Shown in pieces: positions 1-64,000 of a stretch of DNA of 64,000 nucleotides. A model generated the notes under the pieces. It was not told where the DNA came from. It searched no databases and saw nothing but the letters and a program-made list of their open reading frames with translations. How positions within the stretch are numbered: the first letter of the stretch is position 1; each line of letters starts with the position of its first letter. This stretch comes from a virus (lineage: Duplodnaviria; Caudoviricetes): the IMG/VR virus record IMGVR_UViG_3300029288_000138, positions 1-64,000 of that record; one strand, 5' to 3'. A program made the translations under genes and the position numbers.

Positions 1-99
1 AATCGTGGATTAGTTCCGAGTTTCGATGGCAAGACTTGGAGATTGCATGGCAAAGATGGGATGATTATTTGGGAAGGGTGTTGTATAGAAATAGTTTAA
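1..99 (+). CDS. 3' end of a hypothetical protein (partial)
   Basis: Open frame from the window edge to TAA at 97-99; Trp codons are TGG. Confidence 0.5.
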   Translation, partial: NRGLVPSFDGKTWRLHGKDGMIIWEGCCIEIV

Positions 100-183
100 A
101 ATAACTAATTTAAAATAAAAGGAATGATTACTCATTCCTTTTTTCATTTCTATGCAATCTTCATTAATTTTCTGATTTCAAAT

Positions 184-191
184 TATTTATA
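184..191 (+). promoter_or_regulatory. Putative late-promoter motif TATTTATA (class representative)
   Basis: Exact intergenic copies just upstream of genes at 184, 30756, 35330, 41842, 50623, 54089, 55599, 62419; TATTTATT variants at 14529, 33175, 46425. Confidence 0.55.
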
Positions 192-242
192 TATATAAAA
201 TCTTTTTCTAGAAATAAAAATACAAGGAGTAATCCAAACAGT

Positions 243-680
243 ATGGATACAAAAAAAGACATAGTATTTGATAATAAAACAGTTTCCGATTTGTTTAAAA
301 TAGTTTTTGACAATGTTGGATCTGATGCAAGTAGAATAGACAAAATCATCAATGAAATCAAAGTTAATTTAAATACTGATAGTGGTAATCCCGGAGGAGA
401 TACGCTATTTGTTGCTCCAATTATTAAAGACTTGTTAGATGTCGGAGTAAAAAACAGAGAGTTATTAATAAAATTACTAACAGTAATACAAAGGTTTAGT
501 GCACCAGTTGCAGTAATACAAGAATCGATATTAACAGATGATGATAAAGAACAAATTAGGCAATCAATAAGCCAAGATACTAAAAAGAAAGCAAAGGAAA
601 TTGATATACTATCAGAAGAGCTACATAAAAAACTAATGGATTTAGAACAAGATGCATCTGCAGAGTTAAATAATGCTTAA
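243..680 (+). CDS. Conserved large-phage hypothetical protein
   Basis: 145 aa, AGGAG RBS; first gene of the structural operon. Confidence 0.7.
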   Translation: MDTKKDIVFDNKTVSDLFKIVFDNVGSDASRIDKIINEIKVNLNTDSGNPGGDTLFVAPIIKDLLDVGVKNRELLIKLLTVIQRFSAPVAVIQESILTDDDKEQIRQSISQDTKKKAKEIDILSEELHKKLMDLEQDASAELNNA

Positions 681-852
681 TGAAATTGAACAAAAAGATT
701 TAGAGAATAGGCTTCTAACTCTTCATGAAGAGTATGGCAAAAAAATAGATGAATTTGAAAGATTACACTGGACTATTTATCACATACGACAAGAAATAAA
801 TGTAATAATGGAAAAACTAGGTATGAATAAAAATGAGAATACAGGGCAATAA
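673..852 (+). CDS. Small hypothetical protein (59 aa)
   Basis: ATG 673 overlaps the previous stop; ends TAA 850-852; not in the ORF track. Confidence 0.5.
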   Translation: MLNEIEQKDLENRLLTLHEEYGKKIDEFERLHWTIYHIRQEINVIMEKLGMNKNENTGQ

Positions 853-1939
853 AATATTATCAAATAGAGGATTGTTTGTAGATCCTGTTGAATATTTCAA
901 TACAATTAATTCTAGTGCATTGAGTGAAGATATATTTTTGTATCTAGGTGAAGTGATCGGATATCCAAAGGAATCTGAAATTTCAACCCCAGGAGCAATT
1001 TTATTTACTGTACCCGGAATCCAATCTTTTTCCTCTGTTTCTGAAATAGAAGCATTAGCATATGTAGCATTGCCCGCAAACCCAAATTCATATACTAAAC
1101 CAGTACCGGGCCAAATTATTTATATAGTTGAAATGCAAGATAATTATACATATCTAGGCTCGTTTCAATCTGGTATAAATGAAAATGGTACTTTTTTATT
1201 GGAATTGGTTAATCCTAATACCTTTGGACTAAATACTAAAAGTAATGTAACAGAATATAAGAATATAGAATCTGGAACTAGTTCTCCTAATAGTAAAAAC
1301 AAAGTATCGAATTATGATACATTGGGATTCAAAATTAAAGATACTGTTATTCCTGCTATTAAAGAAAAATCAGGGGAATCTCATCTAAAAGGTATGGTAA
1401 ACAATAATATTGTTCTATCATATAATGATAAAGGGGATCCGAATATAATACTGGTTATTAATAGAAAGGATAAAAATTATAATCAAAATTCAGATGGAAT
1501 TTTTATTTTTGGAAATGATGATGTAGATAAAGGAATGAATATCCCATCTGAAATAAAAGACAATTTTCCAACAGATGAAAAGACTGGTTCTGTTATAGTA
1601 TTAAATTCTAATAAATTCAGAATTAATAGTAAAAATGGTTCTGTGTATATTTCATCTGCAAAAAATATATCATTATCTAGTAACAATGATTTTACAGTTG
1701 ATGCTAAGAAAAAAACCAATATTAATTCTAGTGAAATTATACTAGGTAACGGCGCAACAGAATTAATTGTTCTTGGAAATAAATTAAAGTCATTATTATC
1801 AAGTCTAATTGATGAAATAATGAAATTAACAGTGGGCACTGCAAATGGTCCTAGTAGCCCGCCGATTAATATATCATCATTTGCAAAGATTAAAACACAA
1901 TTAGAAGGTATATTGTCAAAACAAAACAAAACTTTGTAG
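833..1939 (+). CDS. Baseplate hub/spike-like protein (gp5/gpV-type)
   Basis: C-terminal VLGNKLKSLLSSLIDEI...GPSSPPIN pattern typical of contractile-tail spike proteins; baseplate context. Confidence 0.55.
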   Translation: MRIQGNKILSNRGLFVDPVEYFNTINSSALSEDIFLYLGEVIGYPKESEISTPGAILFTVPGIQSFSSVSEIEALAYVALPANPNSYTKPVPGQIIYIVEMQDNYTYLGSFQSGINENGTFLLELVNPNTFGLNTKSNVTEYKNIESGTSSPNSKNKVSNYDTLGFKIKDTVIPAIKEKSGESHLKGMVNNNIVLSYNDKGDPNIILVINRKDKNYNQNSDGIFIFGNDDVDKGMNIPSEIKDNFPTDEKTGSVIVLNSNKFRINSKNGSVYISSAKNISLSSNNDFTVDAKKKTNINSSEIILGNGATELIVLGNKLKSLLSSLIDEIMKLTVGTANGPSSPPINISSFAKIKTQLEGILSKQNKTL

Positions 1940-1947
1940 GAGTTAGT

Positions 1948-2337
1948 ATGAAGTATAATGAGTTATTAAATATGATTAAAAAAGATATGGAATCGTATGT
2001 TAGAAAAATTGTTAAAGAAGAAGTGCTATTTGCATTACGGGTAAAATCCGGAGTTAATGAAATTGTTATTCCAAAAAATATTGTTAAACAAGAATTTAAA
2101 AATGCTACTGGGACAACAATACCAGATATTAGAAGTAAATACAAGCAAATTATGGAATCTCAAGAAAATACATTGCCTAAGGAAAATAATGCACCATTAC
2201 TTTCAGAGCAATATGTAGACGATGAGCAGATAGTATTAACAGGCCATGAGCATGTAGCAACTACACCTGAGGCAGTAAGGGAAGCAATTAGAATACAAAC
2301 AAAGGATTATTCCGAAGTTTTAAAACGGGCAAGATAA
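1948..2337 (+). CDS. Hypothetical protein
   Basis: 129 aa ORF with RBS in the structural operon. Confidence 0.6.
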   Translation: MKYNELLNMIKKDMESYVRKIVKEEVLFALRVKSGVNEIVIPKNIVKQEFKNATGTTIPDIRSKYKQIMESQENTLPKENNAPLLSEQYVDDEQIVLTGHEHVATTPEAVREAIRIQTKDYSEVLKRAR

Positions 2338-2341
2338 AATT

Positions 2342-2587
2342 ATGCTAAATAAAATTCTATTACAAAACAAACTGCTAAAGTTTTTTAGTGATAATAAAAA
2401 AAGTGCTAAAGATGCTGCGGAACAATTATCTACAATTATTGATGATTATATAAAAAGTGCAACCGTAACTGTTAATGGAAATGGTGTTACTCCGCCGGGT
2501 GGGGTTGTTACAGTAGGAAGCCCGGCTACTCAAGTAAATTCTATACCAGTTATGTCAACAGTAACAGGAAATGGAAAAATAACATAA
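2342..2587 (+). CDS. Hypothetical virion protein
   Basis: 81 aa, Gly/Thr/Val-rich C-terminus, TAATG-coupled to the next gene. Confidence 0.55.
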   Translation: MLNKILLQNKLLKFFSDNKKSAKDAAEQLSTIIDDYIKSATVTVNGNGVTPPGGVVTVGSPATQVNSIPVMSTVTGNGKIT

Positions 2588-3015
2588 TGCCAACCAAATA
2601 TAATTATACAGGATCAAATGATGATACTGCAGTATCTAAGATAAACTTTAATGAAAGGGGCATTGGATTTTTTTACCCATTTGGTTCAAATAATAAAGCA
2701 TATGATGTAACCCGTACAACTATCGATAAGGTAACATCAAATATAAGATTGTTATTGCAAACTGAAAAAGGAGAAAGAGTAAATTCTCCGGAGTTTGGGG
2801 TGTCATTAAGGAAATATATGTTTGAGCAACAATTTAATGATGCTAAACAAATGATAGAAGGCCAACTAAAAAATGACATATATAAATGAATACCAGAAGT
2901 GAATATTGATGAATTAACAATAAATTTTGATAATAACACAGTGCAAATATTTATGTTATTTTCATTAAAAGAGGACGCTGATATCAATCAAAAAATGAGT
3001 GTAATAATTAAATAA
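2587..3015 (+). CDS. Baseplate wedge protein, gp25/GPW-like (142 aa, TGA=Trp)
   Basis: NIRLLLQTEKGERVNSPEFG gp25 motif; in-frame TGA 2887-2889 gives K-W-IPEVNI; ends TAA 3013-3015. Confidence 0.8.
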
Positions 3016-3029
3016 GTAAGAGAACAGTA

Positions 3030-4952
3030 ATGGCAGATATAGTCAAAAAAAATATAAGTTATCTGGGTAGAGATTTTTCCGAATTAAAAAGTAATTTGCA
3101 AATATTTGCAAAAACATATTTTCAGGATACATACCAAGACTTTAATGAAGCTGATGCTGGAACAATGTTATTAGAGTTGGCTGCTTATGTTGGTGATGTT
3201 CTTGGATTTCATATGGATAGTCAATTTAAAGGATTATATGCAGACTCAATTACTCAACGAAAACATGCCATAAATTATGCTAACATGTTTGGTTATAAAG
3301 TAAAACCAACTATAGCATCTACTACTAAATTAGATGTATATATAGTTGTACCAGCAACTGGTTCCGCAGATAATAAAGTTCCGGATTATAAATACTGCCC
3401 AATTCTTAAAGCTGGAGCAACAGCAGTTGCAGATACAAGCCCTAGAATAAATTTTGAAACATTGACAGATATAAATTTTCTTGTTAATACTTCACAAAGT
3501 CTAGATGACGACGGAAGAGATGAAACAATATATGAAGTGGATGAATCTGGAATTGCTACCAAATTTTTACTACGAAAAAGAGTTGATATAATAGGCAGCG
3601 AAACAAGAACGTTTAATCAAACAATAACATCTCCAGAAAAGTATTTAAAAATTCAATTACCATCAAATGATATAACAGAAATAATATCAGTTTTAGATTC
3701 TGATGGAAATAATTGATATGAAGTGGAATGTTTGGCCCAAGATACTATTTTTATTGAACAGCAAAATATAGATGAAAATGATACAATATTTTCATCTGAT
3801 AGTGGGTCTGTGCCATATTTACTAAAACTAAAAAAGGTTCCAAAAAGATTTGAAGTAAAAGTCGATGAAAATAATTTAACATATTTACTATTTGGTTCTG
3901 GAATTATAAATTCCAATGATGAAGAAATAATACCGAATCCTAGATTGGTTGGATCCCCGACTCCAATTGGCGGAAACTATTATGATTATACAGTAGACCC
4001 AGAGAATTTCTTAAAAACAAAATCTTTTGGAGAAGCCCCCGCTAATACAACTTTGACTATAACATATAGAGCTGGTGGGGGAATACAATCAAACGTTCAA
4101 GCTGGTTCAATCAATTCTATAGAGAATGTAGATTTAGAATTTCCTGTTAGTACCTCATTATTAAATCAAAAAGATATTAGTGATATAATAGCATCAGTTG
4201 GGTGTATAAATAATAGTAATGCTACAGGCGGCCGGGGAGAAGAAAGTGTTGATTCAATAAAATATAATGCAATTGCGAATTATAAGTCTCAGAAAAGGTG
4301 TGTTACAAAAGAAGATTATATTGTAAGAGCATATTCATTACCAGCTAAATTCGGTAGTATAGCTAAAATATATGTAGAAAAAGATGATTTGACAAAAGAA
4401 ATACAACAAAGTCCAAATAGTAATCCATTTGCAATTAATATGTATTTATTGGCATATAATTCTGATAATAATTTAGTCAATGCTTCTACTGCAGTTAAAA
4501 ACAACCTCAAAACATATATAAACCAATACAGGATGCTTACGGATAATATTAATATCATAGATGGTACAATTATTAATATCGGAATAATGTTTGAAATTAT
4601 TGTATATAATAGTGAAAATAAGAATGAAGTATTATTAAGATGTATAGATGCAATTACTAATTATTTTGATATAAGTAATTGAAGTTTTAATCAACCTATA
4701 GTATATGCTGAATTATATAGATTAATTATGAATGTCAAAGGAGTTCAGGCAATTCCTATTGATTATAATATTTCCGATGGTAAAAGAGCTGGATTAAATA
4801 TTATATGTAAGAGCGGAGGATTATATTCAAATACCTATGTTGATTTAGAGGGGCTAACAATTAATGGTATAATATATCCACCGAGAACTATATCAATATT
4901 TGAACTAAAAACACCACAAATAGATATTGAAGGTCGAGCAATCAGTGGATAA
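3030..4952 (+). CDS. Baseplate wedge subunit, gp6/baseplate-J-like (640 aa, TGA=Trp)
   Basis: Three track ORFs share one frame and join through TGA at 3714 (DGNN-W-YEV) and 4680 (DISN-W-SFNQPI); RDFSELKSNL and RCVTKEDY motifs. Confidence 0.85.
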
Positions 4953-4972
4953 AGAATAGGGTAAAATAAATT

Positions 4973-6067
4973 ATGTATTATAGATTTAAATTAGAAAAAG
5001 ATACTTTTATAACTAGCCAAAGTGAAGAAGGAAATTTTGGACGAGATCCAATATTAGAAGTTGGAAAAATTGTTGATAATAGTGTAATATATCCAATTAG
5101 AAGTCTTATTAAATTTAATGTTGATGATATTAATAATAAAATTAGTACCAATAAAATAAATAGTTCATCAGTATTTGAACTGAGTATGTATGAATGTTTA
5201 AATGAAAATATATACTATGATAATTTTTGAATTGATGCATTATTAATATCTAGATCATGAACAGAAGGAACGGGATCATTAGCAGAAAAATCAACTGGTA
5301 GTGCATGTAATTGAATAAGTGCATCAAATGATGATTGCTGATCATTGCCTGGCGGTGACTATTTAACTGTTGCTTCCGCATCGCAATATTATGCTACATC
5401 ATCTGGTGATATAACTATGGATATTACTGAGTTAGTTGGGTATTTAACTGCAAGTGTTTATCCAAATTGTGGGCTAATAATAAAACTAAGAGATGAAATA
5501 GGAGATCAATTCTTAACCTCAGGATCTCAGTATTTTATTGTTGATGGAAATGATGTATTTTATTTGACTGAGCGTAGTGCTCCAAATGAAAATTTTAATA
5601 GAAAAATGTTTTATGGCAAAGATACTCATACAATATATTATCCAACCATTGTTGCAAAATGAAATGATACATTAACAACTGCATCAATTAGTGCATCTAG
5701 TACATGGCAAGACTATTGCGTATCTTTACGGGAACCAAAGGAAGAATATATTAGTAGTGAAAGAATAAGGTTTGAATTATTTGGTAGATTAAAATATCCT
5801 GTAATGACATATTCAACTAGATCATTAGAAAATCTATCTAGTACTGTATTGACAGATTTAACATATGAAGTAAAAGACGTCTCAGATTATGGTAGAGCAA
5901 TATTACCATATAGTGTGTATACTAGTTGTAGTTATGATGCTAGCAAGAATTATTTCAATATTGATATGTCTGCATTGCCTGTTAATAGAACATATGAACT
6001 TAGTGTAAAACACGAATTCTTAGGGACAACTAAGATATATAAACTACATAAATTTAGAATAGTATAA
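4973..6067 (+). CDS. Putative virion structural protein (364 aa, TGA=Trp)
   Basis: Track ORFs 4973, 5345 and 5804 are in one frame separated only by TGA; ends TAA. Confidence 0.7.
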
Positions 6068-6069
6068 CA

Positions 6070-6573
6070 ATGGAAATTATTAATAAAAAAAATACTAAAT
6101 CTGATTCAATACTAATGCCATTTAGTGCTCCGAATTATTCTGAATTAAATAATGAAATAAATCAAAAATATGATGTAGCAATCACAGAATTGATATCAGA
6201 AGATGCAAACATTTCTGATGATGCGGTACAAAATAATAATGATAAAATAGTAATATTCTTATCAGATTATGATTCAATCAAATTGATAATGAGTACAGAT
6301 CAATTATATAATTTCTATAAAACCGTTGAAAAAGATATTCCAGATTTATACTTTATTGAATCTGGTTCTTTATCATATCTTCAATTTGAAAATTCTCATG
6401 CGTTATTAATTACTAATAATGAACATGAAATAGCGAGTGATCTAAAATATCCCAATTTAAATGAATTATCATTTAATTCTGGCAGAACAATTAGATTAAG
6501 TATTATACCAAAAACAAAAAATTATAAGGATAAATATATATTTCGACAGATTATAGAAGTATCTAGAATATAA
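6070..6573 (+). CDS. Hypothetical protein
   Basis: 167 aa ORF in the operon. Confidence 0.6.
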   Translation: MEIINKKNTKSDSILMPFSAPNYSELNNEINQKYDVAITELISEDANISDDAVQNNNDKIVIFLSDYDSIKLIMSTDQLYNFYKTVEKDIPDLYFIESGSLSYLQFENSHALLITNNEHEIASDLKYPNLNELSFNSGRTIRLSIIPKTKNYKDKYIFRQIIEVSRI

Positions 6574-6609
6574 TAAATGACAATGAACTATATTATAAAG
6601 GATAAATAA

Positions 6610-7893
6610 ATGGAAAAAATAATTGATCCCATCCCAGATCCCATCCCAGATCCCATCCCAGATCCCATCCCAGATCCAAAGCAATTAATATTTTATAAAC
6701 CAATCATTAGTGAAATTATTCCTACTAGTAGAAGTTTTATCAAATTTAAATTAAATTGATCAGAATATCAACCAGGAGTACTTCTCGCATATGTTTTATC
6801 AATAAAATTATTACTTTTTGTATATAATATAGACGGGAGTATTATGGTTACAAAGGAATTAGATGCGAGATCTTTTTATGAAAATAATAGTTGGCCTGAT
6901 AGTGTTGATATTGATTTAGGAATAAATTTAGTTGATAATACGCAAATAATATGTGATTGCAAATTATACTTAGATATATATGATAGGGCTACAGAACAAA
7001 CACAACAAAGTACTGATAGTAACCCGGTAATATTTAATTTTATTTTTTCTGATACTACAGAAGAAGATATTTCACCAGAATTGCCCCCAGATGGAATAAC
7101 AGTATATAATTCCAAAGTCGGGTTTGAATTATTAGTTGACAAAGATGGGTATTTAAATTTAACCTATAAATATTTTCTGACTAAAGAAAACGGAGACATT
7201 GATTTTTCTAATATTCAAACTATTTCTGTAAAGTCTAAATTTCCAATAGAGATAAACGATGAGAATAACATACTCTTTGGAATTGATGATAATAGTAACA
7301 AACTATTTTTAAGAATATCTAATACAGCATATCCATTAAATAATATTGATATTTCATTTAGTGATGATGTATTGCAGTCAAACGGTGTAAGTTTTGCAAC
7401 GTTAGCTGAATATATTAGAAATTCAAATACTGCATTTTTTAATACTAGCTTTATAGTGGATAATTTTTATAACAAAATTCCGCAACCATTAATTGGTGGA
7501 ATAAGCAACAGAGATAGTAGAAGTATGATAAATAAATCTACAATCAATCTGGAATATAGTAATATTAATTTAGCAAACTTATATAGTAGTAGCTATATAG
7601 ACAACGGATTAAACGACTTTAATTTAACTAAATTTAGATATTACAATAAATATCTTAGTTATAATGATACAATTACAGACTTATCAGAAGATGATATATT
7701 TAATTCAGAATTTGATATAAAACAAAATTTAATGATAGACTATGATTTTAGTAATCTTAGTTCAAATGAGGATTATGTAATAGATAATTCAGGTAATGGT
7801 AACCATGGTGTATTTATTGGCGATATGGATATTGCAGTAACAGATAGCGGGTTTAGTATATCACAAAAGAACTTACCTATAGTAAAAATTTAA
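6610..7893 (+). CDS. Hypothetical virion protein (427 aa, TGA=Trp) with N-terminal DPIP repeat
   Basis: ATG 6610 is in frame with ORF 6844 through one TGA; the C-terminal DNSGNGNHG motif resembles LamG-type domain ends. Confidence 0.65.
6625..6678 (+). repeat. 12-nt tandem repeat GATCCCATCCCA x4.5 (Asp-Pro-Ile-Pro)
   Basis: Perfect copies at 6625, 6637, 6649, 6661 plus a partial copy. Confidence 0.95.
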
Positions 7894-7902
7894 CAAGGCA
7901 CA

Positions 7903-10900
7903 ATGATGAAAACAGTATCTATGGATGATGGAACAGTCACTAGTAATTTAAAATTAACAGAAATTGATGCTTCTAAACCGTCTTACTATGATGGTGTTGT
8001 CAGGGTAACTTTTTATGATTCTAATAATAATGTAGTATGTTCAAATAATTTAAATTCTGATGAATTTATATATATAAGTAAATCAATTTACATAAATTTA
8101 AATTTGCATGTTTCAAGAATACCCGATATTGCTCTGCCCCCCAATAGTAAATACAAAGTTATTGTATCATTTGAACGAGATATATATTCTAATATCTTTG
8201 TTAAAGAAATATCTCCATCTAAAACTGAAGTTAGAATTGGATTAAATAATAATATAGCAGATTCTTTCTGGATTAAATGAGCATATTCACCCGAAATTTT
8301 ATTAAATAATGCTCAAAGAGTAATTAGAATACATGATGAAAAATTCAGGATTATCAATGTTATTCCAGACTATTCAAAGTATAAAATAGAAGTTGAACAA
8401 GTTAAAAATAATATTGAAAATCTTAAAATAGAATTGAATAATATGTATGTTGACCAGATTGATTTAAATCAAGTGAGCAGCAAGCAAAAAGAATTAAGTG
8501 ATTTAGAAACTTCATTAATTGATAATAGTTTATTAAATAAAGTAACTTTTATATTAAAGTTATCATCTACTATTAATAGTGAAATTGAATTACCAAGTGC
8601 AAATTGTTTTCTATCAAATGAAATTACATTAGATCAAACAATCAATGACGTATACGTTTACTCAGAAGAAATAAGTGAAAGTAAAGTAGTTAAATTAAGT
8701 GCTGATCCTAGAGTTGGATCAAATTTCTATGATACTACAAAATGATATAATTACAATACTCTTGTTAGTTCTGGCAGTGCATCATTTTTAGCAGAATTAA
8801 CTCAAAGCTTATTTTCTGGCATTAGTGATTTATGTATAGATTTTTCTAATTTTTCTAATCACACCTTTTTTGGGAGTGCAATAGAAAAAGTTAATAATGC
8901 CTCATTAAAAATTAAGAATATACAAATTTACAAAGACTTGATGAGTAATCAAACTTCATCCGGAGCAAGTACTACAAGCCAAAGTTATTCTAATGCAATA
9001 CATAGTTTAGAAAATGAAATGACTCAGTATGAAAGATATGTTTATACAAAATCTGCATCATATGCATGGCCAAAAACATCTGATAGTGGATCAGATTACA
9101 ATTATTCATATAGTTCGTCTATGGTTCAATCATGATACTCAGAACAATATAATTCTGCTAGTTATTACGATAGAAATAATAAAAATTATTTAGTTAATTT
9201 TCTGCCTGAAAATGTTATAATTGAAGATGATTCTAAATATATGACAAAAATTATACATATATGAGGAGAATTTTTTGATTATATTAAGAATTATATAGAT
9301 CAAATACAATACTTATACAATTTTGATTATGACTGAATCAATGCAGTTCCGCCTGAATTACTACCTTTATATGCTAGCAATTTCCAATGAGAATTATTGG
9401 AAGGATTTGATTCTGAAGAATTAATGCCATATTTAAAGGGATTACAACAAGCATCTGGTAGTACTCCTTTAAAAGATATAACTAGAGAAAAATGACTAAG
9501 ACTATTATCAAGTGTTCCATATTTAAACAAAATTAGAGGAACTCGTAGATCAGTTGACGCTCTAATGAATATATATGGTATCCCAAATTCAATTATTAGT
9601 ATAAAAGAATATGGTGGAAGTAAATCAACTGGCAGTGATTACATAGAAGATAATACTAATATCTATTGCTTAGATTTTTACGGGGGAGAAACAATATATC
9701 CACCATCTAATGTATATGGATATATGTCAGGCAGTGATTTTACATATGAAGTGCGATATAATACTACTAGTAGTGCAAATTTAGCACTTTTTGGTAATCA
9801 AGGATTTAATGTTACACTAGAAACTTCTAGTAATAGTTCATATGGTTCTGCCAGTTTATTTATAAATAATGTTTCAGTAATGTCTATAACTGGTAGTGGA
9901 AATATTTCATTTTTTGATGGTGACTGGCATAACATTATAGTGCAAAAAAGTGGTACTACATTATATTTAAAACACAAAAAATACAAAGAGAATCAATTAT
10001 TCTATAACAATGTGGTTAGTTATACATTGTTAGATGCTGATAATCAGTATATTGACAGTGGTTCTTCGGCCGGCGGATATTTGTATTTTGGCGGCATCGA
10101 TACTAACGGTAGTTATTCGGGGTCACTGCAAGAAATTAGGTTGTGAAATAAATATCTAGCAGAAAATGAAATAGATCATCATAGTTATGATTTCAATTCA
10201 TTGGCAGTTAATAATCCAAATGATGTTAGTGATTATCTAGTAGCACACTATAAGTTATCAGAAAATAAAGATTTAAATGCAAGTCAATATGTTAATGATT
10301 TTTCATGGCCGCCAAAATATGATGCAAGTGCAAGTTTATTTACTGGCAATCAATATAAAAATATAACATTGTCTGCTAGAACGTATTTTGAAATGTTTAC
10401 TCTGGAAGGGCATAGTGATAATAAAATTAATATAGGTTATGTATCAGAAAGTGTTGAGGAAAATTTAAACAGAGTAGATTTAGTATTTTCTCCAGTGCAA
10501 GCAATGAATAGTGATATTTTAACTGAATTTGCCTTATTTGATTTTAACAATCCTATAGGCAATCCAATGGATATGTATGAAGCAAATTATTCAACATTAG
10601 ATATATGAAAAAATTATTATTTTAAGAAATATGAAGGCAATTACAATTTCTATGCATATTTAAAATTTATAGAAAGTTTCGATAAATCTGTATTTAGAAT
10701 TGTATCTCAAGTAATTCCGGAAAGGGCAAACTTAGTATCTGGACTTACTATTGGATCCCACATGTTGGAGAGAAATAAATACAAATGGCAAAAGTCAAGA
10801 ATATTTGATTGCACTTATAGTTGTTCTGTAGACAATATTTCGGAAGATGTTTTTGATTGGAATGTTGATAAAGATAGTAATAAAGAATTTCAAATTTATC

Positions 10901-11223
10901 CAAATTCCTCAATTCAATACAGTTCTAGTACAGAAAGGTATATTGAAGCTGGTAGATTATTTAATACCGGTAGTTTTAGTTCTATTTTTAGTTATATAGA
11001 ATGCTTATTCCCAGCATCAGATTTTTCAAGTATACTAACTGATTTTATTGCTGCATCATATGAACCAATAAGTTCAACTGCTAGTGGTAGTTCTTATGAT
11101 CCTATTTATAAGCAATTAAAATATGCAACATCTGTTGGTACACAAAATACTGCTGCTACAGATTACGCCGGTGCACCTTGGGAAGTATCTGAATCATCTG
11201 CTACTATTATTCGAGTAGTATAA
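7903..11223 (+). CDS. Large virion/baseplate protein with LamG-like domain (1106 aa, TGA=Trp)
   Basis: Six track ORFs share one frame, joined by about nine TGA; GTRRSVDALMNIYGIP...IKEYGG motif; DGDWHNIIV...LQEIRL LamG-like segment. Confidence 0.75.
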
Positions 11224-11260
11224 AAAATTAAAAAAATAAAACATTTCTTAAAGATTTTTC

Positions 11261-11289
11261 TTGTTTTCTAACCATTTTAATATTAAATT
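11261..11289 (+). promoter_or_regulatory. Early sigma70-type promoter TTGTTT-17nt-TAAATT (class representative)
   Basis: The same -35/-10 pair with a 17-nt spacer starts at 11261, 19744, 21236, 23388, 28942, 31322, 42711, 43181, 47303, 51374, 54990, 56949, 58866, 61139 and 61360 (TTGCTT), usually followed by ATAGAGTTATTTAAAA. Confidence 0.85.
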
Positions 11290-11323
11290 ATAGTGTTAAT
11301 TAAAATAAAGAAGGAAAAAGAAA

Positions 11324-11455
11324 ATGGAAAAAGTAAAGATTCGGGAAATTAAAAAATTGATTGAGAAGGCCATTAATTTACAAGAAGAAATAATTGATGG
11401 TAAAATTATTGATATTGACAATGAAGATTTTATTTCTAAATTAGAAAGGAAATAA
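11324..11455 (+). CDS. Small hypothetical protein
   Basis: ATG after RBS directly downstream of the early promoter; TAA stop. Confidence 0.5.
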   Translation: MEKVKIREIKKLIEKAINLQEEIIDGKIIDIDNEDFISKLERK

Positions 11456-11456
11456 C

Positions 11457-11660
11457 ATGGAAATTCAAGAATTTGAAGAAAAACTTCAAGAAATCAGAAG
11501 TAAAAATGGTTGGATAATTAAATTAGAATTTAATGGAATTTGGGTATTTACAATAATCGATAAAAGAACTGGAAATATTTCAGCAAGTACAGGTGCAACA
11601 GGGCTTGAATCACTTTTATATGTATTGGAAATGCCATTTGACAAAAGCCCCTGGCAGTAA
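11457..11660 (+). CDS. Hypothetical protein
   Basis: 67 aa; Trp codons are TGG. Confidence 0.55.
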   Translation: MEIQEFEEKLQEIRSKNGWIIKLEFNGIWVFTIIDKRTGNISASTGATGLESLLYVLEMPFDKSPWQ

Positions 11661-11674
11661 GCAAAGGAGATAAT

Positions 11675-12013
11675 ATGACTAAGAAAAAAGTAATTGAGAA
11701 AACTATTGCTCACTGGAAATGGTTGAGTGAACAACCTGATGGTACTTGTAAGGGGGAATATCCAGGATTTAAAAACATAAATTCTGATGAGTGCAATGAC
11801 TGTTTTTTATGTAAATATAAATATTCTCTTCATGATCCGATAGAAGATCATTACTTTAAAGGAACATGCCCAGTATTTGGGAAATGTGAATATCAATGTA
11901 AGGATAATCCTGAATATATAAAATGGAGAAATAACCATACTGCTGAAAATGCTAAACTGGTATATCTCGCATTACTATCTTTCTATAATGAAAAATTTAA
12001 AAAGGAGTTATAA
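11675..12013 (+). CDS. Cys-rich hypothetical protein (paralog of 20061-20453)
   Basis: W-x-W...PDGT...CFLCKY...CPVFGKC pattern shared with 20061. Confidence 0.65.
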   Translation: MTKKKVIEKTIAHWKWLSEQPDGTCKGEYPGFKNINSDECNDCFLCKYKYSLHDPIEDHYFKGTCPVFGKCEYQCKDNPEYIKWRNNHTAENAKLVYLALLSFYNEKFKKEL

Positions 12014-12820
12014 ATGTACAATAAAACGAATGTAATTGAAACATTAGAAAAAATGAGGGTGATTGAAATGCCTATCATGACTAAGGCAACTGAACCAATC
12101 AAGGGTTATAAAGCTATAGTTAGAGAAAGTGACAACGAATTGATTAGAGTCGTTTCTGATAATTATAAAGTATATCAAAATTTAGATGCATTTAATGAAG
12201 TAGTTACTGCACTAGATATAGCCAATATCAAATTTGATATATCAAAATTGGCGTTAAACAAATCAGCTGGTCGAAATACAATGCATCTTAGTTTATCATT
12301 ATCTGATATTAGTATGGATATTGATGGGCATCTAACGACCGCGTCAATTGAAGTGTTCAATTCAAATGATGGCACATTAGCATTTCAAAAGATGCTTGGA
12401 GTATTTCGTTTAATTTGTACTAATGGTGCAATTATTGGAGAGAATTTATTCAAATACAAAAGACGACATACGCAATTTTTTAATGTGCCTGATTATGCTC
12501 ATTTGCTACCAGAGATTAGCAATGATTTTGAAACATTCATGCATTTGGTAAAGAAAAGTAAAAGCATCAAAATGACTGATAGTATGAAGTTAGAATTGAT
12601 CAAGGGCGGGTTTCCAGAAAAGATTATCAAAGATCTTAGTTATGCTTATGAAAAGTATGCAATCAATCATAATGAAGTAATCAATGATTATAATACATTG
12701 TGGGCATATTATTCAGTCTTAACCAATTGGATTACAAATTCTGTTAATGATAAGAATATTGTTAGAGCTAATACCTTTAATAATACCCTTATGAAAGTAA
12801 TGGAAATAGCGAGAAATTAA
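12014..12820 (+). CDS. DUF932-like phage protein
   Basis: VSDNYKVYQN, FNSNDGT, RLICTNGAIIG, RRHT motifs. Confidence 0.7.
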   Translation: MYNKTNVIETLEKMRVIEMPIMTKATEPIKGYKAIVRESDNELIRVVSDNYKVYQNLDAFNEVVTALDIANIKFDISKLALNKSAGRNTMHLSLSLSDISMDIDGHLTTASIEVFNSNDGTLAFQKMLGVFRLICTNGAIIGENLFKYKRRHTQFFNVPDYAHLLPEISNDFETFMHLVKKSKSIKMTDSMKLELIKGGFPEKIIKDLSYAYEKYAINHNEVINDYNTLWAYYSVLTNWITNSVNDKNIVRANTFNNTLMKVMEIARN

Positions 12821-12838
12821 TAAATTGGGAGGTCTAGA

Positions 12839-13117
12839 ATGTTAACGTTAAAACAGTTAAAAAATATGCCAGCAAATACTGTATTTGCTACGGGGGTTGC
12901 TAATGATACTCCTGATGGATTATATGCTAATGGAACAGGACAAGAGTTAAGGTGGGTTGCTGTTAGAGGGGACATTTACGATTGGACAATTTATTATCAT
13001 TTTTCCTATAATGATATAAATTGGATTAAACGAAATGGTGATAAACTCTTTGGTAAAGAACTCATAAAAAAATTAGTTGAATGTGATGATGAAGCATTCA
13101 GATTGTATAGATATTAA
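12839..13117 (+). CDS. Hypothetical protein
   Basis: 92 aa, GGAGG RBS. Confidence 0.65.
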   Translation: MLTLKQLKNMPANTVFATGVANDTPDGLYANGTGQELRWVAVRGDIYDWTIYYHFSYNDINWIKRNGDKLFGKELIKKLVECDDEAFRLYRY

Positions 13118-13136
13118 AATAAATGATTAGGAGTAT

Positions 13137-13634
13137 TTGATGATACCATATTTGATAATAACTCAACTCGAACTTACTCAAAAACCATTATATTACTGGG
13201 AAAACAATAATAAAGATGGAGAATATGCAAAGATTAGAAAAGAATTAAAAGAAGCAACTAGCTATCAATTTGACAGTAGTCATTTAATATTAACGGATAT
13301 TTATGGTAATCCATATTCAATAATAATATTTTTAAATAAAGATAAAACTGTATTTGAAATTAATATATGGAATTTTAATGGTAGTATAAGTATTCTAACT
13401 GTTAAAATAAATGTTACTGGAGACTATAAAGAATTCAAACTTAGTTTCGAAGATTATAACAAAATAATGAATAAAATAACAAAATTTTATACTGATGATA
13501 TTGTACCTTGCAATGAATGCGGAAAAGATATTAATTGGAAAACGGCTGCGGGTAGATATTTTGCAGGATTATTCTGTGAGAAATGCTGGGAATCTAAATG
13601 GAAAGCAATAGAAGCCAAAGAGACATATAATTAA
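13137..13634 (+). CDS. Hypothetical protein with C-terminal zinc finger
   Basis: CNECG...CEKC motifs. Confidence 0.6.
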   Translation: MMIPYLIITQLELTQKPLYYWENNNKDGEYAKIRKELKEATSYQFDSSHLILTDIYGNPYSIIIFLNKDKTVFEINIWNFNGSISILTVKINVTGDYKEFKLSFEDYNKIMNKITKFYTDDIVPCNECGKDINWKTAAGRYFAGLFCEKCWESKWKAIEAKETYN

Positions 13635-13654
13635 GGAAACCTATAGGAGTAAAA

Positions 13655-14092
13655 ATGAAAAATAATACAACTTTAAAGAAACAAACAATGTGGATTTTTG
13701 CTGAATATAAAACTGAACGTGATTACCCGCTTAAACCATATAGCATAAAATTTTTTAGTGATCATACAGAGTTAAAAGAATTCAGTAATAAACAAGCCAA
13801 GCAATCAAAATCATTGTACCCCGGCTATATCTCGATGTATTGGGATGTAGAAATATTAACTACAGTAGAAGAAAAAGAAAGGGTGAAGGGCACATTCGAG
13901 CCAACAAACCCAAAAAAATATAGCCAAGCAAAAAAATATATGGTGGGGGGTGCAGTTTGGCATTGCTTTGATTTATCAAGCTCGCGGGGTAGGCGTGAAT
14001 TAGCTTTATATAGAACTATCTGTAAAAATTGTGGAAGACCATATGGCGAGCATAGTGGTACGGATGGAAATAAATGCCCAGCTGGTGAATAA
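13655..14092 (+). CDS. Hypothetical protein
   Basis: 145 aa; CKNCG motif near the C-terminus. Confidence 0.6.
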   Translation: MKNNTTLKKQTMWIFAEYKTERDYPLKPYSIKFFSDHTELKEFSNKQAKQSKSLYPGYISMYWDVEILTTVEEKERVKGTFEPTNPKKYSQAKKYMVGGAVWHCFDLSSSRGRRELALYRTICKNCGRPYGEHSGTDGNKCPAGE

Positions 14093-14094
14093 AA

Positions 14095-14300
14095 TGTATA
14101 CAATAGGCTATGATGAATTAGAGAATTTGCCGGATTTGAAAGAACTTATACTTTGTCCTCATTGTCACAAGCAACACAACGTAATACATTGCAAAGATAA
14201 AGATGGTATTACTTCTGATATATCAGTATATAAATGTAAAAAGAAAACATATCTTGTTGGTATAAAAGGTAAAGATATAAGTAAAACTTTTAAAAAATAA
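14095..14300 (+). CDS. Small zinc-ribbon protein
   Basis: MYTIGYDE...CPHC; the real start is probably the ATG after the TAA of the previous gene rather than 14031. Confidence 0.5.
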
Positions 14301-14314
14301 ATAAATGAGGAAAA

Positions 14315-14479
14315 ATGGAAGATAGTAAAATAGTTTCAATAACAGTAGAACTAAAAGATGATGATAATATGACTACTACTTTCTGAAATGATACTCCATA
14401 TAGAATACCAGTTGAATACAAAATAGATAGTTTTGGTAAATTAAATGGCAAGATAGTAGCCGTTGATTACGGTTCATAG
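14315..14479 (+). CDS. Small hypothetical protein (one in-frame TGA)
   Basis: ATG after GAGG RBS, one TGA, ends TAG. Confidence 0.45.
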
Positions 14480-14586
14480 ATAAAGTAAATAAAAAAACTA
14501 AAAAAATAATATTTTTTTCTCACTTATATATTTATTATTGTATAAATAAATTCTATACAATAACTATCAACAAAGGAGAATAAAAA

Positions 14587-15778
14587 ATGGGATTTCTTGA
14601 TCCGAGTACTCAGGTTATCGATGCGGTATGAGAATGCCCTTTTTATCAGTAATGGTGAAAATGCATTGGGCAAAAACGGTGAAGGCTGAAATGCTAATAC
14701 CGTGCTAATTTATTCTGGAAAGATGAATAAACAGTGTAGAGAGCAGGAAGTGAGTTCTAACGATAATCTTCCCACGAGTGTCCGACAACCAGCATATTTA
14801 GAGTTGGTTGAAAATGTGCTCCGACCTATAGAGAAACAAATCTATAGAATTTGAGAATAAAGCGTCTCAAAGATAACATAAGTGACTCACGAAAAAAGGT
14901 AAATCTTTGCCTCGCGCCTAAGTAATTAGGCGATTGTAAATCGACCAAAAACGGTGAAGGCTGAAATGTTAATACCGTGTCAATTTATTCAGGGCTTTGA
15001 TTGAATAAACGATGTAGAGCATAGGAAATGAGCCCCAAGCAATAATTTTCCCAAGAGTGGCCGAGACCCAAATATATATTGGGCCAAAATATATGCCGAA
15101 CTTATAGGAATATAAACTATAAGAAACAGAAGATAAAAAGCTTTTGTGATAACAAATTTGAGAGAGCTGCTCAGTAAAGGTGAGCAATCATTTAAAATTA
15201 CTAAATTTGCCCTATCTGACGAGGGGGTAGATTATAGAATGTATAATCCGGATCATCCGTCTGGTTCAGCATATTACGGTGAAGAAATTGCAAATATGCC
15301 TTTATTAGAAGCTATTACAGATGAAACACAAGTAATGAGATGAAAAATTATTACTTTACCTAAAGGTACTTCTAGAATGCCAACAATATCAGTTTCTCCG
15401 CGTTCATTGACATTGAATTATGGAGAAACTTCAACTATTACCCCTAATACAAAAACATACGTTGCTGGATTTAATAATGCAAAATACGGATATACTTGTA
15501 TTCTTGCAAATGCTGATGTTGCAAGATTAGAAGTTGACAAGTTAGCATCTAGTCAAAATTCTTTAGGAACTGTTCCATCTTGAATGGATGATTCTAGTTT
15601 AAGAAAATCAGCAACTGCAGTTGGAATGACATTCTTAGTGACAGCTAAAGATGTAACTGCTTTAGCCGGTGCTGATAGAACTACTACTATAACAGTTATT
15701 GGTAATGAAACTGGTGGGCAATCTGAACTGACTTTGACTGTATATCCTATAACTGGTAGTTTGTCTAGGGTTAGTTAG
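14587..15778 (+). CDS. Conserved large-phage virion protein split by two group I introns (exons 14587-14627, 14885-14900, 15161-15778; 224 aa, TGA=Trp)
   Basis: Joined exons read MGFLDPSTQVIDAV-LTKKG-RELLSKGEQSFKITKFALSDEGVDY...HPSGSAYYG; the spliced length of 675 nt keeps frame; TGA at 15341 and 15581 are read through. Confidence 0.85.
14628..14884 (+). mobile_element. Group I intron 1 (257 nt, no ORF)
   Basis: Exon ends in U with P1 GGT/GCC; P4 ACGGTG/TACCGT; R GTAGAGAGC; S AAAATGTGCTCC; terminal G at 14884. Confidence 0.85.
14901..15160 (+). mobile_element. Group I intron 2 (260 nt, no ORF)
   Basis: P1 AGGT/GCCT; P4-P6 core almost identical to intron 1; R GTAGAGCATA; S AAAATATATGCC; terminal G at 15160. 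Confidence 0.85.
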
Positions 15779-15815
15779 TATAACGTAAAAAAAATATAAA
15801 TTTGGAGAATAAGAA

Positions 15816-16994
15816 ATGGCCATAAAATCATTAACTAGTGCAGTTCAGGGGGCAATTAACGAAGCCGGAACATTAACTGCTGGAAAGTTATTAACTATTT
15901 TAAATAGTACTTTGCCAAATGATAGGGAAGTGGCTGTAGTAGATAAAACAACAGCAAGGGGTAATACAACTTCACAATTAGCAAAAGTATACTCAGCATT
16001 AGATTATAGTAAAGATATAGTTATATCAGAACAAGTTGTAACTGAAGGGTTGTTCCCCGCAGGTGCTGGTACTATGTTATCGGGCTCATTTTTTAGTTCA
16101 TCATTACAAAATGCTAGTTCTTCATTATATTATACTACTGTTATGGATGGTGATACAACAGCATCAAATGCAGTATTTGATATTGCATATACCTCATTGG
16201 ACAGTTTGGTATCATCTTCTCAAACTCTATATCGACAATTAGCAAATGTATTGTTAACAGCAAATGATGATTATTTTACATTTAATACTGGTATAGATGT
16301 TCGTAGTTTGATTGTAGTAAGTCTGAAACGAGCTAGATACAATGAAAGATTAGATCAAGGCAATTGGATGCTTAGAATGTTCAGCGCATCATCAACAATG
16401 TCATTTACAGATGATTCAACAAATACAGTGGCGGCTAAAACATCTGTTGGAGATAGACTGTACATAGTAAGTGGATCAATTGGAACAGTAGTTGGAACAA
16501 ATAAGTGGGGATTTTGTTACCCTGATTTAGGACTGTTAGTATTTGACGGGGATCAATTTGCTACAAGTTGTAGTTACTCTGCATCATTAGATTTTATGCG
16601 TAACATGGAATACTTTCAAGCTAGAAATGAAACTAGATTAAAAGACATAAATTACTTTGTAAGAGTATATAACAAAGATTATAATTATTCAAATAACCCT
16701 ACTTTTTATACTGGTAGTACAGGTAAATATATGTTTAGTGAATTTATAAAGGATCCACATATATTTATAACAACTGTTGGTTTATATAATGATGCCAATG
16801 AATTGTTAGCGGTTGCAAGATTAAGCAAACCAGTTGAAAAGACTTTTGAAAAAGAAGCGATTTTCAGATGCAGATTATCGTTTGGAATTGCCCCAATATT
16901 TCTAATTCCAATATACTATAGTATAATGAATTCTATTTTATTCCACTCGAATTTTATTACTAGTATCATAAATTGAATTAAATCTATATTTTAA
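15816..16994 (+). CDS. Virion tail/baseplate-associated protein (392 aa)
   Basis: C-terminal FITTVGLYNDANELLAVARLSKP motif of the tail-collar-like family; TGA 16974 is read through to TAA 16992. Confidence 0.7.
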
Positions 16995-18017
16995 ATGTTT
17001 ATTTGCAAAATTTGTGAAATTGAATTTAAAAGATTTAATTCCAACCATGTAAAATTTAAGCATAATTTATCTACTGACGAATATATTAAATTATATCCAG
17101 AAAATTTTTTTCAACCGTGTTTATTTTGCGGGAAACAAATTCATAAATCAAAAAGATTTTGTAGTAGAGCATGTGTAACTAGATGGAACGTTATGCAACA
17201 ACTAAAAAATGGTACACACGTTTCTATAAAATACGATTTTAGTGGTAAAAATAACCCAATGTATGGTAAGTTTCATACTGAAGAAACCAAAAAAATAATA
17301 TCAATTAAATGCGGTCGTCCGTCTAAATATAAAGGATTAACATTAGAAGAAAAATATGGGGAGCGGTGACCTGAAATAAGAAAAAAAATGTCGATTAGTC
17401 ATAAAGGCAAACCTGGTTATAAGGGAGATTTAAATCCTGCAAAAAGGCAGGATGTAAGAGAAAAAATGAGTTTAGCTAGGCGCGGTGTTAAACATCCATG
17501 ATTCGCAGGAAGTCTCAATCCAGCTTGCAGGCAAGAAGTTAGAGAAAAAATTAGTTCTTCTAAACTGGGAAGTAAGGTGTCAGATGAAACTAAGAAAAAA
17601 ATAAGCAATACTATTCGAATGCAGTATATTAATGGTACTAGAAATTTAGGTTGAAGTAAAACTAAAACAGAACAACGATTTGAACAATTACTAATTAATA
17701 ATAGTATTAAATATATCTATCAATGATTTATCCCGTGTGTAATTAATAATAAAAGTACAGTTAAATTTTTTGACTTCAAAGTTGAAGATAAAAACATATT
17801 GTTTGAAATAGATGGTGATTACTGGCATTGCAATACTAGTATTGGGATATGACCAAAAAAAGAATATCAGATAAAAAATATTGAAAATGATAGATTCAAA
17901 GAAAATTTATCAAAATCTAATGGATATAAGTTATATAGATTTTGACAATATGATATATGAAATAAAGAAAATGAAGTAGAACGAAAATTATTAGATATAC
18001 TAGAAATTGAGAAGTAG
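16995..18017 (+). CDS. Free-standing homing-type endonuclease: zinc finger, NUMOD3 repeats and DUF559/Vsr-like PD-(D/E)xK domain (340 aa, TGA=Trp)
   Basis: GKNNPMYGKFHTEETKKII NUMOD3 motif; FDF...FEIDGDYWH...RF-W-QYDI; several TGA in one frame; ends TAG. Confidence 0.8.
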
Positions 18018-18023
18018 TAACAA

Positions 18024-18764
18024 ATGTTCAAAAATATAAACAAAGGCGATTCTTCAGTCAAAAGAATTGAAGTATTCGCCGACAATTCTTTATTGGGAAA
18101 TTCAACTGGAGTTTCAAATAAAACAGGATTATCTGGTTCATTAAATTACATATCAGCATCAAATTGACTTTGGGCGTATTCAACTTTTTATAATACAGAG
18201 ACAATATTAAATAGTTATAAATCTCATTTTTATCAAACAAAAAATCTAAATACTACATGTAGCATAATATCAGTATCACCTGCTAATTTTGGCCATAAAA
18301 TAAAACCTGGCACATTTTATCTAGAAACAGCTGGAGTTGTATTGAGAGATGATGCATCTGGTAATTTATATGATACTGATTCTGGTTCTAGTTATGTAAA
18401 AGGCAATGTATTTTACGGCCATGGTATATCAGTACTAACAGATGAATCACCGCAATATCAAAATTTTAGTGATGCCTCTGTTATTAAATTCAAAGGTTCT
18501 CAATATATATATGAGCATACTTATATTTGCAGAGTTTCAGCTGGGGAAATGAATTCAACAACGAACCCGTCATATGTATATGGTAAAGATTCTTCTAGTA
18601 CTCACCCTGGTAATGAGGTTAGAAATGTAAATTGCCCGGCATTTATTACTACAATTGGATTGTATGATAATGAAAATAGGTTAATGGCAGTCGGGAAATT
18701 TGCTAAACCAATATATAAAACTGCAGTAATGGATATGTCATTAATTGTTAAATTTGATTTATAA
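18024..18764 (+). CDS. Virion protein, paralog of 15816 (246 aa, TGA=Trp)
   Basis: FITTIGLYDNENRLMAVGKFAKPI C-terminus; one TGA joins the N-terminal part. Confidence 0.7.
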
Positions 18765-18779
18765 AATAGTGAGGAAGTA

Positions 18780-19295
18780 TTGCTATCATTAGGACTTGAT
18801 ATTTCAACAAGTAGAACTGGTTATTCAATAATTGAAAATAAAAAAATACTAGACTTCGGCTATATAGATTCGTCAAAAGAAGAAGATATATATTCTAAAG
18901 CAAAATTCGTTATAGATAAATTAAATCAATTAATTTCTAACTGATCTATAGATAAAATAAATATCGAAGATAATTTACAAGCATTTTCTATAGGCAGAAC
19001 ATCTGCAAATATAATCATCAAATTGGCTAAGATAAATGCTATAGTTTCATTTCATTTGTATTCAAATGGTTATGAAGTAATTCATATAAATCCTTCAGCA
19101 GCAAGAAAAAAAGTCTTTGGTATTATCAAAAAAGATTTTAAATTACAGTTCAAAGATAACAAACGATGAATTGTTTATTTATTATTAAAAATGTATGGTA
19201 AAGACTTATATCAAAAGTTGCCAAAAAATCGAAAAGGATTTTTATCAAAAAATAGTTATGATATATGTGATTCAATAGTTGTTGGATTGTATTAA
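18780..19295 (+). CDS. ruvC: RuvC-like Holliday junction resolvase (171 aa, TGA=Trp)
   Basis: LGLDISTSRTGY, NIED, and terminal DICDSIVV acidic motifs; two TGA; missed by the ORF track. Confidence 0.75.
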
Positions 19296-19321
19296 CTTCT
19301 ACGCAACAAAGGAGTAACAAA

Positions 19322-19717
19322 ATGGAAAAATTAAAATTACCGTTGGAATCAAGTAATATACTAGTACAATGGGCTAATTCAATAAGAGCATTTTATGGTC
19401 ATCCAGTGTATTTAGTCGGAAGCCATCTTAAAAATGTTAGTAATCCTAGAGATGTTGATATAATTTGTATTATACCAAATGAAGAATTTGATTTAAGATA
19501 TGGTAGCACAGCTAAGTGATTTTATGAGGGTGAATCTGGAATTTATACTGATATTAGTTGGAATTGATCTGATGACTGTATTAAAAAAACATTACTGGGA
19601 TGTAAGAAAACTGGAATGTGTATTGATTTTAAAGTATACCCAGAAATATTTGCTAAATTATTTGATGCTGTAAATTATCCAAAGATTAAAATAGATACTA
19701 GAAAAGATAACGGTTAA
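19322..19717 (+). CDS. Pol-beta-superfamily nucleotidyltransferase-like protein (131 aa, TGA=Trp)
   Basis: YLVGS...RDVDI motif; two TGA; ends TAA. Confidence 0.55.
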
Positions 19718-19816
19718 TGGTATGTAAATAATATATATTTCTCTTGTTTTCTATTTAATTTTATATTAAATTATAGTGTTATTTAAAATTAAAGAACAAA
19801 AACAAAGGGGCTAAAA

Positions 19817-20047
19817 ATGAAAGTATCAATTAAACACAAGCAGACTTTAACCGCTGATTTGCCGAATGGGACTGAAGTTGTATCAAATACACACGGTTGG
19901 GTAACTTGGTTGCATAAAGGTAAATACATTATACATATATGTACATGTCGTGTAAAAGACTTTGAATGCCAAAATAATACATTTGAAATAAGACTGTTCC
20001 CATCAGAAGCAATTGCTATAGCAAAAAGTTTGCTCAATTTTAAGTAA
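19817..20047 (+). CDS. Hypothetical protein
   Basis: First gene after the early promoter at 19744. Confidence 0.6.
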   Translation: MKVSIKHKQTLTADLPNGTEVVSNTHGWVTWLHKGKYIIHICTCRVKDFECQNNTFEIRLFPSEAIAIAKSLLNFK

Positions 20048-20060
20048 CTAATATTTTACA

Positions 20061-20453
20061 ATGATACTAAATAAAGAACTTTTGAAAGAAAAAATATCAG
20101 TTCTTAATACTATAATAGTGTGGGAGTGGATTTCAAAAAAACCGGACGGAACAGAAAAGGATGATTATTTCAGTAATATTAATCTACAAAAAGTACCACC
20201 ATTTCTTTGTTATTTGTGCGAATATAAAATTAATATAACTAAAAATACGTGTCCGGTATTCGGAATTTGTTCATTAGAACATAATTGTATTGTAGTTCCA
20301 TCTGTATATAAAAATTGGATTATAAATAAAACTAATAAAACTGCTAATATTGTTTATATAGAATTAAAAAAATTCTACGAACAAAAATATAATGAACACT
20401 TACCAAAAAATATTAACTGGTTAGTAAAAAAATATCATAGGATGGTAAGATAA
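20061..20453 (+). CDS. Cys-rich hypothetical protein (paralog of 11675)
   Basis: WEW...PDGT...CYLCEY...CPVFGIC. Confidence 0.65.
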   Translation: MILNKELLKEKISVLNTIIVWEWISKKPDGTEKDDYFSNINLQKVPPFLCYLCEYKINITKNTCPVFGICSLEHNCIVVPSVYKNWIINKTNKTANIVYIELKKFYEQKYNEHLPKNINWLVKKYHRMVR

Positions 20454-20455
20454 AA

Positions 20456-21196
20456 ATGAAAATAGTAGGAATCGGCGATATACACGGAATGGATATTTGG
20501 AAAAAAATTGTTAAGAAAGAATCTAAAGCTGATAAATTTATATTTTTAGGTGATTATTTTGATACTTATCTAGATATATGGCCAATCGATCAATTAAAAA
20601 ACTTTGAAGAAATAGTTAAGTTTAAAACCGAAAATAATAATAAAGCGGAATTGCTGTTTGGTAATCATGATTTTCATTATTTACCGTGGATTAATGAACA
20701 CTATAGTGGGTTTCAATCTGAAATGGCATTTAGTTTTTCTGAAAAATTAGTACCTGTATTTAACGAGGGATTACTGAAAATATGCTTTAAATATGATGAT
20801 TATCTATTCAGTCATGCAGGATTTACAAAAACATGGTGTAATTATGCTATAAGAAAAGATAGCATTGATGATAGTAATGATATAGAAGCAATCAATAAAT
20901 TATTAATAGAACAGCCTGCAGTTTTTAAATTTAGATATGGCGTTCGTGGAGATTGGTATGGGGATGATATAACACAAGGGCCATTATGGGTTAGACCGAG
21001 AAGTTTAGGTGGGAATTCAATTGACGGATACCATCAAGTAATTGGGCATACTATACAAGAACATATTCGATTAGGATTTTCAAAACATGTTTTTATTGAT
21101 GCACTTTTAGCCGGGGAATACTTAGTTATAGAAGATATCGATAATACAAGTGTTATTAAAATTGGAATATTAAAAGATAAAGAAGGGAATGTATAA
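20456..21196 (+). CDS. Calcineurin-like metallophosphoesterase
   Basis: GDIHG, GDYFD, GNHD, SHAG, GHT motifs. Confidence 0.9.
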   Translation: MKIVGIGDIHGMDIWKKIVKKESKADKFIFLGDYFDTYLDIWPIDQLKNFEEIVKFKTENNNKAELLFGNHDFHYLPWINEHYSGFQSEMAFSFSEKLVPVFNEGLLKICFKYDDYLFSHAGFTKTWCNYAIRKDSIDDSNDIEAINKLLIEQPAVFKFRYGVRGDWYGDDITQGPLWVRPRSLGGNSIDGYHQVIGHTIQEHIRLGFSKHVFIDALLAGEYLVIEDIDNTSVIKIGILKDKEGNV

Positions 21197-21309
21197 ATGA
21201 AAAAAATTATCATACTGTAAGTTTAAAAATAATTCTTGTTTTCTATTCATTTTTATATTAAATTATAATGTTATTTGAGTTATTTAAGATATAATGAAAG
21301 GAACAACAA

Positions 21310-21463
21310 AATGCCATTAAAAAAATTCCCAATATTCTGGGACGATTTAACAGTAGACACACAAAGACGAATGTGTGAAGCACTCAATACTGATGAGGAC
21401 TACGAGTCTGATAACAGTCAATTAGACCCGTTATTTATTATAGAAAGAGAAACAAATGACTAG
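21310..21463 (+). CDS. Small acidic hypothetical protein
   Basis: MPLKKFPIFWDDL... after RBS; overlaps the RNA ligase start; exact start approximate. Confidence 0.45.
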
Positions 21464-22553
21464 GCAATTAGCAACGACACAAAAAGTAATTTCTTTAGAA
21501 CCAATTCCAGGTGCTGATAAAATAGAAGTAGCAACTATTTTAGGTTGGCATCTAGTGGTATTAAAAAATGAATTCAAAGTTGGTGAATTATGTGTATATT
21601 GTGAAGTCGATTCACTTTTACCTATAAAACCAGAATTTGAATTTTTAAGAAAATCTTGTTATTTGCCATCATGGAATGGATTTAGAATTCGTACGATACG
21701 ACTGAGGGGGCAAGTATCGCAAGGCATTGCATTTCCATTAAGTATTTTGCCAAACAAAAAATGGAAAGAAAATGATGATGTTACTGATGTTCTTGGTATC
21801 ATAAAATATGATCCTCAGGCTCGAGAAGAAGAGAAGTTATTAAATAGACGAAAACACAATGCCTTTCATAAATTTCTGATGTCATTTAGATTTATTAGAT
21901 ATATCTACAAGAAATTTGGTGGAAAAAAAACATCATCTTGGCCCGGATTTATTAGCAAAACTGATGAGGAATGTGTACAAAAACTTGGTGAATTGATGCC
22001 AAAATTAGTTGGGAAAAAATTGTATTATTCGGAAAAACTAGATGGGCAATCCGGTACGTATGCTTATTATAAGAGAAAATTTTATGTTTGTTCAAGAAAT
22101 ATATGGCTAAGTATTAAAAATGATAGTAATTATTGGAAAATATCCGATAAATATAATATATTAAGTATTCTTAAAAATGAATATAAACAGAATACTTTGA
22201 ACTTAGGAATACAAGGAGAAATTGTAGGACCGGGAATACAAGGAAATAAATATGAATTACCAGAAATTGATTTATTCGTATTTAATATATATGATATAAA
22301 CCAACAAACTTATTTTAATGAATTAGAAATAGAATTGTTTTGTAAGAAATACGGACTAAAAATGGTTCCAGTACTTGGATTTTTTATGCTTGATAATATC
22401 CCAATTACTGATTATTTCGTTGAATTATCCAGAGGTAAATCTATTTTAGATTTGGCTATTCTGAGAGAAGGAATTGTAATTAGGACTACTGCAGATAAAT
22501 CAATATCATTTAAAGCAATTAATCCTGATTTCTTAGAAAAATATAAAGAATAA
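21456..22553 (+). CDS. RNA ligase (Rnl2-like, DRB0094 type, with N-terminal OB fold)
   Basis: IPGADKIE, RLRGQVSQG, SEKLDG, QGEIVGPGIQGN, REGIV, FKAIN motifs. Confidence 0.9.
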   Translation: MTRQLATTQKVISLEPIPGADKIEVATILGWHLVVLKNEFKVGELCVYCEVDSLLPIKPEFEFLRKSCYLPSWNGFRIRTIRLRGQVSQGIAFPLSILPNKKWKENDDVTDVLGIIKYDPQAREEEKLLNRRKHNAFHKFLMSFRFIRYIYKKFGGKKTSSWPGFISKTDEECVQKLGELMPKLVGKKLYYSEKLDGQSGTYAYYKRKFYVCSRNIWLSIKNDSNYWKISDKYNILSILKNEYKQNTLNLGIQGEIVGPGIQGNKYELPEIDLFVFNIYDINQQTYFNELEIELFCKKYGLKMVPVLGFFMLDNIPITDYFVELSRGKSILDLAILREGIVIRTTADKSISFKAINPDFLEKYKE

Positions 22554-22565
22554 AGGAGAATTAAA

Positions 22566-22910
22566 ATGAGAGATAAAACAAGAAACGAAATTGAGGAAAT
22601 GATTGAAAGTTATATAGAAGATCATATCAACGCAAAACACCGTCAAAATCCAATTGGATGTGTGTATATGGGGGTAATCCGAAAGCTATTTTGGTCCGAT
22701 TCTTATTGTCACCCGCAAGATGAACGAGTAACCACAAAGCAATGGGTTGATTTTTATAAAAAAGATGATGAGGCCAATGGATATATTAAAATCAATGGGG
22801 TGTGGTTCAGAAAAGAAGATGTTATTATATATGAAACCTATTATGAAACCCAATATCAAGAAAAACGTAAAAAAATCGAAAAAAGATTATCTATGCCAAG
22901 CAAAGATTAA
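22566..22910 (+). CDS. Hypothetical protein
   Basis: 114 aa with RBS. Confidence 0.55.
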   Translation: MRDKTRNEIEEMIESYIEDHINAKHRQNPIGCVYMGVIRKLFWSDSYCHPQDERVTTKQWVDFYKKDDEANGYIKINGVWFRKEDVIIYETYYETQYQEKRKKIEKRLSMPSKD

Positions 22911-22947
22911 AGAAATAATGAAACATCAATAAAGAATAAAAGGAGAA

Positions 22948-23349
22948 ATGATGAACGCAGATTTAATTATTTATTGTATTTGTATTATTTTAGCAGGATG
23001 GGTCTTTTGGGGACTGGGATATAATGCGGGTAAAAATTCCCAGCCGATAATTGCAACAGCTGAAAAACAAGAATGTGTTCATTCAGCTGTTTCTGCTTTA
23101 ACACCCGAAATATTTAGTGGATATAAAGATGGTGATTATATTGTTTGTTATCCCGATATGGGAAATGGACATAGAATGACATTAAACGAAGAAATCATCA
23201 AAACGATTACAGAAAAACTAATGGTAGACGCAGAATGCTTGATTAATGCGGATGGTGTTGATGAAGAAGATAGAATTTTAGGCAGAATAGAAGCAGAAAC
23301 CAATATAATTAGGTTTTTAAAACGAAATCTTGGAAATGAGCCGGTATAA
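22948..23349 (+). CDS. Hypothetical protein with N-terminal transmembrane segment
   Basis: Hydrophobic LIIYCICIILAGWVFWGLG. Confidence 0.55.
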   Translation: MMNADLIIYCICIILAGWVFWGLGYNAGKNSQPIIATAEKQECVHSAVSALTPEIFSGYKDGDYIVCYPDMGNGHRMTLNEEIIKTITEKLMVDAECLINADGVDEEDRILGRIEAETNIIRFLKRNLGNEPV

Positions 23350-23460
23350 CGTCGTCGGTTATACCCCATCAATACACAATTTATTTCTTGTTTATATACA
23401 ATGTATTCATTAAATTATATAGTTATTTAAAATTAAAGAACAAAAACAAAGGAGTTAAAA

Positions 23461-23778
23461 ATGGTTACTCTTCGATTTAAGTCATTTGTTACCAATCCAG
23501 AAAATGGTCAAGGTACGGGCTTAACAGACAAACCTAAAACAAAAGGTCTACGAACAACATTAGTTAGTGTTGAGGTTGAAACTGCCAATGGTGTTATAGT
23601 TTTATGCGGGGCATCAAAGCAATCAGCAAAAGATCATGATAAACGAGCACTTGGTCAAAAGTATGCTTTATCAAATGCGTTGAAGCACGACACAGACCTG
23701 ACATACGATGAACGTAAATTGGTTTGGATTGCTTTCTTCAAATTTTCCAGAAAAACAGCAGCATTATGTAAAAAATAA
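23461..23778 (+). CDS. Hypothetical protein
   Basis: First gene after the early promoter at 23388. Confidence 0.6.
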   Translation: MVTLRFKSFVTNPENGQGTGLTDKPKTKGLRTTLVSVEVETANGVIVLCGASKQSAKDHDKRALGQKYALSNALKHDTDLTYDERKLVWIAFFKFSRKTAALCKK

Positions 23779-23783
23779 ATGAA

Positions 23784-23861
23784 AGCGCCTCAATGGTCTA
23801 ATCAGGTAGGGCGGAGGATTGCAAATCCTTAGATATAGGTTCAAATCCTTTTTGGGGCTCA
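23784..23861 (+). tRNA. trnC: tRNA-Cys(GCA), imperfect acceptor stem
   Basis: Arm GAGGA-TTGCAAA-TCCTT; T arm TAGG-TTCAAAT-CCT. Confidence 0.7.
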
Positions 23862-23889
23862 TTTAAAAGTTACAAGGAAAGGTGTAGGA

Positions 23890-24041
23890 TGTCTTTCAGA
23901 AGAAAGAAAGAAGACGAGTTTAGAAAAAAGAAAAAATTTAAAAAACTCAAATTAAAATTCAAAAACGAAGAAGAAGAACAAAAATACAAAAATTGGAAAT
24001 ATGAAAAATTTCCAAAGATTAATACAAATGATGAGGAATAA
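23890..24041 (+). CDS. Small Lys-rich hypothetical protein
   Basis: ATG after AGG; TAA abuts the NUDIX start. Confidence 0.45.
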
Positions 24042-24440
24042 ATGCCAATTCAGTCTACTGGTATATTTCTAATTAATAAAAATGATAAAATATTACTAGT
24101 GCATCCCTCTGGTTGGTATAATAAAAGTGCTCCGTATTATATGCCGAAAGAAACAATAGAACCCGGTGATACTATTCTATCATCTTGTCAAAGAGTTATA
24201 ACAGAAGAATTGGGACTAAATTTAAATTCTGTTTTAATCCAATCTAATTTTACTAGTGTGCAACAGCCAAATAAACTGGTTTATTGTTTTTATGGGATAT
24301 ATTATGGAAATAAAAATAGTATCAAATTGGATTGGGAAAATGATAAATATGTATGGGTAGACTTTGAAACCGCAAAGAAAATCATTCGAGTCGAATACAT
24401 TAAAGCAATTGAACAATTACAATATTTGTTATTAAAATAA
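24042..24440 (+). CDS. NUDIX hydrolase-like protein
   Basis: PKETIEPGDT...RVITEELG, a degenerate Nudix box. Confidence 0.7.
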   Translation: MPIQSTGIFLINKNDKILLVHPSGWYNKSAPYYMPKETIEPGDTILSSCQRVITEELGLNLNSVLIQSNFTSVQQPNKLVYCFYGIYYGNKNSIKLDWENDKYVWVDFETAKKIIRVEYIKAIEQLQYLLLK

Positions 24441-24450
24441 GGAACCAATT

Positions 24451-24783
24451 ATGTTAGTATGCACAATATACAAGCATGAAGCATCTGAAGTTAAAGAGTG
24501 GATCGAAAAAGAATATAAGTTTGATCGAATTAAAGAGTTATTTATTAAAAAATATAAACGAAATCTACCATTTGAAACTGAGTATGAATTAATAGAAGTG
24601 GTAGAAAGGAAATTAAAAATAAAATTGCAATTACCAGAAGAATCACCAACCCAAAAACAAGATTGGGAATTTCTATGGCATAGATTTGGGTTAAATAAAC
24701 GATGCATAAAATGTAGTAAAAAATGTAAGCAACACGCAGGATGCGTTGTAGAATATTGCCCATTATTTGTTAAAAAGATTTAA
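24451..24783 (+). CDS. Hypothetical protein with C-terminal Cys cluster
   Basis: CIKCSKKCKQ...C...C. Confidence 0.55.
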   Translation: MLVCTIYKHEASEVKEWIEKEYKFDRIKELFIKKYKRNLPFETEYELIEVVERKLKIKLQLPEESPTQKQDWEFLWHRFGLNKRCIKCSKKCKQHAGCVVEYCPLFVKKI

Positions 24784-25715
24784 TGATAAAAAATCCAGAA
24801 CGATTAAAAGAAATATTAATACAAAAACTAGGTCAGTGTAAAACTTTAAATAGCGGTGAAATTGAATTTTTCTGCCCATTTTGCTTTCACAAAAAGAAAA
24901 AGTTAAAAGTTAATACTATGACTGGTCACTGACATTGTTTTGTTTGTGGAGTTGGGTCTTTAGGAATATTAGATTTATTTAAAAAGACCAAATCTAGTAA
25001 TAGTATAATCAAAGAAGTATTTGATTTAATTGATAATAATAAAGTATACATTAAATCAAATATAATAGAAAATAACAATAATAACATAGTATTACCAAAT
25101 GAATTTATCCCACTGCATAAATTACGGCTTAGTATTGAATATAAAAATGCAATTCAATATTTAAATAAAAGGCATATAACCCAGGAAAAAATTAATAGAT
25201 ATAATATAGGATATTGTGAAACTGGAAAATACGCATATAGAATAATATTGCCCAGTTACAATGCTAATGGAGTATTAAATTATTTTACTGCTAGAGCATA
25301 TTATGATAATATGTTTGAAAAATATAAAAATCCAGGATATTCAAAAGATACATTTATATTTGAATTGTATATATCATGATTATTTCCGATTATACTAGTT
25401 GAAGGAATGATAGATGCAATTGTAATTGATAGGAATGCTATTCCTATGTTAGGGAAATCAGTTAATAATACGTTAATGTTATCATTAATAAAACATAATG
25501 TAAAAGAAGTATATCTAGCATTGGATGCCGATGCTACTAAGGATATATATAAGATAGCCAAAAAATTAATATCTAATAGCGTCAATGTTAGAGCGGTTAT
25601 ATTACCAAAAAATCAAGACCCAGCAACAATTGGTCAATCTGAATTTTTTAACTGCATGAATAATAGTATTCTTTTAGATAAGTGTAATCTATTAAAGTTT
25701 AAAATGAAATCATAG
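24783..25715 (+). CDS. DNA primase (zinc finger plus TOPRIM; 310 aa, TGA=Trp)
   Basis: CPFC...H-W-HCFVC, RIILP, YFTAR, LVEGMIDA, LALDADA; TGA at 24930 and 25377. Confidence 0.85.
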
Positions 25716-25726
25716 GAGAATAGGTA

Positions 25727-28700
25727 TTGGGAATTATACGATTGAGTGATACTGCAGTAATTAATAGAATAGTGCATTCTGCAGACATACATATTAGGAA
25801 TGTAGAGCGACACAATGAATATAAAAAAATTATAAAAAAATGATTAAAATCTTTATCTATACAAAATGTAGATTTGATATGTATTGTTGGAGATACACTT
25901 CATTCTAAAACAGTGCTTTCTCCAGAATCAATAAACATTGTATATGAGTTATTAACTAAATTATCTAAAATATCCCCAGTTATAATTTCATTAGGCAATC
26001 ACGATGTAAATTTAACAAACCCAAATAGAATGGATGCTTTATCCCCGATTATAAAAATGGCAAATATTCAAAATGTGCATTTGCTAAATACTTCAAATAT
26101 ATATCGTTACGGCAATATAGATTTTTATAATGTTTCAATTAGAAAAAAAGATTTAAATATTGTTGAAAATGTATATGATAATAATCAAACTAACATTGCA
26201 TTATATCACGGAGTAATAAAAAGTTCTAGAAATGATTTTGGGTATGTTTTTGAAAGTGAAATTTCTAGCGAAATATTTGAAAAATTTGATATCGCAATGT
26301 TAGGGGATATCCATCGTCGGCAGGAAATAAATAGCAAAAAAATACAATATTGCGGTTCATTAATTCAACAAAATTATGGAGAAGATACAGAAAAAGGATA
26401 TGTTATTTGGGATATATCTGATAAAAATGATATAAAAAGCGAATTTGTTAAAATAACCAATGACAATGCCTTTTATACAATAACTACAAACAAAGGCAAA
26501 TTACCTGATTTAAATATTACTGAAAAAAATCCTAGAATCAGACTATTTTTAGATAGAGATGCATTAAATAATGCAAATGAAATTATTCATCAAATAAAAC
26601 AAACTTTAAACCCGTTAGAACTTACATCTCATGTTAAAGATGAAACAGAAAAAAGTAATATTACTAGAAAATATGAAGTACAAAGTTTTTATGATACAGG
26701 AGTTCAAAATGGATTGATAGAAAGATTTTTGAAAGATAAGTATTCAACTATTAGTAATGAAGAATTAAATAATATATTCAATTTAAATTTTGAAATGGAA
26801 AATATATTAAGAGATGGTGGGTACTATGTTATGCCAAATTATGGTAGTAATTGAAGTGTAGAAAAATTAGAATTTGATAATATGCTTATTTATGGTGAAG
26901 GAAATAGTGTAAACTTTAATAATCTACCCGGTATAACTGGAATATTTGGTGCTAATAATACTGGTAAGAGTGCATTTTTTGATATACTGATGTTTGCTTT
27001 GTTTGGTCAAACAACTAAAAATTTAGTGTTAGAAAAAATCGTTAATGACAAAAAGAACAATGCAACTGCAATGACTCTTATATACTTAGATATAATTGGC
27101 TGTAAATATGCTATAGAAAGAATAATAGGTACAAAGTATTTTAAAAAATACGGCAGAAGATCGGTTATAACTAGCACGTTAAATTTTTATGTTGTTGATA
27201 ATAATGGTGAAAAAATATTGCAAAATGATGATGACAAAAATAAAACGGAAAGAAAAATAAGAACAATGATAGGCACCCCAGAAGATTTTATATCAACTAC
27301 TATGTTAGTGCAAAATGATGGAACTCCATTTATTAGTAATAGAGATACAAAAAGAAAATCTTCATTAAGCAGATTATTAGGATTAGAACCACTAGAGCAA
27401 AAATATGATAGAGCAAATACTATGGCAAGAAAAATTAGTATTATTTTAGAAGATTTGTTATCTAAAGATTATAAATCGGAATTGGCTCAGTTATTGATAA
27501 AAATTAATAGTGCTAATAATATTAAAGAAAATCTTTCAATTGATTTAAGTAATCTAAATAAAAAACTAGAAGATATTGAAAATGAAATAGAAGAATATAG
27601 AAATAGCTTAAATAATATAAAATTGTTTGATTTAAATTTAGATAAAATCAATATCGAATTAAATAATCATACTACTTCATTGGGATTGAAAGAAACAGAA
27701 TTAAAAGAGGCTAATAGTATATTTACTAGTTTAAAGGAACAATATATAAATTTGGATACTGAATTATCTAAATATGATTATATCGAACTGGAAAAAAATA
27801 ATACTGAATATGTACAATTAAATAAGCAACTAACAGAAATTAAAAACGATATTGAAAAATTAACTATTACAGTTAAACAAAAATTACAGCAATTAAATAT
27901 ACTAAAGAATGAACCATGGCATGAATATGAAGAGGTTTGCAGAACTTGCTCATTTTTAAAAGATGCATTCAAAAGTAAAGACGAATTATATATTCACTCT
28001 AAAGAATCTGATGAGTTACTAGCATCAAGAAATAATATAGAAAATAGTATGGCAAAATTGCTTCCAGAAGTTACTAAATTCAAAACATACAATAACACTT
28101 TCACTGATAAAAACAGTATTTTTGAGAAAATGAAAATTACCAAATTGAAAATATCTGAGATAAGCAATGAAGCTGAATTGATAAAAACAAGAATAAATAT
28201 ATGTAATAATAATATCAATGAATATAACAATAATAAAGAATCTATTGATAAAAATACAGAAATACAAAAAAATATAGAATCTATTAAGAAAATAAAAGAA
28301 TCATATAAAAGTAATATAGCAGAAGTATCAAATAGTTTAATTAATATATTAGGAGATATAAAATTATTGGATAACAGAAAAGAACAGGTTGTATCTGAAA
28401 TAGAAAAAATACAGGAATTAGAAACTAAGCATAATACTTACAGATACTATTTAGAGGCTATTCATAGAGACAATATTCCCTATCAAATTATATCTCAAAT
28501 GTTGCCGCATATAAATCACGAAATAACTCATATACTAGAAACAACTGTAGATTTTAGTATTGATATTAGATCCGGAGAAGATAAAATAGAAATAATTATT
28601 GTTAGACCAAATGGAGAGGAAAGACCCATAGAGGCCGAAGGCGGAATGGTAAATGTTATTTCTGGTATAGCAATTAGAGCAGCATTGAATTTTGTTTCTG

Positions 28701-28912
28701 TATTACCGAAACCAGACTTCTTTGCTATAGATGAAGGATTTTCGGCCTTTGATGAAAACATATTATCTTCTGTATACAATTTAATAGACTTTTTAAAGAG
28801 CAAATTTAAGAATGTATTTATGATAACTCATATCAATAGTTTAAAAGATGGGGTTGATAATATTATAGAAATAAAGCCAGAACGAGGTGGCTCTATAGTT
28901 AATGTTTGTTAA
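25727..28912 (+). CDS. Fused SbcD(Mre11)-SbcC(Rad50)-like nuclease/ATPase (1061 aa, TGA=Trp)
   Basis: SADIH, GD, GNHD, HG, GDIH nuclease motifs; Walker A GANNTGKS, CRTC hook, IDEGF; one frame with TGA at 25841 and 26852. Confidence 0.85.
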
Positions 28913-29004
28913 AAAATATTATTGTTTTATAAAGAATTATCTTGTTTTTCAATCATTTTAATATTAAATTATAGGGTTAATTAAAATAAAGAAGGAAAAA
29001 GAAA

Positions 29005-29373
29005 ATGAAAATCCTAAAAATTAAGAAAACTTTTGAAACAGCAGAAGAAGTTTATGCTAGTTCCGAATTTCATAAGATTTGGGAGGGTTTTAATGAAAAC
29101 AAACCATTCATTCGATATAAAAACGAGTTTACATTTTATAAAGCTTTTGTAACAGCCGGGCAATATGAGGATGATATTTGGATGTGGTATAAGTGCCTAG
29201 ATGGTATGGTTTTTCTGCGAAAAATTTCGGTCTGTTCCTGTTTGGATAACGCAGATTTTCGCTTAGTTTTAATCAATGAAGAAAAAAATGAAATCGTATT
29301 GACAGATATGTTCTTCAAAAAATCCGTAAATCTCTCGAAAAACTTGCCAAAACTTAGAACAACTTTTTGCTAA
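29005..29373 (+). CDS. Hypothetical protein
   Basis: First gene after the early promoter at 28942. Confidence 0.6.
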   Translation: MKILKIKKTFETAEEVYASSEFHKIWEGFNENKPFIRYKNEFTFYKAFVTAGQYEDDIWMWYKCLDGMVFLRKISVCSCLDNADFRLVLINEEKNEIVLTDMFFKKSVNLSKNLPKLRTTFC

Positions 29374-29378
29374 ACCGA

Positions 29379-30731
29379 ATGAACAACAAAGAACAATCAA
29401 TCAAAATAATCAAAACTATACAATCTAAAGGATTCGAAGCAGTTTGGGCCGGCGGGTGTGTACGAGATACTATTCTAAATCTCGAACCAAATGATTATGA
29501 TATTGCTACAAATGCTACTCCTAATGATATTGAAAGAATTTTTGATAATTCAAAATTCGACTACAAATTCATTATCAATAAACACTGTAATGGAAATAGA
29601 TTTGGAGTATCATTAATTAAAGGCATAGAAGTAGCAACATTCAGAACAGACGGGAAGTATGAGGACGGCCGCAGACCAGAAGGAGTAGAGTTTTGCGATA
29701 TGGAACATGATGCAGCCAGGCGGGATTTTACATGCAATGCGTTATACATGGATCCAGTAGAAAATACCATTTATGATTTTGTCAATGGCATCAATGATAT
29801 CAATAACAAAAAATTAAAATTCGTTGGTAAAGCAATTGATAGAATCAATGAAGATTATTTAAGGATGCTAAGATTTGTTAGATTCTTAGCAAAATTTGAT
29901 TTTGATTATGACTACGATGATATTGATACCATACAAAACAATGCTGAAAATATTAAAAAATTATCTGGTGAAGTAATATTAATGGAATTGGTCAAAATGG
30001 CCGTTTTATTTCCTGATAAATTTGCTAAATGCATTGTGTTAATGAAGATGACAAATTTGTTACAATATATTTTTCCTAGTGTTGATAGGCTTGATACTAT
30101 TGAACAAGATCCAATCAATCATCCAGAGGGAGTGGTTTGGGAGCATACTATTCTAACAGTTTCTAAACTACAAAAAGATATTAAATTAGAAACTAAATTT
30201 GCTGCTTTATTTCATGATACTGGAAAATATCAAACCAAAGGGTTCAATAAAGAAAAGAACAAAATTACATTTTATGGCCACGAAGATTTTAGTGTAGAAA
30301 ATACCAAAGAAGAATTACTGAATTTAAAAGCATCGAATGATTTTATTGACTCGATTGTATCATTAATATCAAATCATATGAGATTTAGATTGGTCAAAGA
30401 AATGAAAAAATCTAAATTGATTAAATTTTTTGCATTAGATAATTTCAATGAACTAATGAAATTACATAAAGCAGATTGTTTAGGTAGTGATAATGATTTA
30501 GAATACTATAATTTCTGTACAGAAAAAATCAATGAATTAAAAGATGAAAATTCTAATAGTGTTACTTTACCCAAAAGATTAATTAATGGGGATGATTTAA
30601 TTTCAATTGGTTATATCCCCGGAAAAATATTCAAAGATATTCTGGATACTGTATTTGATTTGCAATTGGAAGGCAGTATTAATACAAAAGAAGATGCAAT
30701 ACAATTCATACTTGATAAATATCATCTATAA
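29379..30731 (+). CDS. cca: tRNA nucleotidyltransferase (CCA-adding/poly(A) polymerase class II) with HD domain
   Basis: GGCVRD, DYDIAT, ATFRTD, DAARRDFTCNAL, FHDTGK motifs. Confidence 0.9.
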   Translation: MNNKEQSIKIIKTIQSKGFEAVWAGGCVRDTILNLEPNDYDIATNATPNDIERIFDNSKFDYKFIINKHCNGNRFGVSLIKGIEVATFRTDGKYEDGRRPEGVEFCDMEHDAARRDFTCNALYMDPVENTIYDFVNGINDINNKKLKFVGKAIDRINEDYLRMLRFVRFLAKFDFDYDYDDIDTIQNNAENIKKLSGEVILMELVKMAVLFPDKFAKCIVLMKMTNLLQYIFPSVDRLDTIEQDPINHPEGVVWEHTILTVSKLQKDIKLETKFAALFHDTGKYQTKGFNKEKNKITFYGHEDFSVENTKEELLNLKASNDFIDSIVSLISNHMRFRLVKEMKKSKLIKFFALDNFNELMKLHKADCLGSDNDLEYYNFCTEKINELKDENSNSVTLPKRLINGDDLISIGYIPGKIFKDILDTVFDLQLEGSINTKEDAIQFILDKYHL

Positions 30732-30769
30732 GAATAGTAATTCTAGATTGAATTATATTTATAATTGAG

Positions 30770-31318
30770 ATGATAAAACTATCTAAAATACTAAAAGAAT
30801 TTAACAATGTATCTGGTACACCAGTATTTGAGTTTAATACCCAAATCTACATTCCATTACAAGTAACAAAGATTCCAAGTGTAATTAATAAACCAAATGT
30901 AGTCAAAACAGTATTCATCGAATTGAATTATTCGTACATATATAACTATGTAAGAAAAGTATTGACAAATATAATCCAAAAGAATTTAAAATCTAGTAAT
31001 ATAAAATTTAATCCATCTAAAAATATTAGTCCGTGATTATTTCCTTATGCTATAATTAAAAGTGGCGATTGACGGAGTTCTCAATATTTTAATACTGAAG
31101 ATGTCGAATTACTTAAAATGATATTCCCAGATAAGTTTCAATGTATATTATCTGGAAAGGTGTATAAGTATGAAAATGGATATAAAATAGTATATAATTG
31201 AAATGATAAATCTAAATTTGAACAAAGTCTAAACCAGTTTATAAAGAATAAGTCAGATAGTAAAGTAACAGTCTGAGGTACTTGGAAGGTGAATTTTCCG
31301 GAATATTTTACAATTTAA
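30770..31318 (+). CDS. Hypothetical late protein (182 aa, TGA=Trp)
   Basis: MIKLSKILKE start preceded by TATTTATA; four TGA and one TGG; ends TAA. Confidence 0.65.
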
Positions 31319-31380
31319 TTCTTGTTTTCTATTCATTTTTATATTAAATTATAGAGTTATTAAAAATTAAAGGGGGTTAT

Positions 31381-31875
31381 ATGGAAAAGGTTTTTTCAAT
31401 CTATGGCGTAAAACTTAATAACCAAGATCTGCAGAAATCTGCTGATGCGATCAATGCTATAGAATCACAAAAGAAATTGTATGAAGACGATGCTTATTTC
31501 TATTTAATCCAAATGGTTTATGATTTAAGACATAATCAAAAAACATTGTTTCATCCAGTATATCACAATAGAAATTTATCAACAGATATTGAAATTTACC
31601 AAGAGGACGACGATTTATATATTGGAGTAGATTTTTCAAAAGTAAAATCTAGAAGTAATATTTATTCTAAAAAATATATTAATCAATATCTGGAAATAAT
31701 AAAAGGTACATTAACTATAATTTTAAATAATTTGTGTTTATTATCAAAATTAAATTGTGATTTTTATACGGGATTATATACGGATAACACAGAAGATTTA
31801 ATTGAATGTTTAAAGGAGAATAAAGGAAATGATAACAGTTGGTGGAAAGTATACGAACGCCAAGATAATGATTGA
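31381..31875 (+). CDS. Hypothetical protein
   Basis: First gene after the early promoter at 31322. Confidence 0.55.
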   Translation: MEKVFSIYGVKLNNQDLQKSADAINAIESQKKLYEDDAYFYLIQMVYDLRHNQKTLFHPVYHNRNLSTDIEIYQEDDDLYIGVDFSKVKSRSNIYSKKYINQYLEIIKGTLTIILNNLCLLSKLNCDFYTGLYTDNTEDLIECLKENKGNDNSWWKVYERQDND

Positions 31876-33148
31876 TGATATAGAACCTCAATGTTATTCT
31901 CAAATATTATCATTTGTTAATCACCCGGCATTTACAAATAATATTGCAATAATGCCAGACACTCATGCTGGCAAAGGCAGTGTAATAGGATTTACTATGC
32001 CATTAAATCCATATAGAATTATACCTAATGTCGTAGGTGTAGATATTTCATGCGGAATTGTAGGCATGTGCTTCGGATTTGATGCCAATTTTAATCTAGA
32101 TGACTCTGGTAAATATGCATTTGACACTAAGATTAGAGAATTAATTCCATTTGGCCAGACTGTTCATACTAAATCAGTTATTCATTTTAAAAATGATTTC
32201 CCTTGGAAAGAACTAAATCAAAATGCTATTGAATTTATCAAGAACTTTTATAATAAATTTAAAATTAGAATAGAACCGCCAAATTATGATTATGACTGGT
32301 TTGAAAACAAATGTAAACAAATCGGAGTAAAAGTAAAATATGCTATCGATAGCATAGGAACATTAGGCGGCGGGAATCATTTTATTGAAATTGGTAAATC
32401 TGAAAAGACTGGTTACTGGATAACTATTCATAGTGGTTCTAGAAATTTTGGTGCTAGAATATGTCAATATTGGCAAGGAATTGCTGAGAAGAAAATTAAA
32501 AATATAAAAATAAATGAATTACAAAAAGAAATACTCGATATAAAAAGTAAGTATTCTGGTATAGATATTAATATAGAAATAAACAAAGCCAAAGAAAGGC
32601 TTGGATTAAATGATAAAGTATCTGGTGATCTATTATTTCTAGAAAACGAAGATGCTATCAGTTATTTAGTTGATATGTTATTTACTCAAATGTATGCGGA
32701 AGTAAATAGAAATTATATGTCATATATACTTTGCAATATCATAAATTCTAGACCAGTAAAAACAATAAAAACTAATCATAATTTTATAGACTTTGAAGAC
32801 TTTATTATCAGAAAAGGTGCTATAAAATCATATATTAATGAGGAAATGATAATTCCATTTAATATGGAAGATGGCATATTAATATGCACTGGTAAATCTA
32901 ACCCAGAATGGAATTATTCTGCTCCTCATGGTGCTGGTAGACTATTTTCTAGAAGTGAAGCAAAAAAGAAATTATCATTAGAAGACGCTAAAACTTCAAT
33001 GGAGAATAGTGGTATTTTTACTACTGGTATTCCATTAGATGAAGTCAAAGGTGCTTATAAAGATTCAGATGTTATCAAACAAGCAATTGAACCAACTGCT
33101 GTTATAATCGACAAAATCAACCCAATTCATAATCTAAAGGCTCTATAA
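31829..33148 (+). CDS. rtcB: RtcB RNA-splicing ligase
   Basis: MPDTHAG, VGVDISCG, GTLGGGNHFIE, IHSGSRNFG, HNFI, HGAGR motifs. Confidence 0.95.
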   Translation: MITVGGKYTNAKIMIDDIEPQCYSQILSFVNHPAFTNNIAIMPDTHAGKGSVIGFTMPLNPYRIIPNVVGVDISCGIVGMCFGFDANFNLDDSGKYAFDTKIRELIPFGQTVHTKSVIHFKNDFPWKELNQNAIEFIKNFYNKFKIRIEPPNYDYDWFENKCKQIGVKVKYAIDSIGTLGGGNHFIEIGKSEKTGYWITIHSGSRNFGARICQYWQGIAEKKIKNIKINELQKEILDIKSKYSGIDINIEINKAKERLGLNDKVSGDLLFLENEDAISYLVDMLFTQMYAEVNRNYMSYILCNIINSRPVKTIKTNHNFIDFEDFIIRKGAIKSYINEEMIIPFNMEDGILICTGKSNPEWNYSAPHGAGRLFSRSEAKKKLSLEDAKTSMENSGIFTTGIPLDEVKGAYKDSDVIKQAIEPTAVIIDKINPIHNLKAL

Positions 33149-33212
33149 TATAAATTTTTTCTTCTGTTTTATAATATTTATTAATGATACAATTATATAA
33201 CAGGAGAAAATT

Positions 33213-34457
33213 ATGGGGCATTATGTTAGCATACATTCTGGTAGTTCTATAGATGAGGCTACCACAAGAATATACAATGTATCTCCGGGCATTGCTACTG
33301 CTAGTAAAGCTATAGTATTAGACGAGAATAAAGATGTTTCTGGCATTAGAAATATTACTTGTGCCGGTGGTATACTTTTATCTGGTAGTATTTCTGCATC
33401 TAATAGATTAGCAAATTGAAATAATAATGGTGTATTATCATATACAGATTTATATAACTGAATTACTGGTAGTAATAATCAAATTACTATAACAGATAAT
33501 GGTACTGGCAATGTTACTTTAACTGTACCATTTAGTGCGTCTATTGCAAGTAGATCTGCTGATTTAGAAGTAAAATCAGTAAAACAACAAGTTGTTATAG
33601 TCGCCAAAGCGGGCGGCGAATACACTTTGATCCAATCCGCGATCAACTCAATCACCGACGCGGCCAGCGATAAAATCTATACCGTACTGGTCTATCCGGG
33701 CGAGTATGACGAAGTGATTACACTGAAAAACTATGTAAACATCGTAGCAGTTGACCCGAAGGCGACGAAGATACTCCGGCAAGTAACGGATAACGGTGCT
33801 GAGTGTCATTGCTACCTGAATATCACCATTGAATCGGCAAGCTGGTATGGGCTGTATACTCGAAGTGCCTCTACGGTGGTAGAGTTGGATGGTAATGTTT
33901 TCAGCTCTGGTGGTGAGGGGGCTGTTTGTGAAGAAGGGACTCAAACCATCAATGGGAATGTTTCAAGTTCTGCAAGTTGGGGGGCTTATTGTAAAAACGG
34001 TACTCAAACTATCAACGGTAATGTTTCCAGCTCTGGTAATGATGGAGCATATTGCGACAGAGGGACTCAAACTATCAACGGTAATGTTTCCAGTACTGCT
34101 CATTGTGGTGCTTATTGTAGACGCGGTACTCAAACCATCAATGGGAATGCTTCAAGTTCTGCAAATACCTTTTGGGGTGCTTATTGTAGCGACGGTACTC
34201 AAACTATCAACGGTAATATAACTTCTACTTACAACAATGCAAATGGTCACGGTGTATGTATAGATGGTGGCACCTTCATACAGCGCAATGGCTCTATCTA
34301 CGTCACTCATGCCGACGCTAAGGCTATTTATGCCCCTGCTGCCCAAAATGTCTACCTGATGAATGTCTGGAGCAATCGGGAATTACATGCCAATATTACT
34401 AATCTTATTACTGGTGGATTCACTTATGATGCAGATGTGCCAGATGAGTCTTTGTAA
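33213..34457 (+). CDS. Tail fibre/tailspike-like protein with beta-helix repeats (414 aa, one TGA=Trp)
   Basis: Fibre motif ASKAIVLDENKD; TGA 33417 joins it to ORF 33627; pectin-lyase-like start TIQSAINSI...VLVYPGEYDE. Confidence 0.7.
33936..34215 (+). repeat. Five-copy 63-nt (21-aa) tandem repeat GAYCxxGTQTINGNVSS
   Basis: Copies start at 33936, 33999, 34062, 34125 and 34194. Confidence 0.9.
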
Positions 34458-35269
34458 CTCCGGCTGAAACGCCCGGTGCCAATTTTTCAGCCGCTCCATC
34501 TGAGGGCACAGGTTCTTTGACAACTGATTTACTTGCTGATGAAACCGCAGCAGATTTATATGAATGGGACTTTGGGGATGGTGAAACCGATTCAACTTCC
34601 GGGTATTCTGTTTCTCATGCCTATACAGAGGTTGGTGATTATCCAATATCATTAACAGTAACAAAATCGGGACAATCTAATGAATCTGTCAGAACTGTTC
34701 ATGTCTATCCTGTTTTAGATTATTCCAAAGTAGTTTGTTCTGGAGTAGACCAAAGTCATGAAGAAGGTATGCAAGCTATTATTGAAACAATCTATCCGTC
34801 TGCTACTGTTACAATACGGATTGAATCTTTTTTAAACAGTATTATTTGGGCGAAGCAAAACGGATATGGGATAATATGCAGAGCAACTACTGGATTATCC
34901 GATTACAGAATAGCACAGTTTGCTTCTTATGCAGAAGGTTTTGATATTATACCTGTTCATGCTCATGGTTCTAATAGTAATATAGAACTAACAGACCCAT
35001 CTTATATTGATGGAATCTGGTCAGTAAGAAATAGTACAGGTAGTTGGGGTGCTGGTGTTGAGTTTACTATTCCTACTGTTGTGAATGAATCCAATGCAAC
35101 TTCAACAATGGCAGGATATGTTTCTAAGTTTATGGATACTTATTCACCAGCCGTAGCGGAATTGAGAACTTTATTCAGAGATTTAGCAAGTAATTCAGGG
35201 ATACATTTTGATGCAGATGGGTATGGAACAGTTGATTGGGTTGCCGTTGAAGCGGCTTTAAATGTTTAA
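34454..35269 (+). CDS. PKD domain plus subtilase-like domain; N-terminal part lacks a start codon
   Basis: PGANFSAAPSEG...YEWDFGDG...HAYTEVGDYPISLTVT (PKD); IIWAKQNG, HAHGSN, SNAT, DGYGTVD resemble an S8 fold. Confidence 0.55.
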   Translation, partial: VTPAETPGANFSAAPSEGTGSLTTDLLADETAADLYEWDFGDGETDSTSGYSVSHAYTEVGDYPISLTVTKSGQSNESVRTVHVYPVLDYSKVVCSGVDQSHEEGMQAIIETIYPSATVTIRIESFLNSIIWAKQNGYGIICRATTGLSDYRIAQFASYAEGFDIIPVHAHGSNSNIELTDPSYIDGIWSVRNSTGSWGAGVEFTIPTVVNESNATSTMAGYVSKFMDTYSPAVAELRTLFRDLASNSGIHFDADGYGTVDWVAVEAALNV

Positions 35270-35350
35270 ATTGTTATAATTCATGGGGGGCGAGAATCTT
35301 GCACCTTTCTATTTTTATACTCAATCTAATATTTATATTAGTATAACAAT

Positions 35351-38300
35351 TTGGAGAAATCATTGGTAATCTTAACAGCATTAAATCGTTTGAACTTAGG
35401 CTCTAAACGATACAAAGTAATAGACGAAAATCCTAATTCTAAATATTTTCAAGTATTTGGTTTAACTGACAAAGTATATGGTATAGGAAAGCATTCATTT
35501 ATATTATATGGTTCACCATACTTAATAAAAGGAACTGATATTATAATTGAAATACTTGATATCGAGGGCCAACCAATAGTTTGTCGCGGGGTTCAAGATG
35601 ATAAATCATTGCCTGGCTGACGAGTATGATTTAAAGTAACTAAGGCTCATACATCAGGTATAGCAACTATATCAATAGCGGGAAGTGTTGCTGGACTGGG
35701 AGATACTATAGGCGGTAACCCAAATGCTATCTGACAAAAAACAATATCAATCAATACAGAATTAGCTAATAATAGCGATATAATTTTTAAAGAGACCCCA
35801 AGCTTTACAGTTACTGAAACTATTAGTACTGACTTAGATAAAGATTTAAAATATAGATCTTATGCAAATTTTTATCTAACTGATATGGAAACATATTCTG
35901 GTCAAGTTAATTCGGTCAATGTATATTGTTTAAGTACCGGATCTATTAGTAGTTCTGTCAATCCGTGAAAATTATTAACAAAGAAATCTATTCCAGCAAC
36001 TGCCGGAATTAATGATAATTCTTATTCATTTAAAACTCAAATTAATACTGAAAGAGAAAGAGACTATATATCATTTTATACTGAGTACTTAAATACTTTA
36101 GATGAACCGGCTAAAACAGTAAGTGGATATGTGTATACGGCATCAGTCATTGATACTCTATTTGAGGGGGCTCAAGATTATATTTTATCCGGAGCATTTG
36201 TTGGAGACGGGTTTGTAACAGGATCAATATTCTTAAGCAATACTAGGCACTCTGGTATAAAAATGGCTGGAACTAATTCTGGTTACATATTATCAGTTGG
36301 GTATGATGGATTTCTTAGTGCATCATTAGGATTAACTGGACCTGGATTCTTAATTTATAGTGGTTCTGTTCTACCAAGTAGTGGTGATGGTTATACAGGA
36401 GTTGGTATAGAATTAGTTGCAAACAGTAGTAGTTATTTAAGATACTCTACTAATCCAGATAGATTTGAGGTTGTAACAAAAACAGTTTTTCTAGGAACAA
36501 CTGGTAGTGCTTTTGTATCATGTTCTGATGGTTATTTACAAATATATTCTGCTAATTTTAGAATAGATAAAAATGGCAATGTTTATATATCTGGATCAAT
36601 ATCGGCATCTGAAGGATACATTGGTGGATGACAAATACTATCAGATAGATTGCAATCAACAAATAATAATATGATACTGTCTGGTTCTGGTGTTATTTCT
36701 TCATCAAATTTTTATGTATCTGAAGCGGGAAATTTAACGGCATCTAATGCTTGATTCAAAGGTATAATCAGTTCATCAGAAGGAAACATAGGCGGGTGGA
36801 CAATTTCTAATGGTAAACTAGTATCTAATAATAATAACATGATGTTATCCTCTTCAGGTGTTATCTCATCTTCATATTTCTATGTTGATGAATTTGGTAA
36901 TTTGTCTGCGTCTTCTGGTTGGTTTGTTGGAACAGTGACAGCATCTAGAGTTGTAACAGGTGATGGTATAATATCAAATTGAATATTGAGCCCGGAATAT
37001 TTGTCTGATGCAAATGATAAAATTAAACTACAACCAGCTGGACCATATATTATATCATCTTCTCAATTTCAAGTTGATATTAATGGCGGCCTAACTGCAT
37101 CCAATGCTATAATAAAAGGCAACATTCAAGCCGATTCTGGTTATATAGGAAATTGAATATTAGATGCGGGTAGATTATCCGGTTCATATATTACTATGGA
37201 TGCTACTGATTCTAGAATATTTAAAACAGATGATAATAATGATGCCACCGGATACTATATAGATTTTACTCCAGGCGCTGGTGATAAGTATTATGTAAGA
37301 TTTGGGCCAAATTTTGCTGTATCTTCATCTGGTATTTTAATAGCATCTGGTGCAATTATCGAAGGTGTATTAACTGCATCAGCTGGTTATATAGGTGGTT
37401 GAAAAATAGAAACAGATAGATTGATATCCGATGGGTCACCATATGTTACAATGATATCAAATACTACGGAAAATTTGGCAATTTCAGCCGGGGCCGTTTC
37501 ATATCATCTAACTGGTAGCGCACCGTTTATAGTAACACATGCGGGTGCTATAACAGGATCACAAGTTTTATTTACTGGTGGCAAAATTGGTGGATGAACA
37601 ATAGGAAATAATCTTTCATCAACTGGTATAACTTTGGTACCAAGTGATGCCATAGAATTAGGAACGGCCACCGCATATGATACTGGCAATGGTATATGAT
37701 TGGGAAATGATGGAGCTGCTAGATTTGGTAATGCTGCAGCATCTAGGTTACAATGAAATTTAACTAATATTGAAATATACAATTCAACAAATGAAAAAAT
37801 AATTTCATTTGGTAACACAAATACTATTGCCGGGTGATCGATTACCACTAGCAGCATAAGTAAGAATTCAGTATGTATTGATGCTGAAACTGAAAAAATA
37901 TATGTTTCTAATTCAGGGTATGTAGTTGCAATTGGTAAATATGATGGTTCAAATTATGGTATATATGCTAATGATGGTTCTAATACATTATTTGAAATGG
38001 GAACAAATGGAAATACTATTGCTAATTGAACTATATCCAGTGGTTCATTAAGATCTCCGAGTGATGAAATTATATTAGATTCTACTAATAAAAAAATAGT
38101 AGTTGGAAATAATATTGTAATTGATGGAGCAAATAAATCTATCAGCTCTAATGGATATCAATCTGGTATTAAAGGATTTAATATAACTCCAGAATATGCA
38201 GAGTTTGGTAATGTATCTGTAAGAGGAGAAATTCATTCCGCAGTATTTACAAAGGATATTATCAATGCTGTTAATGGCTATTTAATGATAGCAAATTCAT

Positions 38301-41300
38301 CTATTTTATCAGAATCTATAGATGATGCTCAAACATATATACTAGTTAATGATAATGTTTTTAAAGATAATGATATACTAAGATTTAAAGATGAAACAAA
38401 CAGTGAATATTTATTAATTACTGGTTCTATTAATACTGGTTCGGCTCCATATAAATTTGATGTAACAAGAGATTATGATGGAACTGGGGCAAATGTATGG
38501 TCATCTGGTTCTGCTGTTGTTTCTACTGCTCAATCTGGTAGCGGATATATTTTATTAGATGCTTCTTCTAATTACTCACCTTTTATGGATATTATTATTA
38601 GAACTGGATCTGGTTGAAATGATATAGAAACTAGAGCACGATTGGGAAGTTTAGCTGGCATAACTGATTTAGATGTAGGGCTTTCTGCAGGAAACAATCA
38701 ATATGGTTTATACTCAGATAATGTTTATTTAAGAGGAGGAATAGTTGCCAAGACGGGTTCAATTGGTGGATGGGAAATAACAACGGAAGACATTCATTCA
38801 TCAGGAAGAACTAATAATTCAGGTATTACATTAAGATCAGATTATATTGGATTATCAGGTAGTGGGGCTACTTTATACTTAGGTGCTACAACTGATTATA
38901 TTAAATGAAATGGTTCTAATTTATATATAAATTTAAGTAATTTTGAATTATCTTCTAATAATATTGATATATCTTCTATAAATGCCTCAATGTCTTTGGG
39001 CGAAGGAAAAATAGTATTACAGGGGGATGCAACTAATCCATACATATCAATAAATCAAGCAACTAAAGGATATGATCAAACAGGTGAATTTATTGGATAT
39101 GATTCTGGTGTTGGTAAATTCTCATTAAAAACAGATACTACTAAATACTTTTTATACGATGGAACTGATTTATTTTTTAAGTCTCCTAGATTTGTATTAA
39201 ATAGCGATACCGGATTCCTATCTATTTCTGGTTCTATAACAGCGTCGAATGGTATATTTGAAGGATATATGATCGCCGGCGAATCAAAGATTGGTAAAGA
39301 TGTAGGGGGGGTTGGTTCTAGTGGATTATATCTCAATGCTACAAATTATGCATATGATACTGGAAATTACAGATGGGGTGATGCTACAAATTACTTTTCA
39401 TCATCCGGCAAATTGGTTAGTACTAATTTTGAATTGTCAGGGAGCACGACTTTAAGAATTGGAACAGACAAAATTGCACTAGGTACGAATGCTGATGAAA
39501 TAACTTTATCTGCAGGAACTGGATTTTATACAAACGTTTCTGGGCATTTTAAGGTTGGATCAACAACTGAATATATTACTTGAGATGGTTCAAATTTAAA
39601 TATTTTAACGGATAATATATTCTTATCAGGTAGTAATGTTCAAATTATTACAGAGAATTTCTTATTAGGAAACAATCAAAATTATATCAGTGGTTCTGAT
39701 AATGGGTTAACTATACAAACTAGTAACGCAATCATTAGTGGTAGCAGTGTTATTATTGATACTCCTATATTCTTTTTAGGAGATACTGGTAGTGCATATA
39801 TATCTGGATCAGATGGAAAATTAGAAATAAATTCTACTAATTTTACTTTAGATAATGCGGGAAATATTTATATATCTGGTATAATATCAGCATCTGAGGG
39901 TAATATAGGCGGGTGACAAATATTATCAGATAAATTGCAATCAACAAATAATAACATGATGTTGTCATCCTCTGGTGTTATTTCAGCATCTAATTTTTAT
40001 ATATCTGAAGCTGGTAATTTAACAGCAAGTAATGCAAATTTTCAGGGTATTATATCATCATCAGAAGGCAATATTGGCGGATTTACTATAAATTCTACTC
40101 AAATAAATGATGAAGGAAATAATCTAATCCTGAAATCTAATGGCCAAATAACAGCATCAAATGCACAAATATCAGGTAGTATAGTTGCTGATAATTTAAC
40201 AATAAATAATGATATTCTACTGGGTCATAATCTAGATGTAGCTGCAGGCGGTTCCATTACTAATGATAATGTTACCATTGATGATTCCGGAATTCAAATC
40301 AATAGTGGTTCAATAACATTAGGATCAAATTTCCATGTTGATTTACTAGGAAATTTAACTGCAAGTAATGCTCAATTTTCCGGTAGTATTATAGTACAAT
40401 CTGGAAAAATTGGGAAATGAAATATTGGTAATGATAGTATATATTCTGGTAGTATATATTTAGGGGGTGGTTTATCATGGTACACTTTAGATGCATTTGG
40501 TATTACTCTTGATGGTGGTGAAGTAGTCGATACTGGGTATAATTATTGGATAAGAACAGAGGATAATGATTATCTATTTAACGTCGGTTCTAGTAGTAAG
40601 TATATAAACTGAGACGGAAGCAATTTAAGTTGAAAAGGAAACAATACTGAATTAACTTCCGATGGACAATTTACTGCCAGTCAAGCTAAAATAACAGGTG
40701 ATATAAATTGCAATAATATTACTGCTAATTCAGGTTCTATAAGTGGATGGGTTCTTAGTGATGATTACTTAACTGGGGTTGGTGGGTCGATCAAAACTGC
40801 TGCAAGTGGGCAGAGGGTGGTAATTAACGGTGCTGATAATACATTAAAATTTTATAAGCAGGGATTGGATAATCCGATAATAATAATAGATGATAATACA
40901 TTTGGGGGAGAGCCAGGTATAAAAATACTTTCTGGATCGATTTATATTTATGAAATCTATATAGATAATAATTCATTTATTGGTAGAGGGTATATAAAGA
41001 CAAAATTAAATTTTATTGATGATTTGATGGGTCGTGCAATATGGGCTACCATTAGCGATCCATCTGATTACACATATGCTCAGAAAAGAATAGCAGTATA
41101 TGCGGACGCTAATGTAGATAATGAGGCAAATACTTCTATTCCTATAGGAATTTATGGGTCTGCTGTTACAGCAAATAGCGCGATATCAGCTTGGGCAGGA
41201 TATTTTGATAATGGTGATGTCCTTATTAAAAATTATCTCCGTGTTGGTGGTCTTGCAGATAATATTACAGAAGCATTTGGCATAAAGTTTGGTTCAAGTG

Positions 41301-41791
41301 AAGATACTAATCTTTATCGCTCAGCTGCAAATGTATTGAAGACAGATGATTCTCTGCATGTAGGTACAAATTTAATTGTCACCGGTAGTATTGTAGTTGG
41401 TGATTATTTAGTTTCTAGATGTATTGCCGGTTCAACTGTTAGGAATTCTCATGATGCTGAAACCAATACTGCAGAAGGTTCTTACACAAAATTAAAGACA
41501 ATCACATTTTCAAATGGTTTTATAGGTCAGTTTAGGTGTACCTGACAGATGAAGATATTAGTATATGGTACAGGTTATGCAAAGTTATACAAGAATGGTG
41601 TCGCCATAGATGGTACTGAAAATACTACAACCAATACCAGTTATGAAGCGAAAACAGAGGACGTAACTCTTGATTTTGATTCGACCGATACATTGGAATT
41701 GTGAGCTTATACTACAGATTCTCCTGTCTATGTCAAAGAATTAAGACTCTCATATGATTATAATCCAACAGTGCCTTCTTCGAATAGTTAG
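35351..41791 (+). CDS. Giant tail-fibre-like protein (2146 aa, TGA=Trp)
   Basis: All eight + strand track ORFs share one frame; at least 20 in-frame TGA; repeated SASxGxIGGWxI motif; ends TAG 41789-41791. Confidence 0.8.
36566..36805 (+). repeat. In-frame internal duplication of about 240 nt (second copy 39851-40090)
   Basis: Near-identical ISASEGxIGGWQILSDxLQSTNNNM...NLTASNA segments, offset 3285 nt. Confidence 0.85.
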
Positions 41792-41922
41792 TTTACAAAA
41801 GTTATTCAAAAAAAAAATCTAGTTTTTCTCTTCTTGTAATATATTTATATATGATAAGTAAATTGCTGATTATACATTATAACAGCAATAAATATTCAAC
41901 CTAACAAACAAGGAGAATTACA

Positions 41923-42393
41923 ATGAAAAATTCATTAGTAAAATTTAATCGTTCTAATCCAATTTTTAGAGATGATGTTGTAACAAGATTTGATGACTTT
42001 TTTGATTCTGTATTCAATCATTTCATAACGCCTTTTGGCCCGATTGCTATTTCTGAAAGCGGGTATCCAAAAGTTAATGTTATCGAAAAGACTGATTCAT
42101 ATGTCATTGAAGCATCAGTTCCAGGAATGAACAAAAACAATATCAAAATAACTACTAAAGATGGAATAGTAAGAATATCAGGTGAAAGAAGAAATGAGCA
42201 AGAGATAAATAAAGAAAATTATTTATGCCGAGAATTAAAGTGCTCATCATTCTCTAGAAGTTTCGATTTTGATGGAATTGCTAATTTTGATCAAATTACT
42301 AGTAAATTAGAAAATGGAATACTAATTATCAATGTTCCCAAAAAGAAAGAAATTATTGAAAAAGAAGAATTTAAAGAAATAAAAATAGAATAA
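41923..42393 (+). CDS. hsp20: Small heat-shock protein (Hsp20/alpha-crystallin)
   Basis: YPKVNVIE, VPGMNK, FSRSF, LENGILII motifs. Confidence 0.9.
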   Translation: MKNSLVKFNRSNPIFRDDVVTRFDDFFDSVFNHFITPFGPIAISESGYPKVNVIEKTDSYVIEASVPGMNKNNIKITTKDGIVRISGERRNEQEINKENYLCRELKCSSFSRSFDFDGIANFDQITSKLENGILIINVPKKKEIIEKEEFKEIKIE

Positions 42394-42407
42394 AGGAAAA
42401 ATAACAA

Positions 42408-42629
42408 ATGTCAGAACAACAATTAGATTTAAAAGAAATAATTAGTGCTATTAATCTTTGTCAACAAGAATCGCAAAAGTATAATACAGTAGCAAATACA
42501 TTATCTAAATGCGCATTACTAGTGCAGAGTTTATTAAAACAAGGTGAAGAACAAGCGGCAATAGAACGCCCGGCGGCACCCGAAAGTAATACAGAACCAA
42601 GCAAGGAAAACACTAAAGCAGAAGCATAA
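42408..42629 (+). CDS. Hypothetical protein
   Basis: 73 aa with RBS. Confidence 0.55.
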   Translation: MSEQQLDLKEIISAINLCQQESQKYNTVANTLSKCALLVQSLLKQGEEQAAIERPAAPESNTEPSKENTKAEA

Positions 42630-42660
42630 GCAATTAGCAAGATACAGAATTAGTTTTTTA

Positions 42661-42700
42661 AAATGCTCAGTATATATGTGTTGCTGGGCATTTTTTTTTT
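42661..42700 (+). terminator. Intrinsic terminator
   Basis: AAATGCTCAG...CTGGGCATTT hairpin followed by a T10 tract. Confidence 0.8.
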
Positions 42701-42774
42701 GTTTTTTCTCTTGTTTTTTAAATAATTTTATATTAAATTATAGCGTTATTTAAAATTAAAGAAAGGAAAAGAAA

Positions 42775-43170
42775 ATGAACGAGCGATTTCAAAAGATTTT
42801 TTTAGAAGCCCATCAGGCGGGAATGGCTGCTGGCAATGGTCATAATCCAACCCCAATGGTAGTTCAGCAGCACACCAATATGCTTAATGATAATAGTCCA
42901 GTCGAGCAAGAATGGGCAGTTCCCGATGGAGTATGCGGGTTTGCTTGGGTGGTATTAAAGCCTGCGAATAATGCCTTTGCAAAGTGGCTGGTTGCAAATG
43001 GATATGCCAGAAAAGATTCCTATTACGGCGGAGTAAGACTATCGGTGAGTTATTTTAACCAATCGATGGAACGAAAAGAAAAGTATGCTCGGGCATTTGC
43101 TGCAGTAATCAATAAATATAATGAAGAATTGAAATTGAAATATGCTTATCCAATGAGCAGGATGGACTAA
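42775..43170 (+). CDS. Conserved phage hypothetical protein
   Basis: GVCGFAWV...NQSMERKE pattern; early promoter upstream. Confidence 0.65.
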   Translation: MNERFQKIFLEAHQAGMAAGNGHNPTPMVVQQHTNMLNDNSPVEQEWAVPDGVCGFAWVVLKPANNAFAKWLVANGYARKDSYYGGVRLSVSYFNQSMERKEKYARAFAAVINKYNEELKLKYAYPMSRMD

Positions 43171-43273
43171 ATTAAAATTATTGTTTTATTGATTAGAATT
43201 ATTTAAATTATGATGCTTTTTAAAAATTAAAATTAGTTCGCCTTTAACTATTCAATAAGTTATTTAAAAATTG

Positions 43274-43428
43274 AATTTGGGATGTAAAAACTGACGGCTA
43301 TGGTGCATACCGCTATCAACGACCCAGTCTGGCTGCGCTGCCCACCTGAAATATGGTAAAAGTTGGATTTGCATGACTATGACCTTGGATTTTCGACAGA
43401 GAAAATCAAGTAGTACCCATCCTAAATT
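43274..43428 (+). ncRNA. Unclassified structured RNA
   Basis: 11-bp closing stem AATTTGGGATG/CATCCTAAATT with internal hairpins; no ORF. Confidence 0.5.
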
Positions 43429-43438
43429 ATATATGAAA

Positions 43439-43544
43439 GGCTACTGTGGCGAAATGGAAACCGCAAGACCTGAACCCGTACCAGTAGAATATCTACTGGT
43501 GTATCTAAAGCGGCAATGCAGGTTCGAATCCTGTCAGTAGCCCA
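43439..43544 (+). ncRNA. tRNA-like RNA A (non-canonical anticodon region)
   Basis: Acceptor GGCTACTG/CAGTAGCC, D arm, T arm GCAGG-TTCGAAT-CCTGT; the anticodon arm is replaced by about 50 nt with a 9-bp hairpin. Confidence 0.7.
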
Positions 43545-43570
43545 TAGTAATTAATAAAAGAGGATTAAAT

Positions 43571-43768
43571 ATGATTTCAGAAGTAATGAAAAAATGTATC
43601 GATAGTATGGATTATGAGAGTATGTTACGTCTTTGGCGATTTGCACCAATTGGGCATCCAATGTTTCAAGGCGAACTGGGACAGTATTATGCAGAAGCGA
43701 TGAACAGAAAGAGAGAAGAAGTTTGTAATGAGGAACAAGTTCGGATATCAAAGGAAATAGGTTGGTAA
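43571..43768 (+). CDS. Hypothetical protein
   Basis: 65 aa with RBS. Confidence 0.6.
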   Translation: MISEVMKKCIDSMDYESMLRLWRFAPIGHPMFQGELGQYYAEAMNRKREEVCNEEQVRISKEIGW

Positions 43769-43783
43769 AAATGAGGAGTAAAC

Positions 43784-44002
43784 ATGCAAGTAAATGAATT
43801 CAAACACGGAGATAGAGTAAAATATATTCCAACTCATGCAGAAGGTAATCAAAATCATCCCGATTGTGAAACAGGAATAGTATCATCTGTTAATGATAAA
43901 TTTGTATTTGTAAAATATGATAATGAAATGTGTATAATGGCAACCGGAGATGAACCGTATACTGCTCAGGCAACGAGACCTGAAGACTTGATTTTATTTT
44001 AA
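43784..44002 (+). CDS. Hypothetical SH3-like protein
   Basis: FKHGDRVKY...GIVSSVNDKFVFVKYD. Confidence 0.55.
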   Translation: MQVNEFKHGDRVKYIPTHAEGNQNHPDCETGIVSSVNDKFVFVKYDNEMCIMATGDEPYTAQATRPEDLILF

Positions 44003-44021
44003 TCTTTTTGAAAATTTTAAT

Positions 44022-44096
44022 GTAGATGTAGCTAAATTGGTATAGCAGTTGGCTGTTAACCAACGGGATAAAAGTTCAAATCTTTTCGTCTACGCA
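44022..44096 (+). tRNA. trnN: tRNA-Asn(GTT)
   Basis: GTTGG-CTGTTAA-CCAAC; full cloverleaf. Confidence 0.9.
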
Positions 44097-44128
44097 TAAT
44101 TATTGTTATTTGACATAGTGATAAAGAA

Positions 44129-44210
44129 TGCATTGGTAGCCCGATTGGCAAGGGGGCGGACTGTAAATCCGTTTAATCATCAAAGTAAGTTCGAATCTTC
44201 TCCAATGCAC
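44129..44210 (+). tRNA. trnY: tRNA-Tyr(GTA)
   Basis: GCGGA-CTGTAAA-TCCGT; long variable region. Confidence 0.9.
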
Positions 44211-44213
44211 TAC

Positions 44214-44289
44214 TGAGTCTTTAGCTAAATTGGTAAAGCAATCAGCCCTTACCTGATAGATTGTATGTTCAAGTCATATAAGACTCACT
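44214..44289 (+). tRNA. trnK: tRNA-Lys(CTT), C33
   Basis: ATCAG-CCCTTAC-CTGAT. Confidence 0.75.
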
Positions 44290-44296
44290 ATAAATA

Positions 44297-44375
44297 GGGC
44301 CTTTAACTCAGTTGGTTTTAGAGTGCTGAGCTCATAACTCAGGAGTCACCTGTTCAAATCAGGTAAGGCCCACCA
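44297..44375 (+). tRNA. tRNA-CAT (Met or lysidine-Ile)
   Basis: CTGAG-CTCATAA-CTCAG; encoded CCA. Confidence 0.85.
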
Positions 44376-44442
44376 AAAAATATTGGTTAAAATATAACGC
44401 CTTGGTAGAAAATTAAAATTTAACTAAATATAAAAAGTATTC

Positions 44443-44518
44443 GACCTTGTCATCTAATTGGTTAGGATATAAGACTTTCAATCTTATAATACAAGATCGT
44501 ATCTTGTCCGGGTTACTA
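44443..44518 (+). tRNA. trnE: tRNA-Glu(TTC)
   Basis: TAAGA-CTTTCAA-TCTTA. Confidence 0.8.
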
Positions 44519-44548
44519 AAATTTACTAATAGCATAAGGAGAAATAAC

Positions 44549-45067
44549 ATGGAAATTATTAATGCAATCATAGACAAAATTAAATGTAATTTTAATCCAG
44601 AATATCCAAGTATATATAGAAATTTACGGTATTTTTTCAATTCATTACTGGGTAGATATTCTTGGTATAATTCGTGGGGAATGCCATCATATATTGCAGA
44701 GAGAATGTTACCATTACTATATAATGTAAGAAAACAATGTCATTCATATCCCGGAATGTTAAGTAGCTTTGAAGAATGGCAAAATATTTTAGATGATATA
44801 ATATTTGCATTAGAATATTATATCTGTAATGAGCATCAATTTAATCCATTACGATATAGAAAATTGAAAAAGCAATTTACAAAAAAATATGGCTGGCATA
44901 CTACAAAAAATGAAAATTTTAAAAGAAAACCCTGTAGAGATATTATACAAGGATATTTCAATAATTTTCCATATAAATGTAATTATGATTTGCAGATCAA
45001 ATTTGAAGAAAGAATGCAGAGGGGGTTTGAATTAATGGGTAAATATTTTACATATCTATATGATTAA
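44549..45067 (+). CDS. Hypothetical protein
   Basis: The real start is probably ATG 44549 after AGGAGA; W...LDDIIFALE pattern. Confidence 0.65.
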   Translation: MEIINAIIDKIKCNFNPEYPSIYRNLRYFFNSLLGRYSWYNSWGMPSYIAERMLPLLYNVRKQCHSYPGMLSSFEEWQNILDDIIFALEYYICNEHQFNPLRYRKLKKQFTKKYGWHTTKNENFKRKPCRDIIQGYFNNFPYKCNYDLQIKFEERMQRGFELMGKYFTYLYD

Positions 45068-45080
45068 TAAACATTTAATT

Positions 45081-45154
45081 CTGGGTGTAATTTAATTGGT
45101 TAAACTCCGTGCCTTGGAAGCACGTTTATGCCTGTTCAAATCAGGCTGCCCAGA
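45081..45154 (+). tRNA. trnP: tRNA-Pro(TGG)
   Basis: CGTGC-CTTGGAA-GCACG. Confidence 0.9.
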
Positions 45155-45202
45155 CACTTTATTTTTTCTTGTTTTATTGATTAATTATATAATAAATTTA
45201 TT

Positions 45203-45278
45203 GGGGCTGGGGAATGCTTGGGGTGTTCGCCTCGCTTGCACCGAGGATATCAGGTCAGTTCAAATCCGACTAGCTCCA
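45203..45278 (+). tRNA. trnA: tRNA-Ala(TGC)
   Basis: CCTCG-CTTGCAC-CGAGG; G3:U70. Confidence 0.85.
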
Positions 45279-45297
45279 CAATATAGGAGATATACAT

Positions 45298-45501
45298 ATG
45301 AACAAAATACAAAATAAATACAAACTCATTGTTGCTCTATTCATATCATATGTAATAGAATCTATTGCATTAATTTTAATTGGAAAGAAGATGCTAAGTA
45401 CTACTGGATTATACTTATTAGCATGGATTCAATGGGGGCTAAATATTATAATTTCTTTTCTATCTTACATTTGGATAGATTCATTGGATAGAAAAAAGTA
45501 A
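45298..45501 (+). CDS. Small membrane protein
   Basis: Two hydrophobic segments; RBS AGGAGA. Confidence 0.55.
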   Translation: MNKIQNKYKLIVALFISYVIESIALILIGKKMLSTTGLYLLAWIQWGLNIIISFLSYIWIDSLDRKK

Positions 45502-45506
45502 ATAAT

Positions 45507-45597
45507 GGAGGAATCGCTCAACTGGTGGAGCAGCTGACTTGAAATCAGCCAGGCTATTAACAATAGTCTTGGGGGTTCGAATCCTCTTTCCTCCGCA
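45507..45597 (+). tRNA. trnS: tRNA-Ser(TGA)
   Basis: GCTGA-CTTGAAA-TCAGC; long variable arm; G73. Confidence 0.9.
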
Positions 45598-45656
45598 AAA
45601 ATTCATTACAAATAAGATATAATACTGAACAAAGAAAAAAAGAAGAGGACTCATTA

Positions 45657-46076
45657 ATGTTAAATTTTAAAGTATTCTCTAGACAAAATATAGAACAATA
45701 TCAAAGTAAAAATTCTTGGTGCTTAATTTCTATACGAGACCCTGGTAGTAATATTGTTTCTATAAATACAGATAATCTGATATCTTCTATTTACTTGGAT
45801 TTTTATGATTTAGATCAGTCAATTCCGGGCATGAAAAATTGCAAAATGATCGATAAATTCGATGCAATCAAAATTATAGAAATGGTCGAAGAATTTAAAC
45901 ATGTATGTAATACTTTTTGTATAAATTGTGAAGCCGGAGAAAGTAGAAGTTCCGGAGTAGCAGCGGCATTATCTAAAATATACAATAAAAATGATGATGT
46001 GTATTTTCAATCATATTGCCCAAATAGACTTGTATATAGAACAATTTTATCAGTAGCATTTGATATGGATTTATGA
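45657..46076 (+). CDS. Dual-specificity/tyrosine phosphatase-like protein
   Basis: INCEAGESRSSGVAAAL (CX5R) motif; ends at TGA, or at TAG 46080-46082 if read through. Confidence 0.75.
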   Translation: MLNFKVFSRQNIEQYQSKNSWCLISIRDPGSNIVSINTDNLISSIYLDFYDLDQSIPGMKNCKMIDKFDAIKIIEMVEEFKHVCNTFCINCEAGESRSSGVAAALSKIYNKNDDVYFQSYCPNRLVYRTILSVAFDMDL

Positions 46077-46081
46077 GAATA

Positions 46082-46154
46082 GGGCTCTTATTCTAACTGG
46101 ATAAAATGCAAGGCTACGACCCTTGAGATGCAAGTTCAAATCTTGTAGAGCCCT
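46082..46154 (+). tRNA. trnR: tRNA-Arg(ACG)
   Basis: CAAGG-CTACGAC-CCTTG. Confidence 0.85.
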
Positions 46155-46162
46155 CTTATTTA

Positions 46163-46237
46163 ACCGGGTATAGTTCAATTGGTAGAACGCCAGCCTTCCA
46201 AGTTGGTTGTTAAGAGTTCAAGTCTCTTTGCCCGGTC
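46163..46237 (+). tRNA. trnG: tRNA-Gly(TCC)
   Basis: CCAGC-CTTCCAA-GTTGG. Confidence 0.9.
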
Positions 46238-46238
46238 T

Positions 46239-46310
46239 GTGACTGTAGTTTAATGGTAAAACGCATGGCTGTGGCCCATGTCATACGGATTCGATTTCCG
46301 TCAGTCACCA
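46239..46310 (+). tRNA. trnH: tRNA-His(GTG)
   Basis: CATGG-CTGTGGC-CCATG. Confidence 0.9.
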
Positions 46311-46326
46311 ATAATATTATGTATTA

Positions 46327-46400
46327 TGGGCAATAGTTTAATGGTAAAATCCCGGTCTCCAAAACCGATAGATGAGAGTTCAAATCTTTCTTGCCCGGCA
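46327..46400 (+). tRNA. trnW: tRNA-Trp(CCA) with 4-bp anticodon stem
   Basis: CCGGT-CTCCAAA-ACCGA (C27.A43 mismatch); D stem GTTT/AAAT; G73. Confidence 0.9.
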
Positions 46401-46476
46401 ATAAATTTTTTCTTCTAGGCGCTATATTTATTTATGGATAAATAAAAAGATATAACTATAACTAGGAGAAAATAAA

Positions 46477-46935
46477 ATGCCAGAAATGAAACCGGCCAGT
46501 GGAGTAAAATTTAATACACCTCACTATGATGAAATACAGCAAATATTAAATTATTTACAAAAAGTAACTGGAGCTCAATATACTAATTGCTATTCAGATG
46601 TATCAAAAGTATATAGAGCAAAATTAAAACAAAATACAGTATTATTAAGTGCACCGACTGCATCAGAAATTGTTAACACTATAGGTGCTACTGTTACTTG
46701 GATAGCTATAGATACTGGTTCTTATGTAGCATCAGCATCATCTGAGATTTTTTCAACGGGATCTTTGAGCTGCTGGGCACATTTAGGTTCACCAATGTCT
46801 CACAGTTTAGAAGCAAATGTTTATATTACACCATCTGGTAGTAAAGGTGACCAATGTGTGTTAAAAGTATATGACACCGGCTCAGTATTAACAGACGGGT
46901 TTGATAACTTGTTTGTAGAAATCAAAATTGCATAA
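46477..46935 (+). CDS. Hypothetical protein
   Basis: 152 aa, strong RBS, late-type motif upstream. Confidence 0.6.
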   Translation: MPEMKPASGVKFNTPHYDEIQQILNYLQKVTGAQYTNCYSDVSKVYRAKLKQNTVLLSAPTASEIVNTIGATVTWIAIDTGSYVASASSEIFSTGSLSCWAHLGSPMSHSLEANVYITPSGSKGDQCVLKVYDTGSVLTDGFDNLFVEIKIA

Positions 46936-47055
46936 TTAAACCAAAATTTTTGTTTTGTTATAAAGTATTTTTCTATATAGTCTAGTAATGGACTTATAGA
47001 ATTACTTTGTTTGTACATATGCTCCTATAATTCAATAAGTTGAAATTTCATAAAA

Positions 47056-47128
47056 GCCACAGTAGTTTAATTGGGAAAACGACTGACTTGTAATCAGTAG
47101 AGAGTGGGTTCGATTCCAACCTGTGGCT
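47056..47128 (+). tRNA. trnT: tRNA-Thr(TGT)
   Basis: ACTGA-CTTGTAA-TCAGT. Confidence 0.9.
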
Positions 47129-47142
47129 CTAATCTTTATTAT

Positions 47143-47213
47143 ACCTCAGTAGTTCAATGGTAGAATGGGTGACTGATATTCATCTGATAGTAGTTCAATT
47201 CTATTCTGGGGTA
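47143..47213 (+). tRNA. trnI: tRNA-Ile(GAT)
   Basis: GGTGA-CTGATAT-TCATC. Confidence 0.85.
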
Positions 47214-47218
47214 CTATT

Positions 47219-47290
47219 GCCTTTGTAATTCAATTGAAAGAATGATTGATCCGTAATCAATTTATACTAGTTTGAGTCTAGTCAAAGGCT
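47219..47290 (+). tRNA. trnT: tRNA-Thr(CGT), degenerate (C33, altered D and T loops)
   Basis: ATTGA-TCCGTAA-TCAAT; acceptor GCCTTTG/CAAAGGC. Confidence 0.7.
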
Positions 47291-47428
47291 CAAAGATTTT
47301 TCTTGTTTATATGTAATATATTCATTAAATTATTTTGAAAATTGAAAATATGTATTTTATCAATAATTATATATATCTAATTGAAAAAGACTAAGTAATC
47401 AAAGAGAAAATAAAAGGAAAAATAAACA

Positions 47429-47899
47429 TTGAGAGGGTTTGCTTGTATTGGATTAGATAATCCAAAATTTATTGGAAATATAGGGGGCGTTTTACGAGCC
47501 TGCAATAATTATAATGCTTCTTTAATTGTAATTTCGGGTCAAAGATTTAAAAAGCAATGTACAGATACTACAAAGGCATATCGTCGTATCCCGCTTTTGC
47601 AAGTAGAAAATCTTAAAGATGCAATTCCTTATGATTGTGTTCCCGTTGCAGTGGATTTAATAGAAGGCGCGAGGTCGTTACCAGAATATACTCATCCGGA
47701 AAGGGCGTTTTATATTTTTGGTGCTGAAGATGCTACTCTTGGAGAAAGAATACTTTCTTGGTGCAGGGATATAGTTTATATTCCAACCAACAGATGTATA
47801 AATTTAGCAGCAACCGTTAATGTTGTGCTATATGATAGACTTGCAAAACAACTCAATATGAAAGGGGAGAAATATGAAAGCAAAAGATTATTTGAATAA
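47429..47899 (+). CDS. SPOUT-family (SpoU/TrmH/TrmL-like) RNA 2'-O-methyltransferase
   Basis: LDNPKFIGNIGGVLRAC, YIFGAED, IPTNRCINLAATVNVVLYDR motifs. Confidence 0.85.
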   Translation: MRGFACIGLDNPKFIGNIGGVLRACNNYNASLIVISGQRFKKQCTDTTKAYRRIPLLQVENLKDAIPYDCVPVAVDLIEGARSLPEYTHPERAFYIFGAEDATLGERILSWCRDIVYIPTNRCINLAATVNVVLYDRLAKQLNMKGEKYESKRLFE

Positions 47900-48071
47900 A
47901 AAATTAGTTCCAGATCCAATTAAAGGTAAGCCAATTGTTTGTCCATGTTGTGGGAAATTTATTGGTTACGATAAGGACTTTATGTTTATGGTAATTCAAA
48001 GACCAGGAATTGTCTGCCCAGATTGTGATGAAATTGTTATTCCTTGTAGTAACATAACCAATATAATATAA
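47874..48071 (+). CDS. Small zinc-ribbon protein
   Basis: CPCCG...CPDC. Confidence 0.55.
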   Translation: MKAKDYLNKKLVPDPIKGKPIVCPCCGKFIGYDKDFMFMVIQRPGIVCPDCDEIVIPCSNITNII

Positions 48072-48084
48072 CAATCAATTATTT

Positions 48085-48157
48085 GTGCCCATAGTGAAAC
48101 GGATTATCACAGTGGCCTTCTAAGCCTCTAGTCCAAGTTCAAATCTTGGTGGGCATA
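48085..48157 (+). tRNA. trnR: tRNA-Arg(TCT)
   Basis: GTGGC-CTTCTAA-GCCTC. Confidence 0.85.
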
Positions 48158-48185
48158 CGCATACATTTACAACAAGGAGTATATT

Positions 48186-48446
48186 ATGAATTCAGAGTCA
48201 AAAGACCATAAAGAATTTACCGAAGAGGAATGTAATTTGATCTTAAATGCATTACTATTTTCTGCGAATGAAGATATGTGCGCAAATTTTAGTGATAATG
48301 ATAATAGCAATATGATGTCATTAGCATCAAAAATAGAAAAAATCTATCCTGATATGTTACCTGATTTAATCTATGCCGTTAGATATAAACATAATACTAG
48401 TAACATGAAGATACTGAAAAAACTCAAAGTAAATATTGAACAGTAG
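48186..48446 (+). CDS. Hypothetical protein
   Basis: 86 aa with AAGGAG RBS. Confidence 0.55.
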   Translation: MNSESKDHKEFTEEECNLILNALLFSANEDMCANFSDNDNSNMMSLASKIEKIYPDMLPDLIYAVRYKHNTSNMKILKKLKVNIEQ

Positions 48447-48530
48447 CCCCGATGGCGGAATGGTATACTGCAACAGACTTAAAATCTGTCGTCCTTTATG
48501 GGCATGTAAGTTCAAATCTTACTCGGGGTA
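48446..48530 (+). tRNA. trnL: tRNA-Leu(TAA)
   Basis: ACAGA-CTTAAAA-TCTGT; variable arm. Confidence 0.9.
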
Positions 48531-48542
48531 CACTGATAGTAT

Positions 48543-48626
48543 GCATCTATAGACGAATTGGCATAGTCAACAGGCTTAGACCCTGTGCCTGTTATAGGCG
48601 TGGTGGTTCAACTCCACTTAGATGCA
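48543..48626 (+). tRNA. trnL: tRNA-Leu(TAG)
   Basis: ACAGG-CTTAGAC-CCTGT; variable arm. Confidence 0.9.
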
Positions 48627-48637
48627 CTTTTGAAATT

Positions 48638-48710
48638 GGATTCGTGGTCTAATGGCAAGGGCACTAGATTGTCGATCTAGACGATGCCAGTTCAAATCTG
48701 GTCGAATCCG
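48638..48710 (+). tRNA. trnD: tRNA-Asp(GTC)
   Basis: CTAGA-TTGTCGA-TCTAG. Confidence 0.9.
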
Positions 48711-48779
48711 CTAAAAATAGTTCTTTGATTTTATAGTATTTTTAATTAAATTTAGAGGGTTAAATAAAAAGGAAACTGA

Positions 48780-49403
48780 ATGAATTCTATAACATTCCAA
48801 AATAAAATAGAAGGATTTAATAACAAAATAACATTTTCAGAAGATGCCGATAGAATTGTTTCTGTTATTGTATATAGTAGTGCAAAATTTTACAAAGAAT
48901 TTAAAAATATAAAATTAAAGCATTTATTGAAAATTATTACATCTGGATATATTGAAGATACTGGAAATTTATACACTGATATTTTATTTTCTAAATCTGA
49001 TACAGATAAATTAATAAACTGGTTAATTGAAACTAGAGCATTTAAAGAAAATAAAAAGAGAATTATGCCAGTCGCCATAGAATATGAAGGAGAAATTATT
49101 GGATATTCTATGAATTGCGCCTGTTTTAGTCCAAGTCATTGTATACGATTTCACAAAAAAGATAGATTTGATATGCATGAAAATATCAATTACTTATTTT
49201 CTTTTGAAGCTAATTTGGAATGGGTATATTATGATGATTCTAATAATCGAAATGATATTGAGATTTTTGACAGGATTAGAATTATAGCAAAAAGATTTGC
49301 TGATACTATTCTAGAAAGACCAGTAACATTTTCATCCGAATTTATGTTTAATTACCATACAAATCAAGTTGTAGATTTTGTTAATATTTTAAATGGATTT
49401 TAA
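48780..49403 (+). CDS. Hypothetical protein
   Basis: 207 aa uninterrupted ORF. Confidence 0.55.
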   Translation: MNSITFQNKIEGFNNKITFSEDADRIVSVIVYSSAKFYKEFKNIKLKHLLKIITSGYIEDTGNLYTDILFSKSDTDKLINWLIETRAFKENKKRIMPVAIEYEGEIIGYSMNCACFSPSHCIRFHKKDRFDMHENINYLFSFEANLEWVYYDDSNNRNDIEIFDRIRIIAKRFADTILERPVTFSSEFMFNYHTNQVVDFVNILNGF

Positions 49404-49434
49404 ATAAACAATAAGTTAAAAACAGGAGGCAAAT

Positions 49435-50130
49435 ATGCCATATAAAAAAGATAATGTATTCACGAAATTTATACGAAAACTTAGGCGACATGGATATGTC
49501 AGTGGAACCACATTGTCATCTTCAGTACTATATTATGATTTTGGGGGTGGGGGACTCGCTTCTACCAATAGTAATGATCCAAATTCTTTACAACATAAAG
49601 ATACTAGAGAAGCAAAAAAACCAGTAGAAATATATAATGAAATCATTTCGGAATCCCCAATACTTGATTTAACAAACTTAGATGAAAAAATAAAAATTGT
49701 ATATAAACGATTACAAGCACTGGAAGAATTAGGAATGCATCCAACGGATGAAAATACCGCATTGCAATATTTAAGAGCCAGAAAAAAGTTTAAAGAATAT
49801 TCAGAATTAAAGTGGGCGGCCACCAATCAAGATTTGATTAATAAACTTTGTGCAAAATATAAAGTAAAGCAAGTAACATTTAATTTGTATTACAAAAGTG
49901 TCCCGAATGAAGGAATAGATGAAATTGAAAAATTTGCAGAAATATTTAAAAAAATAATCAGAAAAGAAGATATTACAAATATGTTACATTTGATTATTGA
50001 TGATGGCGGCGAAGAAACGAAGAAAGACCCGATTCTTCTTGCAAAATCACCATTTGGAAATTATTTTTATATTCTTGGTGCGTGGGATAAAGAAGTAGAA
50101 ATAGTTGATAAATTAGTATATAATGCTTAA
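49435..50130 (+). CDS. Conserved phage hypothetical protein
   Basis: C-terminal KKDPILLAKSPFGNYFYILGAWD pattern. Confidence 0.65.
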   Translation: MPYKKDNVFTKFIRKLRRHGYVSGTTLSSSVLYYDFGGGGLASTNSNDPNSLQHKDTREAKKPVEIYNEIISESPILDLTNLDEKIKIVYKRLQALEELGMHPTDENTALQYLRARKKFKEYSELKWAATNQDLINKLCAKYKVKQVTFNLYYKSVPNEGIDEIEKFAEIFKKIIRKEDITNMLHLIIDDGGEETKKDPILLAKSPFGNYFYILGAWDKEVEIVDKLVYNA

Positions 50131-50177
50131 AAACACTAATATATAGAAAAAATAATTGGTTTTGGAGGAAACATATA

Positions 50178-50315
50178 ATGCAAAACATCGAGAAATTTAG
50201 ATATTTTTGTTATATCATATGAGTATTATTAGAACCAATCATGTTATATTTTTTAATTAAATATTGTATAACAATTACAAAGTTATTAAATTTAATACTA
50301 ATAAAATTACAGTAA
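50178..50315 (+). CDS. Small hydrophobic peptide (45 aa, one TGA)
   Basis: GGAGG RBS; TAA stop. Confidence 0.4.
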
Positions 50316-50327
50316 AAGGAGAATGAA

Positions 50328-50621
50328 ATGCCAGAAAAAATTAAATTATACAGAGGAATAGATGCTTGGAGTGCAGTACATCTATTGGGTTGCTATTTTC
50401 TAATGACTTTGGGATTGCAATGACATGAAACAGTAACATTAGGAATTTTATGAGAAGGAATAGATTACATTTATTCATGTTATTCTGATAAGTTACCAAC
50501 GTGGGTATCTTTAATATTTGATCCGAGAGGCGCAGATATAATGGATATAGTAATGGATTCAATTGGAATTCTACTATTCATTGGACTTAGATATTTTGGT
50601 ATTTATATGTTTTTTGCATAA
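50328..50621 (+). CDS. Small membrane protein (97 aa, TGA=Trp)
   Basis: AAGGAG RBS; ...LGIL-W-EGID...DIVMDSIG; two TGA and two TGG; directly upstream of the UCA tRNA. Confidence 0.6.
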
Positions 50622-50634
50622 ATATTTATATAAT

Positions 50635-50937
50635 AGGTGGGTATCTCAACTGGTAGAGACACGGTCTTTAACTAAGGAGCTTTATATTGGAAACAGTATA
50701 AATGAAAGAGAATGATATCGGTGAACCCTGTAAAATGGCAATACCGAGGGAATAGATTTTTTAATCTAGCCCGTAGAGAGCAGATAATTCTCAACCTAAG
50801 TTATATTTTTGTAATATGGTTAAGATGTGCTCCAGACTACAAACAACTTTTAGTTGGTGGTGAAAATCATAGTAGTATGCAAAACCGTATCGGGCCTCCA
50901 AAGCCTGGGCATGCGGGTTCAACTCCTGCCCCACCTG
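50635..50937 (+). tRNA. Intron-containing tRNA-Trp-like gene with UCA anticodon (exons 50635-50668 and 50880-50937) and a second CCA-loop arm
   Basis: Acceptor AGGTGGG/CCCACCT with G73; D arm TCTC/GAGA; spliced arm ACGGT-CTTCAAA-ACCGT; extra arm CGGGC-CTCCAAA-GCCTG; T arm GCGGG-TTCAACT-CCTGC. Confidence 0.85.
50669..50879 (+). mobile_element. Group I intron (211 nt, trnL/IC3-like) between U34 and C35
   Basis: P1 CTT/GAG; P2 with GAAA loop; P3 GAGAAT/ATTCTC; P4 CGGT/ACCG; P7 GAGC/GCTC; P8 AACC/GGTT; ends ...GTATG. Confidence 0.85.
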
Positions 50938-50963
50938 CGAGTAATTAATAAAAGGAGTTATGT

Positions 50964-51194
50964 ATGAAAGAATTTTTAAATCATATAGTTGATGTAAAAA
51001 TAGACAATGAATTAAATCGAGGTTTAGTTATAGCAACTCACGAATTTAAAGAAATGCAAGATACAGAATCACCAGATGATATGCCAAGTTTTTTAGATAA
51101 AGTTAAAGTTACTGTTTATTTTCCGTTATATAAAAGATGTATGAAATTAGATTCAAATCAAATAATTAATGTTAGAGAAGAATTTCAATTATAA
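50964..51194 (+). CDS. Hypothetical protein
   Basis: 76 aa with RBS. Confidence 0.55.
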   Translation: MKEFLNHIVDVKIDNELNRGLVIATHEFKEMQDTESPDDMPSFLDKVKVTVYFPLYKRCMKLDSNQIINVREEFQL

Positions 51195-51199
51195 AATAT

Positions 51200-51271
51200 T
51201 CCCCGATCGTATAATTGGCAGTACACTAGGCCTTGGACCTGGTTATAGTGGTTCGAATCCATTTCGGGGAG
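51200..51271 (+). tRNA. trnQ: tRNA-Gln(TTG), C33
   Basis: CTAGG-CCTTGGA-CCTGG. Confidence 0.8.
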
Positions 51272-51282
51272 CATAATATTTA

Positions 51283-51359
51283 GCCTTGATAGTTTAATCT
51301 GGCAGAACATCTGGCTTACATCCAGAAGATTGAAAGTTCAAATCTTTCTCAAGGTACCA
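51283..51359 (+). tRNA. trnV: tRNA-Val(TAC)
   Basis: TCTGG-CTTACAT-CCAGA; encoded CCA. Confidence 0.9.
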
Positions 51360-51594
51360 ATAAAAAATAGTATTTGTTTTATATCTGTTTTTTCATTAAA
51401 TTATATTGTTATTTAATTATAGAGGGTTACAATGAAAGATGAAGAAATAATGGCATTGGTTGAACAAGAAGCAAATGAGTTTCGAGTTCAACATGATATG
51501 TGTATTCTTATTCCAGACCATTTGTTAATAATGGCTATTCTGACTGGGGTAAAAATGGGAATGGATTTGTTTAACAAAGAAATTAAAAAACTCA

Positions 51595-52416
51595 ATGAAT
51601 AAATTAGAATATGAAACAAATTTAATCAAAGATCTGAATAAAGAATTATTCTCGGAAATAATTCCTAAACATTCGGAGAAATTACAGTTTGATTTACTCA
51701 AGCATAGTGCAATTCTATCATATCGAGGTTCTTTAACTAACGGCACTTATATACCAGATTCAATTGATGACATTGATATAATTGGTATAATTATTCCCCC
51801 AATTGAATATGTCCTTGGCAATAAACAATTTGGTAGTAGAGATACTATAGAAATAAAAGATGGGAAATGGGATATTGTTTTATATTCAATCAAAAAATTC
51901 TTTAATCTATTAGTAAAAAATAATCCAAACATTGTTAGTGTATTATGGTTACCTGAAAGATTTGATATTCATATAAATGAAATTGGCATTGAAATTATAA
52001 AACACAGAGAAGAATTCATTAATAAAAACATATACAATTCTTTTCTGGGCTATGCTAATGATCAATTAAATAGGATGACTAAATTTACTTTTGAAGGATA
52101 CATGGGCGAAAAAAGAAAGCAACTAGTTAACAAATATGGATTTGATTGTAAGAATGCATCACACCTAATTCGATTACTAAAAATGGCATTAGAAGTAATT
52201 GTAACTAAGAAATTTATTGTTTATCGAGAAAACGATGCCGATGAACTAGTAGCAATAAAAAGAGGTGATTGGTCAATTGAAAAAGTAAAAAAATATGCTA
52301 ATGATTTATTTGCTAGTATTGAATTACTTCGGGGAAGTACACAATTACCAGATGAAAATTATGACGCTGCAAATAAGTTACTAATAGAATTATCAAAAAA
52401 GTTTTATAGGATATAA
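51595..52416 (+). CDS. Pol-beta-superfamily nucleotidyltransferase (YcgL-like)
   Basis: RGSLTNGT...DDIDIIG, NNPNIVSVL, FDCKNASHLIRLL motifs. Confidence 0.8.
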   Translation: MNKLEYETNLIKDLNKELFSEIIPKHSEKLQFDLLKHSAILSYRGSLTNGTYIPDSIDDIDIIGIIIPPIEYVLGNKQFGSRDTIEIKDGKWDIVLYSIKKFFNLLVKNNPNIVSVLWLPERFDIHINEIGIEIIKHREEFINKNIYNSFLGYANDQLNRMTKFTFEGYMGEKRKQLVNKYGFDCKNASHLIRLLKMALEVIVTKKFIVYRENDADELVAIKRGDWSIEKVKKYANDLFASIELLRGSTQLPDENYDAANKLLIELSKKFYRI

Positions 52417-52420
52417 ATTT

Positions 52421-52864
52421 ATGATGAAAATTATATTTAAAATTTGTCAAATACTTATTGGCGTTTTAACTCCACTGGCTTTATTTGTTTTAACATATCA
52501 ACCACTATTAGAAAAGTGTAAACCAGGATTTGTATGCCCAAAATATGTTCTTATTTTTTACAGTATTTATATATGGGCTCTAATATTAGTATATATTATG
52601 AATTTGATATTAGTTGCTGCAGAAGATATAACTAGAAATGATCATTTATTTATATCAATTATTGTAACTAAATTAATTGATAATATTACTATAATGATAA
52701 CATGCATTGGGTTTGTAGTAGTATTGTGGTTATTAGATAGGAAATATGAATCTATTTTAATGATATCTGGAGTAGTTTCAAATTATCTAATAATAACTAC
52801 CAGAATTTCTTACAATAAGAAATTCAAACAAGAAATTGAGAAAAAAATTAGTAAAATAAAGTAA
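52421..52864 (+). CDS. Membrane protein (about four TM segments)
   Basis: Hydrophobic segments. Confidence 0.6.
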   Translation: MMKIIFKICQILIGVLTPLALFVLTYQPLLEKCKPGFVCPKYVLIFYSIYIWALILVYIMNLILVAAEDITRNDHLFISIIVTKLIDNITIMITCIGFVVVLWLLDRKYESILMISGVVSNYLIITTRISYNKKFKQEIEKKISKIK

Positions 52865-52874
52865 GGAGTTAAAA

Positions 52875-53228
52875 ATGATAGAATTTGAACTTGAATTACT
52901 AGATAAATTTTATTGGAATATTGATAGATATTACCCATATAGTAGTGTATATCTGGTAGATCGTATTCTCGAATTCGACGGATTAACAAATAATAATGAT
53001 ACAATTAATTTTATACATTCTGTTAGAGACAATATCGATCAAAGGTTAATTAATAGCATCGTTAAAAGGTCATCTGACAATAAATCAGTTGTTCGATTTA
53101 CTAATGAAAAAACTAAAAACAAACATATATTTATGTGTTTTTATGATAATAGTCTATATATCGGAGCATCTATTAAAAAACGAGATTCTGGTATATTTTA
53201 TGATTTGATAAATAAACTGGTAAAATAG
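52875..53228 (+). CDS. Hypothetical protein
   Basis: 117 aa with RBS. Confidence 0.55.
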   Translation: MIEFELELLDKFYWNIDRYYPYSSVYLVDRILEFDGLTNNNDTINFIHSVRDNIDQRLINSIVKRSSDNKSVVRFTNEKTKNKHIFMCFYDNSLYIGASIKKRDSGIFYDLINKLVK

Positions 53229-53243
53229 TAACAGGAGTTAGAT

Positions 53244-53747
53244 ATGATAAAATATAGTATATTTGCTGGCAAGTTTAATCCGCCCCATTATGGTCATTGT
53301 TTTGCTATTGATAAAGCATTAGTAGTTAATCCGGAGAATATAATACTAATTTGCCCTTACATAGATAATAGCATGTCAGAGGAACAATATAATAATGTGT
53401 TAACTATGAGTAAATTATTTTTTGTTAATCTATATTTAGAAGACTCGTATAAAATAATAAACTATAGATATTCACAATTTGCCGACTTATTAGAATATTT
53501 AACAATAACTTTAAAACAAGCATCATTCAATATAATCATTGATAATAATACTAAATTATCAGAATGGAAAAAATATAATAGAATAATTGATGAAAATACA
53601 TTTACAATTATAAAAAGAGATCTGAATATTAATGGTTCAATGATTAGGTCTTTATGTGAGAATAAAGAATATGATGGTGCAACTAAACATACATCAGAAG
53701 AAGTAATAGAATACGTAAAAACCAACAATCTATATCAAAGGAGTTAG
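53244..53747 (+). CDS. HxGH nucleotidyltransferase (NadD-like)
   Basis: FAGKFNPPHYGH, LSEWKKY, INGSMIRS motifs. Confidence 0.7.
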   Translation: MIKYSIFAGKFNPPHYGHCFAIDKALVVNPENIILICPYIDNSMSEEQYNNVLTMSKLFFVNLYLEDSYKIINYRYSQFADLLEYLTITLKQASFNIIIDNNTKLSEWKKYNRIIDENTFTIIKRDLNINGSMIRSLCENKEYDGATKHTSEEVIEYVKTNNLYQRS

Positions 53748-53749
53748 TT

Positions 53750-54049
53750 ATGGAAAAAATACTAGTAAAGAAAAGAATTTCAATATGGAGTCTGAGGGAT
53801 CAACAATTGAATTTACAACAATTGCAAGACAAAATAAAATCTTTACAATCTAGAGGTTGGTCTGAAATAACATTCAATATAAACTGGGAACGAGAATTTA
53901 CTTTTTATGGAAAAAGATTAGAAAGAGATAAAGAATTCAAAACTAGAATGAATAAACTAAAAATGAAATTAAAAAAATTAGGTGAAAAAATTAAAAAAGA
54001 TAAAGAAGAATATATCAAATTATCAATACAAATATCTGACTCTGAATAA
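53750..54049 (+). CDS. Hypothetical protein
   Basis: 99 aa, coiled C-terminus. Confidence 0.55.
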   Translation: MEKILVKKRISIWSLRDQQLNLQQLQDKIKSLQSRGWSEITFNINWEREFTFYGKRLERDKEFKTRMNKLKMKLKKLGEKIKKDKEEYIKLSIQISDSE

Positions 54050-54217
54050 AAAAAATAAGTTTTTCTCTATTTTTTTACCATTTTTTTATATTTATATATG
54101 TAAAACTCAAATCAATTAGTGAAGTGCTATCTTAAAACAGCATTTGAGTATATAGTCTATATAAATTCATTAGTTGATTGCGGGAAATAAAAATATAACC
54201 CAAAAAGGAGAATCATT

Positions 54218-54982
54218 ATGAAAAAGAATGACGTTAGTGTTTCATTGGCAATTAATGGTAATTTGCTAAAAGAAAAAGTTATTAATAGTATTCCAACATT
54301 TCATCTATTAGATGACACAGAATTTGCATTAGTTATAGACAATATGTCTAGAACCAAATATGCAGTGGATGTAATAATAGATGGAAAAAATCAATCTCAT
54401 AGATTAATACTAAGAGAAGGTGAACATGTTAATCTAGAAAGATGGTTTGAGGATAATAGGAAATTCAAATTTGTTACATATGATGCTTTAAAGAATAATC
54501 CAGGTATTGCTAATAATGGAAACATTACTTTAAAGTTTTATAAAGAACGAGTAGATCAACCTGTAATTACTTATACTCGATGAACTCCACAATATTATAC
54601 TAATACTGGAACTATATATCCATTGTCTTGGCCATCAACTGGTGATTTCGTTTCATGCGCCACCGCTGGCAACAAAACGCGTTGTGTTGCCAGCAACACA
54701 ACGGGTGGTTCTATTCAATTAGTTAATAATGCACTATCAGCTGATACTATAAAAACAGGCAAAACTGAAATGGGCAATATTTCTAATCAAGAATTCAATA
54801 CAGATTATTTTTCTACTTTTGAATATTTCCCTTCATTTGAAATTAACATGAAATTATTACCAGCAGAGGTTGCTCATTACGAATATAAAACAACTAATGA
54901 TACAAGAGTATACTGCTCAGAATGCGGTAGAAAAATAAAAAATGGTTGAAAATATTGTGCTGGTTGCGGAAAAAAAGTATAA
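54218..54982 (+). CDS. Hypothetical protein with C-terminal double zinc ribbon (254 aa, TGA=Trp)
   Basis: TGA 54581 and 54947 read through give CSECGRKIKNG-W-KYCAGCG. Confidence 0.7.
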
Positions 54983-55059
54983 ATTTATCTTGTTTTCTAT
55001 TCAGTATTATATTAAATTATAGAGTTATTTAAAATTAATTAGTTATTTGAAAATAGAAA

Positions 55060-55385
55060 TGGGAGGTGGCGAGAATCGTATGGTTCATGTTTGTTCATTA
55101 ATCAGGCCTACGACGTTAGTCACCCCCTAGGTTTTTTGAAAATTTTGTCTCTCATATCAAATAGTATATGAGGAAACAGCATTGTCAAAAAAGCGAATGA
55201 GTACACCCGCAAGGCCTCTGGAGTCGCCAAGCGTCTTTAAGTCTTGCGGGAAAGATTTTTGAAAATTGAATATGCTCGGCGGAATAGATACTTGTATACG
55301 GGTTACTATTTCAGAACTCACAAGTCTACTGCATAAGTTGAGATAGATTTATCTTAGACAAGTCGATGGGTGGTCGATCCGAGCA
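55060..55385 (+). ncRNA. Array of unclassified structured RNAs
   Basis: Stems GGGAGGTGGC/GTCACCCCC, CTCATAT/ATATGAG, CCCGCAAG/CTTGCGGG and TGCTCGG/CCGAGCA, separated by TTTGAAAAT spacers. Confidence 0.55.
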
Positions 55386-55390
55386 GAAAA

Positions 55391-55509
55391 GGCTACTGTG
55401 GCGGAATAAATAGCATGCTTGGCAGACGCACGGCAAGATGTGTGGTGGGAAGCCAGATTAACCTTTAACATACATACATCATACGGGTTGAAATCCCGTC
55501 AGTAGCCCA
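55391..55509 (+). ncRNA. tRNA-like RNA B
   Basis: Same acceptor stem as RNA A; expanded D loop; irregular long anticodon-side stem; T arm ACGGG-TTGAAAT-CCCGT. Confidence 0.7.
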
Positions 55510-55534
55510 AAGTTTTTTAATGAAATTGTTATAT

Positions 55535-55581
55535 AGGTCACAGAGTTTATTTTTTCCCTTCTTTTCTCTGTGACCTTTTTT
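55535..55581 (+). terminator. Intrinsic terminator
   Basis: AGGTCACAGAG/CTCTGTGACCT followed by a T tract. Confidence 0.8.
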
Positions 55582-55613
55582 ATTTTACCAAACTAAAATA
55601 TTTATATTTGTAT

Positions 55614-56126
55614 ATGATAAAATTCAAAAAAATAGTACTAGAACTATCGTTAAAAGATAGAGCAGAAGATATAGCTCAAATAGTTCATAGTGGTCAAAAT
55701 AGACGTTCGTCTGGTGCACCATACATAATTCATCCTGTTAGAGTTCAATTACTAGCAAAACGATTTGGATTGGGAAACGATGAACAATTGATTGCAATAT
55801 TACATGATACATATGAAGATAGTAATAACAAATCTTTGGTAATTGCAAATATTAACAATAAATTTGGTAATGAAATTGCTAAAAATGTTATTGCATTGTC
55901 ACACGAACGAGGTACAGATTATACTAATTATGTATATGAATTATCCAAAAAATACCCAAAAGCATTCAATGTTAAACTATTGGATATGTACGATAATTTA
56001 ATTGATAATCCGTCAAGTTCGCAAAAAATAAAATATTCTGAAACATTACTATTTTTAATAAATCATGGAGTAAGAATAAATAATGGTATAAAAAACGATT
56101 TAATGAAAATCATAGGGAGAAAATAA
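55614..56126 (+). CDS. HD-domain (p)ppGpp hydrolase-like protein (Mesh1/SpoT-HD)
   Basis: AQIVHSGQNRRSSGAPYIIHP, ILHDTYED, VKLLDMYDN motifs. Confidence 0.85.
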   Translation: MIKFKKIVLELSLKDRAEDIAQIVHSGQNRRSSGAPYIIHPVRVQLLAKRFGLGNDEQLIAILHDTYEDSNNKSLVIANINNKFGNEIAKNVIALSHERGTDYTNYVYELSKKYPKAFNVKLLDMYDNLIDNPSSSQKIKYSETLLFLINHGVRINNGIKNDLMKIIGRK

Positions 56127-56127
56127 A

Positions 56128-56367
56128 ATGGTAAAATTAAAAGATTTAACAGAAGAACAAAAAATTAGAAAAGTTATAAGAAATATGATAAAAGAAGTAA
56201 TTGATTTTGATCCTACTGGCTCTTGAAAAAAATTAGATGATTCTGGTGAAGAAATTAAAAGTATAAATAAACCAGAAGAACTAGCGGAATTGCAAGCAGA
56301 TGAAGATGCTAAGAATAAAGTATCAAAAGTAAAAGTAGAAAAGTCTGAAACAGAAAAGAAAGTATAA
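56128..56367 (+). CDS. Small hypothetical protein (one TGA)
   Basis: MVKLKDL...; TAATG-coupled to the next gene. Confidence 0.55.
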
Positions 56368-56945
56368 TGCGAAAAATAGTTATATATCCTGGTAGATTTC
56401 AACCGCCTCATATCGGACACTTAAAAACTTATAATCTACTATGTAAACATTTTGGGAAAGATAATGTTTATATCTGTACTGCGAACAAGATTAAATATCC
56501 AGAAAGCATATTTGATTTTGAAACTAGAAAATACTTACTAACTAGAATTCTAAAAATATCTCAATCAAACATAATACAAGTAAGTAGTCCATATACACCA
56601 GAGCAATTTTTTAAAGGTTCGGGTATAACACCAGATGAAGTAATACTATTTGCTGCTTTAGGTAATAAGGATAAAGATAGAATCAAATTGAATGTTACAT
56701 TAAAAAATGGAAATCTAGGTTATTATATTAGTCCACCGAAAGGCAAAGAAGTCTATTACAATGCGAATAAGCACGGTTATATTCTATTCTATAAAGATAT
56801 TATGAGTGCTGTTAATCTAAGAAAAGCATTATTAGATATGAATATTGGTAATGATGTAAAAGTTAAATTATGGAATGAAATGACTGGTTTAGATGAAAAA
56901 GAATTAAATTTTGTTATGCAAAAAGTTAATGAAACTTTAAAATAA
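56367..56945 (+). CDS. HxGH cytidylyltransferase-like protein
   Basis: YPGRFQPPHIGH, MSAVNLR motifs. Confidence 0.7.
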   Translation: MRKIVIYPGRFQPPHIGHLKTYNLLCKHFGKDNVYICTANKIKYPESIFDFETRKYLLTRILKISQSNIIQVSSPYTPEQFFKGSGITPDEVILFAALGNKDKDRIKLNVTLKNGNLGYYISPPKGKEVYYNANKHGYILFYKDIMSAVNLRKALLDMNIGNDVKVKLWNEMTGLDEKELNFVMQKVNETLK

Positions 56946-57013
56946 TTCTTGTTTTCTATTCATTTTTATATTAAATTATAGAGTTATTTAAAAGTAAAGA
57001 TAGGTTTTATAAT

Positions 57014-57214
57014 ATGCCCAATACTATAGAAACTTATACTAACATGATAATTGATTTGATTCCTTTTGCAGAAACAAAAGAATCTAGGGATTCATTAAAT
57101 CAATTAATTGAAATATTTAAAAATAAATTTAAAAAAGAACCGAATTTAATTAAATATACCTTTGAAATATCTAAAGCAATATATAAATTTAAATCTAATT
57201 TTTATGAATTTTAA
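57014..57214 (+). CDS. Hypothetical protein
   Basis: After the early promoter at 56949. Confidence 0.5.
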   Translation: MPNTIETYTNMIIDLIPFAETKESRDSLNQLIEIFKNKFKKEPNLIKYTFEISKAIYKFKSNFYEF

Positions 57215-57237
57215 AACAAAATAAAGGCTAAAACAAA

Positions 57238-58326
57238 ATGGGCGGAGCATACGGTCATATAAATCATCCTTACGAAAATTTAGATTTAACTTTCGGTGAT
57301 CTAAAAAAGATCATACAGAAAGCATTATGCGCAAAGTTAAAAAATGCTAAAGAAAAAATGGATGGCATAAATTGTTTTGTTAGTTTTATAGATAATAAAA
57401 TTGTGTATTCTAGAAACAAAGGCAATCTAATAAACAATGGCATTTCTAGTACAGAATTAATTGAACTGTTTGATAAAAATAAAATAGAAAAATTAACCAG
57501 AAGTATTAAATTATTTACAGATGAAATAGAGTTAATATTTAAGAATACACCTAAGATTTGTAATATCTTTTGCAATGGTAAATATTGGTTAAACGTTGAA
57601 ATTTTAAATACTAATAATATTAATGTAATAGACTATGAAAACAATTATATAGTAATTCATGATATATTAAAAGTAGAAAACGGGAAATTAATATGTACTA
57701 ATAATAATAAAAAGCGTCAATGTATGAAATCTATCAAATCATATCAACCTATATATGAATATTATAAACCAATTGATATTGATAGAAAAATAAAATTGAA
57801 TAAAATTACTGATAATAGTTTTTTATTGAGATTAAATAATGAAATGCAGAATTACGATTTAACTAACAAGAATACAATAAAAGACTATTGGGATAGAAAA
57901 GTAGACTGGTATGTAAATAGATATAAAGTAACACCAGATACTATATTTTTGGATATGAGTAAATCGGAAATAAAAAAGTTTATTCTATATCCTCTATACA
58001 AATTGTTTATTGACTTGGGCGATATAGTAATTAGTAATGCAACTAATTATTTGTCAACTGATAGTAAGCACGACTTTACTGGTAGGATTGTTAATAAAAT
58101 AGATAAACTTAACCCAGAAATCAATCCAGATCTATTATCTGAAAAATTAAAAGAAAAATTTAATACATATAAACATGAATTAATTAGTAGTAATATATTT
58201 AATAATAATCCCAATTTTAATCCAATAGAAGGGATTGTATTTGAATATAAAAATAAAAAGTATAAATTAACTGGTTTATTTTCAATAATAAATCAAATTT
58301 TAGGAATTAATCGATATGCCAGATAA
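57238..58326 (+). CDS. Conserved large-phage protein with ligase-like KxDG and EG motifs
   Basis: MGGAYGHINHPY, EKMDG, IEGIVF...KLTG. Confidence 0.55.
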   Translation: MGGAYGHINHPYENLDLTFGDLKKIIQKALCAKLKNAKEKMDGINCFVSFIDNKIVYSRNKGNLINNGISSTELIELFDKNKIEKLTRSIKLFTDEIELIFKNTPKICNIFCNGKYWLNVEILNTNNINVIDYENNYIVIHDILKVENGKLICTNNNKKRQCMKSIKSYQPIYEYYKPIDIDRKIKLNKITDNSFLLRLNNEMQNYDLTNKNTIKDYWDRKVDWYVNRYKVTPDTIFLDMSKSEIKKFILYPLYKLFIDLGDIVISNATNYLSTDSKHDFTGRIVNKIDKLNPEINPDLLSEKLKEKFNTYKHELISSNIFNNNPNFNPIEGIVFEYKNKKYKLTGLFSIINQILGINRYAR

Positions 58327-58636
58327 AATAAAATTACGAAATATTATCAAAGAAGAATATGGTTCTATCTATCAATTAGATAACCCATATGATCCAGAGG
58401 TATTAATTCGAGGCTTTGGTCGGATGAGATGGAGTCAATTAAAAAAGCATATAGAAAATAAAATTGAGGATGAAATTATAACTATGGCCAAAAGAGGTGA
58501 TTATTCGGCGCTATCATCATACTTGTTTGCTCCTCATAACTCATTCAAATTATTCGTAGATGCAGCTAATGATATAAATAAAGAATTAAATAGCCCTACT
58601 ATAAAACGGAAAATCACCCTATTGAAAGGAAAATAG
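58316..58636 (+). CDS. Hypothetical protein
   Basis: 106 aa. Confidence 0.55.
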   Translation: MPDKIKLRNIIKEEYGSIYQLDNPYDPEVLIRGFGRMRWSQLKKHIENKIEDEIITMAKRGDYSALSSYLFAPHNSFKLFVDAANDINKELNSPTIKRKITLLKGK

Positions 58637-58638
58637 TA

Positions 58639-58848
58639 ATGGCAATAAAATTAAAAAAACTATTAGAAGAAGATATTAATATTCCAGTAAATATTGGTGA
58701 TACAATACTAGTTGGTAAATTTAGAAATAAACCAATTGTTATTAAAACCATTGAATATGATGAACAAGGGTTACCAATAATCAATGGCAGAAAGGGCGTT
58801 TCATTTAAAATAAAAGAAAGAAAATTACCAATTAACATTTTTCAATAA
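58639..58848 (+). CDS. Conserved hypothetical protein
   Basis: IPVNIGDTILVGKFRNK...GLPIING. Confidence 0.6.
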   Translation: MAIKLKKLLEEDINIPVNIGDTILVGKFRNKPIVIKTIEYDEQGLPIINGRKGVSFKIKERKLPINIFQ

Positions 58849-58922
58849 AATTTTCTATTTTTCTCTTGTTTTTTAGATATTGATTCATTAAATTATATTG
58901 TTATTTAAATATAGAAATAGAT

Positions 58923-59061
58923 TTGATGGACAAAAAGAGTTCCTATAATACAACTTGCTAAGTAAATTTACTCTTCGTCCATCAATATTTATAATCTAAT
59001 TAGGCAAAAGAAGTTCCTATATTTTTTTACTGCAATAAAAGACACTACTTCTCGCCTAATT
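58923..59061 (+). ncRNA. Two tandem related RNA hairpin motifs in a 5' leader
   Basis: Units 58923-58985 and 58998-59061 share AAAAG(A)AGTTCCTATA and a compensatory outer stem. Confidence 0.6.
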
Positions 59062-59083
59062 TAATTTTTATGGGGGAAACAAA

Positions 59084-61108
59084 ATGTTATCATCAATTAA
59101 ACTTTTCAATTCAGTAATTATCAAAGAACATCAAAAAGAACTAAATCCATCAGATTTAAAATTTGCTAATATCTTTAAAGAAACTTATAAGTATGGATTT
59201 ATATTTAGTCCTGAAGTTGTATCTGAATATTCATTTAATGACTTAAAACAAATAACCGCTGAAATGATCAGTGTTGGTATATTCAAAAGTTCAGAACAAA
59301 TGAATAAAACATTTCAGACTTGGACTAAAATGAGAGATTCTGATATTGAAACTCTTGTTATTGAACAATTAATTCATTATATGACAACCTATGGGTTTGA
59401 AGAACTAGGAATTTATAGTGAAGACACTGTTTATTTTCCTACAAAAGATTTGGATATACCTGATATTGATGTTGAGAAATTTAATTTCACTGTTATTAAA
59501 GGTATCACTGAAATAGAACTAGCAAAAAGAACTCTAAAATTTGTTAATTCCGGAATTGCATTAAAGGAAGAAACAATAAAAGATGTTTTCGATGTTATTT
59601 CGACCCTGCATACTAACAGTATAATTTCAAACGAAGAGATTGAAACAGTTAAGAATAAAGAATTAAAAATAAAAGTGTATGAACACTTAAATATTGTTCC
59701 AAAGAATGCATCAGAATTTTTAAGAGTAATTATTAATAAAGCAACTGGAAATGCACTATTAATCAAATCTAAATCAGTTATTGAGCAATTAAAAAAATTA
59801 GGAAATGATGATGTATTTAAATATTTTAGTTTATATAAACTATTGTATAAAGATTTTAATGCATTATCAAAATCATTTTTTAGATTTAAACCATTGTTTT
59901 TAGCATTAAAAAGAACTATTTTTGATTATAAAACAAAAGAAATCAATAAAATCATTAATAAAATTAGAAAAGATGCTAATTTCTTACATACACCAATGTC
60001 AGTCGATTTTTTAAATTCTATTACAGAAAAACTCAAAAGCGGTGAAGAAATTAATGAACAAGAATTAATGAAAACCCTAGATCGTGTAAATGTATTTAGA
60101 AAAGTTAAATTACTAAACGCACTGGATTTTAGATCACAAGATGTTAAATCTATTCTATATAGAATAAGAAATAGCAAAGCTTTTGTTACAGATTTTGAAT
60201 CTAATTATCTAGAAAATAAAAGTGTTCAATTAGAATATAATAAAATTAAAAACATCATTCTATCTTCAATCGCAAAAACAGTTGAAAAAAACCTTAGTGG
60301 AAAAAAAGTATACATTCCTGATAACATTTTTTATGCGATTCCCAATTCTGAAAAGCAATTTGTAGGAAATTTTCCAAACGGAACTTATATTAAAATTGAA
60401 AAAGATGATTTGCTATTTGGGGTACATTGGTTTGACTTATCTTCTTCTAATAGTGACGATCGATTACGTAATCGATTGCAATCAGATTATAATAAAAGAA
60501 TTGATTTAGATTTATCAATGTTAACTATTGCAGGCGAGAAATTGGGTTGGGATGGTGGATATAGAACAAATGACAGAACAATTTTATTTTCCGGCGATAA
60601 TACTTCTGCTCCAAGACCTAACGGAGCCAGTGAAATGTTTTATATGAATAATATAAATAATGAAGAGTTTCTTGTATATTTAAATTATTTTAATACCAAT
60701 GCCAGTCTAGATAATAAAGTTCCATATACATTATTTATTGGTAAAGAAAAAGTCAACAAAGCCTTTGACAGACAGTATATGATTAATCCTAACAATATTA
60801 TATGTCAACTTCCGTGTCAAATAAGTTCTGGGCAAAAACAAACTATAATTGGATTTATATCAATCAATAAAAATGAATCTAGATTTTATATAACAAATTA
60901 TTCACTTGGAAATAATAAAACCGTTAGAAATAATAAGTATAGTAAAAAAGCAAATGAGTTTTTATCGGCATATTATAAATCTAATACATATCTAGATGAT
61001 GTATTAGCAATTGCTAAAATTAACATAGTTAATGATGCAAAAGATGCTGATATAGATTTATCAGTAAATAATATCAGTAAAGATACATTTTTATCAATTT
61101 TCATGTAA
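59084..61108 (+). CDS. Large hypothetical protein with TerD-like C-terminal domain
   Basis: FGVHW...IDLDLS...GWDG...FSGDNTSAP...GASE pattern. Confidence 0.6.
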   Translation: MLSSIKLFNSVIIKEHQKELNPSDLKFANIFKETYKYGFIFSPEVVSEYSFNDLKQITAEMISVGIFKSSEQMNKTFQTWTKMRDSDIETLVIEQLIHYMTTYGFEELGIYSEDTVYFPTKDLDIPDIDVEKFNFTVIKGITEIELAKRTLKFVNSGIALKEETIKDVFDVISTLHTNSIISNEEIETVKNKELKIKVYEHLNIVPKNASEFLRVIINKATGNALLIKSKSVIEQLKKLGNDDVFKYFSLYKLLYKDFNALSKSFFRFKPLFLALKRTIFDYKTKEINKIINKIRKDANFLHTPMSVDFLNSITEKLKSGEEINEQELMKTLDRVNVFRKVKLLNALDFRSQDVKSILYRIRNSKAFVTDFESNYLENKSVQLEYNKIKNIILSSIAKTVEKNLSGKKVYIPDNIFYAIPNSEKQFVGNFPNGTYIKIEKDDLLFGVHWFDLSSSNSDDRLRNRLQSDYNKRIDLDLSMLTIAGEKLGWDGGYRTNDRTILFSGDNTSAPRPNGASEMFYMNNINNEEFLVYLNYFNTNASLDNKVPYTLFIGKEKVNKAFDRQYMINPNNIICQLPCQISSGQKQTIIGFISINKNESRFYITNYSLGNNKTVRNNKYSKKANEFLSAYYKSNTYLDDVLAIAKINIVNDAKDADIDLSVNNISKDTFLSIFM

Positions 61109-61310
61109 AATTATTTTTAATTACTATATAGATTTCTCTTGTTTTCTATTCATTTTAATATTAAATTATAGAGTTATTTAAAATAAAGATTAAAAAATGA
61201 TAAAGCTTAAAGGCTACCTATCAATTACAATGCTATTCTAGACAAGGTATTGTAATATGGTGTTGCTTGAGCTCGGCAATAGAAAAGCCTGAAACCGAAG
61301 GGCTCACGTT

Positions 61311-61339
61311 TGGGGACTAGAAATAGTCCCCATTTTTTT
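61311..61339 (+). terminator. Intrinsic terminator
   Basis: TGGGGACTA/TAGTCCCCA followed by T7. Confidence 0.85.
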
Positions 61340-61426
61340 GATATTTTTTATTTTTTCTCTTGCTTTCTATAGAATTTAATATTAAATTATAGAGTTATTT
61401 AAAATTAAAGAAAGGAGAGTAAAAAA

Positions 61427-61522
61427 ATGCGGGCGCAAAATAGAAAAACCAATAACAAGTCAACGGCGGAAGCCGTTGACTCCGGTGCTGGGTTATACCG
61501 GACGAAAGGATGTGCAAAATGA
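61427..61522 (+). CDS. Short ORF ending at TGA
   Basis: AAGGAGAG RBS; ATGA overlap with the next gene. Confidence 0.45.
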   Translation: MRAQNRKTNNKSTAEAVDSGAGLYRTKGCAK

Positions 61523-61833
61523 GGGTGGACGCCGGAGTTAGCCATTTAAATGATTCTGACTATTTCCAAATGTCAGACAGGTGCTATATTATTGATAAAA
61601 TGATTCAGGAAATTCTAGAAACACACCCGGTATATTTTGGTGATGAAAGAATCAGAAAAGTAATCCAAAATTCCGCTGAAAACCTAAGAACAGGTTTTCA
61701 GCTAGCCGATGGGATTGGCTTTACGCTCCAAGAATCAAAAAAAAAACCCCCAACCAGACAACCGCTCAAGGCGTTAAATCAACGCAAGGGTTATGTCGTA
61801 TTTGCAACAAATTTCTATCTTGGTTTGGCCTGA
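61519..61833 (+). CDS. Hypothetical protein ending at TGA
   Basis: ATGA-coupled start; TGATG-coupled end. Confidence 0.5.
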   Translation: MRVDAGVSHLNDSDYFQMSDRCYIIDKMIQEILETHPVYFGDERIRKVIQNSAENLRTGFQLADGIGFTLQESKKKPPTRQPLKALNQRKGYVVFATNFYLGLA

Positions 61834-61967
61834 TGAAAATCAGCAGAGCAAGAAATATAGGAATAGAAATTCATCGGACGTATGTATTAGCAGTTCTTGA
61901 TGGAGTGAATAGAGATTTCGGCGCGCTGAATAAGCCCTCGGCTCTAGCGGCAAAGTTATTAGGGTAA
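61833..61967 (+). CDS. Short hypothetical protein (44 aa)
   Basis: ATG overlaps the TGA of the previous gene; TAA stop. Confidence 0.45.
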   Translation: MKISRARNIGIEIHRTYVLAVLDGVNRDFGALNKPSALAAKLLG

Positions 61968-62265
61968 CTTATCCGACGCGGATTAGGCGTTTCAAATGCG
62001 AGTGTGCTAAGTTTAGCAAAACCAAAAAATACTTTATGTTTGAAAATCCGGTTTTAGATGCAATCGCGAAAGACGAATTAATAACCAAATGAAATCTGTG
62101 GTAGAGTTCATAATACATGTGACGGGGAATGCCCTGTTTATAAATTGAATAGAAGTAACCACCTAAATAGCATGTTATACAGATGTAATTGCTATGGGGA
62201 TGGAAATGCAATGCTTAAATTTATTAGAAATTCTACAAATAAATAACTAAATCCCACATAATTAT

Positions 62266-62294
62266 AAAAAGAAGTGATATATCACTTCTTTTTT
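62266..62294. terminator. Bidirectional intrinsic terminator
   Basis: AAAAAGAAGTGAT-ATCACTTCTTTTT palindrome. Confidence 0.75.
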
Positions 62295-62433
62295 CATGTT
62301 TAAACAATCTAATTAGTTTTTCAAAAATTTTATAATTACAAATTCGATTAGAACAAGTCTGACTTGTATAAGATGGATCAACTAAAATAAGTTTTTCTTT
62401 ATTTTTTATCATTTTTTATATTTATATATAGAT

Positions 62434-62826
62434 ATGATTAAACTAAGCAACATATTAACAGAATCTTTGACAAAACAAATGATAGTAAATATCGCCAATG
62501 AATTATTTAAATATTACAATGCAAATCAACTAGAATTAAAATTTACTAATGATAAAACTTTGTTAGGAAACTTTGATTTTGATAATAATATAGTTTATGT
62601 TAACCCGAATTATAATAAAGAAGAAATTACTATTACTATATTGCATGAAATAAAGCACCTTTTACAAAAGAAATCAATAGGCAAGTCTAAATTTATTCAC
62701 AATTGTGAAATAGAATTGAGTAACGGTAAAGATCAAAAAAGTGTTTCATATGAAATAGAAGCAGAAAAATGAGCAAATTCTGAATATAACAAGATTTGAA
62801 AAAATAAACTTTTTGGAGAGAAATAA
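62434..62826 (+). CDS. HExxH metallopeptidase-like protein (130 aa, TGA=Trp)
   Basis: TILHEIKH, YEIEAEK-W-A; late motif upstream. Confidence 0.65.
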
Positions 62827-63585
62827 ATGTTGTTTTCTGGAAAAATATTAAAACAAGGCGATGCCGGTGTAGAAATAGAAGAGTTGCAAATACGACTGGC
62901 CGGGTTTGGTGGTACAATATGAAGTGGAAATTTTGGCCCAAATACAAAAAAACAAGTTATGCAATTTCAAAAAGATTATATTGGGGATGGTGTTCCTAGT
63001 GGTGTAGTTGATTTAAAAACTTTAAGGAATATTATTACATTTACAGAAGAATTTAATATTGATTTTAATAAATTAAAATGCCCGTGTGGAAAATGTAATG
63101 GGTTTGGTCTTGGAAAATATAAAAACGTGTATATTCCATCTAAGCCAAAAATAGAGGCATATTATATGTATGAATATCCTGGAATACATAAGGCTATTTT
63201 ATATGCTTATAAGGCATGTATGTTTTATGCTAAAAAATATGGGTTTCCATTACCAGTAATTAATTGTGGATATAGATGTAGTGCAAATAATATTCAAAAT
63301 AAAAGAAGCAGTACAAATCATTGTGGTAAAGCAATAGATATAGACTTACCAATGGTAAAGAAAACAGAAAAAGATAATCAAATAGATACGGATAGATGCA
63401 ATACTTTCAGAACTAAAATGATAGAATTTGGAAATTTCCAAATTGGTTGATCTAATAGTAATCAAAAATCATTAGAACCCGAAAATATTGCCCCAACTTG
63501 GATTCATATGGATATTAGAAATTATGAAAGTAAATATTTATTAGATAGATTCTTTGTTAAATCAAATGATGAATTAAATAAATAG
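62827..63585 (+). CDS. Endolysin: peptidoglycan-binding domain plus peptidase M15A-like domain (252 aa, TGA=Trp)
   Basis: LKQGDAG...GNFGPNT...QFQ (PG-binding); GYRC...STNHCGKAIDI...WIHMD; TGA at 62920 and 63448; ends TAG. Confidence 0.85.
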
Positions 63586-63593
63586 CAAAAAAT

Positions 63594-64000
63594 ATGTTCT
63601 CAAAAATACTTAAATGACTTATCAAAAATCCAATAGTACTAGTTATTATCGGAGTCATGGCCCTTTTAGTAATTGTCAATGCTAAAATAAATGCATTAAA
63701 CAATGATATTGAATATTGAAGAAACCAAGCCGCTTTAACAGATACTATTACAGTAATTGATTCCACTATCAATATTAAGCTGGCTCAAACTGTCAGAGAA
63801 ATAGAGTCTGAAAATAAAAAATTAAATAAATTACTCAAAGAAGAAAAAGATAAAATTAAAGCCCAAGTTGAAATCAATGCACTATTATTAGATAGCATCA
63901 ACAATTTAAACACATCAGCTGGTAGTATAGTAATAGTAAATAACGATAGTGTTAGAACTAGATTATTCAAATATAACGCCAACGCTTTTAAATTGAGTGG
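63594..64000 (+). CDS. Putative inner-membrane spanin-like protein (partial, TGA=Trp)
   Basis: N-terminal TM segment followed by a coiled coil, directly after the endolysin; two TGA; open at the window edge. Confidence 0.55.

Follow-up and report, generated by a model that had tools for sequence, protein, structure and literature searches.

A T4-like phage that probably uses two genetic codes and carries a candidate intron-split tRNA(UCA)

RESULTS AND DISCUSSION

The phage described here is T4-like and probably uses two genetic codes: genes in early units are written in the standard code, and most baseplate, fibre, packaging, and lysis genes together with part of the replication set read TGA as Trp, probably through a split tRNA that would hold back late functions. 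The window analysed covers the opening 64,000 nucleotides of a viral contig of 83.6 kb (29% GC; about 42% complete). The T4-type genes gp25, gp17, gp20, gp21, and gp23 are all present on the contig, with Pfam matches to Gp23 (1.7e-73), Portal_T4 (3.9e-60), Terminase_6N, Peptidase_S77, and GPW_gp25. On the basis of its major capsid (MCP), portal, large terminase, prohead protease, and baseplate wedge genes, the phage is assigned to the T4-like myoviruses of the gp23-type capsid lineage. By MCP, its nearest cultured relatives are phages of Flavobacterium and Microcystis, and the best cultured match has an identity of only 48.7%. The features are listed in Table 1; gene calls were made by simple ORF tiling, so ORF starts are approximate.

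Table 1. Features of the window and of the downstream part of the contig
Feature	Position	Strand	Trp codons	Remarks
Baseplate/tail module, code 4	2587..11223	+	18 TGA, 9 TGG	Pfam GPW_gp25; PHROG baseplate wedge
gp25	2587-3015	+		Pfam GPW_gp25
gp6-like wedge	3030-4952	+		In baseplate/tail module
Further baseplate/tail ORFs	4973-6067, 6610-7893, 7903-11223	+		
Early unit	11261..14092	+	0 TGA, 19 TGG	Motif at 11261; TGG-only genes including DUF932
TGA-containing block	14315..19717	+		Includes unknown ORFs
NUMOD3 endonuclease-like gene	16995-18017	+	7 TGA, 2 TGG	
RuvC-like resolvase	18780-19295	+		In TGA-containing block
Three early units	19744..24783	+	0 TGA, 32 TGG	Motifs at 19744, 21236, 23388; metallophosphoesterase, RNA ligase, NUDIX, tRNA-Cys
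tRNA-Cys	23787	+		Outside the array; brings the total to 22 tRNA genes
Primase; fused gp47/gp46-like nuclease-ATPase	24783..28912	+	2 TGA, 0 TGG; 2 TGA, 2 TGG	
Early unit with CCA-adding enzyme	28942..30731	+	TGG only	
Second-class motif TATATTTATA, then gene	30754..31318	+	4 TGA, 1 TGG (gene)	
Early unit	31322..33148	+	0 TGA, 5 TGG (RtcB)	ORF 31381-31875 (ending TGA TGA); RtcB 31829-33148
Second-class motif and 2146-aa fibre	35328..41791	+	23 TGA, 10 TGG	
Mostly standard-code region	42711..61108	+		Six early promoter motifs; 21-tRNA array; SpoU methylase, RlaP, cytidylyltransferases, HD proteins; internal TGA in ORFs 50328-50621, 54218-54982, 56128-56367
tRNA-Trp(CCA)	46327..46399	+		C27/A43 mismatch (4-bp anticodon stem); U11-A24 pair
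Split Trp-like tRNA gene	50635..50937	+		Acceptor AGGTGGG/CCCACCT; discriminator G73
Group-I-type intron (predicted), 211 nt	50669..50879	+		Between U34 and C35 of split tRNA
Two early promoter motifs and ORF	61139..61833	+		ORF 61510-61833 (ending TGA TGA)
Second-class motif and lysis cassette	62417..64000	+	8 TGA, 1 TGG	
M78-like peptidase	In lysis cassette	+	2 TGA, 0 TGG	
Endolysin	In lysis cassette	+	2 TGA, 1 TGG	Peptidoglycan-binding domain
Membrane protein	63594-64328	+	4 TGA, 0 TGG	Runs past window end
TerL	Contig 65079-66674		15 TGA, 0 TGG	Outside window
Portal with intein, then gp21 protease	Downstream of TerL			Outside window
gp23 major capsid	Contig 79547-81136		0 TGA, 12 TGG	Outside window

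In-frame TGA codons and their residues

An earlier note on this DNA had proposed that dozens of in-frame TGA codons join ORFs into full-length proteins, to be checked by gene prediction with table 4 against table 11. Plus-strand coverage by ORF tiling rose from 73.9% with table 11 to 90.4% with table 4. Within the window, 81 in-frame TGA codons, against 143 TGG, were counted in 24 of 78 curated plus-strand genes, and the 104 genes of the whole contig hold 135 TGA and 169 TGG. Conserved genes were restored; TerL, portal, gp25, and primase are full length in code 4 only. The 42 TGA-containing genes (13,902 codons) carry these 135 TGA codons with no TAA or TAG in frame and are therefore open frames, not decayed genes; their off-frames hold 674 to 903 TAA. 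TGA and TGG together make up 1.35% of codons in the TGA genes, and TGG makes up 1.42% in the TGG-only genes.

The homologues support the reading of TGA as Trp in the recoded genes. When TGA codons were set to X and the masked proteins were aligned to 80 standard-code relatives, W was the majority residue as often at TGA sites (17/35) as at TGG sites (13/27), and Gly was the majority at a single TGA site of the 35; columns of Gly, Cys, or unconserved residues would have spoken against Trp. The 15 TGA codons of TerL comprise 8 at near-invariant columns (W in 117 or more of the 120 homologues), 4 at Y/F columns, and 3 at G or P columns. TGA and TGG are also swapped between relatives at shared W columns. 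The fibre repeat G-x-IGGW-x-I carries TGA in eight copies and TGG in three, including the sites noted earlier (TGA at 36629 and 39914, TGG at 36797). Other TGA sites named in the earlier note were likewise recovered in the primase (GH-w-HCFVCG, TGA at 24930), the zinc ribbon (NG-w-KYC, TGA at 54947), and the endolysin (TGA at 62920 and 63448). The RF-W site ascribed to DUF559 was found as YRF-w, but in the NUMOD3 protein, where there is no Pfam match to DUF559.

Alternation of recoded and standard-code blocks

TGA was distributed unevenly among genes (G = 249.7, against a mean of 109 and a maximum of 157.7 in 10,000 permutations), with 24 runs along the genome versus 43.5 expected. About half to all of the Trp codons are TGA in baseplate, fibre, terminase, portal, lysis, and some replication genes. 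Trp is encoded only by TGG in the early-promoter units, which contain 22 tRNAs and the RNA-repair set, and the accessory enzymes claimed to be TGG only proved to be so (6 TGG in the RNA ligase, 6 in the phosphoesterase, 5 in RtcB, and 3 in NUDIX, with 0 TGA each). The claim that TGA lies mainly in virion, replication, and lysis genes was thus borne out for the baseplate and fibre, for packaging and lysis, and for part of the replication set; "virion genes" claims too much, because the major capsid gene is TGA-free. The TGA codons in the primase and the gp46/47-like nuclease imply that decoding must begin by replication rather than late only, and they fit poorly with a strictly late switch.

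Two motifs accompany the blocks. The early promoter motif, TTGTTT-N14-TATTAAATTATA, has 17 matches versus 2.9 expected and precedes nearly all TGG-only blocks. The second-class motif, TATATTTATA, occurs eight times on the plus strand and never on the minus strand; seven of the eight copies are non-coding, and it lies upstream of TGA genes as well as 4 nt upstream of the split tRNA. At the rate of the TGA genes, about 72 internal TGA codons would be expected in the 42 TGG-only genes (7,376 codons, 105 TGG), and none was found. Three ORFs in early-promoter units have their sole TGA codons within the last 2 to 16 codons and probably end in TGA as a stop; the tandem TGA at early ORF ends is not proof of stops, because TGATGA was also seen once within a late ORF.

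Under the proposed two-code mechanism, early genes would be expressed from the conserved sigma-70-like early promoter in the standard code, with TGA as a stop. The decoder of TGA would be a phage tRNA with the frame of a tRNA-Trp, whose UCA anticodon would arise only after removal of a group-I-type intron. Host TrpRS would charge this tRNA, and the spliced form would compete with host RF2. Full-length products of the TGA genes would then appear only after the split tRNA accumulates, and this dependence would delay packaging and lysis functions, as in the model of Borges et al.

The code change could also be real and bring a benefit other than late timing, either by disrupting host or competitor translation through UGA read-through or by keeping late genes silent in the wrong cell. 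An anti-defence read-through idea was put forward for crAss-like phages by Yutin et al. 2021, and the TGA codons of the primase mean that decoding extends beyond the late phase. However, the TGA bias is strongest in TerL (15 TGA to 0 TGG) and the lysis cassette (8 to 1), matching the timing model, and we consider such a benefit rather unlikely, if worth keeping in mind.

A candidate tRNA(UCA) split by an intron

No tRNA(UCA) as such was found by ARAGORN or Rfam on the unspliced sequence. In silico removal of a 211-nt intron from the split Trp-like gene gave a 93-nt cloverleaf with the anticodon loop CUUCAAA (UCA) and, after it, an additional arm whose loop is CUCCAAA (CCA). This candidate tRNA(UCA) in a tRNA-Trp frame, hidden from gene finders by a predicted self-splicing intron, is the likely decoder of TGA.

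The intron has a fold z of -3.4. P2, P4-P6, P8, and P9 appear in its minimum-free-energy fold, and P3 (GAGAAT/ATTCTC) and P7 (GAGCA/TGCTC) of the pseudoknot were identified by eye. The 5' exon ends at U50668 and the intron at G50879; the exact 5' splice site was set by the U/omega-G rule and the need for a 7-nt loop. A 5' site one base earlier gives a 3-bp P1 as well. The intron is homologous to a sequence that interrupts the Pelagibacter phage HTVC120P capsid gene, and use of the corresponding 3' splice site there makes the capsid ORF continuous again. Against Rfam RF00028, the HTVC120P homologue scored 48.6 bits (E = 3e-11), just below the 50-bit cut-off, and the window's own intron gave no match at E up to 10. 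The predicted borders and P1-P9 helices are those of a group-I-type intron, although RF00028 does not recognise it.

Three sequence variants of the two-armed split tRNA were found, and their stems differ by compensatory changes. Coding density was higher under code 4 in all contigs carrying these variants, most clearly in G004 and L164. T4-like phages share the design with 100-kb phages to which they are unrelated and some of which come from the human gut. We suggest, only tentatively, that the split tRNA may act as a recoding cassette that can be transferred between such phages; it would consist of a tRNA-Trp frame, a splicing-dependent UCA arm, and a retained CCA-loop arm. The CCA-loop arm may keep recognition by TrpRS while the UCA arm decodes. 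If true, the cassette could supply the "missing" suppressor for many of the code-4 phages (65-85%) that lack a detected tRNA(UCA), and the code switch could be further delayed by the need for splicing.

UGA might instead be read mainly by the near-cognate tRNA-Trp(CCA) of the early array, with the split gene being a relic or serving another role. The short anticodon stem and the U11-A24 pair of this tRNA make it a possible weak UGA reader; such features are reportedly tied to UGA reading by a CCA anticodon, both in the Hirsh A24 suppressor and in what Kachale and colleagues are said to have described in 2023. That the intron of the split tRNA goes unrecognised by Rfam would also fit. Nevertheless, a gene in the early array would also read through early TGA stops, and TerL, in which all 15 of 15 Trp codons are TGA, would need efficient decoding. 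The split UCA tRNA is, in addition, kept with compensatory changes in three lineages on contigs that favour code 4. Decoding mainly by tRNA-Trp(CCA) is thus unlikely.

The capsid exception and the relatives

The gp23 gene is also TGA-free in relatives at 60-67% identity and in the unrelated phage G004. As the most abundant protein, gp23 likely stays free of TGA since suppression would be less efficient than normal decoding. Recoding followed clade: relatives with an MCP identity of at least 60% are recoded, and those at 50% or below are not. In one relative (L090), Trp is always TGG in the replication block (29 TGG, 0 TGA), and the late block is TGA-rich.

It is quite improbable that the mosaic reflects ancestry and not regulation, with the TGG-only genes recently gained from standard-code phages or hosts. 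Horizontal acquisition is common among accessory genes, and the MCP gene has a GC content of 36%, above that of the rest. However, the TGA and TGG-only gene sets have equal GC and nearly the same RSCU (r = 0.988), one promoter class coincides with the TGG-only blocks, and both the partition, as in L090, and the MCP exemption recur in relatives.

Code of the host

As in the earlier note, we infer that the host uses the standard code (code 11) and that the phage switches code during infection, because the early-promoter units have no internal TGA, three early ORFs carry TGA at their very ends, best read as stops, the phage has its own candidate tRNA(UCA), and its more distant relatives are standard-code. 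A code-4 host, whose code the phage would share with no switch, is very improbable on the same grounds. The low GC content (29%) is typical of code-4 bacteria, and among code-4 phages in culture the majority have Mycoplasma or Spiroplasma hosts (Cook et al. 2024). Yet the peptidoglycan-binding domain of the endolysin indicates a host with a wall, which Mollicutes lack, and the nearest cultured relatives by MCP infect other bacteria.

A reading of TGA as Gly (code 25), Cys, or selenocysteine is hardly credible, for although ARAGORN labels the spliced tRNA "SeC(tca)" and three TerL sites fall at G or P columns, the residue profile of TGA sites is the same as that of TGG sites, the acceptor of the split tRNA is 7 bp long, its D stem is 4 bp long, and it carries a Trp-type G73, unlike the 8/5 fold of tRNA-Sec, and the Rfam tRNA-Sec model gave 22.5 bits at a cut-off of 47. 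A code 25 phage (hosts Gracilibacteria or Absconditabacteria) is contradicted by the Gly and W counts, and a tRNA-Sec identity (8-bp acceptor, 5-bp T stem, 6-bp D stem) by the stem lengths.

Comparison with known systems

The recoding itself is of a known kind (Borges et al.; Mgcod), and the cryptic suppressor tRNA is the new element. The closest comparison is with TGA-to-Trp phages whose hosts use the standard code (Borges et al. 2021/2022, Agate, Jade, and Sapphire clades; Ivanova et al. 2014). As in those phages, in-frame TGA stands at Trp, recoding affects structural, packaging, and lysis genes while the early part is standard-code, a homing-endonuclease-like gene is strongly recoded, and the code differs among close relatives; the late-gene bias of recoded codons is that of Borges et al. 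(10.1101/2021.08.26.457843). Unlike them, the present phage belongs to a T4-type lineage (gp23, gp20, gp17) whose nearest standard-code relatives are aquatic rather than of a gut clade, its candidate suppressor is intron-split and two-armed instead of a plain tRNA, and its major capsid gene is exempt. It also has no RF1 or TrpRS on the 83.6-kb contig; these and further tRNAs may lie elsewhere in the genome.

In crAss-like phages with dual coding (Yutin et al. 2021; Mgcod, Pfennig et al. 2022), standard-code and opal-reassigned blocks also alternate, and one MCP without alternative coding was reported by Yutin et al. 2021. Those phages have two large arms, whereas here the alternating blocks are many and short, share one strand, and each follow a promoter motif; the phage order also differs.

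The predicted intron resembles bacterial tRNA group I introns, such as those of cyanobacterial tRNA-Leu(UAA) and Azoarcus tRNA-Ile, in its length (about 200-250 nt), its insertion in the anticodon loop after a U, its terminal G, its GAAA tetraloops, and its CCUAAG...UAUGG receptor. The tRNA-Leu(UAA) intron splits positions 34/35, the same site as in the phage split tRNA. Unlike those introns, it lies in a phage suppressor-type tRNA(UCA) and has no Rfam score, its self-splicing being predicted, and the nearest relative found is the intron of a pelagiphage capsid gene. Finally, theta (HDV-like) ribozymes are reported to be a catalytic RNA physically linked to tRNA genes in gut phages with alternative codes (10.1101/2023.06.13.544163); there the ribozyme flanks the tRNA, whereas here the predicted intron interrupts the anticodon itself.

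Recoding of TGA to tryptophan in a T4-type lineage

The contig, of which the window is the first part, is about 42% complete according to CheckV (83,617 bp). It has a GC content of 29.4%, and every convincing gene is on the + strand. The core genes are of the T4 type, and the closest cultured major capsid proteins (MCPs), those of Flavobacterium phage immuto and Microcystis phage Mel-JY01, share just 47 to 49% identity with gp23. An intein with a NUMOD3 endonuclease inside (Pfam Intein_splicing, 4.9e-25) lengthens the portal to 1,160 aa; portals of relatives are intein-free and 530 to 605 aa long.

Core genes and parts of the split tRNA gene on the contig (positions beyond 64,000 lie outside the window)
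Feature	Position	Strand	Description or basis
gp25	2587-3015	+	T4-type core gene, Pfam/PHROGs
gp6-like wedge	3030-4952	+	T4-type core gene, Pfam/PHROGs
Split tRNA, 5' exon	50635-50668	+	acceptor AGGTGGG, D arm, stem strand ACGGT, CUU
Split tRNA, insert	50669-50879 (211 nt)	+	lies between the two exons
Split tRNA, 3' exon	C50880-50937	+	CAAA, ACCGT, hairpin loop CUCCAAA, T arm, CCCACCU, G73
TerL (large terminase)	65079-66674, beyond window	+	T4-type core gene, Pfam/PHROGs
Portal with intein	66690-70172, beyond window	+	T4-type core gene, Pfam/PHROGs
gp21 protease	74753-75364, beyond window	+	T4-type core gene, Pfam/PHROGs
gp23 MCP	79547-81136, beyond window	+	T4-type core gene, Pfam/PHROGs

TGA recoding in this contig was confirmed. 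When + strand ORFs were tiled greedily over the whole contig, coverage rose from 73.9% under table 11 to 90.4% under table 4, as expected if TGA is a sense codon. Every coordinate and count of the earlier note, which had proposed this recoding, was found again. The curated set of 104 genes contains 135 in-frame TGA and 169 TGG codons, with 81 of the TGA codons in 24 of the 78 genes within the window. Across the 13,902 codons of the 42 genes with in-frame TGA (TGA genes), not one in-frame TAA or TAG was present, compared with hundreds of each in the off-frames; these genes are therefore open frames and not pseudogenes.

Five independent lines of comparison point to tryptophan as the residue encoded, in agreement with the earlier placement of TGA at Trp/aromatic sites. 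First, all 15 Trp codons of TerL are TGA; in an alignment with 120 database homologues, 8 fall at columns where 117 or more sequences have W, 4 at Y/F columns and 3 at variable columns, and T4 gp17 has W at four of these columns. Second, TGA was masked as X in all proteins to avoid bias, and tblastn was run against 80 standard-code relatives. W held the majority at 17 of the 35 TGA sites compared, much as it did at 13 of 27 TGG sites, and the two residue profiles match; Gly, which would have spoken against Trp, was the majority at just one of the 35. Third, in the 2,146-aa fibre eight copies of the repeat G-x-IGGW-x-I are written with TGA and three with TGG, and TGA also stands in three copies of a second repeat, Y-I-x-W-[DN]-G-S-N-L. 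Fourth, 11 columns are W throughout three recoded TerL genes, and TGA and TGG are mixed in 3 of them. Fifth, TGA plus TGG accounts for 1.35% of the codons of TGA genes, close to the 1.42% of TGG in genes with TGG alone (TGG-only genes). One detail of the earlier reading was only partly upheld: the RF-W motif is present in the protein, but Pfam reported no DUF559 there.

Among all contig genes, the base after the codon is A for 49% of sense TGA versus 32% of TGG (chi-square p = 0.009), which may reflect selection on the next base in competition with RF2.

Recoding is a trait of the clade. The nearest relatives, with TerL identity of 46 to 53% or MCP identity of 60 to 67% (Logan, ENA and IMG/VR contigs), are recoded; relatives with MCP identity of at most 50% or TerL identity of at most 47% use the standard code. 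A TerL-based scan of viral contigs recovered standard-code relatives alone, and an MCP-based scan recovered the recoded ones. The former missed recoded relatives because W was back-translated as TGG in both of its peptide patterns. A search for related viral loci through RlaP found none.

Distribution of TGA and capsid exemption

TGA codons are strongly clustered among genes (G = 249.7 versus a permutation mean of 109 and maximum of 157.7), and 24 runs were observed along the genome versus 43.5 expected. The TGG-only set includes DUF932, metallophosphoesterase, RNA ligase, NUDIX, CCA-adding enzyme, RtcB, RlaP, SpoU methylase, cytidylyltransferases and HD proteins. Codon counts for RNA ligase, phosphoesterase, RtcB and NUDIX thus bore out the claim that accessory enzymes use TGG only. 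Relative synonymous codon usage is nearly identical in TGA and TGG-only genes (r = 0.988), which argues against a mosaic from recent gene transfer. A similar partition was seen in the relative L090, where a block of helicase and nuclease genes contains 29 TGG but no TGA and adjoins a late block rich in TGA. Trp-free genes were not in excess (19 observed versus 19.4 expected), so a "code-neutral" class of such genes was rejected.

The two gene sets are associated with different upstream motifs. The early promoter motif TTGTTT-N14-TATTAAATTATA has 17 matches versus 2.9 expected; close matches are all intergenic and on the + strand, and the motif heads nearly every TGG-only block, with the PKD gene and gp23 as exceptions. 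TATATTTATA occurs in eight copies on the + strand and none on the - strand, seven of the eight being non-coding, and the 9-mer ATATTTATA lies 4 to 22 nt upstream of several TGA genes. The TATATTTATA/ATATTTATA motif is read as a candidate second promoter class of late type. An Hsp20/alpha-crystallin gene (41923-42393) without Trp codons lies downstream of a TATATTTATA motif.

No internal TGA was found in the TGG-only set, versus about 72 expected at the late-gene rate. In the early-unit ORFs 31381, 61510 and 45657, the sole TGA codons lie within the final 2 to 16 codons, and the first two finish in TGATGA. The simplest reading is that TGA would act as a stop in early units. The tandem by itself is not proof of a stop, because one TGATGA occurs inside a late ORF. 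Among the loci fetched for comparison, no homologues of the early ORFs with terminal TGA were found.

Virion genes are in general recoded, as previously proposed, but the most abundant virion protein is not: gp23 has 0 TGA and 12 TGG. The MCPs of recoded relatives have 0 TGA/10 TGG (L092, adjoining TGA-rich late genes), 0 TGA/11 TGG (L095 and L096), 3 TGA/9 TGG (L094) and 2 TGA/7 TGG (L097). In an unrelated recoded phage, IMGVR_UViG_3300045988_179403 (G004), the counts are 0 TGA/8 TGG for the major head protein, 7 TGA/5 TGG for the portal and 35 TGA/12 TGG for a tail protein. The MCP thus keeps to the standard code in this phage, in its relatives and in the unrelated G004, which suggests that suppression would cost too much for the protein with the highest expression. 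The primase (2 TGA/0 TGG) and the gp46/47-like nuclease (2 TGA/2 TGG) contain TGA; TGA must therefore already be decodable when replication takes place.

An intron-split tRNA(UCA) candidate

Among the 22 tRNAs found by ARAGORN/Rfam, tRNA(UCA) as such was absent and Trp(CCA) was present. A detectable tRNA(UCA) occurs in only 35% (Borges et al.) and 15% (Cook et al.) of code-4 phages, and these authors, like Yutin et al., suspect non-canonical tRNAs. The split gene on this contig offers a candidate. Splicing in silico between U50668 and C50880 gave a 93-nt cloverleaf that has an extra arm and CUUCAAA as its anticodon loop; removal of the first arm together with the insert gave an ordinary tRNA-Trp(CCA).

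The insert has a fold z of -3.4, with P2 capped by GAAA, a P4-P6 region, P8 bearing a CCUAAG...UAUGG receptor and P9 with a second GAAA loop; P3 and P7 could be drawn by eye. The Rfam group I model did not match it at the gathering threshold or an E-value of 10. In blastn, its P4-P5 core (31 nt) was 97% identical to a gap in the capsid gene of Pelagibacter phage HTVC120P and a deep-sea relative. In both phages (MH598807.1, 19433-20607; KT997847.1) the capsid gene is annotated as two CDS, which are separated by a small group I intron (for HTVC120P, 48.6 bits and E = 3e-11 on RF00028). The HTVC120P gap aligns with the insert both in the core and at the 3' end (...ATAGTAG(T/G)ATG), and splice sites in the Rfam register rejoin the capsid frame into one ORF. 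The 3' splice site of the split tRNA is well supported by this alignment and the restored frame. The 5' splice site was placed by the U/omega-G rule together with the requirement that the loop have 7 nt.

An exact-pattern search with the two arms gave no matches. With the intron 3' end plus CAAA as the pattern, the same split gene was found in G004 and five metagenome contigs, one from a human gut assembly. Three sequence variants were distinguished, with first-arm stems ACGGT/ACCGT, CGGGT/ACCTG and GCAGT/ACTGT and second-arm stems CGGGC/GCCTG, ATACGT/ACGTAT and CCGT/GCGG. Compensatory changes separate them in the stems of the two arms and of the acceptor; G73 and the two loops, CUUCAAA and CUCCAAA, do not vary. 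With TGA as sense, coding rose from 78.6% to 95.0% in G004 and from 54% to 89% in the locus L164; four shorter loci of the L155 type gained only 3 to 9 points, yet all contexts still favour TGA as sense. In one of the L155-type loci, L162, code 15 outscores code 4. Stem covariation and these contexts thus mark the split gene as a conserved RNA tied to TGA recoding.

G004 is rated complete at 103,544 bp (103.5 kb) and has no match to the TerL of this contig. Its + strand arm holds TGA-rich virion genes, including ORFs of 3,733, 2,074 and 1,709 aa, and its - strand arm is almost wholly TGG-only. In layout and size it resembles crAss-like phages.

Other tRNAs and RNA repair genes

In the tRNA-Trp(CCA) (46327-46399), a C27/A43 mismatch shortens the anticodon stem to 4 bp, and U11 pairs with A24. 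Short anticodon stems and features of the U11-A24 type are linked in the literature to UGA reading by a CCA anticodon. In a tRNA-like gene (43440-43542), which scores 35.7 bits on the Rfam tRNA model, the acceptor, D and T arms are intact and a 38-nt insert replaces the normal anticodon arm; the gene has no TCA, and ARAGORN called it Phe(gaa) with a 14-nt intron. In the recoded relative L097 (22% GC), an 85-nt class-II-like tRNA (7875-7959) has a long variable arm, the anticodon GCA (Cys) and a TTTTATATTT motif upstream. Weak tRNA-like matches in L097 were, on inspection, not interpretable as UCA tRNAs.

Metallophosphoesterase, RNA ligase, CCA-adding enzyme, RtcB, SpoU methylase and RlaP (20456-22553, 29367-30731, 31829-33148, 47429-47899 and 51595-52416), all in the standard code, form a full RNA/tRNA repair and maturation set beside the 22 tRNAs. 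This combination suggests a defence against host anticodon nucleases, and a wobble base could be a target of the SpoU methylase.

Host and significance

A host that itself reads TGA as Trp would make a switch of code unnecessary. Several points count against this explanation: early genes lack TGA, TGA probably serves as a stop in early units, the phage bears its own candidate decoder, the endolysin has a peptidoglycan-binding domain, and there are relatives in the standard code. Weak hints to the host are Flavobacterium among the nearest cultured hosts, the intron relative in a SAR11 phage and the tRNA cassette that this phage has in common with gut phages of about 100 kb. An MCP scan of genome contigs gave distant matches in assorted MAGs alone and no host clue, and neither RF1 nor TrpRS was found among ORFs of at least 300 aa. 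The interpretation of the earlier note, that the phage of a standard-code host switches code during infection (as in Borges et al.), is thus supported indirectly, with the amendments that the capsid gene is exempt and that decoding begins by replication.

The findings touch on two open questions, namely how recoding is executed without a findable suppressor tRNA and what limits it. A suppressor-type tRNA missed by standard finders since an intron divides its anticodon would be a testable answer to the former. In practice, gene callers and tRNA finders mis-annotate genomes of such phages. Stop-codon recoding in phages is already known, and the recoding here is a further member of that class, extending code 4 to a T4-type lineage beyond the gut clades surveyed to date. 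No paper describing an intron-split suppressor tRNA was found; what is new relative to the known systems is the cryptic, conserved, intron-split and two-armed candidate tRNA(UCA).

Follow-up and report, generated by a model that had tools for sequence, protein, structure and literature searches.

A group I intron-split tRNA with an anticodon-copy arm: a candidate UGA decoder in a TGA-recoded phage

UGA suppressor tRNAs are known from phages, and group I introns are known from the anticodon loops of tRNAs. Phages that read TGA as tryptophan have been described by Borges et al. (bioRxiv 10.1101/2021.08.26.457843) and Yutin et al. (PMC7886860), with a suppressor tRNA detected by Borges et al. in only 35% of the TGA-recoded phage genomes and odd structures suspected. 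The phage considered here resembles them in its presumed standard-code host, in the use of TGA for tryptophan mainly in virion and packaging genes, and in having a UCA tRNA that lies among standard-code genes. However, neither paper has an intron-split suppressor or an extra arm showing CCA, and the two 'Jade' phages bring their own tryptophanyl-tRNA synthetase (TrpRS), whereas our contig and 25 relatives with the same two-armed type of tRNA do not.

The closest known counterparts of the intron are those of the Leu.3Ug class (CUU/a...g/AAAA) of subgroup IC3, found in the anticodon loops of bacterial and plastid tRNAs. These (Williams 2020, bioRxiv 10.1101/2020.01.27.920355) share with the present intron an insertion point after the third loop nucleotide, a U at position -1 that is engaged in a U.G pair, a terminal G, a length of ~200 nt, and GAAA loops on P2 and P9. 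They differ in that the host gene is here a phage stop-codon-reading tRNA, and in that the Rfam score is 13 bits. The HDV-like theta ribozymes (PMC10879173) likewise couple a ribozyme to the maturation of phage suppressor tRNAs, but they belong to another ribozyme class, are located beside the tRNA and not inside its anticodon loop, and occur mostly in TAG-recoded phages.

Class II tRNAs (Ser, Leu, bacterial Tyr, and Sec) possess a fifth arm in the same topological place as the extra arm described below. Their long variable arm is an identity element for the synthetase, and neither EF-Tu nor the ribosome is hindered by it. In class II tRNAs it is the length and orientation of the arm that count, whereas here the loop sequence is invariant and the 3' linker is longer (mostly 2–5 nt). 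A closer likeness is found in an engineered system, in which a copy of an anticodon arm placed in the V-arm of a suppressor tRNA recruited a synthetase domain while the tRNA stayed active in translation (Mukai 2020, PMC7590224). That construct was built on an allo-tRNA chassis with HisRS fused to an extra anticodon-binding domain; the tRNA described here, by contrast, is natural, has a 7/5 body, and presumably relies on unmodified TrpRS.

A published screen of phage tRNA(UCA) for UGA suppression contains 13 members of the same two-armed class, all strong suppressors, although the screened set is entirely intron-less and the paper centers on a one-armed tRNA that needs a phage TrpRS (bioRxiv 10.1101/2025.10.30.685624). 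Within the literature that we covered, neither a natural anticodon-copy arm nor a group I-split suppressor tRNA is described; subscription journals lay outside this coverage, and absence from it is not proof. The statement in the original prediction that no two-armed, intron-gated suppressor had been reported needs a qualification: neither the screen nor the engineered study describes the natural architecture, but members of the class are present in the supplement of the screen and a synthetic analogue exists (PMC7590224).

The split tRNA gene and the genetic code of its phage

The source contig is an IMG/VR virus of 83.6 kb (29% G+C, estimated 42% complete), the first 64,000 nucleotides of which make up the window analyzed here. 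It encodes a T4-type major capsid protein, portal, and terminase, as in T4-like phages. A search of the phage GenBank collection gave zero DNA matches in either near or distant mode. Many long open reading frames (ORFs) on the + strand are open only if TGA is read through, for example that at 35342–41791, which contains 23 TGA codons. The terminase gene has 15 TGA and zero TGG codons. When TGA is masked as X, these 15 positions stand against W in 169 of 270 homologue cells and against W, Y, or F in 223 of 270; conversely, 8 of the 11 columns with a W majority in relatives are TGA in this phage. Since TGA aligns with W in the terminase homologues, we conclude that TGA is read as tryptophan, and on this comparative evidence TGA is a tryptophan codon in this phage.

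The phage should accordingly possess a decoder that inserts tryptophan at UGA, as had been anticipated, and the terminase alignment and the presence of a single UCA tRNA on the contig agree on this point. The contig carries 22 ordinary tRNAs, including a tRNA-Trp(CCA) at 46327–46399. Elsewhere on its 83.6 kb, which represent an incomplete genome, there is no second UCA tRNA, and at an estimated completeness of 42% the contig shows no TrpRS-family gene.

The single UCA tRNA is encoded on the + strand at 50635–50937. Its 5' exon of 34 nt (50635–50668) comprises the acceptor strand AGGTGGG, the D arm, the anticodon stem strand ACGGT, and the loop nucleotides C32, U33, and U34, as read from the sequence and from ARAGORN applied to the joined exons. 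A group I intron of 211 nt with a terminal G follows at 50669–50879, supported by an alignment of eight homologous introns and by pair counts. The 3' exon of 58 nt reads, in order, CAAA-ACCGT, AT, CGGGC-CTCCAAA-GCCTG, GGCAT, T arm, CCCACCT, and G73. It begins with C35, A36, A37, and A38, after which ACCGT closes the anticodon stem as its 3' strand (50880–50888; sequence and ARAGORN). The extra arm, supported by 48 distinct relatives, occupies 50890–50908 with the stem (U)CGGGC/GCCUG(G) and a 7-nt loop, CUCCAAA, at 50896–50902. The linker GCAU, the T arm GCGGG-TTCAACT-CCTGC, the acceptor strand CCCACCT, and G73 complete the gene at 50909–50937 (sequence and ARAGORN).

The joined exons measure 92 nt and are recognized by ARAGORN as a tRNA with anticodon tca; the loop CUUCAAA gives the anticodon UCA. 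Their minimum-energy fold is an exact cloverleaf plus a fifth arm, at -33.7 kcal/mol and z = -2.1 relative to dinucleotide shuffles. The interruption after U34, its coordinates, and the spliced anticodon UCA were all features of the original prediction, and are confirmed by the sequence, by ARAGORN, by the intron alignment, and by the junction as read from intron-less homologues. The tRNA-Trp features named there, A1-U72, G2-C71, G3-C70, and G73, are likewise all found in the sequence. An ordinary tRNA-Trp has CCA in its anticodon arm and a short variable loop; this tRNA has UCA after joining and a variable region of 24 nt. Its CCA end is not encoded by the gene.

Neither default ARAGORN nor the Rfam tRNA model detects the gene, which bears out the expectation that standard finders would miss it. 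When introns are allowed, ARAGORN returns a Cys(gca) parse with the 211-nt intron shifted by one base; we rejected this candidate because the intron would then end in U, which breaks the group I rule. The 78-aa ORF at 50712–50948, which overlaps the intron and the 3' exon, we regard as spurious. If the function proposed below is correct, genes of this kind would explain part of the missing-suppressor gap in TGA-recoded phages, because default tRNA finders overlook intron-split genes.

The label that ARAGORN gives to the joined exons is tRNA-SeC(tca), and the long extra arm together with G73 is a serine-type feature; a serine-accepting or selenocysteine-type tRNA must therefore be considered. 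However, the body has a 7-bp acceptor stem and a 4-bp D stem, where bacterial tRNA-Sec has an 8/5 branch and a D stem of 6 bp, the true Sec-type tRNAs recovered in the same scan are without the CCA loop, and TGA aligns with W and not with S or C. We find a serine or selenocysteine identity exceedingly improbable.

The group I intron and its probable mobility

The combination found at 50635–50937 is far beyond chance: both the intron and the extra arm are found again, with covariation, in numerous unrelated contigs of viruses. The core word AAGATNTNNTCCAGACTA retrieved homologues of the intron from other viral contigs, and a second pattern returned 19 loci with CAA following the intron. A further pattern, GTAGTANGCAAA...TCCAAA, gave chance matches only beyond four loci that were already known. 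Covariation was assessed on an alignment of the eight short intron members, onto which the group I helices were written.

In the 50669–50879 copy, all on the + strand, P1 is formed by 50666–50669/50676–50679, with the U50668.G50677 pair at the 5' splice site, and P2 by 50681–50689/50694–50702. They are followed by the long-range P3 (50708–50713/50787–50792), P4 (50718–50722/50743–50747), P6 (50748–50750/50770–50772), the long-range P7 (50778–50782/50827–50831), and P8 (50794–50796/50818–50820). P9 is formed by 50858–50861/50866–50869 and P9.0 by 50835–50839/50872–50876, and the terminal G (omega G) is at 50879. GAAA loops end both P2 and P9 in this copy, and the L9 GAAA is present in all eight aligned copies.

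Across the alignment, which holds 46 pairs in 10 helices, 93.4% of 365 cells are paired. Pairing as high was reached in 0 of 500 shuffles, and sliding the partners lowers it to 33–47%. Both sides have changed, in a compensatory manner, in 30 of the 46 pairs, and the covarying helices are P2, P3, P4, P6, P7, P8, and P9. Of these, P3 and P7 represent the long-range pairings that characterize group I introns. The U.G pair at the splice site is found in all eight introns, with the rest of P1 unclear in a second subfamily (L095, L100, L110, L113), and the terminal G is present in all eight as well as in 19 further pattern matches. By its covarying P-helices, its U.G pair, and its terminal G, the 50669–50879 element is, as far as comparison can tell, a group I intron; the covariation of the eight homologues, the U at -1, and the terminal G support the predicted placement at the tRNA-Leu(UAA) position. 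It probably splices itself out by a GTP-type group I reaction.

The suggested Infernal comparison with a group I model was made with Rfam RF00028. It yields a match, but at 13.1 bits this falls well below the gathering threshold of 50. None of 10 homologous loci passes the RF00028 threshold either, and over 50635–50937 no Rfam family reaches its gathering level. These low scores fit the remark of Williams 2020 (bioRxiv 10.1101/2020.01.27.920355) that the Rfam group I seed is without bacterial sequences.

Uninterrupted two-armed genes of the same tRNA class read CUUCAAA in the anticodon loop. The joined exons of the intron-bearing locus L116 are 95% identical to the continuous gene of L349 and 92% identical to that of L331, and the match to the intron-less L349 gene places the junction at CUU|CAAA. 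As such comparisons show, the intron is gained and lost among relatives. Members of the same intron family are also found inside one-armed UCA tRNAs (L100, L095, L102, L111, L113, L024, L065) and inside other tRNA genes with a long variable arm. Several intron relatives contain ORFs for HNH endonucleases; the 50669–50879 copy has no ORF of its own. The intron's sporadic occurrence and the HNH genes in its relatives suggest a mobile passenger rather than a purpose-built gate.

This bears on the view that the intron serves as a regulated gate, by which UGA reading would be held back until late infection. In its favor, UCA arises as an anticodon only through splicing, the gene sits in a TGA-poor block together with the tRNA array, and ribozymes adjoining suppressor tRNAs are known from recoded phages, namely the theta ribozymes (PMC10879173). 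Against a gate speak the absence of the intron from close relatives of the same tRNA and the presence of its family in one-armed UCA and other long-armed tRNA genes, some with HNH ORFs. Moreover, the proposed late-promoter word TATTTATA / TATAAATA has 29 matches compared with 29.9 expected, and thus shows no enrichment. Scans for sigma-70 promoters and terminators returned nothing exceeding shuffles. We therefore judge a regulated gate to be distinctly unlikely, and the 'splicing-gated' purpose ascribed to the gene is not upheld, given the near-identical two-armed genes that are intron-less. With the intron seen as a passenger, the UCA anticodon, and hence the altered code, would still depend on its splicing, with no sign of its use as a timer.

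The extra arm in UCA, UAU, and CUA tRNAs

The extra arm occupies the position of the class II variable arm, and its loop, CUCCAAA, is the sequence of the bacterial tRNA-Trp anticodon loop. We define a two-armed tRNA(UCA) by an anticodon loop CUUCAAA, an extra arm of 4–7 bp with a 7-nt loop N-U-CCA-A-A, a linker of mostly 2–5 nt, a 7/5 body, and G73, and the 50635–50937 gene has every one of these properties. Six intron-bearing UCA tRNAs have a fifth arm (50635–50937, L108, L112, L116, L110, L115), and in all six its loop contains UCCA. Among intron-less genes, a scan in which the arm was left unconstrained returned 53 distinct long-armed tRNA(UCA), with a UCCA loop in 39 and UCCAAA in 31; the remaining long-armed tRNA(UCA) are nearly all of Sec type (G1, longer D stem) and have no UCCA loop.

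Pooling all scans gave 48 distinct two-armed tRNA(UCA) sequences; since some of these were collected with patterns that required TCCAAA, it is the 53 genes of the arm-unconditioned scan that provide the unbiased counts. The loop is GUCCAAA in 21 of the 48 genes, CUCCAAA in 19, and a close variant in the others, with U-CCA invariant. The stems, in contrast, exist in 34 different 4-bp versions and are nevertheless 94% paired, compared with 58% in shuffles, none of 2000 of which reached as high a value. The second arm is thus real and conserved, with covarying stems and a fixed loop, as the wider search proposed for the double-arm design has made clear; its description as a perfect arm holds except for one G.U pair. 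G73 is found in 46 of the 48 genes and A1-U72 in 37, both of which count among the identity elements for tryptophan in E. coli and B. subtilis (PMC9976931).

TrpRS-family genes are present in none of 25 two-armed phage records, 14 of which are at least 90% complete, and charging must therefore fall to host enzymes. The presence of TrpRS does not separate one-armed from two-armed phages (0/11 versus 0/25). One-armed intron-bearing UCA tRNAs thus occur in phages likewise without TrpRS, and the arm is not indispensable. Around the relatives, the gain in ORF length when TGA is treated as sense had a median of 1.39 at two-armed loci, in a crude and noisy measure for which GC-rich controls were higher.

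While the tRNAs at the relatives' loci were being listed, UAU tRNAs with an extra arm showing GAUAA were noticed.

An arm-unconditioned scan for UAU tRNAs returned 58 distinct long-armed sequences, 51 of which have the 7-nt loop N-(A/U)-GAU-N-N on a 4–5-bp stem. There are 25 different stems in this class, paired to 97% compared with 57% in shuffles, and A73 predominates as the discriminator. For CUA tRNAs, a scan of this kind returned 61 distinct long-armed sequences, with N-U-(C/U)UG-N-N in 53 and CUCUGAA in 28. A motif-blind tally, in which the central triplet was taken from the best 7-nt hairpin loop within the extra region, found CCA in 30 of 53 UCA tRNAs, GAU in 51 of 59 UAU tRNAs, and CUG or UUG in 28 of 61 CUA tRNAs. 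In all three classes, the displayed triplet is the one that ordinary tRNAs use as anticodon for the amino acid to be expected at the odd codon. Both TrpRS and GlnRS rely on anticodon bases for identity (PMC9976931), and IleRS tells its tRNA by the wobble base N34 (PMC11685878); a UAU tRNA is poorly charged by E. coli IleRS (PMC3575796).

Charging and decoding by two-armed tRNAs

In the supplement of the published screen, 31 phage tRNA(UCA) were assayed for UGA suppression in E. coli extract with no added synthetase, and from their sequences we judge 13 of them to be two-armed. All 13 were active, with 26,699–58,947 RFU compared with 5,403 in the no-tRNA control and 69,124 from wild-type GFP; among the other tRNA(UCA), 2 of 18 were clearly active (>12,000 RFU) and 16 of 18 gave 11,695 or less (bioRxiv 10.1101/2025.10.30.685624). 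The two active tRNAs outside the two-armed class are one-armed UCA tRNAs. Without added synthetase, no activity was seen for the one-armed tRNAs AP1 and HF2, which according to the paper are charged by TrpRS enzymes encoded adjacent to them in the phage genomes. From the activity of all 13 it follows that two-armed tRNAs are acceptable to the processing enzymes of E. coli, to at least one of its synthetases, to EF-Tu, and to the ribosome. The tRNAs screened were arm-intact, and the readout is RFU rather than the identity of the residue that two-armed tRNAs insert. Term searches of the paper's text return no discussion of the extra arm.

We consider it probable that the gene encodes a Trp-inserting UGA decoder, in which the intron is spliced, the UCA arm decodes, and the CCA arm acts as a handle for TrpRS. 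The primary transcript would carry the small group I intron between U34 and C35, as in tRNA-Leu(UAA). In self-splicing, for which a U.G pair marks the 5' splice site and a terminal G the 3' one, CUU would be joined to CAAA, which would create UCA. The mature RNA of 92 nt would adopt a cloverleaf with a 7/5 acceptor/T branch, A1-U72, G73, and the fifth arm, and would receive its CCA end later. On the ribosome, the UCA arm would read UGA, and the extra arm would be tolerated like a class II variable arm. By showing U-CCA-AA, this arm would allow an unaltered host TrpRS to bind and charge the U34-bearing tRNA, which is thus presumably charged with tryptophan. The intron would be a mobile element that landed in a conserved loop, and the altered code would still need its splicing.

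The role of the arm in TrpRS recognition, taken on its own, we regard as moderately probable. That the CCA arm could let an unmodified host TrpRS charge the tRNA was part of the original prediction; this reading is favored chiefly because the displayed triplet matches the amino acid across three classes, and also by the lack of TrpRS genes in all 25 records, while recruitment of the enzyme itself is best put conditionally. In an ordinary L-shaped tRNA, the variable-arm loop is not where TrpRS meets the anticodon, and contact with it would require the enzyme to dock differently or the tRNA to refold. The principle itself is feasible, as a synthetic pseudo-anticodon V-arm that raised aminoacylation indicates (Mukai 2020, PMC7590224). 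If the reading is correct, copying the old anticodon loop onto a spare arm would be a simple natural solution for charging a tRNA with an altered anticodon, and would provide a portable design rule for engineered suppressor tRNAs as well as an aid to the annotation of recoded phages and bacteria.

The arm might instead be conserved for a reason other than TrpRS: as a target of a modification enzyme or of a phage protein, as a decoy for a host anticodon nuclease, as a structural brace, or as a retained relic of an anticodon-arm duplication. It is not universal among phage UCA tRNAs, as the one-armed intron-bearing ones show, and the two active one-armed tRNAs of the screen indicate that one-armed UCA tRNAs with A1-U72 and G73 can function in E. 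coli extract; both observations argue against necessity of the arm, and the TrpRS handle rests on sequence comparison. However, a relic would not hold U-CCA-AA invariant across 34 different stems, and neither a decoy nor a brace predicts that the triplet tracks the amino acid (CCA with UCA, GAU with UAU, CUG or UUG with CUA). A role of the arm outside TrpRS recognition is, in our estimate, unlikely.

The RNA had also been proposed to alternate between two folds and present either arm to the ribosome, with UGG read via CCA and UGA via UCA. Both arms do have the size and loop of an anticodon arm, and the 3–5 nt that link the extra arm to the T stem are reminiscent of the variable loop of class I tRNAs. 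Nevertheless, the ordinary tRNA-Trp(CCA) is already present on the contig, and UCA could read UGG too, since under standard wobble rules U34 can pair with G as well. The Ile-class loop, moreover, has mostly A before the triplet rather than the universal U, which speaks against use in decoding, and we know of no precedent on the ribosome for an arm protruding between the D and anticodon stems. We found nothing in favor of such an alternation and hold it to be very improbable.

Beyond this single gene and its probable function as a tryptophan-inserting decoder with a TrpRS handle, natural pseudo-anticodon arms may constitute a general tRNA design, in which one hairpin decodes (UCA for UGA, UAU for AUA, CUA for UAG) and a second would present the canonical anticodon to the synthetase (CCA to TrpRS, GAU to IleRS, CUG or UUG to GlnRS). 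The comparison of the three classes leaves us evenly divided on this generalization. If it holds, decoding would be separated from identity, and phages, together with some recently recoded bacteria such as that represented by a Coriobacteriia metagenome-assembled genome (MAG), could recode while leaving host synthetases untouched.

In cellular genomes, a pattern demanding TCCAAA returned mostly true tRNA-Sec with UCCAAA in the V-arm loop; these are chance matches that arise because the pattern itself required the motif. UGA = Trp has recently been reported for the Eggerthellaceae, which belong to the Coriobacteriia, in a preprint whose text, on a term search, makes no mention of tRNA arms or loops. 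A few real two-armed Trp-type genes do occur in cellular genomes, including Coriobacteriia MAGs. In one of these (L386), the two-armed gene stands among ordinary chromosomal genes, two of which have an in-frame TGA.

Isoleucine- and glutamine-type extra arms

Long-armed tRNAs, in which a loop copying a canonical anticodon loop is carried on an extra arm in the position of the variable arm, were also found with anticodons other than UCA. In viral contigs, all 58 distinct long-armed tRNA(UAU) genes (loci L405-L516; other examples are L163:11311-11401 and L074:6358-6455) have an extra arm with a 7-nt loop of the form N-(A/U)-GAU-N-N, most commonly CAGAUUA, which by its sequence reproduces the usual anticodon for Ile. 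These arms have covarying stems, and the discriminator is A73 in most of the genes. Two-armed UCA and UAU tRNAs are both present in L163.

The long-armed amber suppressor tRNA(CUA) genes (loci L517-L613, for example, L519, L520, L523, and L534) carry N-U-(C/U)UG-N-N in the extra arm in 53 of 61 distinct cases, with CUCUGAA being the most frequent loop; judged from these motifs, the arm reproduces the tRNA-Gln anticodon loop. The two-armed tRNA of L613 has the anticodon CUA, and the loop of its extra arm, GUCCAAA, is the Trp copy. Both its arm and its anticodon loop are identical to those of tRNACUA-44, which gave 56,217 RFU at UAG (bioRxiv 10.1101/2025.10.30.685624), and the L613 tRNA may decode UAG as Trp.

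Two-armed tRNA(UCA) genes in cellular contigs

Two contigs of Coriobacteriia/Phoenicibacter metagenome-assembled genomes encode a two-armed tRNA(UCA), at L386:4024-4119 (- strand) and L373:4597-4692. The two-armed design thus occurs beyond phages, because the L386 gene sits among ordinary chromosomal genes, encoding a glutamate symporter, a glycosyltransferase, UDP-galactopyranose mutase, and phosphotransacetylase. Two of the chromosomal genes around it contain in-frame TGA.

Intron relatives and unusual tRNA bodies

Locus L325 encodes a 98-nt tRNA(UCA) of Trp type, whose variable region may hold an intron remnant, since the extra sequence, GGTGAAAAGTTGTAGTAG, resembles the end of the intron family from P9 to the terminal G. 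Among the intron-bearing UCA tRNAs, the 3' exons of L110, L111, L113, and L115 have the unusual T loops GGCAGUA, AUCGUCA, AGCGUUA, and AUCGUUA, and the D loop of L110, UUUAGAA, is without the usual GG. In another viral contig, an intron-bearing tRNA gene has as neighbours a ROOL RNA, scoring 299 bits, and an abiF RNA motif (L013:6054-6628, - strand).

Other genes of the window and the viral contig

The ordinary phage tRNA-Trp(CCA) at window 46327-46399 has a C27.A43 mismatch, and its anticodon stem therefore comprises only four pairs. A tRNA-like gene at window 43440-43542, which scores 35.7 bits with the Rfam tRNA model across 103 nt, is reported by ARAGORN, with introns allowed, as Phe(gaa) with a 14-nt insert; its middle holds an 8-bp hairpin, ACCAGTAG-AATAT-CTACTGGT. 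The 78-aa ORF at window 50712-50948, spanning the intron and 3' exon of the UCA tRNA gene, is most likely a chance frame. In the longer viral contig, the T4-type portal gene (genome 66681-70172, corresponding to L372:2682-6170) contains seven in-frame TGA codons and is split by an intein that includes a NUMOD3 motif.
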